From Chiloscyllium plagiosum (lineage: Eukaryota): a DNA stretch of 64,000 bases. Under the pieces are notes generated by a model, which was not told the DNA's origin, searched no databases, and saw nothing but the letters and a program-made list of their open reading frames with translations. A program made the translations under genes and the position numbers. Shown here in pieces: positions 1 through 64,000 of this stretch; the first letter of the stretch is position 1, and the number at the start of each line of letters is the position of its first letter. The stretch covers positions 427,942-491,941 of the forward strand of contig NC_057752.1 of NCBI RefSeq assembly GCF_004010195.1, read 5' to 3'.

Positions 1-2150
1 CCGTCCCTTTACCTGCGAACATCTGCCTCCAATCAGCTTTTGAAAGTTCTTGCCTAATACCGTCAAAATTGGCCTTTCTCCAATTTAGAACTTCAACTTT
101 TAGATCTGGTCTACCTTTTTCCATCACTATTTTAAAACTAATAGAATTATGGTCACTGGCCCCAAAGTGCTCCCCCAGTGACACCTCAGTCACCTACCCT
201 GCCTTATTTCTGAAGAGTAGGTCAAGTTTTGCAGCGTCTCTATTTGGTACATCCACATACTGAATCAGAAAGTTGTCTTGTACACACTTAACAAGTCCCA
301 GTCTATGTTTAGAAAGCTAAAATCAGCTACCATAACCACCCTATTATTCTTACAGATAACTGAAATCTCCTTACAAATTTGTTTCTCAATTTCCCTCTGA
401 CTATTCGGGGATCTATAGCACAATCCCAATAAGGTGATCATCCCTTTCTTATTTCTCAGTTCTATCCAAATAATTTCTCTGGATGTATTTCCGGGAATAT
501 CCTCCCTCAGTGCAGCTGTAATGCTATCCCTTATCAAAAACGCCACACCCCCTCCTCTCTTGTCTCCCTTTCTATCCTTCCTGTAGCATTTGTATCCTGG
601 AACATTAAGCTGCCAGTCCTGTCCATCCATGACCATGTTTCAGTAATTGCTATGATATCCCAGTCCCATGTTCCTAACCATGCCCTGAGTTCATCTGCCT
701 TCCCTGTTTGGCCCCTTGCATTGAAATAAATGCAGTTTAATTTATCAGTCCTACCTTGTTCTCTGCTTTGTCCCTGCCTGCCCTGACTGTTTGACTCGCT
801 GCTGTTCTCAACTGTACCAGTCTCAGATTGATTTCTTTCCTCACAATCTCCCCCCGACCCCACCCCCCACCTTACTAGTTTAAATCCTCTCGAGCAGCTC
901 TCGCAAATCTCCCTATAGTATATTAGTCGCTTTCCAATTTAGGTGCAATCCGTCCTTCTTGCACAGGTCACTTCTACCCCAAAAGAGATTCCAATGATCC
1001 AAAAATGTGAATCCTTCTCCCATACACCAGCTCCTCGGCCATGCATTCATCTGCTCTATCCTCCTATTCCTGCCCTCACTAGCTCGTAGCACCGGAAGTA
1101 ATCCAGATATTACTACTCTCGAGGACTTCCTTTTTAAATTCTTGCCTAACTCTCTTTAATCTCCCTTCAGAATCTAATCCTTTTCCCTTCCAATGTCATT
1201 GGTTCCAATGTGTACAACGACCTCCTGCTGGCCCCTGTCCCCCTTGAGAACATTCTGCACCCTCTCTGAGACATCCTTGATCCTGGCACCAGGGAAACAA
1301 CACACCATTCTGATTTTTCACTGCTGGCCACAGAAACGTCTGGACCTCAGACTGGAGAGTCACCTAACAAGATCAATCACTTGGAACCCGACATACCCCT
1401 CGTTGCATTAGAGCCAGTCTCAAACCCAAAACTTGGCTGTTCATGCTATGTTCCCCTGAGAATCCATCAGCCCCTACCTTTTCCAAAACAGCATACTTGT
1501 TTGAAATGGGGATAGCCATAGAAGACTTCTGCACTACCTGCCTACCTCTCTTATCTTTCCTGGAGTTAACCCATCTATGTGACTGTATCTGCAACTTTTC
1601 TCCCTTCCTATAACTGCCGTCCATCACACCCCCTTGCTCTTGTAAATTCCTCATTGCCTCTAACTGTCTCTCCAACTTGTAAATTCCTCATTGCCTCTAA
1701 CTGTCTCTCCAACCAACCCATTCGATCTGATAGGATTCGCAATCAATGGCATTTATTGTAGGTATAATCCTCAGTAACCTGTAAACTCTCCCTAAACTCC
1801 TACACCGACAAGAAGAGCATATCATTCTACTAAAGAGCATTTTTGCTCCTTCACAATGTACAGACCCAGAAAATAGCACTGTCTTATTCCTCTACAAAAC
1901 ACTGCTAAATTAATAGTTATGTCTTCTATTTTAAGTTTAATCAAGAGACATATCTCAATAAAACACAATCAAGAAAGAACCCATTCTACTCACTACTGCA
2001 GGTTACTGTAAGGCCATTCTTAAATATTCACTTATCTGCTGCTGTGCTGTGACCTCTCCCAAACAGGTTCCTCCAAGATTAGTTGTGAATTTCATTGTTT
2101 GTTAATTTCCCCAGACGCACTCCAATGTCCAGCGATACATGAATTCAAAT
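1..2150 (-). mobile_element. CR1/HER1-type LINE, 5' part (5' UTR, ORF1 remnant, APE endonuclease start), disrupted
   Basis: KLNCIYFNARG..KADELRAWLGTWDWDIIAITETW, YKCYRKDRKGDKRGGGVA and LGLCYRSPNS are APE motifs. Upstream ORF1-like fragments are frameshifted. Confidence 0.85.
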
Positions 2151-4338
2151 GAAGCAAAAATCTTGGTGTGAGGTTTCTTGATATTCATCAATGCCACAGT
2201 CTTTGATCAGGAGATTAAAAACCCAAGATTGGGCTGATTATTGCATTCTGCTACCTTCAGCTGCAATATGGCCCACAATTATGAACAGGGTCTCAAAAGT
2301 ATCCTCAGTAATCCTGGAACGTAAAAAGCATTTGCCATTTCAGAAGGTTTGAGAGACCAGTTGACATATCCAGTCCCACTGATCATTGTGTCATTAAAAT
2401 TTTGAGAGTTTTCACCTCCACATTCTGTCCATTCAGTGCATTGATCAATCTTTGAGAAGTACTTCATGATTTCCAGTCTGACGTTTGCTTTTCCATAGTT
2501 TGGCCCTGTGCCCTCTCATCCTAAAAAGCATGTTCAGTTTGAAGTGTGTTCTAAGTTTGTGATAAAATCCATTTTTATATTGATTTATGTTATATAAGTC
2601 AGCAACCTGTGTGTATTTTAACATTCAGGGCATATCGTTCCACGACTGGTTACGTTTGATCCTGCCGAGGAATGGGGTGGGGTTTGTTGCAAGAATTTTA
2701 ATAGATCACTCGATCGGTTCAAGTGTTAGTCAGTTTGTCAGTGAAGGAGAGTTGGATGAGGTGACTCTGTATTGTTAAACTGCTCCATGCAGTTGAGACA
2801 AAGGACAATCCATGGGCAAGAGATTTCTGTTCACTAAAAAGAGAACTGGAGCTGTGCCAGTGATTAGATGCTGGAGTGCAGTCTTGTGATGCCCAATGGG
2901 ATGCACTGTCTGTAGAAGAAATTGAGCAACTAGGAAAAAAGAGGAGGGATGGCATTTTAGGTTAAGGACAATATGGCAATACTGGAATAAGAGGATGATT
3001 CAGGGGATTCAAAGATAGAATTGACTTAGCTAGAATTCAGGAATAAGAAGGTTGCAATTTACATTGCTCGGTGTAAGCTATAGACCACCAACTTGTGGGA
3101 AGGATGTAGAGGAAGAAATCTGCAAAGAAATTACAAAGATGTGTGAAGATTATAGTTATAATGGGGGACTTTAATTTACCACTATCACAGTCTATATGAA
3201 GATTATGTAAGGGGTAGCAAGGGACAGGAATTCCGAGATTACGTTGAGGAGAATTCCTGTAGCAGTACGTGTGAAGTTCAACAAGAAAGGAGACCCTGCC
3301 AGACCTGGTTCTTGGGAATGAGATGAGCCAAGTAGATCAAGTGCAGTGGGGGGACATTTAGAGGACAGTGATCATTGTATCTTAGGGTTTACAGTGACAG
3401 TGGAAATGACATTGATCAATCGGAAGTAAGAATAGTCAACTGGTGGTCAACTGACTTGAAATAGGCAAGAATGGAGCTTAGCCAGATAAACTGGAACCAG
3501 AGGTTGGTGGGAAAAATGGGCTACTTTCAAAGAGGAAAAGTCAAGATTATTCCCTCAAAAGGGAAAGGTGAATAAACAAATCCAGAGCTCCCTCGATAAC
3601 TGAGGAGATAGAATTAAGTTGAAGATAAAGTATGCTTATGACAGGTGTCAGCTAGAAATTCTAATTGAGAATTAAGCTGAATACTGAAGGTTCTGAAGGA
3701 AGGTGAAAAGCAATTAACAGAAGTGAATGGGGATTATGAGAAAAGATTGGCAGCTAAACTTAAAGAGAAATCGTAGTCTTCTATAAGCACATAAATAGTT
3801 AAAGATTGGTAAAAGAAGGAGGAGGAGGACCATTAGGAACCGAAAAGTAGATTTACACATCGAGACAAGGCATGACTGAGATGTTTAATGAATACTTTGC
3901 ATCTGCCTTTGCCTATGAGGCAGATGCTGTCAGGCCAGGTCACAGGTGTGGAAGCTCAGTCACTAGAAGGGTTTAAAGTTGATAAGCAGGATGTATTGCT
4001 GTCTGTAGTTAAAGTTGATAAGGCACCGGGACCGAATGAGATGCATCCAAGGATATTGAAGAAAGTGAAAGTGGAAATTGCAGAGGCGCGGGCAATAATC
4101 TTTCAATCTTCCCTAGCTTTGTGGGTGATGCTGGAGAACTTGAGAATTGCAAACATTACGTTCTTGTTTAAAACGAGTTGTAGAAAATAGGTCCACAGGC
4201 CAGTCATTTTAACTTCGGTGGTGGGGAAATCTCCAGAAACAACTATTTGCAATAGAATTAATCATCACATTGAAAACTCAGAAGAGTCAGCATGAACTTG
4301 TTCAGGGAAAATTATGTCTGACTAACTTATTGGGAAGT

Positions 4339-5365
4339 GTGGATGTATAGAGGATCTGGGTGTCCTTGTCCCCTCCCCCCACCTTGTCTCAGTCTCCCCT
4401 CCCCCCACCTTGTCTCAGTCAAATCCCTCGAACTCAGCACCGCCTTCCTAACCTGCAATCATCTTCCTGACCTCTCCGCCCCCACCCCACTCCGGCCTAT
4501 CACCCTCACCTTGACCTCCTTCCACCTATCGCATTTCCAAAGCCCCTCCCCCAAGTCCCTCCTCCCTACCTTTCCTCATTCCTGAAGAAGGGCTTATGCC
4601 CGAAACGTCGATTCTCCTGTTCCTTGGATGCTGCCTGACCTGCTGTGCTTTTCCAGCAACACATTTTCAGTCCTTGTACACTAGTTAATGAATGTAGACA
4701 GGCAGGCGCAGGAAGCAATTAGGAAGGCAAATGCTTTATTGGCTTTCGTTGCAAAGGATTTTAGTTCAGAAGTTGGGATGTTATACAGATGTTGGCAGTT
4801 ATACAAGGTCTTGATGAGACTACAGTAGAATATTACATACTGTTTTGGTCTCCCTACCCAAGAAAGGCTGTACTTGCCATCGAGGGAGTGCAGCAGAGCT
4901 TCACAAGGCTAATGTCGAGGCTGGCAGGACATCCTGTGGAGAGAGAGGTTCAACTGGGCCTGGATTCACTGGAATTTAGAATGATGAGAGGGGATCTGAT
5001 TGAAACATAAAATTCTCATGGGGCTGGACAGTCTAGATACAAGGCGGATACTACCATTCGTTGTAGAGTCTAGAATCAGTGGACACAGTCTCAGAATGTG
5101 AAGTAGACCATTTAGGACTGAGATGAAGAAACGTTTCTTCACTCAAACGGTGGTGAACCTATGGAATTCTCTATTACACAACGTTGTGGAGACCAAGTCA
5201 CTGAATATGTCCAAGAAAGAGATAAATGATAATTTTTTAGATTTTAAGGCATCGGGGGTATGTGAAGAAAGTGAGGATATGGCATTGAGACATGATCATA
5301 CTGTCCAGCAGAGCAGGCTTGAAGGGCAAATGGCCTACTCTGCTCGTTGTTTCGATGTTTATGGT
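4339..5365 (+). mobile_element. CR1 3' fragment nested in the older CR1
   Basis: FWSPYPRK..IEGVQQSFTRL, LEFRMMRGDLIET and RFFTQTVVNLWNSL. Short GAAGT repeat at 4334-4338 and 5366-5370. Confidence 0.75.
4370..4669 (+). mobile_element. Penelope-like 3' terminal repeat fragment with hammerhead core
   Basis: Flanked by 8-bp GTCCTTGT at 4362-4369 and 4670-4677. Closely similar to the terminus of the PLE at 52988-54075. Confidence 0.8.
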
Positions 5366-6121
5366 GAAGTTTTTTGAAGAGGTAACAGATGGTTAAGCAC
5401 AAGGATGTTAATGTGGTGTACATGGACTTCAAAACACATTCAGTACAGTGCCACACAACAGACTTGTAAGGAAGGTAATAGGTTATGTAATAAAAGGGCA
5501 GTAGCACCATGGATACAAAATTGGATGAGGGATCAGAAAAAAGAGTGACAGTTAATGGCATTTCTCAGGCTGGAGTACTGTTGATAGTGGAATTCCTCAG
5601 GGCTTGACATTGGGACCTTTGTTTTTCCCGATTAAATATAATTAATCCAGATCTTGGTGTGCAGGGAACAACTTCAAAGTTTACAAATGACACAAAATTT
5701 GGAAGAAGAGAACAGTGTAGAACTTCAAAAAGGCATTGATAAGTTGATGGAGTGGGCAGATAGGCATCAGATGAAGTTCAATGCAGAGAAATGTGAGGTG
5801 ATACACTAATCTTTGGTACAAAGAACATAGTGAGTATAAAATAAAGGGTATTATTCTAAAGGAGCAGAGAGACTTGGGAGTATAGTTGCATCAGTCATTG
5901 AAGGTGGCAAGACAGGTAAAGAGAGCAGTTAGTAAAGCATATGGTGTCCAAGGCTTCATTAATAAGGACATAGAATACAAGAGCAGGGAGGTTATGCTGA
6001 ACCTATATTGGACACTGGTTAAACCTTAGCTGGAGTATTGTGTATAGTTCTGGGTGTCACACTCGAGAAAAGCTAAAAATACATTGGAGCGAGTGTAGCA
6101 GAGGTTTATGAGAAAGTTTGG

Positions 6122-8295
6122 TTAGAGTCATAGAGTCCTACAGCATGGAGACAGATCCTTTGGCCCAAACTGGTTCATGCCGACCAAAATGTTCATCTAC
6201 GCTAACCCCATTTCCCTGCACTTGGCCCATATCCTTCAAACCTTTCTTATCTATGTATTTGTCCAAATGCCTTTTAAATGTTGTTAATGTATCTGCCACA
6301 ACAACTTGCACTGGTAGCTCATTCCATATGTGTACCATCCTCTGTGTAAAAAAGTTGCCACTCAGGTTACCTTTCATTCTTTGCCCTCTAACCTTAAACT
6401 GATGCCCTCTAGTCCTCGATTCCTCAACCCTGGGAAAAAGACTAAGTGCATTCACCCTATCCATGCCTCTCACGACCTTATACACCTCTATAAGGATCCC
6501 CCCCAGTCTCCTACACTCTAAAGAAAATAGTCCCAGCTTGTCTAATCTCTCCCTATAACTCAGACCATTGAGTCCTGGCAACATCTTTGTAAATTTCTTC
6601 TGCACTCTTTCCAGTTTAATAACATCCTTCCTACAACAAGGTGACCAAAACTGAACAAGTGCAACCTCACCAATGCCCTGCACAACCTCAACATAACTTT
6701 CCAAGTTCTATACTCAGTGCCCTGACTGATGAAAGCCAGTGTGCCAAAAGCCTTCTTCACTGCCCTGCCTATCTGTGACTTCACTTTCAGAGAACCGTGC
6801 ACCTGAACCCCAAGATCCCTTTGTCCCACTATACTCCTTAAGGCCCTACCATTCACCATGAAACTCCGACCTTGATTTGACTTTCCAAAATGCAACACCT
6901 CATACTTATCTATATTAAAATCCATCTGCATTTCCCGGCCCATTTCACCAGCTGATTAAGGTCCTGCTGCAATTTCTGATAACCTTCCTCACTGTCCACA
7001 ATACCGCCTGTTTTAGTGTCATCAGGAAACTTACTAATCATGCCTTGTACATTCTCATCCAAATCATTAATATAGTTAACAAACAACAATGGGTCTAGCA
7101 CCAACCCCTGAGACACTCCACTAGTCACAGGCCTCAAGTCCAACAAGCATTCTTCCACTATTACCCTCTGCGGCTTACCAGCAAGCCAACTGTGTATCCA
7201 ATTTGCCAGCTCCCCCTGGATTCCATGTGATTTGACCTTCCAGAGCAGCCTCCTATGCGGAAACTTATCAAAGGCCTTACTGAAATCCACATTGACCCTG
7301 CCCTTGTCAACCTTCCTAGTCACTTCATCAAAGGACTCTAACAAATTTGTGAGGCATGATCTCCCATGCACAAAACTGTGCTGACTGTTCCTAATCAAAC
7401 CCTATCTTTCCAAATTCATATATATCTCATCTCTCAGAATCTTCTCATGTAACCTACCTGACACAGATGTTAGGCTCACTGGTCTACAGTTCCCAGGTTT
7501 TTCTTTGCAGCCCTGAATGAATAAGGGCACAACATTTGCTACCCTCCAATCTTCTGGGACCTCACCCATGGCTAACGATGATGCAAAAATATCAGCCAGT
7601 GCCCCCGCAATTTCTTCTCCAGTCTCTTGCAGTGTTTTTGGATATATCTGGTCAGGACCAGGAGATTTATCCAGCTAATACATCCAACACCACCTCTACT
7701 GTGATATGGATTGAACCCAAGATATAATCAATAACTTCCCCAAGTTCCTAAGACTTCAAGTCTTTCTCCATCGTAAACACAGAGGAGAAATACTCATTGA
7801 GGACCTCGCCCATCTCCTGCGGTTCTACACATACATGTCCACTTTGGTCTTTGACGGGTCCTATTCTCTCTCTAGTTATTCTTTTTCCTTTAATACACTT
7901 AAAGAACCTCTTTGGATTCACCCTAATCTTCTCAACCAAGGCTATCTCATGTCCCCATTTTGCTCTCCCCGATTTCCTTCTTCTGTAAACTCCTGTATCC
8001 CCTATGGGTACTTCCAGGGATTCCCTTGATCCCAGCTGCCTGTACCTGACCATGTTTCCTTCTATTTTCTGGTCAAAGCCTCAATATCTCTTGTCATCCA
8101 GTGTTCCCTATTCCTGTCAATCTTGCCCTTCACCCTAACAGGAACATATGGGCCTTGAACTCTAGCTATCTCACTTTTAAAGGCCTCCCACTTGCCGGAA
8201 GTCCCTTTGCCTGCAAACAAGCTACTCCAATCAACCCCTGCAAGCTCCTGTCCTGTTCCATCAAAATTCACCTTGCCCCAATTTAGAACTTGACG
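6122..8295 (-). mobile_element. CR1/HER1 LINE, 5'-truncated, RT through 3' tail
   Basis: SQHSFVHGRSCLTNLLESFDEVT, VTSGVSQGLVLDPLLF, KFPDDTK and LERVQKKFTKMLPGL. Tail with CTATGACT-like repeat at about 6122-6140. Confidence 0.9.
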
Positions 8296-8334
8296 ATAGG
8301 TTGGAGAAGTTGGGACTATTTTCCTTGGAGAGGA

Positions 8335-8900
8335 GGTGAGTCATAGAATATTACAGCACAGAAAGTGACTTTCGATCAATTGTATCTGTGCCAATCATCA
8401 AAAACCTATCTACTCTAATCCTATTTCCCAGTACTTGGTCCATAGCCTTGTATGTCATGGGGTTTCAAGTGTTCATCTAAACGCTTCTTATATGTCGTAA
8501 TGGTTTTTGCCTCTATAACCCTTTCAGGCAGTGGGTTCCAGATACTCATCACCCTCTGGATGACAATATTCTCCTTAAATCCCCTTTAAATCTCCTGCCC
8601 CTTACCTTAAATCTAACCCTAACCCTAAATGACCCCTCTATTTAGGGAAAAGGTTTATTCCTGTCGACCCTATCTAAGCACCTCACAATTTTGTAGCCCT
8701 CAATCAGGTTTTCCATCCCCTCCCTCCTTAGTCTTTTCTGTTCCAAGGAAAACAACCCTACCTTATGTAGAATCTCTTCATAGCTGGAATGCTCCAGCCT
8801 GGACAACATTCTAGTGAATCTCCTCTGTAACTCCTCCGGTGGAATCATATCCTTCCTATAGTATGGTGATGAGAACTGCACAAAAAATCCCAAAGAACTG
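8335..8900 (-). mobile_element. CR1 3' fragment
   Basis: VQFSSPYYRKD..EELQRRFTRMLSRLEHSSYEE. Confidence 0.75.
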
Positions 8901-9964
8901 TGGATTCTTGTTATATTTGTTTGCTGCTGCTCCTTTTGGTCTTCAATCCTGCAAGAATGATTTCTTCTTTGTTCTGTTTCATCTAAAGAAAAAAGTCCCA
9001 GCTTCATACCAAGTAACAATATTTATGTTATCCAAATGTCACACAAATGAGGTACATGAGTTCTAATTACTTTGAAGATCTCTAGTGGGTTTATTTATAG
9101 CTAAACTAATATGTAGAATACAGAGTAAACTCCAGACACAGCCAGTGCCTCTAATGCTACAGTGCAGAGATCCTTATAGTCATGTGACAATTTGCATGTT
9201 AACCTCTTAAACAGCCGTCACTCCAAAGTTGATAATACGCTATTTGTCATTGTAGGACAAGTAGTTTGTTGTGATAAGACATTCTATGACTTTCTACACC
9301 TAATGATTTGCCTGAGTACATTGATAACTTTATTTCTGTAGTGCCCTTAATGCAGTAAAATGTCCCAAATCACTTTGCAGGAGCATTACCAAGCAAAAAT
9401 TTGACTCTGAATCTTATCAGGAGATATGAGGACAGCAGAAGGAGAAAGCTGGAAAGATTTAGAGAGGGAATCTCAGTGCTTGAGCCTGAGGCATCTGAAG
9501 GCATGACCACCAATGGTGGAGTGATGGAAGTCAGTGATATGATAGGCCAAAATGAAGAGCTGTCAGAGCATTGTAGAATTGTAGGCAAAGGAGCTGGTAA
9601 CAAATGGAGTTTTTAAAGAGGTGATGAGGAGCGGAGCATTGCAGAGCCCTGGAAGGACCTGAGTATGAGGGATGAGAATTTTGAACAAGACATATTGTTC
9701 AGGACCCACCATCGGTCAGTGAGCACCGTTTACTATAAAAGGTCCAAACATCAGCAAAAAATATCAGTTTCTGAATCTCATAAAATCCAACCATCAAGGA
9801 AGCAGTCCCATTTTCTCAGCAGTTAGGACTTGTACTCACTGTGCAACTGTGAGTTTTGGTTTATTCAGCAGGACAGTGTCTTCCTGCAAATGAAATGGTA
9901 CTACCTGTTACACTGATTCAGGTAGATGTTAAAGATCCCTATTCAAAGCATTTTTTGGAGCACT

Positions 9965-10885
9965 GTAAGATTAGAAACAGACATACGCCATTCAGCCCTA
10001 TAAGCCTGCTCTATCATTCAATAGGATTGTGGCTGATCCAACATTCTTCACATCCATCTTCCTGGAACCTTTGATTCCTCAACTGAACAAGAATCTATTT
10101 CAGTCTTAAATATACATAAGAACTTTGCCCCCACAGTTCTCTATGGCAAGAAGTTCCAAAGATTCTTGACTTTCTGAGAGAAGATATTCTGAAATAAGAT
10201 ACTAGTCTTAAATTGGCATCCCTTTATTCTGAGCCAATGCCCACTGGACTTAGACTCTCCCATAAGAGGAAAATTCTTGAAGTATTTATCCTGTCAAGCC
10301 CTTTAAGAATCCTCTCTGTTTCAATGAGATCACCTTTCATTCTTCTAAATGTCAGTGAGTAGAGTCCAAACCTGTTTAGCCTTTGCTCTGAAGACAATCC
10401 TTCCATACCAGGGATCATCCTCGTGAACCTTCTCTGAACTGCCTCCAATGAAATAATATATTTCCTTAAATAAACACCTTGTACAGTTGCAGTGAGACTT
10501 CCCTACTCTTATACTCCAACCCCCTTGAAATAAGGGCCCACATTCCATAAGCCTTCCTGATTACCTGCTGCACCTGAATGCTAGCTTTCTGTGCTTTGTG
10601 TACAAGTAACCTCTATCTGCAGTTTTTCTTAATTTAAATCATACTGTTTTGTTTTCCCTTCCAAAATGAACAACTTCACATATTCCCTCATTATACTCTC
10701 ATTTGCTAACTTTTTGCTCACTTACTTAAACTGTCAATATCTCAGTAAACTCTTTGTATCCCTCTTGCAATTTGCCTTTCCACTTACTTTTGTGCCATCT
10801 GCAAACTGGATACAGTGCATTCATTTCCTTTCACCAAATCATTAATATACATTATAAACAGTTGTGATCCCAGCACTGATCCCCG
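9965..10885 (-). mobile_element. CR1 3' fragment
   Basis: EAVQRRFTRMIPGMEGLS.EQRLNRFGLYSLTFRRMKGDLIET. Confidence 0.8.
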
Positions 10886-10894
10886 ATGAATCCC

Positions 10895-11412
10895 ACTGGA
10901 AAGAGGTTGTGAAATTTGAAAGGGTTCAGAAAAGATTTGCAAGAATGTTGCCAGGGTTGGAGGATCCTAGCTATGGGGAGAGGCTAAATAGGCTGGGGTT
11001 GTTTTCCCTGGAGTGTCGGAGGCTGAGGAGTGACCTCATAGAGGTTTACAAAATTATGAGGGGCATGGATAGGGTAAATAGACAAGATATTTTTCCCCCA
11101 GGGTGGGAGAGTCCAGAACTAGAGGGCATAGGTTTAGGATGAGAGGGGTAAGATATAAAAGGGACCTAAAGAGGCAACATTTTCACGTAGAGGATGGTGC
11201 GTGTATGGAACAAACTGCCAGAGGAAGTGGTGGAGGCTGGTACAATTACAGCATTTAAAAGATATCTGGATGGGTATATGAATAGGAAGGGTTTGGATAG
11301 ATATAGGCCAAGCGCTGGCAAATGGAACTAGATGAGGTTAGGATATCTGGTCAGCATGGATGGGTTGGACCAAAGGGTCTGTTTCCGTGCTGTACATCTC
11401 TATGACTCTATG
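10895..11412 (+). mobile_element. CR1/HER1 3' fragment with tail
   Basis: FERVQKRFARMLPGLEDPSYGERLNRLGLFSLECRRLRSDLIEVYKIM. Ends in CTCTATGACTCTATG. Confidence 0.85.
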
Positions 11413-11419
11413 TAACCCT

Positions 11420-11740
11420 AGGTTATCTGAGAACCCTCTGATTTCTTCTAATTTTGGTCGCCTGAGCATCTGATTTCCATCGCCCCACCATCAATGGCTC
11501 TGCTTTTAGCTGGCTCTGACCCCCAAGCTTTGGAATTCTCTCCCTAAATGTCTTCACTTTGCTATCTCATTCTTCTTGAAGATGCTGTGTCAAACCTGTT
11601 TCTTTAACCAAACTTTTTGTTATCTGACCTAAGAACTCCTATGTGGTTTGGTGTCAAATTTTGTTTTAAAAGCTTCTGTGAAGCACCTTATGCCATTTTA
11701 TAATGTTAAAGGCATTATATAAATACAAAATCATGTTGAT
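11420..11740 (+). mobile_element. Old L2-like 3' end repeat (related copies near 17250-17545, 36120-36335, 57720-57980; reverse near 9340-9700)
   Basis: Recurring TGGAATTC.CTCCCTAAA...TGGTGTCAAA...TGTGAAGCACCTT...TATATAAAT tail across copies. The L2 assignment is inferred from the tail. Confidence 0.5.
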
Positions 11741-12444
11741 AGTTATTTATAGTTGTATAACAATTACTTATGAAACAAGCTGGTGACATGTATATCAACT
11801 ATCGCCTGAGACACAGTTTAACAAATACTCACGGAACTCTTAAGTCAACAGAACGTTACAATGCTGCAAACTGAATACTGAGAACATTCACCATTATATA
11901 ACCTGCAGAGCAAGGATTTATCTTGCACTCTGACATCCACACCAGCATGTGCATGATTTATTCCTTGTTGGATCATAAATATTTATCTGAGACTGAGATT
12001 CAATTTAAATGTGCCTTGGACCATTAGCATTCACAGGGAAAGTGGTGTGAAAGCTTAGACAAACTGTTTACGGCATTAAACTCATACGGTTAACTTTTTC
12101 TGACTTTAGGTGAACATATGTTGTGATGGGGTTATGGAAAGGGAAGACCTGATCTTCAGAACCTTGCATTGCTGATGTCACCTGGGACAGCAATAAGGAA
12201 AAGAGAACTCCATTTATACAATGTATTTTACAACTGAAGGACATGTTTTTCAGCAGATTAAGTATTTTTTGAACTGTAATCATTTTTTAAACATTCTCCT
12301 CTTTGGTTTCAAATCCCTTTATGGCTGTGCTAACCCCTACAAGGCCCATGGGGATCACTAATTAATCTCCTCTTGGAGCTCGACAACTATGAATTCCCTT
12401 GACAGCAGGAAATGGCCTGCTCAGCTAGAACTCATCACCTGAGA

Positions 12445-13414
12445 TCTTTTTGGTGCAGTTGTAGTGTTCCTACCTCTGAGCAAGGAAACTTGGGTTTAAA
12501 TCCCGCCTACTCCTGAGGTGTGTCACAAACTCTCTGATCTGGTTGGTTAGAAAATCTGTCCCAACCCATGGCCTGAGAGACCCGGGTTCAATTCCCACCT
12601 GCTCCAGAGTTGTGTAATAATATCTCTAAACAATTGATTAGAAAAATAGGTTCAATTTTTAAAAAAAGAGCCAAGCAGATTAAAATGTTTTTAAAAATTA
12701 TATAACCATGGGTGATTTGGGGGGGTAGAAAATAAAAGTCCTATTAAAACTTATATATATAAATCCACGGGAAAAATGAAACAGTGTATAGGCCCTCTTC
12801 TAGCAAAAAAAAGAAGAGCCAAGCAGCTCCTCGTCAGTATAGTGGTGAATATCTCCGCCTGTCAGACGGGACACTGGGGTTCAGTTCCCCAGTGGGGAGT
12901 GCCTGGTATCTCTGAGATGAGGTGGGGCAAGGTTTAAGGCCTCCTGTGGTGCAGAGGTAAAATCTCTTCCTCTGGATTAAAAGGCCTGAGTTTGTTCCAC
13001 CTAAAACATTTATACATGTCATAACATCTGTGAACAGGTTCATTTAAAATTTTAGAAAATTTAAAAAGAGAAAACTGACCCAGGGTTCTTGTGGTGCAGT
13101 GGTAGTACCCCTACCTCTGAGCCTGGATACCTGGGTTCAGGCCTCACCTGCTGTAAAGGTGTGTAATAACCCTGAGCTCTTGTGGAGCAGTGGTAGTGAA
13201 CCCGGCACTAGAGGCCCACATTCAAATTCCACCTGCTCCAAACATGTATCTTGACATCTCTGAACAGACTGGAAAATATCTTAAAAAAGTAGATCCAGGA
13301 GGGTTCTTGTGATGCAGCTGTAGTGTGACTACCTGTGGGCTAGGACACCTGGGTTCAAGCCATACCTGCTCCTAAAGTGTGTAATAACACCTCTGAGTGG
13401 GTTGATTAGAAAAC
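12445..13414 (+). repeat. Tandem cluster of about 6 short (about 110-130 bp) tRNA-derived SINE-like units
   Basis: Unit consensus roughly TCTTGTGGTGCAGTGGTAGT (A-box-like)..CCTACCTCTGAG..GGGTTCAA.TCCCACCTGCTCC (B-box-like)..GTGTGTAATAACATCTCTGAACAGGTTGATTAGAAAA. Units at about 12445, 12570, 12905, 13082, 13175 and 13299. Dispersed reverse copies near 26180-26262 and 59820-59905. Confidence 0.75.
12828..12899 (+). pseudogene. tRNA-Asp(GTC) pseudogene
   Basis: 72 nt TCCTCGTCAGTATAGTGGTGAATATCTCCGCCTGTCAGACGGGACACTGGGGTTCAGTTCCCCAGTGGGGAG, colinear with vertebrate tRNA-Asp-GTC as recalled. About 12 substitutions, including U8, the anticodon stem and the T-loop. No oligo-T terminator follows. 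Confidence 0.8.
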
Positions 13415-13429
13415 AAAAGCAGATCCAGC

Positions 13430-16400
13430 ATTTTGATTTAGCTCCTTCCGGCGCTATCAACTTCTCCGTCATGTTTGATTGTTTACACTGCCCATAACGG
13501 GCCTTGCCAGGGAGCTGACCTTTAACACCTCAGTGGGGCGATCCCAATCCTTTAAGCCTGGGGTCAGAGCATTGAAGATTAACTGTCTGTACATTTCATG
13601 GGCGTACATTCCAGCAGCCCCCATGCAGCAGGTGCCATGCACAAATCACCACCTAGTGTGGGTGGAGCTTCATCTGTTTGGCATCCAGCTCGGGTCCACA
13701 TACTGGCCCTTTAACAACCTGCTGCTGGAGGGTGAGCGGTTCCCAGAACTCGTTTTGTTAGTTGTGGGCTGGCTGGAGAACGAGGCAGGGGGGCTTCCCC
13801 TCCTTGAGGCTATGGTGGGATGTGGGAAAGACTTACATCTGCATCTTCAGCCAGGAGTACACAAGGCAGAAATCCAGGATCAAAAAGTTGGAGAAGGAGA
13901 AGCTCAACCTGAAGTAATGTCTTGGTCAACCCGATGTGGACTCAGCCCTGCAGAGTGTGTACGAAGAGAAGAAGGCCGCGCTCCAAGACCTGTAGCTCAT
14001 TGTGTCCTAGGCCGTATACATGAAGGTGCTCCTTGAGGACGTGGACTGTGGCTCCCCCTTCAACTCACTGGAAAAAAGACTCCTTGTGCTGCTGGCCAAC
14101 AACAGGTCCCTCGCCTCGGATGCGGAGGACATCAGGGCCCAGATCAAAGCCTGTTACTCAGCTCTGTTCTCTCTGTATGTGTCCAGCAAGGATGCTTGCA
14201 GTTTTGTGGAAGGACCTGTTGCAAGTCGGCCTAGGGAATGCCAGGATGCTCGATGCTCCTATCACTTTGGAGGAGCTGACTGGTGCCCTCACCTAGCTCT
14301 CAAGGGGCAAGTCCCCAGGGCTGGACAGGCTAACTGAGAGTTCTTCAGGGCATTCTGGGATGTCTTGGGAAGCGACTATGCATGGGTCCTGGAGGAATGT
14401 TTTGCTGCTGGAGAGCTGTGCCTGTCATGGTGCAGGGAAGTCGTCATCCTGCTGCCAAAAGAAGAGAGACCTTCACTTATTTAAAAAACAGTGTCCAGTC
14501 TCCCTTCAGATTTTTGTCATGGTATTGTCATCTCGCCTGGAATCAGTGATGGTCCACATAATCCACCCTGACCAGTCTTACACAGTCTCCAGTTGGAGGA
14601 TCCATGACAACGTGCATCTGGTTCGGGACCTGATCCATTTTTCCCAGAGTACAGGTCTGTCAAGCACCTGCCTGTTTCTCAGTCAGGAAAAGACATTCAA
14701 CAGGGTGGATGATGAGTATCTTGTCTGGTCAGCTGCATTCCCTGTACGTGGAGTCTTTCCTGTGCCTCTTGCAGAGGAGGTTGTCAGAATTGGCTCTATA
14801 CAAGCTGGGCACTGTTTTTTAATCCTATGCAGATGACATTCTCCTCACATTCACTGAGCTGGCCACCTGGGGAGGATGCATGAGTGCCAGGCGGTGTACC
14901 AACATCAACCTGGCCAAATGTTCCAGCCTCCTAGTTGATCCGTGGTGGGTGGATTCCTTTCCACAGGAGTTATGGAGGTTCAGCTGGAGCGCCACTCATC
15001 CCCTCTAGCTGGGGGTCTATCTTACCTCAGCTGAGGAATCCTGGCCGGTGAATTAGAAGGCACTGGAGGCTCAAGTCTCAGTTCGCCTAGGCCGCTGGAC
15101 AGGACTGCTCTGAGTGCTATCTTACAGGAGCCGGTTTCTGTCACAAACTAACTGGTGGCCTCCATGCTGTGGTACTGGTTGGTCCCTTTGACCCCTCCTG
15201 ATTTTATCACAGAAATCCAGGAGATGCCATTCCACTTCTTCTTGGACATGAAGGTGTGATGTGGAGGTGCTGGTGTTGGACTGGGGTGGACAAAGTTAAA
15301 AGTCCCACAATACCAGGTTAAAGTCCAACAAGTACATTTGCAGACACATTCTATTTGTTCAAAAACCACACAATCTGTCGGCAGTCAATATTTTTTATTA
15401 TCCATGTGACATTTTCTAAATTCCTACTTTGCAAATAGAACCAGTCTGACCCAAGATTGGAATACATACAGACTCTAACCTCACACCTTTAATGCATTGT
15501 CTGAGCTGAGATGTCACTTCTTTTTATAAAACCTTAAGTTATTTTGAGAATGTGACTTGGAGGAAGCTCTGGGATCTACATATTAATGAATCAAAACCTG
15601 CAACCCATTCTAAAAGATAATATACTTAACAGCAATCTAGGTTTGTTCAACATGTCGCATCAGTTATAAAGTCATAGAGCCGCATGACACTGTGATCTTT
15701 TGTGAAAAATTCTGTGTCCTATGATCCTATTCCACTAGCCACCTATCGAAGGTTCAGTTCTCCAAACGCTTGTACTTCCAAATAAACCTGTTGGATTAGA
15801 AACCTGGTGTTGTGTGATTTTTAACTTGGAACAAGAAGAGACACTGAGTCTCCCCATTGAGGAGAACATTCAGTCGCTGGTATGCCTTTGCACTCTGGTG
15901 GCGTCTTTCCACCTTTGCACCCTGCATCAATATGTCCCAGATGGTGCACCCTGGCGATGTATTTTTTCTGCTTTGTGCATGACCTCAATTATGACATGCA
16001 GCTCTTGATTATTGACCACGAGAGTCTGCAAGTCTCCCTCAGGATGCTGCCTGTCGTTTACCAGCATCTGATCAATATCTGGAAAATAGTCAACTTGCAC
16101 CAGGTCTTCCTGCCATCAGGAGCAGCAGCAGCTGTTAGCAGAGAGCCATTGCTCAAGAATCTGCATCTTCAATATCGCAAGTTCAAGTGGCTAGTGGAGA
16201 GGGTGGCCACGGGGCTATCCAGAGTTAGGAATGTGCTGGGTGGCGGAGGCCCGGCCTGGATGTAACTATAGGCCGGTGAGTCTCACTTCTGTTGTGGGCA
16301 AAGTCTTAGAGAGAATAGTAAGGGATAGGATTTATGCACATCTGGATCGCTGTATTCTTCTATGTTCTATGTTCTATGTTCTATGTTGCCACAGGAAATG

Positions 16401-16970
16401 GCAGACAGGGTGGCAGCGGACATCCAGTTTGTGGCCTGAAAACAGGTGTGCGGTGGAATCCCGTAACTGCTGACCCCTGCTTGGATGGAATTTCACATTG
16501 GCCCCAAGGTCCTGAACTTCCCTCAGGAGCCCGTGCCCCACAACCTGAACTGCCTCATGGGAATGTCCTACATGTGGTGCTGTGGAGTCCATGTATTTTA
16601 TTGGTTGTGGAAAATTGCACCCCCTTTTTAGTGTTTGAGAAATCTTTTGCTGTGCTTTTGATTGCACTTCAGACTCATATTCCTGATCTTTGGACATCCG
16701 GTATGGAGGTGTGTGGACAGATTGAAGGGCCTCCTGATGGGTCTGCTCCTGGCCTGACCAGGCTGGCAGTAAACCGGTCCAGGCAGCAGGCTGTGGGAGG
16801 GGGTCATATCTGCTGGCTGTCTGACCCTCCTCTGTGGCTGTGTTTGTGCCCAGGTGTCATTGGAGAGGGAGCACACAGTGTCCACCAATACTTTTGATGC
16901 TTTTAGACAGAGGTGGGCACGTCCGCGGATATAGTGCTTTATCAGTCCTACAATTCAATTTTTATATAGC
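13430..16970 (+). mobile_element. L1-clade (Tx1-like) LINE ORF2 relic with internal deletions and nested insertions
   Basis: SLEKR..YSALFS, LDAPITLEELTGAL..KSPGLD, IIHPDQSYTV..IHDNVHLVRDLI, LSQEKTFNRVD and SYADD at about 14823-14837. Many stops and frameshifts. Confidence 0.8.
15256..15826. mobile_element. Second-family Penelope-like terminal fragment with inverted ends, inserted in the Tx1-like LINE
   Basis: 15256-15335 is the reverse complement of the repeat seen at 30620-30700. 15740-15826 is a forward copy with a degenerate hammerhead (CCTATCGAAGG..CTCCAAACGCTT). Confidence 0.65.
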
Positions 16971-17549
16971 CCCTTCCCACTCTCCCTACCTCTCCCTCAC
17001 TTTATGATGGTTTGCATTATTCTTAAAGGGTTTTTCATGTAAAGTATTCAATTGGAGACATGGCTGATTTACTGGCAGTGGTAAATAGAAGGACAAAAAA
17101 CCTGCAGAACTGACTGTCCTGGGCTGGGACTAGCCAGTGTGTGCCACGAGTAGTGGCTCTTCTTTTGGTGTTCAACAATAAACAATGTTCCTTTCCAGTT
17201 GGGCTTCCTGAGTTATTACAATGGCCTTGCAACTCTATATGTCTGCAATCTCCCCCAACTGCACAGCTCTTTAATGCCTGTGCACCTTTAACTCTGGCCT
17301 CCTGAGCATCTGATCTTAAATGCTCCACCATTAGCCTTCAATTGCCTGGACCCCAAGTTCTGTAATTCCCTCCTTAAACTTCTCACTCTCTAATTTGCTT
17401 TTTTTCTCTAAAACACTCCTTAAAACATCCCTGTTTGACCAAACCTTTGGTCATCTACTCTAAGATCTCCTTTATATGGAATGGTGTCAAATGTTGCTTT
17501 ATATTTCTCCTGTAAAGTGCCTTGTGATGTTTTGTTGTCAACATAGGTT

Positions 17550-17890
17550 CTTGTAATGTAGGTAACATGGCAGCCAATTTGCAAAAATGCACTCTCTCTG
17601 AAAAAAGCAATGAGATATTGACCAGTTGATTTATTTTTGTGATGTTCAGGGGTAAATATTAGCCAAGTAAAATTTCTCTGTTGTTCTTTGAATAATATTA
17701 TGGGAAGCTTTACATCCACCTAAGCTAGACAGGTACTCAGTTCACATCTCATTTGAAAGATGGCGGCTCAGTGTGCAATATTCCCTCAGTTCTGTGCTGC
17801 AGGATCAGCCTAAATTTCTGCTCAAATTTCTGGTGTGGAACTTATGCCTCTGAGTCAGAAGGTCTACCTGTTGAGCCCCACCCCACATAT
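17550..17890 (-). mobile_element. Deu-domain tRNA-SINE (SacSINE1/AmnSINE1-like). Further copies at about 27040-27233 plus 29248-29400, 37510-37945, 40555-40800, 41635-41830, 43530-43930, 51690-52070, 55240-55470; plus strand at about 9850-9960, 24400-24500, 57505-57630
   Basis: Copies share the recalled Deu-core motifs (..CCCTCTCAGGTGGA..AAAGATCCCATGG..GTCCTGGCCAATATTTATCCCTCAACC..GCTGTGCGCAAATTGGCTGCC..), a GGGTTCAAG B-box head and a TATAAATGCAAGTCTTT-type tail. Confidence 0.75.
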
Positions 17891-19004
17891 AATGTTATAA
17901 TTAGAAAATGCCCACAAGAAATGAAAAAAGACCATGTTTGGGATACATATGTCATTTAGGAGAGCATGGCACTTACCACAAGCAGTGAGTGAGAGATGGC
18001 AGAGTGAGGATAATGTCTTTGAATGTAAGAGGAGCTTGTGAAATCTTCTGAATGAGGGTCTCTGAGGGATTTTGTAATGTCACTTGATCTTGGCAGTTGT
18101 GTCAGGTAATTACTATCTTACAGTCTGGGGAGAACGTCAGGAGCAATCCCATAATTAATAACTAATGCAATTACACAGTGTTTGCAGAGTCTCAAATAGT
18201 TTCTTTTGTGTGATGCCCAAAGCAGATTGGTGGTTTTTGTTCTATTTTAAACATAATCAGCTCTGTGATTAGAGACCCCAAATGCACCAAGACTGCTGAT
18301 ACTGATTTGTAACAAAGTTGACTTCAATCCAAGAAGAAGAATTTTATTCCATCTGAATTAATGCGAGCTTCAGCACCCAGTGCAGTGAGACGTCACTCAA
18401 ATCAAATGAAAATCTTCAGAGCCCATGTAGTTTCCTGTTAAGTCACCACTAAACACAAGGAACAACAACTTGTCTTGATGTAGCAGCTTAAATGTGGTAA
18501 AATGTCCCAAGATATTTTATACGGGTATAGATTAGACAAAAATTTACCGTACTCTACCTTGTTTTTGCCTTTTTAAGATGCTTTTTAAAACCTTCCTCTT
18601 ATACCAAGTTTTTAGTCACCTGTCCTAATATAGAGTCATAGAGATGTACAGCATGGAAACAGACCCTTCAGTCCAACCCGTCCATGCCGACCAGATATCC
18701 CAACCCAATCTAGTCCCACCTGCCAGCACCTGGCCCATAGCCCTCCAAACCCTTCCTATCAATATCTTTTTACTCAGTTTGCTAATCGCATCTGTGAAGG
18801 TCCCAGCTTTAAGTCTTCCTGTTGAATGGTTTTACACCTCTATCCTTTTTAGGCTGTCTCCTTAAACAAAATCACCATCTTCATCTTTAAATTCAGCAGG
18901 TGGGAGCTTTAATCTGTGGTGCGCATGAGAGCTCAGCGCTTCCTGGTTGTGCACATGTCATCGTAAGCTATGTACTGAGAAAGATGGGGAAGATGTATTG
19001 GGAA

Positions 19005-20345
19005 CCTCTGTAGTGGGGAAGATGCTTGAATCTGTTATCAAGGAAGAAATAGCAAGACATCCAAAAGAAATTGTCCCATTGTACAGACGCAGCATGGGCT
19101 CATGAATGACAGGTCATGCTTCACAAACCTTTTGGAATTATATGAAGACATTTCAAGCAAGGTGGACAATGGGGACCCAGTGGATGTAGTGCACCTAGAT
19201 TTCCAAAAGGCCTTTGACAAGGTGCCGCAAATGAGGCTGCTGCATAAGGTAACGATGCGTGGTGCTAGGGATAGACTATTAGTGTGGATAGAGGATTGGT
19301 TGACTGACAGGAAGCAAAGAGTGTGGATTAATTGTGCTATTCTGGCTGGCAAGCAGTGACTACTAGTGTGCCTCAGGGATCGGTGTTGGGACCACAAGTA
19401 TTTACAATTTATATAGATGATTTGGGAACCACATGTACGGTGTCAAAATTTGCCAATGACACGAAGATGAATGGCAGAGCAAAGTGTGCAGAGGACTGTG
19501 TAACTTTGCAGGGAAACAGATACACTGAATGAGTGGGCAAAGGTCTGGCAGATGGAATACAATGTTAGTAAATGTGAAGTTGTGCATTTTGGTAGGAATA
19601 ACAGCAAAATAGATTATTACTTGGATGGTAAAAGGTTGCAGCATGCCGCTGTGCAGAGGGACCTGGGTGTCCTTATGCATGAATCACAGAAGGTTGGTCT
19701 GCAGGTGCAATAAGTAATTAGGAAGGCAAATGGAATTTTGTCCTTCATTGCTAAAGGGATTGAGTTTAAAAGCAGAGAGGTTATGTTGCAGCTGTACAAG
19801 GTGCTGGTAAGGCCACTTCTGGAGTACTCTGTGCAGTTTTGGTCTCCCTACTTGAGAAGGGATGTACTGGCACTGGAGGGGGTTCAGAGGAGTTTCACTA
19901 GGTAGATTCCAGAGTTGAGGGGGTTGTCTTTTGAGGAGAGGCTGAGTAGATTGGGATTATATTCATTGGAATTCAGAAGAGTGGGGGGAGATCTTATTGA
20001 AACATATAAAATCGAAATAGATAGGATGTTTTCACTGGTAGGTGAAACTAGGACAAGAGAGCACAGCCTCAAGATTAGAGGAAGCAGGTTTAGAACTGAA
20101 CTGAGAAGAGACTTCTTCACCCAGAGGGTTGTTAATATATGGAATTCCTTGCTCAGGGAAGTATTTGACGCTACTTCAGTAAATGCTTTTAAAGCTATGG
20201 TAGATACTTTTTTGAAAAATAAAGGAATTAAGGGGTATGGTGAAAACATGGGTAAGTGGAGCTGAGTCCACGAAAAGATTAGCCATGATCTTATTGAATG
20301 GAGGAGTAGGCTTGAAGGGCCGGACAGCCTGCTCCTAGTTCTTAT
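19005..20345 (+). mobile_element. CR1 LINE RT and 3' end
   Basis: RSCFTNLLELYEDI, VDVVHLDFQKAFDKVPQ, SVPQGSVLGPQ.F, KFANDTK and RRDFFTQRVVNIWNSL. Confidence 0.9.
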
Positions 20346-21346
20346 GTATCATGTGTACCATGAGTCACCATGAAGTGGTGTCATCAGGAGCAATCAGACC
20401 CATGACTTAATTTGGTTCCATGTACACAGTAATCAAGGCAACTTCATTTTAGCCTGGCTCAATTTATTCTTCACTTAAGCTGATTTTGATTGTTTTTTTA
20501 CTTTTACTGCACATAAGTGAAGTAAAATTGCTTTCCTCGTCTCCAGGCTTTTTGAGTGAAAAATACTGTACGGGAGTCTGACTCCCTTGTCTGTTGTAGG
20601 TGAGACAGAGGATCCATTTTATAGCCAGTGAGATAACAGGTGAATTGGTGGAAAGTGTGCAAAAATCCTCTGAGTAACTCTGCTAACTGATGTCCCATGC
20701 AACATTTGTATACTTATGGCAGTCTGGAGAGTGCGCATTGGACTTACCAGTCTTCTCAGAACCCATCAAGCCACAGTGGAATCAAGTCAATCCCGAGTCA
20801 GAGGGGCTACTTAAGACATACTGGTGAGGATTGTCTAATTTAAAATTTTACAGTATTTTGGTTTTATTCAGGGATCTATTTTGAGTTACACTTCATTTTA
20901 GCTAGGTATGCACAATGTTGTACCGGTATGGGACACTATTTCAACTCGTACGTTGGTTTTTCCAGGCAAGAAATGTCCGAAGAAACCTAATTCTGGCTCT
21001 GGATTCTTACGGGAAACCAGGATTCACTTAAAGTTGTTTCAATTGAAGTGAGGACTTGCTGGCTGAATAGTTTCCCTTGGCTGGAGAGTCTAGAGCTGTG
21101 GATCATAATCTCAGGATCAGAAATTTAAGACCCAAGATGAGAAGTTTCTTCACTTTGTCTTTGGAATTCTGTATTTCAGAGAGCTCTGGATGCTCAGTCA
21201 TGAGTTTATTGGGAAAAAAAGAAATTGATGCGTTTTGGGGTATTAATAAATATAGTGTTAGTGCAAGAAGGTGAAGTTGAGAGATGAGATCAGCCATGAT
21301 CTCGTTGAATTGTAGAGGTGACTGAAAGGGCTAGTCTTCCTCTTGG

Positions 21347-21594
21347 GAGAAAGTGAGGGCTGCAGATGCTGGAGATCAAGGCTGAAAATGTGTTGCTGGA
21401 AAAGCGCAGCAGGTCAGGCAGCATCTAGGGAACAGGAGAATCGACGTTTCGGGCATAAGCCCTTCTTCAGGGCTTATGCCCGAAACAGAAGGGCTTATGC
21501 CCGAAACAGAAGGGCTTATGCCCGAAACGTCGATTCTCCTGTTCCCTGGATGCTGCCTGACCTGCTGCGCTTTTCCAGCAACACATTTTCAGCT
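21347..21594. mobile_element. Fold-back Penelope terminal-repeat element with triplicated hammerhead stem-II unit
   Basis: Two arms of about 90 bp that are near-perfect reverse complements. Centre (AG)AAGGGCTTATGCCCGAAAC x3. 16-bp direct repeat CTAGTCTTCCTCTTGG at 21331-21346 and 21595-21610. Confidence 0.85.
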
Positions 21595-24500
21595 CTAGTC
21601 TTCCTCTTGGCTTTCCAAGTTGAATGAAATTATGGTTAGAACTGTTGGTGCCATGGAGCCATGTCTCAATTTAATAAGCACCTCATTCAAAAATAATATG
21701 AAAAATTCATTTAAACCTCAACGCTTGTTAGTCTTTCAATGTTCAGAAATTAATCCACTCTCGGAATTTTTAATGGTGTTTCTTACATAGGTGTCATCCA
21801 CTTTTTATTGGCTATCTTTCTGAACTTCCACAGGATCTGTAAATCTTTCATTGTTAAGCATTACATTTGAATTGTCTTGTTCAAGGAAACTTCAAAAGGA
21901 ATCAAGCTCCCCACTCAGTCCCAGATTTACTTTTAATCCTTTAACTGTTATTTTTTAAAATGTGAATGGATTAATTAAGGAAAGGAATTGCAAAGCCAGC
22001 ATTGCAATGTACTCCTCCCCTCCACCTCTCAACTATCCCATTTTAATAAGGGTCACTCAGCATCAAACAACATAATTAGGGAATGTGCCAGGGTGGACAA
22101 GGTTCCTGTTAGCAAAATCAGAAACAGAAACCTGTGCCTTGGCATTAAAGCAGATTCCACATATTGCACTGTTGGATTGGATTCCTGCCCCTTGCTGTGC
22201 ACTCCCAGCAAGAATTTCAATGTGTTTTTGCATTGCTTTTATTTTGAATAAAAATGAACAGTAATATAAATGGAATTGGTGTAAATCATGTTCTCAAAGC
22301 CTGTGTTTTCTCCTCAATGATGCAGACAATATTATATTAGAGAAAGAAGAATTTCAGGACTGAGGACCTGGTGCTGTAAAGATAGGAACACATAAATAAG
22401 ATAGAAGAGAAATACTGGGCTTAAAGAATCACTGACATTGAAATGCATAAGCTTTTAAAACACAAGCTTTTCATCACAGTGGGGGGGTAGTGAGAGAGCA
22501 GGAGATTGCTGCAACATAACAGGCAAAGATGTCACTATATAAAAGCATGAATCAAAGGTCGCTTACAACAAAGCTATGGGTCAAGGAAAGCCATGATTGG
22601 AAGTAATACTGTGGTGTGAAAAGGCATGGGGTCTCTTATTTCTACTTGGCAATTAGTTTGAACAACTGGAAGATCATAAAACATCAGATATTGTTGCATC
22701 CAGCATGAACCAGGTCATAACAAAAATGGTAGAAAGAGATGTCTACTTGAAAAGAATGAGACCTATTGCTACCTTTTGGACCCGGTGACATAGTGAGGCT
22801 TGGAGAAGCCATCTATATGCTTCCTCATAAAAAGTTATGCACAGATTTATCATATGTGAGACTAGTGTGTGCTTTTCTTATGGGTATTTAAGGTTAATGT
22901 TTTGAGATGAATCAATGCAGTGAATTATCAAATATTACTGTTTCCAGCTTTATGAATCCATTTAAAGGGTAAAAGGACTTACCCAACATTCTCCATATCC
23001 ATAATACTTTTAAAATCTTACATCTACATACACTTGCTGTTTGTAAAATTTCACTTCCTGCTGTTATATGTTTGTCAGACCTTTCTCAGTTTTTCTCTTT
23101 TATAAATGCCCATCATCACCTTTATAAAGAATTTACATATATAAACATGTCACATGGTAAGTATACCCCCCCCAGCAGTGGTGACACTGAAGTACCCAAT
23201 TTTGTGTCTCCCCAATTCACTGTACAATACAGTAGAGAATTTCCAATGTTCTGTCAGCTCCGTTTTCCAAATTATCTTGTTGAACTATAAACACCAAAAT
23301 CAATTGAAATTTTAAAAAAAGACAACATTTGACTTTAAAATAGATTTGATATAAAAATAATTCGACACATCCTGTTCCAATTATCTTCTACCCTAAAACT
23401 CTATTTTCCTGGTACTTTGTTTTAATTCCTACAAACAAAGCCATAAGAGAGGGGTGGGGTGCACCCGACCTGCAATTGTCATACTTACTGCCTGTAGGAC
23501 TTATTACACCTTATAACATCACTGTTGTCATATCATTATAACTCATTGTAAGCAGCAACCGAGGAGATCTGCCTGAAGTATGTTTAAAAGCAGTACATCT
23601 TGCATACAAAACACCTGAACACAGGAGCCAGCCATCATGTTCTCTCTGAGTGATTGGATTTCAAAAAGAAATACACAGGGATTTCATTCTTAGTTCTGAC
23701 TGGCAGCCTTGAGCTCAATTTGATTCTGACTTCACCACAGACATTTTCTGCAATTACACCAAATACACTGTAAATGACCAGAGGCTGTTTACATAAAAAC
23801 AAATAGACTTTGTGGCTTTAAAGAAATTATTCTCCGTCTTAGCAGCAGATATGTTGTCCATGATATGGCAAATATCCTTAAAGTAACATATTGTACATAT
23901 ACACATAAATATATATGTGTGTGCATATATACAAGTGCCATGTTCGAGATATGACCCTTTTTGCAGATGTAATCTGATTTTTTTTAAAGAGAAAGGAACT
24001 GAAGCCTGAAATTGACAACTGTGCTCTGATTGACTTCAGCAGTAGCAACTATCAGGATTTTCAACTCAGACTTGTGGTGTTAAAGGGCTAGCAGCGAATG
24101 AATATTAGTGTACAATACTAAAAGAATCCACTGTTACTTTTTAAAATCACATACCAGGTGCCACAATTTGTTACAAATGCAAATTAATCGGAATGGAAAT
24201 GATACCACCTGCCAGCTTGGTCGATTGATTTAGGTGAAATAAGTTTGCAGTGATCTATATCCAGAAATTTTCAAACACCTGACAATCTGTAACTTGACTT
24301 ATTCCATGAATTAACTTGTAATAAGTCTGACCTTGAATGAAGTTACATTCCCCTTCACTACTTCAGTAACACTTGACTTGTCTCCAACATTCATGTTTCA
24401 ACATTACAGCTGTGACAATTGAAAAGTACTTCTTTGACTGTAAAGTTGTTTGAGGCCCTAGAATCGTGACAGGCACTATATGAATGCTAGTCTTTTTTTC

Positions 24501-26414
24501 ACTTCCAAACACAAAGTAGAACCCAGGATGCACCTAATATTTTTTATTCTCATGAATCATTCTTATTGAATAACCCAAGAGAATTAATGTGCTGGAGTGA
24601 GTTGATCTGTTTGCATTAAATGTACCGTTACAACTGATAGAAACTATACTAGACTGTGTCATAAGCTCATGTTAGGTCTTGAATGACTTGAGACAATTCT
24701 GTCCCATCCAATGCAGTGGCCAAAGTGGAAGGGCAGTGTCTGACACTCTGCATTACCCAACACTCTGCATCACTCAGTTTTGATTCAATTATACTCATAG
24801 TTGGACACAGGAGAGTCTAACGTTTACTGCACAGAAAGGCTGCTCCTTGCTCATGATGTGAAACAGTCATTAAATGAGTTGTGCATGCGAAATTTATTAG
24901 CAAACAGGGTACAGCACAAGTAGTGAGGTAAGACAGTGCTACATAGCTGAGACACTGGTACTGGGTTTATAGTTTTTAGAATGACAATGAATAGAAACAG
25001 GCTGATTTCCGTGCTGCATTCTGGCTGTAGGTGCTTTCCATCTAAATTTTGACTTTCAGCACCAGAGATTCCAATAGGATCCAGAACTTGATTAAAATAT
25101 TGGGCTAGCTCTTTCTTCCATTGCAGCCTCATGACTGGTGTATTGAGCAACTGCAGCCACGGGAAAAAACAGCTTTGAGAACATCAACATTTTGGAGTGG
25201 GTTGGTAACTGCTCTCTCTTCATCATTTTTGCTTCCCCAAATTGAAGAGAAGATATATTTTCCAACCTGATAGCATCAAAACTGATGTGATATAAGTATC
25301 AGGCAAACCTACCACATAAGCTGCCTGACGAATTGATGTGTCTCTGGGGCATTCTGAGCTGGACTTGGTTAGGGCTTTCTTATGCCCCCAAACCTTTGGT
25401 GAATCAGTCTGCTAGAACTTGGTGTTTAGATTCTCACATAAAGAAAGACGAATTGGTCAAGGTACCAGAGAACTGTCAATGACTGTGAAATCAAACCAGA
25501 AATCTGTGCCTTTCAGGAGAGGCTAGAGTGTGCAGGACAGAAGAAAAACAGAAAATCATCCCAAAAATTAGACAGTGAGATATATTACTCTGAGAAAAGG
25601 AAACCAGTTGTCATTAGTAGACTGTTTTGGAATTCCAGCGTATTATAAAAAGGCCTGACTAAACTAGCTTTCAGAGGCATTTTGTTTGTGTCTGGATTTC
25701 TGTAAACTGCTGATTGAAAAGAAACTACTATCTCATCTCAGATTTACTTAGTCGCTGATGCGCAACTGAATCTAAATGCTGTTATGACTGAGGTGATCTG
25801 CTGTTTTACAAAGTGGTGATAATGTTTCGGAGGAAGGAGGTGTCAAAGACCTGGTGTTGTCTTGGTTGACAACACATTCTGCAGAGTCAGGACAATGCCA
25901 ATATTTGGCCACCTTTTGTAATACTTGTCTGTTCCATCTCTCCTGATTTTTCTCAAGCGTTAAACCTATGCCAAGGGCACTATTACCCAGTTTCAGGCCT
26001 ACTACACCATTCTAAATTTCCTTTCTTCACATGTGAGTTGACAGCTTTCTGACTATGTAGGGAAAGGAAAGCACACTCAAGCCTCATGCCATCAACCCAA
26101 TGTCTACATGTTAGCTGCTTCACTTGTATTACAGAAAGCACCAGCAATAGGTTAGCTGATGGCAGGTATTAATCTGTTCAGAAATGTTATTACACACCAC
26201 TGGAGCAGGTGGGATTTCAACCTGGGCCTCCTGGTTCAGAGATAGGGAGATACTACTGCACCTGTAGGATAACTGATGGCATCACCAGCAACCATGTCAG
26301 GTCATATGATGTGCAGAAGATTTATTGAAAGATGGTCCTGCAGGGAAATCTCAATAAAATTCAATCAAAGGTTCTTGTGCCAAAGATTTGTTCCATGTCT
26401 GTCCCTGTGCATGT

Positions 26415-26726
26415 TTAGATTAGATTACTTACAATGTGGAAACAGGCCCTTCGGCCCAACAAGTCCACACCGACCCGCCGAAGCGCAACCCACCCATACC
26501 CCTACATTTACCCCTTACCTAACACTACGGGCAATTTAGCATGGCCAATTCACTTGACCAGCACATCTTTGGACTGTGGGAGGAAACCGGAGCACCCGGA
26601 GGAAACCCACGCAGTCACGGGGAGAACATGCAAACTCCATACAGTCAGTCACCTGAGGCGGGAATTGAACCCGGGTCTCTGGCGCTGTGAGGCAGCAGTG
26701 CTAACCACTGTGCCACCGTGCCACCC
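26415..26726 (-). mobile_element. HE1-type V-SINE, apparently full length and young
   Basis: Minus strand: GGCACGGTGGCACAGTGGTTAGCACTGCTGCCTCACAGCGCCAGAGACCCGGGTTCAATTCCCG head, V-domain GGGTTTCCTCCGGGTGCTCCGGTTTCCTCCCACAGTCCAAAG, CR1-like tail ending GTAATCTAATCTAA. Confidence 0.9.
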
Positions 26727-27233
26727 ACTGTTTACTAAACAGAGATCAGGAGAATGGGAACCCTAGCTGACTCCATGCTCATACCTAACCCAGGGGATTT
26801 TAATAGAAACTCTGCTACACTTCAAAGCTAAGACCAGCAAACGGTACAGACTGGAAACGAAAACTTGGAACCTCATTGGCTTGTACAACTCAGGTGGACA
26901 TGACACACAGCAACTGTAGAAACTACAAAGATGGTCCTGCATACATGGGAGATCATTTTAATAGACCGGAACTTTCTCACCTGGATTAGGAATGGTACGA
27001 GATGATTAGTGAAATACAAGTGGATAGCTGTCGAAGTAAAGGAAAAAGAAAACTTGTATAAGCCCAGGAAGTCTCAAAGTGCAATGAAGTACTTTTTGAA
27101 GTGTAATCACTGTTGTAATGTAGGAAACATATCATACAATTTGCACACAGCAAACTCCCACAAACTGTAATGTGATTCTGATCAGAATGAGATGTTGAAT
27201 GAGGAATAAATACTAGCAAGACACTGGGAGAAC

Positions 27234-29247
27234 TGAGGTTGCTGGAAAAACTCAGCAGGTCTGGCAGCATCTGTGAAGAGAAATCAGAGTTACCATTTTG
27301 GGTCAGGTGACCCTTCCTCAGAACGGATGATAGCTAGGAAAATGTTGGTTTATATGCAGAAGCTAGGGTGGGGGAGGGGCTAAGGAGTAAATGATAGGTA
27401 GGGATACAGCGCAAAGAGAGAGAAGAACAGTTGAACAGACAAAAGAGTCAGTAATGATCTGGCTGGGAGGGTGAATAGCTCTTAATGGAGATTGTTTGTG
27501 ACTAACAATAGGTAGTGTCTAATGGCAGACTATGTCATAACAAGGCCTGGTGTGTGTTGTAGGGGACTAGGACATTGGGGGAGTTCAGGCCCTAAAATTA
27601 TTGAACCTGATATTGAGTACAGAGGGTTGCAGGGTCCCCAAGCGGAAAATGAGGTGTTGTTCTTCCAGCTTGCGCTGAGCTTCACTGGAGTACTGCAGTA
27701 AGCCTGAGACAGATGTTGGCCAGGGAACATGGTGGTGTGTTACACTGGCAGGTAACTGGAAGTTCAGGGTCTTTTTTGTAGGTAGCATATAGACGTTCTT
27801 CAAAGCGGTCACCCAGTCTACGCTTCATTTCCCCAATGTAGGGGAGACCACAATGTGAGCAGTGAATGCAGTAGACTAAATTGTGAGAAGTGAAGGAGAA
27901 AGTGAGGTCTGCAGATGCTGGAGATCAGAGCTGGAAATGTGTTGCTGGAAAAGCGCAGCAGGTCAGGCAGCATCCAGGGAACAGGAGAATCGACGTTTCG
28001 ATTCGAAGAAGGGCTTATGCCCGAAACGTCGATTCTCCTGTTCCCTGGATGCTGCCTGACCTGTGAGAAGTGAAGGTAAAGTACTGCTTCACCTGGAAGG
28101 TATGTTTGAGCACTCGGTTACTGAGGAGGGAGGAGGTAAATGGGCAGGTGTTACACCTTCAGCGATTGCAGGGGAAGGTATTATGGGGCTGTAGGAGGAT
28201 TGTTGGGAGTGAAGGAAGAGTGGACCAGGGTGTCCCGGAGGGAATGGTCTCTGCGGAAAATGGACAAGGGAGGGGAGGGGAATATGTCTGGTGGTGACAT
28301 CTCGCTGGAGGTGATGGAAATGGTGGCTGATGATCTTCTGGATGTGGATGCTTGTAGGATGGTAGGTAAGGACAAGAGGAACCCTATCGCTGGTGCAGGA
28401 GAGAAGACAGGGGGTGAAGGCAAAAGTGCAGATGGGTCAGACCCGGTTGAGGGCCCTGTTGACAACAGTGCTGGGGAGTCCTCAGTTGAGGAAGAAAGCG
28501 GACATTTCGGACACTCCTTTGTTGAAGTTGGCCTCATTGGACAGAAAAGGAGGAACTGGGAGAATGGAATGGAGTCTTTACAGGAAACTGTGTGCGTGGA
28601 TGTATAGTCCAGGTAACTGTGGGAATTGGTGGGTTTATAGTGGATATTAGTGGCCAGTCTATCCCCAAAAATGGAAACAGAGATGGTGAGGAAGGAAAGG
28701 GAGGAGTCAGAGATAGACCAGGTGAAAGTGAGGCCAGGGTGGAAATTGGAAGTGAGGTCGATTAACTTTTCCAATTTCAGACAGGAGAGGGAAGCATTAT
28801 CAATATCTTGCAGAAAGAGTTGTGGGTGGGGGCCAAAATAGAACTTGAACAAGGAATGTTCCTGGATTCAAAGCACAAGGGATGAAACTTCAGTTGAAAT
28901 CCATGTGGGGTAAATCTGAACCAGAGGCAGTCACTGGGAATGTGATTTGGCTGTGGAAACGAGTTTTAGCAAATACCTGATCAAACACCAGGAATGACAG
29001 TGAAATTAATGTCAGTGGACTGGAGAACAGATTGAAATCCCGTCAGAGAGAGGAGCAGATCGTCAAGGTGGGCATGCCTCAAAGAGATGTGGCCGTGAGT
29101 TAAATACTAAATAAAAACTGAAAGAACTGCAGATGGTATAAATCAGGAACAAAAACAGAGGTTGCTGGAAAAACTCAGCAGATCTAGTAGCATCTATGCA
29201 GAGAAATCAAAGTTAACATTTCAGGTCTGGTGACCCTTCCTCAGAAT
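27234..29247 (-). mobile_element. Older Penelope-like element (RT C-terminus, GIY-YIG remnant) with direct terminal repeats, splitting a Deu-SINE
   Basis: DRLATNIHYKPTNSHSYLDYTSTH..CKDSIPFSQFL and AQRKLEEQHLIFRLGTLQP. About 90-bp direct repeats at about 27235-27323 and 29158-29246. TGGGAGAACT on both flanks. Confidence 0.85.
27897..28061. mobile_element. Fold-back Penelope terminal-repeat element nested in the older PLE
   Basis: Inverted arms. 15-bp TSD TGTGAGAAGTGAAGG at 27882-27896 and 28062-28076. Confidence 0.85.
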
Positions 29248-30576
29248 TGGGAGAACTCCCCTGCTGTTCTTTGAAATAGTCCAGCAAGACCTTTTACATG
29301 CTCTTTATAGGGCCTCTGATTATTGTCTCATGCAAAACCTCTCACAGTACAACACACTAACAGTATGGCACTGGAGCGTCAGCCTGGATTATGTGTTTAT
29401 TGAATTGAAATTATTGTCACGTGTACCGAGGCACAGTGAAAAGCTTTGTCTTGCGAGCAATACAGGCAGATCACAGAGTTAAATAGCATAGATAAGTAAA
29501 TAATAATTAGTAATAAGTAAATAATAATTAGTAATTTTTAAAAGTATGCTATGAAGTTTAAAGAGTGAAGAATGATTGTAGGAAATAGGAAACTTAGATC
29601 TGCATGCAGGAGCTCGCAAAGAGTCGGCCATATCCAGCGCCACCTTGCATCATCTCTGAGACTTGACTCAGGTCAGAATTGTGGATGTCGCTGATGATCA
29701 GCACCTTTTGTGACTCCTCAGATACTGAAGCAGTCCATATCCAAATGAAGCAACACCTGGACAATATCCAGGTTTAGGGACTTTTTTCTTCATTCACAAG
29801 ATATGGGTATTGCTGACCAGGCTAGTGTTAATTGCCCATATCTAATTGCCCAGAGAGCAGTTAAGAATGAACTGCATTGCTGTGGGTCTGGAGTCACATG
29901 TAGGCTAAATCAGATAAAGATGGCAGCTTACTTCCCTGAAGGGAATCAGTGAACCAGATGGATGTTTTCAACAACCAAAAATAGTTTGATGGTCATCATT
30001 AGACCCTTAACTCCCAAGTTTTATTGAATTCAAATTCGACCATCTGCCATGGCAGGATTCAAACTTGGGTCCTCAAAATGTTACCTGTGTTGCTGTATTA
30101 CTAGTCTCACAATAATGCTACTCAGCCATCTCCTCCCAAAGAGGTGGGGATATATTGATAAATGGTGAGTCATATTTGTTCCACACAAGTGCTAGGCAAT
30201 AACCAACCCTAAAGAAGTATCTAACCATCATTCCTTGACATTCAATGGCTTTTCCATTGCTGAATCCCATACTATCAACATTTGGGTCCATAAAAAGATT
30301 ACCATTGACTAGAAACTGAACTGGACTAACCACATAAATACTGGGCTACAAGAGGAGGTCAGAAGGTAGGAATCCAAAGCAAGTAACTCACCTCTTACCT
30401 TCCCAAAGTCTGTCCACAATTTAGGACAAAGCAGCCTTCTTGGCTGGCATCCCATCCACCAGCTTCAACATTCACTCATTTCACCATGGACACAATGGCA
30501 GTGGTGTGTACCATCTACAACTCTCAAAACCTCCTTCAACAGCATTTTCCTAACCTGCAATTTCTACTATCTAAAA

Positions 30577-30702
30577 CCTGACGAAGAAACAGTGCTCCGA
30601 AAGCTTGTGATTTTGAATAAACCTGTTAGACTATAACCTGGTGTCTTGTGGCTTTTGACGTTGTCCGCCCCAGTCCAACACCAGCACCTCCACATCATGG
30701 AC
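30577..30702 (+). mobile_element. Solo Penelope-like terminal repeat (family 2) beginning with a hammerhead core
   Basis: CTGACGA-AGAAACAGTGCTCC-GAAAGCTT at 30578-30606. 11-bp TSD ACTATCTAAAA at 30566-30576 and 30703-30713. Confidence 0.75.
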
Positions 30703-30714
30703 ACTATCTAAAAG

Positions 30715-31190
30715 GTCATAGAGATGTACAGCATGGAAACAGATCCTTCGGTCCAACTCGTCCATGCCGACCAGATGTCTTAACCTAATCTAGTCCCATT
30801 TGCCAACACTTGGCCCATATCCCTCTAAACCCTTCCTATTCATGTACCTTTAAAGATGCCTTTAATATGTTATAATTGTACCAGCCGCCACCACTTCCCC
30901 TGGCAGCTCATTCCATACACAGACCACCCTCTATGTGAAGAAGTTGCCCCTCAGATCCGTTTTAAATTTTTCCCCTCTCACCCTAAACATATGCCCTCTA
31001 GTTCTGGACCCCGCCCCCCACCCCACCTCCTGGGAAAAGACCTTGTCTATTTATCCTATCCCTGCCCCTCATGATTTTATCAACCTCTGTAAGGTCACCC
31101 CTCAGCCTCCGACGCTTCAGGGAAAACAGCCCCAGCCTGTTCAGCCTCTCCCTAAAGCTCAAATCCTCCAACCCTGGCAACATCCTTGTC
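30715..31190 (-). mobile_element. CR1/HER1 3' fragment
   Basis: TRMLPGLEDLSFRERLNRLGLFSLKRRRLRGDLTEV, with the same tail as the copy ending at 11412. Confidence 0.85.
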
Positions 31191-31936
31191 AAGGGTAGCA
31201 GATGCATGGTAACACTACAACCCACAAGTTTCCATCTAAGTCACACACAATCCTAATTTAGAACTCTCTCGCTCTTCCTACTAGATGGTAGTGGTCATGG
31301 ATTGGGAAGGTGCTGTCTAGAAAGCCTTAATGAATTTCTGCAGTGCATCTTGTAGATGGTATACACTACTTCCACTGTACAACCATGCTGAAGAGAGTGA
31401 ATGTTTATGCCAATCAAGTGTGCTGCTTTGTCTTGGATAGTGTCAAGCTTCTTGAATACTGTTGAAGCTGCAGTCATCCAGGCAAGTCTATTTCATCACA
31501 ATTCCTGACCTGTACTTTGTAAATGGAGAACAGGCTTTGAGGAGTAAGGAGGCAAGCTATTCATTACAGGATTCCTAGCCTCTGACCTCTTATAGTCACA
31601 ATATTTATATGGCTAGTCCAGTTCAGCTTCTAGTCAATGGTAGTCTTTTGGATGTTGATAGTTGTGGGGGGATTTAGTGATGGCAATGCCATTGAAAGTC
31701 AAGGGCCGAGCTACAAATCTTCGCACAAACTTTGAATGCCATTGAAAGTCAAGGGCCGAAGTTTAGGACCTCTCTCATTTGACATGGTTATTGCCTGACA
31801 CCTATGTGGCTTGTATGTTATTTGCCCAAACCTGGATATTGTCTACGTTTTGCTGTATTTGGAGGTGCATCAGTTTGTAGCTGGATTGAGATATTGTATT
31901 CCATTTTTTGGCAAATTCATTGCAACACATCTTCAC

Positions 31937-33423
31937 TTTATTAGCTTCTTAAATCAATGTGACTCACATCACGAATTCCATTAGCATCCTTTTAGTTTGA
32001 AGGCTTTCCAGCTTGTGTAGCCTTGCACTGCATTTTCACTTCTGACCTTCATCTGTATTTTCCACACAGCCTGAACACCATGCCACCCTGTCTCATACCC
32101 ACTTTTTAAACTTCTTTCAGCCAAGATAGAGGGTCATTCATTGCAGGCTGCTCATTGGGCACCTTCACTGCCAATTTAGTGGACAAATTGTGGGCAAAAA
32201 AGACCAAAGTTGTCACTTCTCCAGCTGTACAGATCTCCAACCTGCTAGAGAGTTTCAAGATGTCAGTTGCATGAAGCCTCAACCTCCAGCTCCACACAGC
32301 ATACAGGCAGAATGGGAGGTTGTTATTGGTAATTGAGAAGTCATGAAATCAAACCCAATCGCCCATCAATATTTACTGAGTCTCATAAGATCACATTCTG
32401 CACAGAGAGATTGGGTTCTTATTAAGTTGCACAATCATCTCCTCTGTCCAACCCAATCAACAGAGAAAACATTAGTCAAACTAAATAGATAAAATGAAAC
32501 TGAAAAGAGGATTTAGCCAAATTACCTGGTGGGGTTGAATTATGCTTGTATGATATTAATACAAGACATGTTTTAACAGGTCTGTGTTAAAATCCTCTGT
32601 TTGCTAATTAGATCTTTTGTTCAAATATATATAGGAACCTTACCCTGGATTGTATTCATGTATGTTTAAAAAAAGTGCCCCGCACAAGATAGAATGCAAT
32701 ATGTTATCAAGAGAAGCCATTCTTCAATATGACATGTACACTTTGTTACACCATGATCGGCTACTCAAATGAGAATATTTGTATTCTTTGTGGGACCAAG
32801 ATAGGTTACACTAGGTTGCAGTGGCACATTGGGCATTGTACATAAATTAATCCAGAAATTCTTCACAGACCTATATTTAAAATTTGCTGAATACTCTGAG
32901 GACACCCACCTGAAAAAAACAAATTTATTTGCAGACCACCATTTGCATATAAATTATTTTTCTCCCAATTTGAGGTGGGAGGAGACGAAAACAGTGACAT
33001 GCATTAAATTAAAAGGTGAAATACATAGATAACTTATTGCCGAGATCCCACAGCATATTGGAACTGATGTTCGTTATTGCACATTTTTGGGGGGCAGTTT
33101 TTAAACAAACTCTTTTGCGTTCCATTATTCATTGATTCAGTTTGTTTCTTTTTTTCTCTCCTTTATAAAATACTGAGTCTGGGTTTCTGAGCTTTCTTCA
33201 AGTGAGATTTTTTTAAAAAAAGTTTAGAAAACAAAGATGGCGAATTCCAGGCGTAGAGGCTGGGGCCTGTGCCCAGGCATATTTTTCGTTCCATCACACC
33301 AAGCTTACTGATTTCATTCTGAGACTTCAGTTAATATCCTTTCACAACCCTGGTGGTGGTATTTGTTTTTTTGTGGAGAGTCTATAAAGTTTGTGAACAG
33401 TAAGTTTTCCTTTATATCTCGTT
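31937..33423 (-). other. MARCHF9: Probable proximal 3' UTR of MARCHF9 with candidate AATAAA signals
   Basis: Repeat-poor AT-rich sequence directly after the stop codon. Minus-strand AATAAA at 32924-32929 and 31937-31942. The true cleavage site cannot be determined from sequence. Confidence 0.45.
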
Positions 33424-33746
33424 TCAGACTGTCGTAACTCGCATGACCAGCTCTCTATTTGAGCTGTTACCATTCTGAGTGTTGTTAGGCCTCAGATAGC
33501 TGAGAATGTGCAGGATGGTATATCCACAGTGATGATTCAAAATGGTTCCAGTGCGCTGAGTGGAACTCCTGTCATTGTTTGATGAATGGTTCGTCCGTGA
33601 ATTTCTTCCCCCTGTCTTGCTTGTCCCACTAATGGCTTCCCCTAGGTCCTTGGATTTTTCATAGTTCAGTACCTTCCATTGCTGATTAACAGCTTGCCAG
33701 CGCTTAAAGATTCGGTACACAGATGATCCCTCATGAATGATGAGGC
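33424..33746 (-). CDS. MARCHF9: MARCHF9 last coding exon, cytoplasmic tail with YxxL motif and PDZ-binding end
   Basis: Acceptor ctcttttccag|GC completes the split Gly codon. Encodes LIIHEGSSVYRIFKRWQAVNQQWKVLNY...CGYTILHIL...RELVMRVTTV-TGA. Confidence 0.95.
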
Positions 33747-36700
33747 CTGGAAAAGAGTGTTCAAATTTTTAAACTCAAAAACTTCAGTGTCATTCATTAT
33801 GTTATTCAGCCAACACATCCCAAGCCGACAATGTGGTTCAACTCCCATTCAGCTGGCCACACTTGACCTGCAAAATCATTCAGAATTCCATTTAGTTGGG
33901 TCATCAGATTATTTCCTTTATTCATTTACTAAGATTAATAAACCAGAGGAAACAAAGCATAAGCTCAATATGAGATAATGATTTATCCATAAGGCAATAT
34001 TGCCTTTTATGGGGAGTGCAGGTGACAACTCAGATAGCCCTCTCTCTCTGTTACAATTAAGACAGTAAGACTTGCATGAATTTGAAGGTTTTGCAGACTC
34101 TAGGTTAAATGAGGGAGAGCCAATATCAAGGCAACTTCATTATAAATTGAGTGTCTGTTTCACGGAGTAAACATTCAGAAAAGGCCTCTACACAAAGTCA
34201 ACCCCACAAACAAAGGTAAATTGAGGAAGGGGGCACTTAAAAAATGACTCTCTGCCCAGATTAGAACAAAAACCAAAGCACCATGACTCAGTAAAACTTC
34301 TTTAAAAAAGGATACAGTTTGGAATCTAGTGTTCCATAATGGGTTTCCCATTCTCCAGGATTGCCCTGAAGTTCTCCACGAATTAAAGATTAAATCAACA
34401 GGACATTGCTACAAGTAAAACCCAGGCAAAAAAAACCTCAGGGAAATTATTAAGTTTTGAACATTTTCGATTAGCTATCAAAATCTTGGAGCTATCAAGA
34501 ACAAATTGTCTCATCCAAAGACAAGTTGAATCAAATTGGTTAACACTTTCCAGTTATCTGTGGAGAACCATCTGGAGGATTGACCAATTGTGGGAGTATG
34601 GCAGATTGTGAATATACTCAGCCAGAGTTGGCAACCATCGTTCTTTTGAATAGAGATAATTAGTGCCCCTTTACAATTCCTGCCCGATCCTATAAAATGA
34701 ACAGTCAGTAAAATCTGTGGCCTTAAATCCCTGGAGAAAATGTAATTTGATTTTGTATATAAAGATTTATGAAAAATGCAAATATGATCTGCACTAATGC
34801 TGTTAATATAAAATGTTCAGCCTCCTCTTGTTTCAACAGAGTAAGGTTAATCCCATTTAGTACTTTACAAGATGTGGCTGTCTGTTGACCCGACCCACTG
34901 CATCCTTCAGTCACTATTGCCACACAACAATTTTTAATAGCTGTCCTTTTAATCAGTTTTTCCCCTCTCCTCTCCATTATTATCCTTGCCTCGGAGTGGC
35001 AGCCAGGAACAATGGGGGGGGGTAAAGGCAGGGAGAATTAATTATGTCCTGTGTTTTGAATGCCAATGGAATTGTTTACTGGTTGTGCATTGAAAGCCTA
35101 TATGATCAGGTGAGCATATTGTTGAATTTGCTTCATTATGTCAACAAGCTTCAAAACAGGATTCCTGAGAGGGTTAGCCTGTAGTCAGGATGGTGATCTA
35201 AAACAATACAGCCCCAAGGGTGTTCAAGATATTCAAAACTATGGCAAGTGTGAAATTTATAAAAAAAACTTCCATTCAAATTTAACTTCAAGAATTAATT
35301 GCAAAACAGGTACTGGGGCATTTTTTGAGGTATTTCCAACTAAAAAGGGTGATGGCTATACCTGTTGAAATGTGGGGATTTGCCCTTTTAACAAGCATAG
35401 AGATTGAAACATGAGAAGGCATGAAAATGTAGCTCAATACCAGGCTGGGGAGTTTGGGTACTAAAGGGATGAGTTTCAATGGGCTGAATAGCCTTTTCAT
35501 GCCCTTGATTATCTCTCTTTTTGCAGATGTTCCTTGTTGCGCTACTAGTATCCAAAAGGTCACCTGCTGTTCCATAGAGAATGTCCTGATTAGCCTCAAG
35601 ACAAAGCTGAATTACTGTGTACAAGACAACAAATCCCAATGGAGGTTGCATGGAGAAGGTCAGGCTGATTTGGTGCATTAACTGCAGACTATTTAAACTG
35701 AAGGTCATCTTTCATGATTAGACACAAGAGTTGTTGCAAATTTAAAAGCATTAAATCAGATCCTGTTGGGAAAATTTTACAGACAATTCCATACAATTGA
35801 TTTGTGCATATGCTCCATTTACCCGTCATCAGGTTATCCAAAATCTTCTAGTTCCTACTTATTTTCAAAGAGGTCTTGCTATATTGGTTGGGATGAAACA
35901 CTATGGTCAGAAGCAAACTCTAATAAAACAGGTTCAACCCTGTTGAGAACAAGGGAATTCTTGAACAGATTAGACTGTGCACCATTTGCAGCCACTTGGC
36001 AACTATGCAATAGATAATTATTGACCTTGGCCCAATGCAAAGTGGGATGCAGAATTTCAGATATTAACACCATCCAGAAGAGTCTTCCACGGGCATGAGG
36101 AATGGTGAGGAATTACTCATTGGTGTGGAATTCCCTTCCTAAACCTCTCTGCTGCCCTCTCTCTTCCTTTAAGACACTCCTTAAAACCTAACTCATTTGT
36201 CAAACATTTGGTTACCTGTCCTAAAATCATGTGGACTTGGTGTCATTTTTTTGTCTGCTAACACACGTGTGAAGCACCTTGGTGAGTGTTACTGTATTAA
36301 AAAGTTGCTATATAAATGCAGGTTGTTGCTGTTGTTCTATGTGGACTGAAACAAAATCTCAAGGCCCCCTTATGTCCCCATGGAGCTTAACAATTCTTAC
36401 ACTGCTCTGTACAGAATCTCAGAGAACTGACAGTCCTGTCTCAGAGAACTGACAGCCCTGCAGAGGATGGACCAATATCATTCAGTCTATTGATCTGCCT
36501 GGCTTTGACTGCAGTGATTCTGTCAAACAGAGCGACAATATTCCATTGCTGGATTTGAGTATACTTTGCAGTCTTATAAAAGTGCATCATCAAACTAACA
36601 GAAAAGGTATTAAGACAGTCCCTTTACACCTGTGCAGAAACATCGAGCACAATGTGACACTGTTTGTTTTTAGGATACATTTTACAATATCATACACCTG

Positions 36701-38210
36701 TCACTATGACACAATGTCTTCTCAGATTTACTATAAGCAATGCCACTGGTGATCTGTTTATTTAGTGATAATGTAATTCCACAGCATGTCTAATTCAGTG
36801 GGACTTCTGGTTATATAACCCAAGAATCTTGATCAGAACTGCTGTTGGCCATATGATGGTCAGCAGGCCACCACAGCATTGTAACTGAATCACTACTTAT
36901 TCCTAATGGATATTTAATACTGATCAACGGACAACTGGCACAGTGCAGACATGTAGTGGGGGAGAAGAGGAAACTCTCCCCTACCATTGCCCCTTTCTCA
37001 GTCAGCTAACATAGGCTAAGACTGTCAAACTGAGAAAAGCTTGGGGTGAACCTGAGGCTCCTGGTTGTAAATCCAAATAACCATTTGTTATGACTTGCTG
37101 AGTTTGTATTGCACAGCTCATAAACATTATTTTTGAAAAGACTGGCATATAAATTACATTGGACATAAAAGTAAAATGATAGGACAGTTTTCAGACAGAT
37201 TTCGACTGTGTTTGAGAGTAACAAATAAATGCAATCTGATTTATTATTTATGAATGGGATTACAAAATTAGGCCCTAAATTGGCTCAGATGGTGAAGTGC
37301 AACACGGGAGCTTTGGCCCACTCTTTGTCAATAATTCTTTATGGAGGAACGTTCTACTCCCGTTATGTCTTGAGCCCTTTCTGCACATGCTCAGGAAAAC
37401 TTAGATAGTATGACATGTTGACAAACAATTTGTATTTTTTTAAAATGGTGAATGCTCAGGTGAAAACCAACAGTGCCAGATACTGAAATTGAAAAAAGGC
37501 AGAAGAGAAATGGAAGAGCTGCAATTTTATAGCGCCTTATCACATCTCTCAGAAACACTTCACTGAATTAATTGCTTGGAACACAGAGTCATATTATAAA
37601 GCCAAATGCAGCAGGCAATTTGCGCACAGCAAGATAATACTAACAAACAGCAGTGAGATGAATGACCAGCTAATTGGTTTTGCCAGAGTTAGTTCAGAGA
37701 GAAATGTTGGCCAGGACAGCAGAAAAATTGCCTGCTCTTCTTCAAAGAGTACCTTATTGGATCTTTAATATCTCAGGCCACTAGTTTAATATCTTAGCTA
37801 AAGGGCAGAACTTCTAACAAAACAGCATTCCATCAGCTTGGATAGTGAAAGTCGTAGATAATGTGCTCAAGTCCTAGAGTGGGGCTTGAACCCACAACCT
37901 TCTGATTTAGAGGCCAAATATTTTTCCAACTGAGCCAAAATGACAACTAAAGAAGACAAGATAAATTGAGTGATATCAACCCTCTGTTTTAAAAGTTTGG
38001 AAATCATCAGAGGAAGGGAGGCAGAAACATTCGACCTTAAGGTCCTAGGAAAATTAAACTAGGTGACCATGATCCTGATTTCAACATAGTATGGAAGGAA
38101 GAGGTGCAAACTGGGATACTTGAACTTTTAGAAGTCACAAGAAAGAAAGGTTCAGAGGACACTGATCATAGTACGATGTACAGTTTGATGTTTGACACAG
38201 AGATGCTTAC

Positions 38211-38403
38211 CTATACAGACGATGTCCATGAAGCCATACATGCCGTAACAGATCTGGAAGAGCAGGTCCTGTCTCTGCCACTTAGCCGACGGACTGAGGG
38301 AGGACCAAATTAACCAGGAGATGCTAGCAATTAGGAAGAGGGAGCCAAGGATGATGGCAGCTATCTGCACCTTTTCAATCACTGTGAGGGAGATTGCCTG
38401 CCA
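38211..38403 (-). CDS. MARCHF9: MARCHF9 internal coding exon (probable exon 3), transmembrane region
   Basis: 193 bp, acceptor atttcag| and donor |gtaagc. Encodes [64 protein letters not shown] plus one G (phase 1), in frame with both flanking exons. Confidence 0.95.
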
Positions 38404-39807
38404 CTGAAATGGAACACAGAAGGGCGCAGAATGTGGAATAGAAAAGCATGGAAAGGTGAAGAAGAGAGAGAAAAATATAGGAGACGAGAGTATGACAGAG
38501 TGAAGACAAGAAAAGGAATGAGGAAATAGGAGAGACAGAAATAAAACAGGAACAAACAATTAGAGGGAGAGAAAGAGAAATTAAAAGAAAGGTTGTGATA
38601 CAAGAGAATGAGTGGGCCAGGGTTGGAGACATAAGAGGGAGAGAGAATAACATTAAAGCCAAGCACCTTATGCCAGTATCACATGACTTGATTGCTATAG
38701 CGCATGAAATAATGACAGCACTGGTCTCTGAACAGCAGACAGGAAGTCACCTGAAGATCTGGCTCATCAGCTGGCTAAAGTTGCCATGGTGGTTGGAGAT
38801 GTTAAGGCCCGTTTTGATCTAGTTTACATCCCGTGCACTGATCAGAACAAAGGCACTCAGACATGACAGATCAAGTAGTGTTAAGACTAGCTCTGACAGC
38901 CCAAAGCAGCTCCAGGTCCGATAAAGCACAGGTTAGATACAGAGTAAAGCCCCCTATACTCTGTTCCAACAAGGTGCCTTAACCTGAGCTCCAGTATGGC
39001 AGGGCTTGGAAGCAATGCAGTGGTTTGATTTTGCATCCTTATGGCATCCAAGTTATAGTGGGCTGGATTATCAGCAGTTACATGCTGTGAACTAGTGATT
39101 AGATTGTTATTTTCCTGACTCACTTGACATAGGGCCCTTTCACCCAGCAGAGAACAGAGAATTTGTTTCAGCAAGCTAGGTCAGAATTTGACCCTGGCTG
39201 AAAGGCCCTACTTCGCCAACCCAGTTCCTGGTCACCAGTAACCTCAAACTATTCGATCATATTTGTTGCCTTTTTGTTGTGCTATTTTTTTCTTCTCTCC
39301 TGACACTCCTTATATCCTGCCTCATTTTCCTCTGGAAGGTTGGTGCAATATCATGTTCCTAAGCCACTGGCTTTTAGAGGCAGCTGTTAGGAGATGCAGG
39401 AGAATTCTGTCTGGTATGACTGGACCTTTGGAACTTATCTGAGTTATGAAAATCAAAAAATGCTGTACAGGTTTGTACAGGTGAGCCAATGTTAAACTCA
39501 GTGCTGGGCAGTTATGAGTAGCAAATCTTAGAGGTGTAAGTGCATTCAAAATATAGATTGTGTGTTGAAAAAAACTAAAAACAGGGCATCACAGAGCATG
39601 TTTTGTCTGGTCCAACATTACAGAATCAGTCATACCCTTTGACCGATGTCAAATGGTATAATTGTAATTCTTTCTCCTCAAGATGGTGAGGTAGAGTTCA
39701 ATAGGTGCCAGCAGCCCCCTGATATCTCACTCAAGTACCATTCCTCACATGAATCTGCACAGTGTTGGTGAGGAGAAGTGGTGGTAGAAATCATAACCCA
39801 AGTTTGA

Positions 39808-39808
<1 letters not shown>

Positions 39809-39863
<55 letters not shown>
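39809..39863 (+). repeat. (CA)n microsatellite, about 27 units
   Basis: Uninterrupted CA run. Confidence 0.98.
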
Positions 39864-39865
<2 letters not shown>

Positions 39866-42780
39866 ATGGTAAGTGAGGAGGAGGAGCAGGAACCTAGAGT
39901 ACTCACCACATCCCTCTTGTCAATGGTGTCCAGCATGGCTGGGATCAACTATTTCAACACAGAGCTGGAATTAATTAATCTGAGGACATGCGTGGTTTAG
40001 AGTGACTCAGTAACACATCAAACAGTGTCAACCAATCAAGCCACGGAGCAGCACAATGTACTGTCATGCTATGGCCTTGAAGTGACCATTTCAGCAAGAT
40101 TTGAGGGATTATGCGCATTGCTTACACTTTACACAGCAGCAACAGGCATAATATATGACCCAGAATTTTACTTTCTCATGCAATATATTCCTTGCTTGTT
40201 GTTTTCATGGCAGGGTTTCAATAAAGCACGCAGGTCAATAAGAATAATCAACACCTTTAAAAATGCTAATGCCCTAAAATAGGATCAGGGAGAGCAGGTC
40301 AGCTGTTGCATTGCGAATTCCCTGGGCAATTGAAGCAGTGAGTCAGGTGGTCAGGCAAAGTAAGCATTTCTCCATGGTTTGAGAGAAAGGCAGCCTGTTT
40401 GTAGGATTGCTCTTCTCAGAAGCACCTGGTACAGGAGAGACAGCGAGTAGCAGAAGCAGCCAATACAATGCCCTTGATGGAACTGAAAGGAGATAAGAAA
40501 TGATAAATCCAGAGGAGTTGGAAACGTCAAAAGTATACGTCATGGTCATCTGAAAGAAGACTTGCATTTATAGAGTACAGCCAGAAAAGAAAGATAGAAA
40601 ACATGGCAGTCAACTTATGCACAGTAAGCTCTATATAAAAACCAAGGTGATATTGATAAGGTTATCTATATTTCTGATGTTGTCTAAGGGATAACTATAT
40701 CTGCTGTTCAGGTAATTGCTGTGGAATCTTTTGTTTCTGACAGTGCAGCAACACCTCAGTACTGCATTGGGAATGTCAGCCTAGATTATAGTGCTACCTG
40801 CTGAACTACTGCCAACGTGTGCGCACGCACACAATCTGGATCTCAACAATGCTTATTTAATAGTCCAATTATCAATTAATGAGCCTAATGACCAATCCAT
40901 CACATGATTTAAATGTGATGCAGAAAATCCAGGCACAGCATGATATTTAGCATCCTGACAGACTGCAGCTATCGGATCTAAAGAAATCTACGAAAGCAAG
41001 GTCAAAAGTACCACTGGGCACAAAAGGAAGCTACAACATGCCATATTTTAGCAAGCAGATGTCAATCAACATAATGATGTGGACCAGAGCAATGGATACT
41101 TTATGTGAATTAACTCTCCCACGAAGAAGATGAGTCAAAATGCCTACATTGTGCGCACAGCAACATTTCATGTAGGGAAATGCTTGCCTCTGACTAATCT
41201 TTGAAGCTGTGTAGACACCATCATCTACATAGTATCTTAGCACTTTAGAAGGTGGCAATATAACCAATGGGAAGAGACCATGACACTGCCTATTCAAAGA
41301 ACTCAAGACCTTGTCCCCATTTAAGAAGGCAAACCCTGATAAAAATGGATGGGAGAGCATCAAGGAAACTTGAAAACGTTTCCTGTTCATGATCCTCAAA
41401 CCATTTGATTGGTATTGTAATGATCAGTCATGCAATCATCTACTGAGTGACACTGGATTATGTCAAAGCACGTGATCCACTGAGGGTGTCTTCTCAGGAA
41501 TAGTGGAAATTAATGACAAGCTAGTCAGTGCTCCTGAGAAAGTCAACTCCTCACAGCACCATCAGTGCCATTCTATACCACAGCCTCATGCACCTCCAGC
41601 AACAGTCCAGACAACAATATTGAGGAGAAAAACAAGAAAGGCTTGCATTTGTCTTTCACAATCTCAGAACATTGCAAAGTGCTTTTCAGCCAATGTAGTA
41701 CATTCTGAAATGTAGTAACTATTGTTCATTTAGAAATAAATAACAGCCAGTTTGAGCACAGCAAGCTCCGACAAACAACAACTTGATACTGACCAGTATC
41801 AATTGGTGCTGGATAAAGGGCAAATATTGGAGCGAGTTACTGTGCATAGATCAGAAGGACCAAATTATATTTGCCTGCTCAAGGCCATGCATCTACTGGT
41901 AGAACACCTGCGATAGTTGCTGCCTTTGCTCCAACATGTCAGGATTCAGATCTCACTGGGTTTGCAAACAAGCCAAATTTCTGCCTGAGGAGCATCATAC
42001 ACATGAGTCACTTGTGTGCAAAGTTATGGGGATGACCATAACTGAGCTTGAAATTCACAACCTTTGGCACACCTATCTGAGGTGTAGCCCACCTTGAAAC
42101 ACATAGCAACTAATGTGGAATCTTCTGCAGAGCACTCAGTGATAGTGCAGATCAAAAACACTTCTTTAGAAATCCTTACGCTGCAGGTCTAGAGATCCTA
42201 ACTCCCAACTTACAAATGTTAACTTATGGCCAGCTTTGGGATGCTGGGAGAGCAGATGGAGATGGATTGAAGCAGGAATTGGCATTGCCATCCAGACTGC
42301 TGCTGTGAAATGTCAGAGTGAATACTCATTCTAAGTGCCTCCTAAGACCCATGTCTGGACTGTTATACATCCTTGCATTTATAATGGAGGAACCCAGGAA
42401 GCAGAAGCTGTGGCCAACATGAGTTAAAGGACGTTGCCACGCATGGCACAACGTGATACAGGGCAGTAGGATCTCAGCAGGCCACCAGCACAGTTATTCC
42501 TCTATAAAGGAATCCCTTCGGAAAAGCAGTAGGTTGGATGTTCAGCATCACACATTATGAAGCCGCCATCACAAAACAATTATTGTGCATTAAAAACAAA
42601 AGGCAGCAAAGGATAGGATTAAAGGAACTGCCCAGGAATTGTCAGAAGTGGTCAAGCAGAGAATAGTTCATTTGGAGAATGTAGGTTAGACCTGGAAGAA
42701 ACAGCTCCCACCAGAAGCCACCTTCAATCTGCACTTGTTCTGACAGACTGCCTTAGTTTGCAAGTTAGCGGATCACCAAT

Positions 42781-42913
42781 GAATTCCTGATGAAGGGCTT
42801 TGGCCCGAAACGTCGGTTTTACTGCTCCTCGGATGCTGCCTGAACTGCTGTGCTCTTCCAGCACCACTAATCCAGAATCTGGTTTCCAGCATCTGCAGTC
42901 ATTGTTTTTACCT
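42781..42913 (+). mobile_element. Solo Penelope-like terminal repeat with hammerhead core
   Basis: CTGATGA-AGGGCTTTGGCCC-GAAACGTC at 42787-42814, followed by the GGATGCTGCCTGA..CCAGCATCTGCAG body. Confidence 0.8.
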
Positions 42914-45900
42914 AATGACCTCCTCCAGCCTGACTCCTCCATCTTGCTTTTCACGGTTCTTGGCAAGGTGAAACTTTGGGACATGCAGCAAATGGAATAA
43001 TTTATGAACTCCTTATAGGGTTTGTACTGGAAGGCGCTCCCCAGTTGGGAACATACCATTGTGACGTGCAATCATTCTGGAAAATAGAATGAGCCTCATT
43101 GTATCTGCACCCTGTTTCCACCAAAATAGGGTCATGACTCACTGTCCCCAAGCTATTCTTTCCCCTAAAGTGCAATTGTCATAACAAGACATCATCAACA
43201 GCGCACAGGAAAGGTGGGATTCATCAGTAACAGTGATTATGTAACACCTAGGCATTCAAAGATCAAATTTGTTTTGAGCTCAGAGGGCATATAATTCTAT
43301 ATTGGGACCTGAAAGACAAAATGAGCACAGGCAATGATCCTATATACTTGCAGAAATTGTATAAAATTATATTGCCCTATTGTGCTTTCACCAGTGAAAG
43401 TCCTTAATAATGTATCTGCAATCTCCTTCATATGATTGGCTTTCTTGGATTTCCTGCTGTCTAACACACAAATAGCACATAAATCTTCGCTGTAATTCCA
43501 AGTACTTCCAGGCTTAACCTGGAGACAGAAAAAGACTTGCATTTAGATAGTGCTTTTCATAACTGTGGGACATCCCAAAGCAACCAATAAAGTACTTTTG
43601 AACTATAAGGAAACACCACAGCAAAATTTGCGCACATCAAGGTCCCAGAAACAACATTGTAATAAATGGCCAGATCATCTGTCCTAGCTGTTGGTTGAGG
43701 AATAAATATAGGACCCAGGACACCAAGGATACCTCTCCTATTCATCGTCAAAAAACAACCATGATTTTTTGAACATTCCATCCAAAAGGAAAACTCCTCT
43801 GACACTCCATCAGTATTGCAAGGGGAGTATCAGTATGGATCATGTGCCTGAGTCTTGAGATTGGAACTTGAACCCATGACCTTCTGACTTGGAGGCAAAA
43901 GGCCTACCCCCAAGCCACAGCTGACATTCATTTAAAATGACAGCTCCACATGAAAAGCCAAAGGGAAGCCAATTTAAAGATGTACCGTGTTTCCACTGCA
44001 GAATCTCAGAGTGGAGTACAGGTGCTGATCAGAGCTGATGTCATTAATTAGCCACTCATATGTTTTACATCTTCTCATCTACTGAATTGGATTACAGTCA
44101 GTAACTCACCTCAAGGTATTTGCATGTCTGTCATCAGAGGCCTATCAAGTCACAGTGGCAGGATATTGCTTCTTCTCACTCATCCTCTGTCCTAGAGCTG
44201 GATATGTGACAGTGTGCACTGGAGAGGAGAGGTGACTGAGAGATAAATATACACACTCTGGATGGTTTGTTCCTGGTAGCTGGCTTCGACTAGCTACAAG
44301 GAATACATCAATTCATTTGATGTGCCAGTACTTTGTAATTAAAGACTGCCGTCTGGAGGAGTGTGAACATTGAGGAACACTTTCACCAGTAAGCCAAACT
44401 AATTAACTCAGGCAACACAGTTTAGACTAGTCCCACCTATTCCCCCAGTACCCCACCATCACATCCTGTTGATATTTCAACTTTCCCTGTGCACAAAATC
44501 AGATTTATCATTCATTACAACAGCTTGGTTCAATGTTGAAAGAGGGGACTGTTCTCAGGAAAAAGTGCTGGGAAGTGTGGAACGTGGGGAGGTGGTGGGG
44601 TTTGGGGTGCTCAGTTTCTTCTTTGCTTGCAAAGAGAGCTGCTTCCAGAGACTAGTTTTGCATTACAATGATGTCATATTTCAAGATTACCTTGCAGTTT
44701 TTAAATTAGCAATTGACAGACAGTTGCCAAGTACTTTTTTGATGCAGACAATGCCCCTTTAAGAACTTTTTTTACATTTCCACCTCCACCCCCACCCAAA
44801 CCTGTTGTGTTGTGCAATGCACACAAGACCTGAAGCCTGTGTACAAATAACTGTCTGGTTTCTACAGCTATGCCAACGAGGTGATGGCCAGTCAATTTAG
44901 AATGGGCTCTGTGGTGATTTTAAGCAACAGCCCCAAACGATCAATACCGCTTATTAGCAAGTTTGTAATTCAGACTATTAGCCATGCAATCCACTGCAGC
45001 TTTGAGCCATATGGACTGCAGTGATTGTAACAAGGTCAGCTAGGTGGACCTCATAAATATGAGTTCCCTGATTGGGGCTGTTAATCTGGTCCAATCAGGG
45101 AGCCTTGGCTGACAGATAAAAACATGAGTGTCAGAGGTTCTGCTCCTTCTGAGAGCTGGCTCTGAGAAAGCCAGATCTGAGTCACATTGTATGCATGTGT
45201 AAATAGTGACTTGGTGACGGGGTACTGGCCTCTGTGGAGTTATTTCAGAAGCGACGAGAGAAAAAATATGCTTCTGAAGAAATTCACTCGCAGCAGTCAT
45301 CTTTGAGTTGGGGTAGATATTTCTGCCATCATGCTCTTATTTGGGAAGCTAGACTTGATCGATTCTGCTGCCAAAGCCTGGGCCCAGTATGTGGAAAAAA
45401 TGCGTTATATTTTCCTGGCAAATGACATTGCCTTTCATCTGTCCCAACGAGTAATTTTCGTGAAGCTTGTGGACCCGCAGCTTTTTTTATTAGGAGCCAA
45501 ATTTTCCCTGAGGCACCAGATACTAAAACCTTTTCAATAGTTTATTGATTTAGTTAAGGAATATTACAAACTCAAGCCTCCTCTACATCTGAGATGTTAT
45601 CCATTTTACTCAGCAGTTCAAGGAATCCGTGTTGGGATTTTTGACGCGGTTAAGATGACTGGCAGAGGCTTGTGACTTTGGTTTAACCCTTAATGAGATG
45701 CTGAGATACCATTTGGTATATGAGATTGATGATGTAACCATGCAAAAGCACCTACTAGCTGAAGTTCAACTGGACTTCAGACACTACAACTGGCTTTATC
45801 ATAGGAAAATGCAGCAAGTGGCGCCTACGAGTTACCGGGTGTGCCAATGGAAGTGAACACCCTCGCCAGACTGACTGAACTTGGAGAACACCACTTGAGG

Positions 45901-46545
45901 GAAGGCAATTGCATGGCCTCACTCAGGACATATCCTGAACAGAGGGACTCGAGGCCAGCCCAAAGCAAAGCCCCAAAACAAAGCAAATCCTCGGCCAAAT
46001 GGTTAAAATTTTCTTCAGGATGCAGGCCGGCAAGCCATTGTGGACAGCCAAAGAGGCCGTCTAGGCCTGAATTGAGCAAGAGAACTTATAGGCTGGTATC
46101 CAGGAAAGTGCACATCCTGAAAAATCCACTTACATCTGGTCTGGAAAGTGAAGTTACCCAGCAACAACCAAATCAGAACCAATCAAAATAAACGTCTGGT
46201 TAGATGGTGTCCTGGTTCTAATGGAGGTTGATACCGGCGCGGCTGTATCAGTGATCGCAGAACCAGTCTTCAGCAAAATTCGCTCTGGACACCAACCCTT
46301 AATTTTGCTGGACTGAGAACCGATACCGGGGAACTTTAGAAATTAAGGGTACAACTTTGGTTTCAGTCTCTTACGAGAAGCAGCTGGTGTAGTTACCACT
46401 GATTGTAGTAAAAGGCTTGGGCCCAAGCCTGATGGGGTGCAATTGGTTGATTGGCTCAACATTTTTCAATTAGAAAACGGCTACCTGAGTGAAGTCTGAT
46501 TCAACAGCTGAACATTTTTCAGGAAGGTCGAGGGACTATAAAGGA

Positions 46546-46645
46546 GAAATTCCTGATGAAGGGCTTATGCCCGAAACATCAACTTTCCTGCTCCTCAGGT
46601 GCTGCCTGGCCTGCTGTACTTTTCTAGTGCCACACCTTTTGACCC
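46546..46645 (+). mobile_element. PLE terminal-repeat fragment with hammerhead core, inserted in Gypsy pol
   Basis: CTGATGAAGGGCTTATGCCCGAAACATC at 46553-46580. Confidence 0.75.
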
Positions 46646-49199
46646 AGACTACCAAAGCTACCTAGCATGTTGACCAAGAAATAATTCCATGATTCTGCAA
46701 GGCCCGCCCAGTGCCGTTTGCCCGACAGGCAAAAGTAGAGTCAGAAATCAGCAGCCTGGAAAGGGAAGGAATCATCAGACCAGTCCAGTTTGTGAAATGG
46801 GCAGCACCAGTCGTACTGATTGTGAAGCCCAACAGGTCGATTTGCCTTTGTGGAGATTTTAAACAAATGGTAAACCATTTCTCGCGGCTGGATGAATACC
46901 CAGTTCCTCACATAGAGAACATCTATGCAAAGCTGGCAGAGGGCTATCCTTCACGAAGCTGGAAATGAGTCATGTACTCTTGGTTAGATGAGGATTCCCA
47001 GAAGAATGCGACAATTAATACCCATAAGGGCTTGTTCCTATATACTGCCTGCCATTTGGGGTATCATTAGCCTGTGCAATTTTTCCGCGGACGATTGAGA
47101 ACATTTTACATGGTCTACCCCAGATTGCCATTTAGCTGGATGATGTGCTAATAACAGGGAAGACCAATCTTAAGGTAATCTTAAAAACTTGGACGTAGTC
47201 CTTGGACATTTTTCCAAGGCAGGCGTGTGACTTAGAAGGGAAAACTGTGTGTTCTAGGCACCCCAAGTGACCTACAAGACTAGGTTACACCTGTTGGAAG
47301 ATAAAGTGAGGACGATCAAAGGTGCTGTGGCTCCTACATCTCTACCGAAGCTTAGATCTTTCCTTGGCTTGATGAATTATTACGGAAAGTTAATATTTAA
47401 GCTTGCCTCCACCCTGGCACCCTTACATCTGCTATTGGAAAAGGGTCAGCCTTGGAAATGGTATCTTAGCCAAGATTAACCCTTTAGGGAAGTGAAGAAG
47501 CAGCTATCATCATGTAATGTGTTGGCACACTATGATCCCAAATGAGATCTGGTGCTGACATGTGATGCCTTCCCTTATGATATTGGCATAGTGTTGGTTC
47601 ACAGATGGCCCAATGGAGAGGAATACCCAATAAGCATGTGCTTCACAGATTGTGGCTGATGTAGAGCATAAATATGCCCAAATTAAGAAGGAAGGTTTGG
47701 TGATCATCTTTGGTGTGAGAAAGTGCCATCAAAACCTTTACAGACATAAATTTGTAAAAGTAACAAACCCCTGCTAAGGCGATTCAAAGAGGATAAGGCT
47801 GTGCCACCCATAGCTTCAGGTCAAATTCAGTGATGGACTGTGTGTACAATTACAAGTTGGAACACCATCTGGGAGGCCAAGTAGCATGTGGATGTCTCGA
47901 GCCACCTCTGACTGGTGTTGATGCCAATCCAAGAGTTCATTCTGGTTTTAATCTTTCTGGATCCAGTCCTGGCAAAACTAAAACAGCTGATGGTGATGAG
48001 AGAAACAAAAAGGTCATCACAACCAGAACTGAAATGTTTCTGGATGCGGCGAGACCAGATCACCATAAACAACGGCATTTTATTATAGGGAGCAAGAGTG
48101 ATTATCCCGAGTAAAGGTCACCTCCAGATAATAACTGAACACCACCAGGGTCATCTGGGGGTTTCCAAAATGGTGAGACGTTATGTCTGGTGACCAGGAT
48201 TGGATGCAGACATGGCCGCATTGGTTGGGCAGTGCCAGAGTGCCAACAAAGACAAAAATTACTGCCAGCAGCTGCTCCACATTCGTGAGAATGGCCGGGT
48301 AAACCCTGGACTTGACTACATATCGACAATGCAGGTCCTTTCATGGATTCAATGTTCTTAGTCATTGTGGATGCCCACTCAAAGTGGTTAAACTTGCATA
48401 GAGGTCACTCATCAAATATAGGGACGGATGATAGAAATTCTGTGAGCATCTTTTTCAATACATGGACTCTCAAAGGTGTTGGTCATAGACAACAGGCCAT
48501 CATTTACCAGCAAGAAATTTGAGTATTTTCTAAAGTTGAATGGGATTTGGCATACAAGAACAGCTCCATACCATCCATCGTCCAATTGTCTGGCAGACAG
48601 AACAGTCCAAACTTTGAAGGCAGGCTTAAAGAAACAGCCTACAGCTTTTCTCGATACCATATTGTCCCGGTTCCTATTTGATTATTGGACCACCCCTCAT
48701 GTAACTACAGGGTTAGCTCCAGCAGAGTTGCAAATGGAGAGAAGACTCCATGCCTGGCAGCGAGAGTTAAACAGCATCAGGAACACCAATGCTGGACACA
48801 AGACTCCTCTAAAGGAGAGAGATAATTTGCTTCAGGTGATGTTTTTGGTGCCAAATTCATAGAAATGGCCCTGCCTGGGTACAAAGCATGGTCGACGCAA
48901 GGTTAGGTCCTGCGATGTACAAAGTTTGGGTAGGTGAGGCTGTCTTGAACAAGCAGATGGACCATGTTAAAGCTGCAACCTCGTGAACGGGACAGAAGCA
49001 AAACATACCCATCCCTCAGAGTAGCTGAAAAGGCTGTCAGAACCCGTGGGTTCTTCCCTTCTGTACAGTGTCAAAGAAATCTTGAAGTCTGATATGGAGA
49101 CGGTGGATATCACGGCCTCGACCCCTTTACCATCTGAAGGAGAAGATGAATTTCTTCCACAATGCTCCAGGTGCAAGAGGCAAGCTATGGTCCAGTACA

Positions 49200-49322
49200 C
49201 CGAAACATCGATTTTACTGCTCCTCAGATGCTGCCTGAACTGCTGTGCTCTTCCAGCACCACTACTCCAGAATCTGGTTTCCAGCATCTGCAGTCATTGT
49301 TTTTACCTAGTTGATTTTAACC
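49200..49322 (+). mobile_element. 5'-truncated PLE terminal repeat inserted in the Gypsy element
   Basis: Perfect 15-bp TSD CTATGGTCCAGTACA at 49185-49199 and 49323-49337. Body nearly identical to 42805-42913. Confidence 0.85.
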
Positions 49323-51418
49323 CTATGGTCCAGTACATGCCACCCATATCTGACCCTGAGTCAGAGGAACTGGACTTGGTGCAAAAACGCCCCAGGAGAG
49401 GTTACAAGAAAAGGAACAGGCCCATGTCCCCAGACTTAGAGGGGGAGGGATATAGTGATTGTAATGAGGTCAGCCAGGTGGACCTCATAGAATGAGTTCA
49501 CTGATTGGGCCTGTTTTCTGGATCAATCAGGGAGCCCTGACTGACAGGTAAGAACAGGCGTGTCAGACATCCTGTTCACTCTGAGAGCTGGCTCTGAGGA
49601 AGCTGGACCAGTGTCAAGTCCTGTGCACGTGTAAATAAAGGGTGACTTGGTGGCGGGATACCAGCCTCTGAGGAGTTATTTCATGATCCTGACAAGGATT
49701 TGGTCTGGGTACTAAGTTAGGTGAACTCAGCCAGTGCAGATGTTAAGCTTCTGCAATGGTCCCCAGCAATATGGGTGAGGAAGGAATAAGAGACAGCCAG
49801 GGGTGCTGCCCTAGAATTTAAAAAATATTCATTAACTTTCCACCACCACCACTACCACCACCACCATCACCTCCTCCTCCTCTTCCACCCCCTGCCCCAC
49901 CTTTGCTGGAAGCTGCAGCCGTATAGATGCTGGGATGGTGACAGGATCGGGCTTGGCTATGATGCCACCTCGGGTGAATGACCCTTTGACCTTTGCTGTG
50001 TAGGCTCACAACAAAAGAAACAAACAAGAAGCTGAGGTACCCGAGGGCAGCTGGTGCGTGAGAAAATTTATGCCAGGCCCCAAATTAAGAGTGGAAAAGA
50101 TTCAAAAATTGGAGAGAGTATGAAATGACTGAATAGGAAGGGTTCAGAGGGATATGGGTCAAATGCTGGTAAATGTGACTAGATTTATATACCTGACAGG
50201 CATGGAGGAGTTGGATCAAAGGGTTTGTTATCCATACTGTATACCTCTATGACTGTGGATTTCTTGCAGACTCCTGGAAAAAGCCACAGACACAACAGTC
50301 TCTGAATCTCTTCCATTTCTGTTACTGTTTAGGTGTTCTGGTTGTAGGTTTGTAAGTCTGTCCATCTTGGCCCAATTTTCACAGTACAGCTGTGACTTCA
50401 GTGCAAAATTGGTTCACTGCTCACTCGCACAAACATGTTGACGTCAATTTGGAGTCAGATTGAAAGGGAGTGTGTGGAGCCAGACTCCTCTGGGGGAGGA
50501 CACCTCACTCTCTTTTGCTGCTGTGTCTGTGCCAAACCTGCTCTAGGTTCACACCACACCTGAGTGTCGGTTTACAGAAAAGGCTGTTGTTAGGTCTCGA
50601 GTGTGGAGGAGGCTTCACTATCTCTATTCTCAAGATTGGGAAGTGTAGGAGGTGAGGACACATTCTCAGCAGTTAGGAGGTGGAGTCTTTTTAAAATTAA
50701 AAGCCTGTCATCATTTTGACTTTTCCTGAATAAATTATTTCTCCAGTAGGTTTGAAACTGGTGCTATATAATAATCTGTATTTGCTATCAGCTTCCTCTG
50801 CCTATTTGTCTGAAAGCACTAACACCTTTCTTTGTGGAAGGAGGAATTCCAAAGAAAAGTGTAACTGAAATTGAAATTAACAACCCACAGCAGCGATCCA
50901 TAATAAAGGATGTTGAGGGGGTATATTTCTTTCTATCTGTTGACAATATTGGCTTTTCTGTGGTAAATAATAGCTGTCACCAGCGTGGCATAGGCAGAGT
51001 GCTTGGCACCAAAGGGTTTGTGATTGGGCAGCACAATGTGCTGGAGCTTCAATAGATGGCAACCTTTATGGGGTATTTTAATAATTACCCTACTTCATCC
51101 TCTTTAAAAAAACCCTCATTCTTCTGACAGTTTGCCAGTACTGCAGTAAATAGCCACCAGGAGGCAGTAGAGTCTCCTGTAGCATGATACACCATCCCCA
51201 AGGGAAAAAGCACTGGAACATTATGAGGCAGCTCATACACCATCTGCCAGCCTTGAAGCACTGGCAGGGGCTATTGTACATTCCACTAAGACTGTGGGTT
51301 GGTGATCTGTCATGAAGAGGCCAAGCAGGAGACTACAACTCAACAGGAAATAAAACACACCCAAGGTACATTTCTCCTGCCCTACTTCCCCATGTGTCAG
51401 TGGATATCTGCAACTGAC

Positions 51419-51574
51419 CTGCAGGGGATTTTTGGTGCTGATTGCCAGGACCTGGTATTTAAAGTAACACAGCTCGCAGCTCCATGAGCCTCGCTCGCTG
51501 ATCCAGCGGATTAGGCACGGCTGGTGGGTGCAGCGCACGGAACCGTCACACCGACAAGGGCTCAGTAAATCACC
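51419..51574 (-). CDS. MARCHF9: MARCHF9 internal coding exon (probable exon 2), C-terminal part of the RING-CH domain
   Basis: 156 bp, phase 0/0, acceptor ttttgcag| and donor |gtcagt. Encodes [67 protein letters not shown] and YFKYQVL match MARCH9 as I recall it, rather than MARCH4 (SVKCTH, LIKW, GCWSC). Confidence 0.95.
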
Positions 51575-52987
51575 CTGCAAAATAGATAATAAACAGCACA
51601 TTAAACAAATGTATTCGGCAAGTTGGGAGAAAAGTGGATAGTCTCCCTATAGGTGCTGTACACAGGAAGTCACAAGCATTTAAAGAACAAACTTCCAGTC
51701 ATTTCATGTCTTTTGTGACCTCAACACATCCCAAAGCTCTTTATTGCCAATGAAGTACTTTTGAAATGCAATCACTGATCAAAACTGCCTGAAATTTGGC
51801 AGCCAATTTGCACAAACAGCAATGCGATTTACTTTTTTAAAAGTAATGTTAATTGAAGGACAAGTATTGGCCAAGATTTCAGTGAGAGTTCCTCTGCTGC
51901 TTTTCCAGTGGTATCATGGATTCTTTCACACCTGGCAGAAAGGGCAGACAGAATCTTGGCTCAATGTTTCATATGAAAGATAGCACCACTGACAACATAG
52001 CATTCTCTGAATACTGCACTGGTCATGACTGCCTAGATTTGGGGCTTAAATCTCTGGAGTAGGATACAAGAGCCATGCTTGAGACATGGGCTGATCTATT
52101 CAATGGCTCAGAATTTCTGTTTGATTCTTTTGAGCCACGTTGCTCCTGTCATCTCCAACATGTCTCAGTGCACACAGATCCACATCAACTGCAATAACAC
52201 AGCCCACACATACAGAGAGTCTATTATTATCCATTCTAGATGGCACAATTACAGATGACATCCCCACAGGGATTCTGAATCGCAACAGCCCTGTTATTTT
52301 CACACTATGTTTTTAAAAAAATTTAACAAGAGCTCACATCGAGCAACATGCTTTCCTTGATCTGTTCTTTTTGATGAGATTTATTCTAGTCAAACACCTT
52401 CTCCACTGCCCCAATTCACCACGTGCGTCTCCTTCTGGGATACAAAAGCCCTCCAGGTATCTTATGCAAAATTGACATTCTTCATGTGTGAGCTCAGTGA
52501 GGTTTGCCAGGCTGTTCATCCATGATTTGCATTGCAGCCCAGTCAGATGCCAACATCACCAAAAGTCTAGACACAATAAATTTTTCAAATAGGGTGGGAG
52601 ATCACAGGGTAGCAATCAAGACAAAAATCTCTGACTGACTGTAGCACTTATATACTTGCAGGCACCTCCATGCAAAGATTTATTAAATATACTCTGAGGC
52701 CTAATGTTTTTCTTTGTTAACCAATTACCTCAGTTAGTTATAGATCTCACCGACCGGTTATTTTCATTGCTTGCCTTTTGACTATAAATTCCTCCTGTTA
52801 TCCCCAGTCCCAACTGCACATCTACTGAAAGGAGCAGTACCGTCAAGAAGGTACCACTGCCAACTATGCCACTGCATACAATGTCAGGGGTGGAGTGAGT
52901 GAATGTTTGTGGATGTGGTGCCAAGGCTGCTTTGTCCTGGATGGTGTCAGGCATTTTGAGTGTTGCTGGAGTTGCACCCATCCAGCA

Positions 52988-54414
52988 GAAAGTGAGGACT
53001 GCAGATGCTGGAGACCAGAGTTGAAAAGTGTGGTGCTGGAAAAGCACAGGTCAGTCAGCATCCAAGGAGCAGGAAATTCGACGTTTCGGGCATAAGCCCT
53101 TCTTCAGGAATGAGGCTGGTGTGCCAAGCGGGCTGAGATAAAAGGTAGGGGGGGGGAATTTGGGGGAGGGGCGCTGCGAATACGATAGGTGGAAGGAGGT
53201 GAGGGTGAGGGTGATAGGCCAGAGGGGAGTGGGGGTGGAGAGGTCGGGAAGAAGATTGCCGGTCAAGAGAGTGGTGCTGAATCCGGCGGTTGGGATTGAG
53301 ATGAGGTGGGGGAGTGGAAATGAGGAAGCTGGAGACGTCTACATTCATCCTGTGGGGTTGGAGGGTTCCTAGGCTGAAGATAAGGCGCTCTTCCTCCAGG
53401 CGTCGTGTGGTCAGGATCTGCGATGGAGGAGGCCAAGGACCTGCATGTCCGTGGCGGAGTGGAAGGGGGAGTTAAAGTGTTCAGCCACGGGGCGGTTGGG
53501 TCGGTTGGTGCGGGTGTCCGAGAGTGTTCCCTGAAACGTTCCAAAAGTAGGCAGCCTGTCTCTACAATGTAGAGGAGACCACATCGGGGGTAACGGATAC
53601 AGTAAATGATGTGTGTGGAAGTGCAGGTGAATTTGCGATGGATATGGAAAGATCCATTGGGGCTTTGGAGGGAGGTGAGGGTGACGTTTGGGCGCAAGTT
53701 TTGCACTTCTTGCGGTTGCAGGGGAAGGTGCTGGGAGTGAAGGTGGTGTTGGTGGGGGGTGTGGACCTGACGAGGGAGTCGTGGATGGAGTGGCCTCTCC
53801 AGAACGCTGATGGGGTGGGCAGGGAAATATATCCTTGGTGATGGGGTCTGTTTGGAGGTGTCGGAAATGACGGTGGATGATACGATGTATCCAAAGCTTG
53901 GTGGGGTGGAATGTGAGGTCCAGTGGGGTTCTGTCCTGGTGGCGATTGGAGGTGCGGGGTTCAAGGGCAGAGGTGCGAGAAGTGCAGGAGATGCGGTGGA
54001 GAGCATCGTCGACCACGTCAGAGGGGGAATTGCGGTCTTTGAAGAAGCAGGCCATTTGGGTTGTTCGGCAGTGGAATTCCCTCACTATTAGACCTAATCA
54101 CCACATCCTACAAATAATGTTTAATTTAGCATGGCCAATTCATTTAACTTGTATATCTTTCGATTGTAGGAGGAAACCGGAGCTCACAGAGGAAACCTGT
54201 GCAGACACGGGAGAATGTGCAGAATTCCAAAGCCATTCGCATGAGCCCTCACCTCCTTCCACCTATCATATTCCCCCCCACCCCACCTTTTATCTCAGCC
54301 CGCTTGGCACACCAGCCTCATTCCTGAAGAAGGGCTTATGCCCGAAACGTCGATTTTCCTGCTCCTCAGATGCTGACTGACCTGCTGCGCCTTTCCAGCA
54401 CCACACTTTTCGAC
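52988..54414 (-). mobile_element. Penelope-like element 3' half (GIY-YIG endonuclease) with an inverted second terminal repeat
   Basis: TFPCNRKKCKTCA, FTCTSTHIIYCIRYPRCGLLYIVETG..L.ERFREH and PVAEHFNS. Terminal repeats at 52988-53260 (-) and about 54245-54414 (+). Imperfect flank repeat GTTGCACC..TCCA(A)GCA. HE1-like fragment at about 54115-54225. Confidence 0.9.
53076..53111 (-). ncRNA. Minimal (type I, stem-III-less) hammerhead ribozyme motif
   Basis: AUUC-CUGAAGA-A-GGGC(UUAU)GCCC-GAAAC-GUC-GAAU: catalytic core, 4-bp stem II, palindromic ACGU and 4-bp stem I. Confidence 0.75.
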
Positions 54415-55827
54415 GTTGCACCTGTCCAAGCAAGTGGGGAGTATTCCATCACATTCCTGAGCTGTGTAGATAATAGACAGGTTTTGAGGAGTTAGGAGGT
54501 GAATTATTTGCTGCAGAATTCCTATCCTCTGACCTGCACTTGTAGCCACAGCATTTGTATGGCAAGTCCAATTTAGCTTCTGGTCAATGGCAGAACCCCA
54601 GGACATTGATGTTAGGGGATTCAGTGATTTCCCTTGACATTCAATGGTATTACAGTGGTTAGATTCTCTCTCTGGCTGGAGATGGTCAGTGCCTGGCACT
54701 TATGTGGCCCAAACATGGATATTGTCTTGCCACATATGAACATGTATTGCTTCAGTACCTGAGCAGCTGTGAATGGCGCTGAACATTGTGCAATCATCAG
54801 CGAACATCCCCACTTCTGACCTTATGAGGGGCGCAAGGTCATTGATGAAGCAGCTGGAGATGATTGGGCCTCAGACAATACCCTGAGGAACTCCTGCAGA
54901 GATGTCCAGGAGCTGATATGACTGACCTTCAAAATCCACAAACGTGTTGCTTTGTGCCATGTATGACTTCAACCTTTGGAAAGTTTTCCTCAATTCCGAT
55001 TGACTCGAATGTTGCTAGAGTCCTTGGTGCCACACTCAGTCAAAAATTGGCAATCACTCTCACCTCACTTCTGGAATTCAGCTCTTTGGTCCATGTTTGA
55101 ACCAAGGTTGTAATAAGATCAGGAGCAAAGTAGCCTTGACAGAAACCAAACTGAGCGTCAGTGAGCAGTTTATTAGGAACCAATTTTCCACATTGTCGGA
55201 TAGATGCTGCTGTTGTGACTGTACTAGATAAGATTTTGATGATAAATATTGCACAGAACACCAAGGAGAACTTCCCTACTGTACATACAATAATACCATG
55301 GGATCGGTGGCATCCACCTGAGTGGACATACTGGGCCTCAGTTTAGTGTCTTATCCAAATTTCCAAGAATACAGCACAGCTCCTCTGAAGGTGTATGCCT
55401 TCTCAGCATTACATGGGGATTATCAGTCCTGATTATAGAACCCAGTCTTCTGATTTAAAGGCAAAAGGGCTACCCACTTCCACACTTAACATGCAACCAA
55501 GATGTGCCTGTGGTACCTTTGTACTGCTTCCTGTGTCACTCAGTATACCTTTAGCTATCAAATGTGTCCAGTCCAACATCGCAGAATTAATCAATGTAGC
55601 AGGTTTCTTGTAACATGTTTAAACAGTTGTTAAATTGAACTGGGTGAACTGCCATCAAATTTACTTTTCAGTATAAAAATAGAGATTTATAGTCAAGAAT
55701 GATAGACAATTTCTAAATCCACTTCTATAGTTATTAACCAAAGCTGCTAACAGAAAAATCATTTATTGCTTTGAAATGCCCTAATCAATCACATTCTTAT
55801 GACAATAACAAAGGAAGTGATGTCAGC

Positions 55828-56413
55828 AATATGCTGTACAGGGCCCTGGTGAGACCGCACCTGGGAATATTGTGTCCAGTTCTGGTCTCCAAATTTGAGG
55901 AAAGACATTCTGGCTAATGAGGGAGTGCAGCGTAGGTTCACGGGGTCAATTCCTGGAATGGCGGGACTATCTTATGTTGAAAGATTGGAGCGACTGGGCT
56001 TGTATACCCTTGAGTTTAGAAGACTGAGAGGGGATCTGATTGAGACGTATTAAGATTATTAAAGGATTGCACACTCTGGAGGCAGGAAACATGTTTCCGC
56101 GAATGGGTGAGTCCTGAACCAGAGGACACAGCTTAAAAATAAGGGGTAGGCCAATTAGGACAGAGATGAGGAGAAACTTCTTCACCCAGAGAGTGGTGGG
56201 TGTGTGGAATGCTCTGCCCCAGAAGACAGTGGAGGCCCAGTCTCTGGATTCGTTTAAGAAAGTGTTGGATAGAGCTCTCAAGGATAGTGGAATCAAGGGT
56301 TATGGAGGTAAGGCAGGAACAGGATACTGATTAAGGATGATCAGCCATGATCATAATGAGTGGTGGTGCAGGCTCGAAGGGCAGAATGGCCTACTCCTGC
56401 ACCTATTGTCTAA
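55828..56413 (+). mobile_element. CR1 3' fragment
   Basis: QFWSPNLRKD..EGVQRRFT, LEFRRLRGDLIETY and RRNFFTQRVVGVWNALP read from the nucleotides. Confidence 0.85.
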
Positions 56414-59400
56414 ATAGAGAAAGAACTCAGTGAATGTTGTCACATTGAAATTTAGAACTGGAGTCTACATCATTCCTGCAGTGGAGGAAAGAACATGAAC
56501 AAACAGTGATCAAATCTCCCCTTTCTTTTAAACTTTTCACAAAAGCATTGTAAATAGTTTTACCATATTCTCAAAACTACCAGAACTCTTATTATGTTTT
56601 TTCACATTTAAAGTTTGAAAACCTAATTAGTTTTCTCTGATGTAATTAAAATATTCTTTCATACTGCGGGAGAGAATATTTACTTCAAAATGAAGGAAAG
56701 TACACGAGTTAAATAGTATTATATGAACGTTTTCTGGGAGAGTCTGTTTCTAGCACTCCTTGACATATTAAAAGCAGTTCTAAAACTGCTCCTGCACCAT
56801 TGTGTACATGTACACATACACACACCATGCACACTGTAGACCAATGATTCTCAAACTGGAGTCTGCAGAGACATTTCAGGAAATCTGCAGCACAAGGTGG
56901 CCACCCAGGACACCATAATCAAAAGTAAGGAAGGTATTGGCAGTCAGAGCTCATTGTCTGCTAGTGCTTCATCCAGAGGTGTTTTCTCAACTGTTTTTGC
57001 CTGTGGTGGCTGCCATTGCCTTTCACTGTCAAGGGCAGAGCAAGAAGGCAGGTCTCAGGTCTACCTCATCCAGAATGGAAATTGAACTTGCGGTATTGGC
57101 ATTATTCTGAATCACACACTTGCCACCTAACCAGCTCAGCTAAAAAAAAACCCAAAAGAACTGCAGATGCTCTAAATCAGAAAAACAGGAATTGCTGATG
57201 AAGTGTTAGTGTTGAATAAGAAGGCCCGTTGGGGATTTTCTCAACTCACCAACAATCAAACTCTTAAGTGGTCAATTAACAAACAGTTAAAGCCCTCAAC
57301 TCACCACCAGCCTGATTACCCCTGTTCCTGCATGCAAGAAAGAAAGGGGACTGGTTTCTGTGACCTGCCTGCTCAGTTAGAGGGTCCATTTGCTTCAGTC
57401 TGAATCCAGGCATTTCAGGAGTGCCTCTGACCTCCCCCTGACCTTTGTCTTCCTACAAGACCCAAAAGAGAAAGACCTTTATTCTCATAGGCCACAGCAA
57501 GTTAGTCCACACTGATATTCCAGCAGTGTTGCACTGTGGTTGTGATGTTTTTTGGGTGAGATGGTAAACGGAGGTCGTTTCTGCCCTCTCAGGTGGATTT
57601 TAAAAATCCCATGGTAGTATTTTAAATAGGGGATTTTTAAAATGTTTATATTCATCTGAAGTTTCCTCCATTTCCTCATCCTACAAGTTTCTCCAGTCCC
57701 CACAGCCCTCAGATATGTGTAACACTGCAATTCTAATTATTTGAGCACCCAAATTTTAATTTGCTTCACCACTGGCAGCAGCCTTCCCTAAGCTCTAGGA
57801 TGATCTCTCTCTCTCTATTTTAAGAGGCTCCTTATAACCTACTTATTTTTACTAAACATTTGGTCATCTGCACTAACGTCTCCTAAGATATGTGTGTGTG
57901 TGTGTTCACACTTCTTTTAAGTACCTTGAGCTATTTTACAATGTTTTACAAGGTGCTATATAAACACATTGTTGTTGTACCCTGGGCCAGCATTTCCTAT
58001 CCTTCCCAGTCTGAGATTTCCACCACTAGATTTCAGTCTGTGTCTGGAGCTGACCTTTGTGCACTTGAAATATTATTGCTGTCATTTCTTTACAGGGTGC
58101 AGTGCATCGTGCTGAATGTTTCCCTCTAGCTATCAGCATTCTGAGGCACTGACATTAAAAATGGAAAAAGGATCCCTCTTGTCTTCTGCCAGAGGCCATG
58201 TTAAAACTGCCACGTTCTCTCCCCACCCCCGCTTGTTCAGCAAGTAAATTCAGCAGCCAGTGAGTAGGTGTGTTACATATGATTGGATGCCATTCTGTGT
58301 TGAAGGAGCTTATTTATTCATTCATGCAACGTGGGTATTACTGGCTGGGCCCAGCATTTATTGCCGGTCCCTAGTTGGCCTTGAGAAAGTAGGTGAATTG
58401 CCTTCTTGAACTACTGCAGTCTGTGTGCTGTGGGTTGACCCACAATGCCATTAAGGAGTGAATTCCAGGATTTTCAGCCAGCAACACTGAAGGAACAATA
58501 ATATATTTCCAAGTCAGAATGGTAAGTGGCTTGGAGGGGAACATGCAGGTGGTGGGTGTTCCCAAGTGTCTGCTGTCATTGTCCTTCTAGATCAAAGTGA
58601 TTGTGGGTTTGGAAGGTACTCGTAAGGAGCTTTGGTGAATTTCTGCAGTATGCCTTGTAGATAATACCCACTGCAGTTTCTGAGGGTGGCAGGAGTGGAT
58701 GTTTGTGGATGTGGTGCCAGTCAAACAGGCTGGTTTGTTCTGGTTTGTGCCAGCTTCTTCAGTGTTGCTGGAGCTACACCCACCCAGGCATGTGGGGAGT
58801 ATCCATCACACTCCTGACTGATATCTGAACTGGTGTGATCAGGGCAAGGAGCAGGGGAATGGAGGGATGGAAGTTCTACAGCTTTGTTTTCTCGGTTGGT
58901 AGGTCAACCTTCCAAAGTTTGTGCTCCTGGTTGGTGTCCAGTGTGAAAATGCTTCTGTGGGGATGTCCAGTGAAACTCCCCAGACTCCCCTGGCTTGATT
59001 CCAGTGAAACATTTCCTCTTCAGTGCACATACATATTTCCAGACAACTGGTGCTGCAAACTCACCCAATTGAGCTGAATTCTGTGTGCAGAAATCAGACC
59101 CATTTCACATTCTGGACTGAAAGAAGTAAGTTTAATTGGAGCCTTTATCTCAATAATACCATATCCTACACAGTGGAGAGCAGATACAAACCTAAAAAAC
59201 ATACCAGGCTAACTGATGACGAGATAATTCACCCAATCAGGAGAATGCAGGAGATTTGAACAAAGTATTCTCAGTGGTCTGGAGAGAAATAATCTAGATT
59301 TAGTTCTATAGACTTGCCTTTTCAGCTCACCGAGAATCAATACAACTAGAAGGAACAAAACTGAAATCCGTCGGAAAATTCACAGCTACAAGGTGAAGCC

Positions 59401-60282
59401 TTAAGTTGCTATCTATCAGAAAATCATTGAGACAACTGGTGATAGACAACATTTTCTAGATGGATAGTGAGCAGAAATATAGTACTCATCAGGAATCAAT
59501 CCACAGCACAATTTAAAGAAGGATTGTTTCTGCAGCCAAGGGGAGGGGCACAGAGTGAACTGACGTCTTTGTGACAACGACAACATCGCTGTGCATGGCA
59601 TTTCTGTAAATATATTGCACTTTACTGTGATGTTTCTCGTTGTCATTTCACCACTAGCACTCATTGCAAGCTTGCCCTTGAACAATGGCACCTGGAGAAC
59701 TGGATCTGGCTCAGCAAGAATCTGCATTTAGAATATGGAACATTACAGCACAAGCCCTTCAGTCCACCATGTCTGTGCTGACCATGATGCCATTCTGTTA
59801 TTTTCTAATCAACCTATTCAGAAATGTTCATACTTCTGCAGCAGGGTGGACTTGAAACCAGTCATCCTGGTCCCAAATATAGGAACACTATCACTGCACC
59901 ACAGGTACCCTTGCCATTCTAAACTCATCCTATCTGCCTGCACGAGGTCTGTATCCCCCCTGTTCACTGACTGTTGTCTGTTTAAAAGCCTCTTAAACAT
60001 TGCTGTCATATCTGCTTTTACCACCTCACCTGGCAGCGCATTCCAGGCACCTACCATCTTCTGTATAAAAAATCCTTTCCTCATACATCTCCTTTAAACT
60101 TTTCCCCTCTTCACCTTAAACCTATGTCCCGTAGTATTTGATATTTCCACCCTGGGAAAAAGACTCCATCTATCCATCCTATTCATGCATCATTTTATAT
60201 ATGCTTCTATCACATCACCCCTCAGCCTTCAACACTCTAGCAAAAAACAATCCAAGTTTGTCCAACTTCTCCTAATAGGCTA

Positions 60283-60450
60283 AAGTGAGGACTGCAGATG
60301 CTGGAGATCAGAGTCGAGAGTAAGGCGCTGGAAAAACACAGCAGGTCAGGTAGCATCCGAGGAGCAGGAGAATCAACGTTTCGGGCATAAGCCCTTCATC
60401 AGGATTCCTAATGCTGCCTGATCCACTATGCTTTTCCAGCACCACACTCT
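60283..60450. mobile_element. Fold-back PLE terminal-repeat insert in CR1
   Basis: Reverse arm with hammerhead, then a short forward arm. Imperfect flank repeat CAACTTCTCCT(AATA/GAT)GGCTA at 60263-60282 and 60451-60469. Confidence 0.8.
60369..60408 (-). ncRNA. Minimal hammerhead ribozyme motif with canonical CUGAUGA core
   Basis: GGAAUC-CUGAUGA-A-GGGC(UUAU)GCCC-GAAAC-GUU-GAUUCU. Stem I has 5 Watson-Crick pairs plus one G-U. Confidence 0.78.
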
Positions 60451-60888
60451 CAACTTCTCCTGATGGCTACTACACTCCGTCTAGGCAATATCCTGGTAAT
60501 CCTCTTTTGCACTCTCTCCAAAGCCTTCACATCCTTCCCATAGTGTGGTGACCAGAATTGCACCTAATGCACCAAATGCGGCCTAACTTAAGTCTTACAC
60601 AGCTGCAACATTACTTGCCAACGTTTATACTCAATGCCTTGACTGATAAAGGCAAGCATGCTGTACACCTTCTTTACCACTTTATCCACTTGTGTTGCAA
60701 CTTTCATGGAGCTAAGGACTTGCAACCCAAGATCCCCCTGTATATCAGTGCTCCTGAGGATCCTGCCATTTCCTGTTGCATTTGACCTCTCAAGATGCAT
60801 CACCTCACATTTATCCAGATTAAACTCCATCTGCCATTTTTCCACCCAGCTTTCCAATTGGTCTATATCCTGCTGTATCCTTTGATAA

Positions 60889-60990
60889 AGTCAGAAGTCA
60901 CAACACCAGCTTATAGTCCAACAGGTTTATTTGCTCCTTCGTCAGGTAAACTGTCCATCCCAATCCAACACCGGTACCTCCACATCATGA
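60889..60990. mobile_element. Rearranged family-2 PLE terminal fragment in CR1
   Basis: Reverse then forward pieces of the 30577-30702 repeat. 15-bp flank TGTATCCTTT(G/T)ATAA at 60874-60888 and 60991-61005. Confidence 0.75.
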
Positions 60991-62948
60991 TGTATCCTTT
61001 TATAACCTTTCTCATTATCCACAATTCCACCAATTTTCATGTCATCTGCAAACTTATAATGAGACCACCTACATTTTCATCCAAATCATTGATATATATA
61101 TACATTACAAACAATAGAGATCCCAACACTGATCCTTGCAGAACACCACTGTTCACAGCCTTCCAGTTAGAAAAACACCGCTCCACAACTACCCTCTGTC
61201 TTCTATGACCAAGCGAATTTTGTATCCAACTTACCAATTCACCATGGATCCCATGCGACTTAATCTTCTGGACCAGCCGACCATGAGGGACCTTGTCAAA
61301 TGCTTTAGTAAAGTCCACGCAGACAACATCCACTGCCCTACCTTCATCAATCATTATTGTTAGTTCCTCAAAAAATTAAATCAGATTTGTAAGACAAGAC
61401 CTCCCCTACATAAAGCCATGCTGACTATCTCTAATAAGTCCATTCTTCTCCAAATCTGAGTAAATCCTGTCTTGAAGAATCTTCTCCATTACGTTCCCTA
61501 CACTGATGTAAGGCTCACCAACCTATAATTTCTTGGATTATCCCTGTTGCCCTTCTTAGACAAAGAAACAATATTGGCTATTCACCATGCTTCTGGGACC
61601 TCACCTGTGGCTAAAGAGGATACAAAGATCCCAGCAATCTCCTCCTCTGCCTCCTGATCCCATCAGGCCCTGGGGTCTTATCTACCTTATTGTTTTTCAA
61701 GATAACCAACACCACCACTTTCTTAATACCAACATGCCCTGGAACATCAATATACCCCTCCCTAATCTTACCATCATCCATGTCGCTCTCCTTGGTGAAT
61801 ACAGATGCAAAGTACTCATTAAGAATTTCACCCACTTCCTATGGCTGCATGCATAAATTCCCTCCTTTGTCCTTGAGTGGAGCTGACATTGCCCTAGCTA
61901 TCCTCTTGCTCCTAATATACGTATAAAATGCCTTGGGATTCTCCTTAATCCTACTTGCCCAGGATATTTCTTAGTTAGAGACAAAAACTGCAGATGCTTG
62001 AATCCAAAGGCTATTTCTTGGCCCTTCTCGACCTAATTTTTTGTTTAAGTGCTTTTCTGCTTCCTTTATACTCAAGGGCCTTGTTTGATTTCAGTTTCCT
62101 AAACCTTACATATGCTTTCTTTTTCTTTTGACTAACCTTTCAATATCTCGTCAGCCAAGGTTCCCGAATCTTGCCATTCGTATCTTACCATTCTTATCAT
62201 TCATCCAAACAGGAACACGCTAGTCCTGAACTCTGATCAACTGACCTTCAAAACGGTCCCACGTGTCAGATGTGGATTTACCCTCAAACAGCTGCACCCA
62301 ATCGAATTTCTCATGTCTAATACTGCTGTAATTAGCCTTGCACCAATTTAGCATTTTCACCTGAAGACCAGTTTAATTCTTATCGATAACTATTTTAAAA
62401 CACATGGAATTATGATCACTGTTCCCAAAATGCTTCCCCACTGAAACTTCGATCACCTGGCCAGGCTCATTCCCCCCCACATGTTTGAGTACAGCCCCTT
62501 CCCTAGTTGGACTATCTACATATTGTTTCAAGCAACCCTCCTGGATGCACCAAACAAATTCTGCCCTCCGGCACTAAAACAGTCCCAGTCAATATTGGGG
62601 AAGTTAAAATCACCCACAACAACAACCCTGTTTTTGTGAACATCTTTCCATGATCTGTTTACATATCTGTTCCACTATCTCAAGCTGGCTATTTGAGCCC
62701 TCCAAGATATCCTCTCTTAGTACAGCTATGATGTTCTCCTTAATCAGTAAGCAACTTCCCTCCCCTTTTACACCCCTCTCCATCTCGCCTGAAACATCTG
62801 CACCTGGGAACGTTGAGCTGTCAGTCCTGCCCTTCTCTCAACCCAGTTTCTGTAATGGCTCCCACATCATAGTCCCATGTACTAATCCAGGTTCTAAGTT
62901 CATTTCCCTTACCTTTTAATACTCCCTATCCTAAAATAAATACATGCC

Positions 62949-63060
62949 TGTAGTGATTGTAACAAAGTCAGCCAAGTGGACCTCATAGAATGAGTTCCCT
63001 GATTGATTGGACCTGGTTAACAGCCCCAAAGAGCCCTGACTGACAGATAAAAACACGAAT
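62949..63060 (+). mobile_element. Partial LTR of the same Gypsy family
   Basis: TGTAGTGATTGTAACAAAGTCAGCCAAGTGGACCTCATAGAATGAGTTCCCTGATTG matches the 5' half of the LTRs at 45017 and 49451. Confidence 0.85.
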
Positions 63061-63965
63061 CTTGCGGTGGGATCCCGTCCGCACTCACCCCAGCCAGGAA
63101 AGAATTTCACATTGGCCCCAAGGTCCCGTACTTCCCGTGGGAGCCTGTGCCCCACAACCTGAGCCGCCTCCGGAATTTTAATTTTGTTTCTTTCAAGGAT
63201 GTAAAAAGAAGGGCCCTGTATAGACTGCTGCTGCACACCGTCCACCTCTTCTGCCTCATCCACCATCCGGACACGCCTTGGCGTGCCCATTTGCCACCGG
63301 GCGGTGGGGATTCCCAGTGGAGNNNNNNNNNNNNNNNNNNNNNNNNNNNNNNNNNNNNNNNNNNNNNNNNNNNNNNNNNNNNNNNNNNNNNNNNNNNNNN
63401 NNNNNNNNNNNNNNNNNNNNNNNNNNNNNNNNNNNNNNNNNNNNNNNNNNNNNNNNNNNNNNNNNNNNNNNNNNNNNNNNNNNNNNNNNNNNNNNNNNNN
63501 NNNNNNNNNNNNNNNNNNNNNNNNNNNNNNNNNNNNNNNNNNNNNNNNNNNNNNNNNNNNNNNNNNNNNNNNNNNNNNNNNNNNNNNNNNNNNNNNNNNN
63601 NNNNNNNNNNNNNNNNNNNNNNNTATTTCCCCCTCCAACTCTATTTTGATTTAGTCCCTACCCTCCCCTTCACTATTTGATCACACAGCATTGCCTTTTG
63701 TGAAGGGCACTGCTTGTCACTGGCCACTCGGGTGTTTCCTTTCTTCCTGGTGGTGGAAACTGAATAAAGGTTCATGCACCTTGTGTCTTTCACTGTGTCT
63801 CACACCTGCACACACACACCATGGGTGCTGGGGGTAAAAATAAGCACTACCAGAGTTAGGCGGTAGTGTGGGGGTTAAAGAAAAAAATATATAAACAGGA
63901 GCGTCCCTTTGATGTGAAGGGCACTGCTTGTCACAGGCCACTCGGGTGTTTAAAAAAAAAGAGAA
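63061..63965 (+). mobile_element. Tx1-like LINE 3' part with A-rich end, spanning an assembly gap
   Basis: 63061-63165 is homologous to 16445-16555. ORF piece RALYRLLLHTVHLFCLIHHPDTPWR. AATAAA and A-rich tails follow the gap. Confidence 0.7.
63323..63623. other. Assembly gap (301 N)
   Basis: Run of N. Confidence 1.
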
Positions 63966-64000
63966 AAACATGAATCTACCTCCTTGTGGGTCTGCTCCTG

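Follow-up and report, generated by a model that had tools for sequence, protein, structure and literature searches.

Background

The closest described counterparts of the sequences considered here are the minimal hammerhead ribozymes of metazoan Penelope-like elements (PLEs), for which the part of Cervera and de la Pena (2014, PMC4209133) drawn on here gives a type I core without helix III, a palindrome at 15.2-16.2, a bulge at 9/10.1 and a G10.1-C11.1 pair, several families per genome with mostly single copies, and a location in the pseudo-LTR, which in fish belongs to Xena, Poseidon and Neptune elements. The role of the hammerhead in endonuclease-bearing PLEs is called unclear in an excerpt of PMC8557442. 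For PAc, a Poseidon element of Anolis carolinensis, the portion of Frangieh et al. (2024, PMC11167929) used here reports that reverse transcription initiates at two internal sites, that cleavage is assisted by protein and that uncut RNA serves for insertion. The rotifer element Pen2a_Av (Arkhipova et al. 2013, PMC3846280) is described, in the sections consulted, as having a putative TATA box and initiator within its pseudo-LTR, an inverted pseudo-LTR, a tail and a target duplication; those sections consider no ribozyme and put head-to-head palindromes down to an antisense template. The Drosophila virilis Penelope has, according to extracts of two accounts (PMC2377424, PMC4209133), a TATA-less promoter and an intron between start and ribozyme. 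Finally, a preprint on non-LTR retrozymes (bioRxiv 10.64898/2026.07.22.740005) derives their type I hammerhead from Penelope pseudo-LTRs and defines them by tandem units.

We analysed a stretch of 64,000 nucleotides of Chiloscyllium plagiosum (GCF_004010195.1, NC_057752.1, 427,942-491,941, forward strand; hereafter the window). Its hammerheads resemble those of metazoan PLEs in core architecture, in occurring as several families of mostly single copies and in their location in the pseudo-LTR, but they have a helix II of 4-5 bp, not 7-8, and a helix I of 2-4 bp. They are also far more numerous, with 55,268 exact genome-wide matches to family 1 against the approximately 4,000 and 9,000 copies per vertebrate genome given in the same part of PMC4209133.

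Hammerhead cores and insertions in the window

All motifs listed in the initial annotation were located at the coordinates it gave. It had claimed about ten cores and listed twelve places; with a descriptor for the full minimal hammerhead (CUGANGA, stem II of at least 4 bp, GAAA, palindrome and NUH) six of the twelve are intact (4582 +, 21443 -, 42787 +, 53080 -, 54324 + and 60375 -), and six have decayed. The same descriptor, a search that the annotation had recommended, finds on average 0.07 and at most 1 core in 100 dinucleotide shuffles of the window. The recommended Rfam search gave the opposite outcome: none of 17 matches at E<=10 (4227 models) in the window is a hammerhead, and the canonical type I form with helix III and loop contacts is thus unrepresented among them.

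In family 1, a pseudo-LTR copy with upstream 3' UTR at 4395-4670 (+) contains the intact core 4582-4609, with the predicted cut after GUC at 4609, and solo stubs starting at -4 relative to CUGA lie at 42783-42913 (+; intact core 42787-42814) and 46549-46643 (+; core 46553-46580, with ACAU in place of the ACGU palindrome). A further stub at 49200-49322 (+), flanked by a 15-bp target duplication, starts at +19 and is without CUGA. Three insertions are head-to-head pairs. The first, 21331-21610 (16-bp target duplication), joins a left arm at 21346-21471 (-; intact core 21443-21470) to a right arm at 21508-21596 (+) that starts at +5, with iterated 21-nt stem II-GAAAC units at its centre. The second, 27882-28076 (15-bp target duplication), lies inside the GIY-YIG region of a family 3 element and has two incomplete cores, 28005-28030 (+; C3-U4 missing) and 27894-28000 (-). 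The third, 60263-60461 (11-bp target duplication), combines the intact core 60375-60402 (-), with a GUU triplet, and a partial inverted arm at 60411-60455 (+). Two opposed copies also make up the insertion at 52984-54414 (8-bp target duplication), namely a 5'-truncated minus-strand copy with linker, GIY-YIG, pseudo-LTR, the intact core 53080-53107 and a tail, and an inverted copy at 54267-54414 (+) with the intact core 54324-54351.

Family 2 is represented by a copy at 15683-15834 (+) whose core (15742-15770) has lost both boxes, a solo stub at 30576-30699 (+; 11-bp target duplication) in which the 5' strand of stem II of the core 30578-30606 is mutated, and a remnant at 60884-60989 (-; 10-bp target duplication) retaining only the CUGACGA half at 60933-60945. 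Family 3 comprises a solo stub at 29115-29249, starting at about -5, whose core (29215-29244) is on the minus strand, a strand absent from the annotation, and has AUGU at the palindrome site, and a broken parent element at 27240-28867 (-) with RT thumb, C-x4-C-x2-C linker, GIY-YIG, 3' UTR, TATAAA and a damaged core (27292-27321) that has lost G12. Target duplications of at least 8 bp flank 7 of 12 window insertions. The partial copies at 21508, 27894-28000, 49200 and 60411-60455, together with one at 15257-15333 (-), were absent from the earlier list.

The descriptor required one bulged base but left its identity free; of its 218 hits, 214 carry A there, and the first stem II pair (G10.1-C11.1) is G-C in 200 and G-U in 18. 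Stem I reads C-G/U-A in family 1, C-G/A-U/C-G in family 2, U-A/U-A/G-C/A-U in family 3 and A-U/C-G/C-G in family 4, giving 3-4 bp in families 2-4 and four pair types at 2.1-1.1/2.2-1.2; the cut triplets are GUC, CUA and GUU. The palindrome at 15.2-16.2 is ACGU in families 1 and 3 and AGCU in family 2, so its substitution for stem III, which the annotation had confined to families 1 and 2, holds for these and extends to intact family 3. Stems I and II and the palindrome hence vary between families with pairing retained, as the covariation check proposed earlier would have it; the pairings were read from anchored representatives, a choice that itself accounts for part of the core identity. Within families, core and downstream conservation are 0.95 and 0.84 in family 1 (123 copies) and 0.89 and 0.89 in family 2 (40 copies), comparisons confounded by CpG decay and subfamily mixing; family 3 is set aside because shifts in numbering make its values unreliable. 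Of 118 hits to the main family 1 type, 94 have a stem I with only 2 contiguous pairs. A dimer fold can be drawn, but when imposed it scores -13.3 to -17.7 kcal/mol and is less stable than two monomers, at -16.4 to -20.8, so that the fold of lowest energy is a different one.

Three families of Penelope-like parents

Each family proved to be a 3' pseudo-LTR located 3' of a GIY-YIG gene fragment, which bears out the Penelope-like origin first suggested from the motifs. The family 1 pseudo-LTR comes after a fragment at 53107-54080 that comprises a C-x4-C-x2-C linker and GIY-YIG, the latter recognized by motif, by eye, with a Pfam E of 0.004 that is below the cut-off. That of family 3 comes after an RT-thumb/linker/GIY-YIG fragment at 28867-27322, which places a family 3 parent within the window, and that of family 2 a GIY-YIG fragment in locus L194. 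In related loci RVT_1 (Pfam) is above the cut-off. KPADKG and YIDD motifs are present; the arrangement of an RT with DKG and, at the C terminus, GIY-YIG in one reading frame was found, though, with assembly gaps, no single intact full ORF was recovered. Pfam searches of seven window ORFs matched only an unrelated LINE RT, the ORF at 49025-49492 matched no Pfam family, and a 752-aa ORF had no match among solved structures.

A Zn-finger-like C-x2-5-C-x2-C linker between RT and endonuclease is present in families 1 and 3 and, according to part of PMC8557442, in Nematis. On sequence grounds its C-x4-C-x2-C form in family 1 points to the Neptune type. Family 1 is also unlike PAc in its ORF, which in PAc is reported to start in stem II in the section of PMC11167929 used: the family 1 ORF has its ATG at +163, preceded by upstream ATGs at +15 and +47. 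Direct and inverted pseudo-LTRs, an optional tail of 30-40 bp and target duplications are all present, and loci L337 and L339 each have two direct pseudo-LTR units. Two same-family pairs, of family 3 on the same strand in L111 (3.25 kb apart) and of family 1 in L112 (3.68 kb apart), were rejected as full elements, both being local duplications.

The proposal that three PLE lineages were probably involved rests on the three pseudo-LTR sequences, which are distinct and come each with an endonuclease fragment of their own. The idea that these lineages seeded this locus stands as regards the insertions, which are real; the locus itself is not special, as the copies are dispersed and dead and exact family 1 matches occur about once per 64 kb genome-wide. 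Exact matches to families 2 and 3 number 6,715 and 353, and reversed-pattern controls gave 0 in the genome for families 1, 2 and 3. The window motifs are confirmed as genuine, partly decayed minimal type I hammerheads from Penelope-like pseudo-LTRs.

Many copies begin just upstream of the ribozyme

Copy ends were surveyed in the window and 110 arbitrarily chosen 10-kb stretches (1,116,018 nt), with 309 of 316 copies kept and 7 left out at N or edges; the unbiased 5'-end distribution rests on this 1.1-Mb survey. In family 1, 71 of 198 5' ends fall at -8 to +1, 14-fold above background. The rate there is 0.085 per nt at risk, with a mode of 21 copies at -4, against 0.006 at +11 to +45 and 0.0064 around the cut site; 37 of the 198 lie at +1 to +10. 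The corresponding -8 to +1 counts are 28 of 52 in family 3 and 15 of 59 in family 2, where alignment ends peak at -3 (9/59) and not at -8. A footprint of ribozyme cleavage at the cut site was rejected, as the 7 of 198 family 1 ends in +26 to +31 amount to the background rate; PAc is similar, with uncut RNA inserted and no RNA ends at the cut site in the available part of PMC11167929. The 3' ends are bimodal, at two positions about 35 nt apart, comparable to the two internal RT starts that yield the optional tail of PAc in the same source, and the stubs measure 95-135 bp.

Four copies with the 5' end of the ORF were found. Two near-full-length ones have their starts at -4 and -3 and continue into the ORF; the other two start at +18 and about +126. 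At 30 loci the upstream flank is either unique or formed by the inverted arm of the copy itself, with the exception of one local duplication. A splice acceptor as the 5' boundary was rejected, since family 1 is without AG at -4 and upstream flanks are not shared. Upstream lies a TATA-like box, which reads TTTATCT in family 1 and TATAAA in family 2 as well as family 3, and at -4 or -8 there is an A that we take to be initiator-like. In the one raw RNA run that yielded reads (a poly(A) single-cell library, about 2% sampled; a second run yielded 0) 93-94% of placed reads continue into unlike sequence, the positions listed include none rich in read starts or read ends, and no RNA 5' end was seen. 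Joints and loose ends of reads fall at -4 too, but these derive from the same genomic copies.

A G preceding the start

Among the first 100 matches listed per family, counted by eye, the non-native base before the start is G in 65 of family 1, 60 of family 2 and 47 of family 3; the sequence context would predict 28, 28 and 32, respectively (P = 1e-14, 4e-11 and 1e-3). At -3 in family 3, 30% of copies read A and not G. Across 15 family 2 loci all eight copies with G are truncated at the start and 5 of 6 with T are long. G frequency is 8/15 at -4 versus 31/116 elsewhere. A subfamily with a native G was rejected, since copies with G are flanked by unrelated sequence or by their own inverted arm. 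An extra G at the 5' junctions of full-length L1 insertions is regarded as a cap signature in the portion of PMC11702581 drawn on here. In the present case the G is not demonstrably untemplated, because it is also a host base in 6/6 independent clean target duplications ending in G; endonuclease preference and microhomology could contribute to the excess.

This last observation is an argument for an explanation at the DNA level, in which the stubs are ribozyme-bearing but target ends left by the endonuclease (G-ATT) anneal to the first match in the cDNA, or the endonuclease cuts element DNA at that place. In the clean duplications AT often follows the G, ATT is read in many family 3 stubs, and the PAc endonuclease prefers ATT according to part of PMC11167929. 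Such annealing should nevertheless have favoured the perfect GATTC at +29 to +33 of family 1, yet only 2 of 198 ends lie at +29 and 3 of 198 at +31. The family 2 excess precedes ACA and not ATT, the G is unlike either arm in 4 of 12 fold-back junctions (L214, L227, L232 and L236, by eye), and near-full-length copies begin at the same spot. We consider this explanation unlikely.

Proposed mechanism and remaining alternatives

We propose, with a probability of roughly 70%, that each motif represents the first 30-odd bases of a capped element RNA reverse-transcribed uncut, the motifs being the pseudo-LTR hammerheads of three Penelope-like families. The pseudo-LTR would contain a Pol II core promoter, formed by the TATA-like box and the presumed initiator A at -4/-8, from which an RNA starts whose capped end lies 4-8 nt upstream of the ribozyme. 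Priming of reverse transcription by the element protein would then take place at internal positions near +90 or +125, in the way shown for PAc, and synthesis would proceed through the uncut ribozyme to the cap, opposite which a C may be added. The cDNA would join the target, or fold back to give head-to-head pairs; such a fold-back at the RNA 5' end fits these pairs, in contrast to the antisense template put forward for Pen2a_Av. The outcome would be dead stubs in vast numbers, and the ribozyme, predicted to cut after +28/+30 solely as a dimer and with protein help, would be dispensable for insertion. Points that weigh against this reading are the family 2 peak at -3, the two ORF-bearing copies that start elsewhere, the weak family 1 stem I, the unfavourable dimer, and the TATA-less promoter and intron of the D. 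virilis Penelope.

The huge copy number and uniform length of the stubs might instead suggest a self-propagating non-autonomous family, SINE-like or retrozyme-like, with short or circular RNA arising from ribozyme cleavage, and the derivation of retrozymes from Penelope pseudo-LTRs in the preprint excerpt cited above lends this some plausibility. However, the copies have their starts some 30 nt before the cut site and not at it, the stubs are without the upstream TATA-like box, the flanks described above are not shared, and the window copies are dispersed or head-to-head with no tandem arrays of the hammerhead unit among them, making such a family improbable. Slightly less probable still is a loss of ribozyme activity in these families, with the motif persisting at the start of the RNA in the role of a promoter or protein-binding element: this accords with the missing cleavage footprint, the weak stem I, the unfavourable dimer and the normal insertion of PAc core mutants, but retention extends from the core and the bulge to the closing pair of stem II, the palindrome and NUH, stems covary across families, and the PAc motif cuts with protein and shows C3G/G8C rescue (both PAc results from the part of PMC11167929 used here).

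As for the function of cleavage in elements inserted from uncut RNA, we tentatively raise the possibility, which we hold to be doubtful, that in these vertebrate elements the ribozyme acts as a switch located where the RNA is capped. RNA left uncut would serve as insertion template, and a protein-triggered cut at +28 would remove the cap and the first upstream ATG, shutting the element down or allowing cap-independent translation of the ORF at +163. Self-cleavage turns on cap-independent translation in some RNA viruses, according to an extract of PMC13725137.

Implications

The kind of motif is already published, and what is added here is the anatomy of the likely start site and the G signature. 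Neither figures in the part of Cervera and de la Pena (2014, PMC4209133) drawn on, and neither was found in the literature searched. A capped, uncut start would account for why helix I is so short and solo motifs predominate, and for the palindromes of the head-to-head type. The hundreds of thousands of stubs form a fossil record of the template RNA, and suggest that this is a capped RNA which begins 4-8 nt before the core and undergoes copying uncut. The proposed placement of the start site thereby defines the exact RNA for in vitro study.

Minimal hammerheads in the window and the genome

The motifs of the initial annotation, which had described about ten minimal hammerhead cores of three families, were all located in the window. 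Among the 12 places listed, six match a minimal-hammerhead descriptor (6 matches versus 0.07 in dinucleotide shuffles, n=100) and the other six are damaged; the suggested Rfam check returned no hammerhead match on the window. The exact patterns of families 1, 2 and 3 match the 3.56-Gb genome 55,268, 6,715 and 353 times respectively, against 0 matches for reversed-pattern controls, so the window is ordinary for its genome. Our survey counted 198, 59 and 52 copies per 1.116 Mb, which extrapolates roughly, from arbitrarily picked blocks, to ~630,000, 190,000 and 165,000 copies genome-wide. At least three additional minimal-hammerhead families were seen at loci elsewhere (L013:7845-7878, L166:9365-9395 and L020:9012-9038, minus strand; L111:6150-6195). 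In one of these, stem II is 7 bp long and the equivalent place lacks a TATA-like box; the GIY-YIG it lies downstream of is of another type (L131).

The bulge base is A in 214 of 218 descriptor matches and the stem II closing pair is G-C or G-U in all 218, neither being set by the search; both agree with the minimal hammerheads of Cervera and de la Pena (PMC4209133). Across representatives, stems I and II as well as the palindrome differ in letters with pairing kept. Core identity among these representatives is partly by construction; in the 60 nt 3' of the core, raw alignment counts give 19-31/60 identical positions between most families, 38-42/60 when family 1 is set against a minor family, and 52/60 within family 1. 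We regard the motifs as almost certainly Penelope minimal hammerheads. Two features speak against activity: family 1 stem I has only 2 contiguous pairs in 94 of 118 matches, and in all four copies folded two monomers are favoured over an imposed dimer by ~1-3.5 kcal/mol, and the best co-fold is favoured over it by 6-11 kcal/mol. This weak stem I and unfavourable dimer fit the low in vitro activity reported in 2014 (PMC4209133) and the protein dependence of hammerhead cleavage described for PAc, the Poseidon element of Anolis carolinensis (PMC11167929).

Carrier elements

The ascription of the motifs to Penelope-like elements is upheld by GIY-YIG fragments upstream of each of families 1-3 and by a reverse transcriptase (Pfam RVT_1, with DKG and YIDD motifs) in loci related to the family 1 carrier. 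The fragment upstream of the family 1 core at window position 53107 combines a C-x4-C-x2-C linker with a GIY-YIG domain, the family 3 parent element occupies window 28867-27240 on the minus strand, and the fragment preceding the family 2 core lies in the genomic locus L194. The linker sequence points to families 1 and 3 being of the Neptune type. The family 3 parent is interrupted by a family-1 palindrome (window 27882-28076) with a 15-bp duplication, and duplications of at least 8 bp occur at 7 of the 12 window insertions. The 3' ends of copies fall into two classes ~35 nt apart, matching the optional tail described for these elements (PMC8557442).

The family-1 element measures ~4 kb as a whole, and its ORF (L335/L339, G000:C22:57806544 onward; L314, L312) is extended at the N terminus by a low-complexity stretch of Ala/Thr and by degenerate TPNPAP repeats, the DNA of which contains telomere-like CCTAACCC words. 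One family-1 stub, a short dead insertion carrying the motif, is nested inside the family-1 ORF of another Penelope-like copy (L339:1910-2043). A piece of this ORF also builds a tandem array of 213-bp period (G000:C1:136150183-136153037, L298-L310; 14 matches), in which the hammerhead unit has a single match, in L298. The window additionally contains a stop-free frame of 156 aa without a Pfam match (49025-49495) and other LINE-type fragments (6138-7401, 14297-14836, 16374-16856 and 62931-63680, with RVT_1 at 6910-7398).

Where copies begin

With the C of CUGA as +1, we surveyed 5' ends in 110 ten-kb stretches and the window, detecting copies via the part downstream of the cut site and leaving out 7 of 316 at N or edges. 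Family 1 ends concentrate in -8..+1 (71/198, 0.085 per nt at risk), compared with 21/198 in -60..-11 (0.010) and 38/198 in +11..+45 (0.006); the same interval holds 28/52 ends in family 3 and 15/59 in family 2, whose ends peak at -3. Around the cut site, at +26..+31, the rate (7/198, 0.0064) is like that of the surroundings, and a cleavage footprint is thus absent. A stub with both core and tail implies that the template RNA was uncut, or rejoined, at that site.

Four successive searches led upstream along the family-1 element; of the last 20 loci, 4 extend to the 5' junction (L335 at -4, L321 at -3, L319 at +18, L320 near +126). The last, a long copy (G000:C43:6723540-6726757, ~983), is a single case of a 5' end at the tail-end position. 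The family-1 ORF has its ATG at +163, and two other ATGs precede it, at +15 and +47. Long copies have TATAAA 32 nt upstream of an A at -8 in family 2 and ~28 nt upstream of an A at -4 in family 3, and TTTATCT or similar ~30 nt upstream of an A at -4 in family 1; this A is initiator-like. Of the reads mapped from a raw poly(A) single-cell run, 93-94% continue into unlike sequence; loose read ends fall at -4, ~+90 and +126, molecule ends do not pile up anywhere, and a second run gave 0 reads. These reads reflect read-through of genomic copies and bear on neither start nor cut.

An extra G before the start

Natively, the A at -4 or -8 is preceded by C. In each family's first 100 listed matches that carry another base there, counted by eye, this base is G, A and T in 65, 20 and 15 (family 1), 60, 12 and 28 (family 2) and 47, 27 and 26 (family 3), with G fractions of 0.28, 0.28 and 0.32 expected from context. 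Flanks at 30 family-1 loci are unrelated or the copy's own inverted arm; at 15 family-2 loci, G copies are truncated there in 8/8 and T copies are long and mutated in 5/6. A comparable G in L1 is reported to reflect the cap (PMC11702581). Against a simple cap reading, the G is also present in the host site in 6/6 independent clean duplications ending in G, as it may be if the excess stems from target preference; the same would be expected if a cap-derived C pairs with the target. Target preference is at odds with the unused GATTC at +29, with the G preceding ACA in family 2, and with four fold-back junctions having G in neither arm.

Proposed mechanism

Starting from the directly observed motif, carrier elements, end distributions and G excess, we propose that a capped RNA would start 4-8 nt upstream of the core, and that priming at +90 or +125 of the front unit with run-off at the cap would yield the stubs. 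Fold-back of the cDNA end could produce head-to-head pairs, and rear-unit priming the long 5'-truncated copies. The centre of one palindromic insertion (window 21472-21529) consists of iterated 21-nt units (stem II and GAAAC), which suggests repeated template jumps during fold-back. Internal priming, an uncut template and protein-assisted cleavage are described for PAc (PMC11167929), and promoters have been reported in pseudo-LTRs. The hammerhead motif and its Penelope carriers are of an already known kind; a search of main texts found neither the start-site placement nor the G signature. We give a probability of roughly 0.7 to the explanation as a whole, namely that minimal hammerheads lie at the capped 5' start of the element RNA and are copied uncut into stubs.
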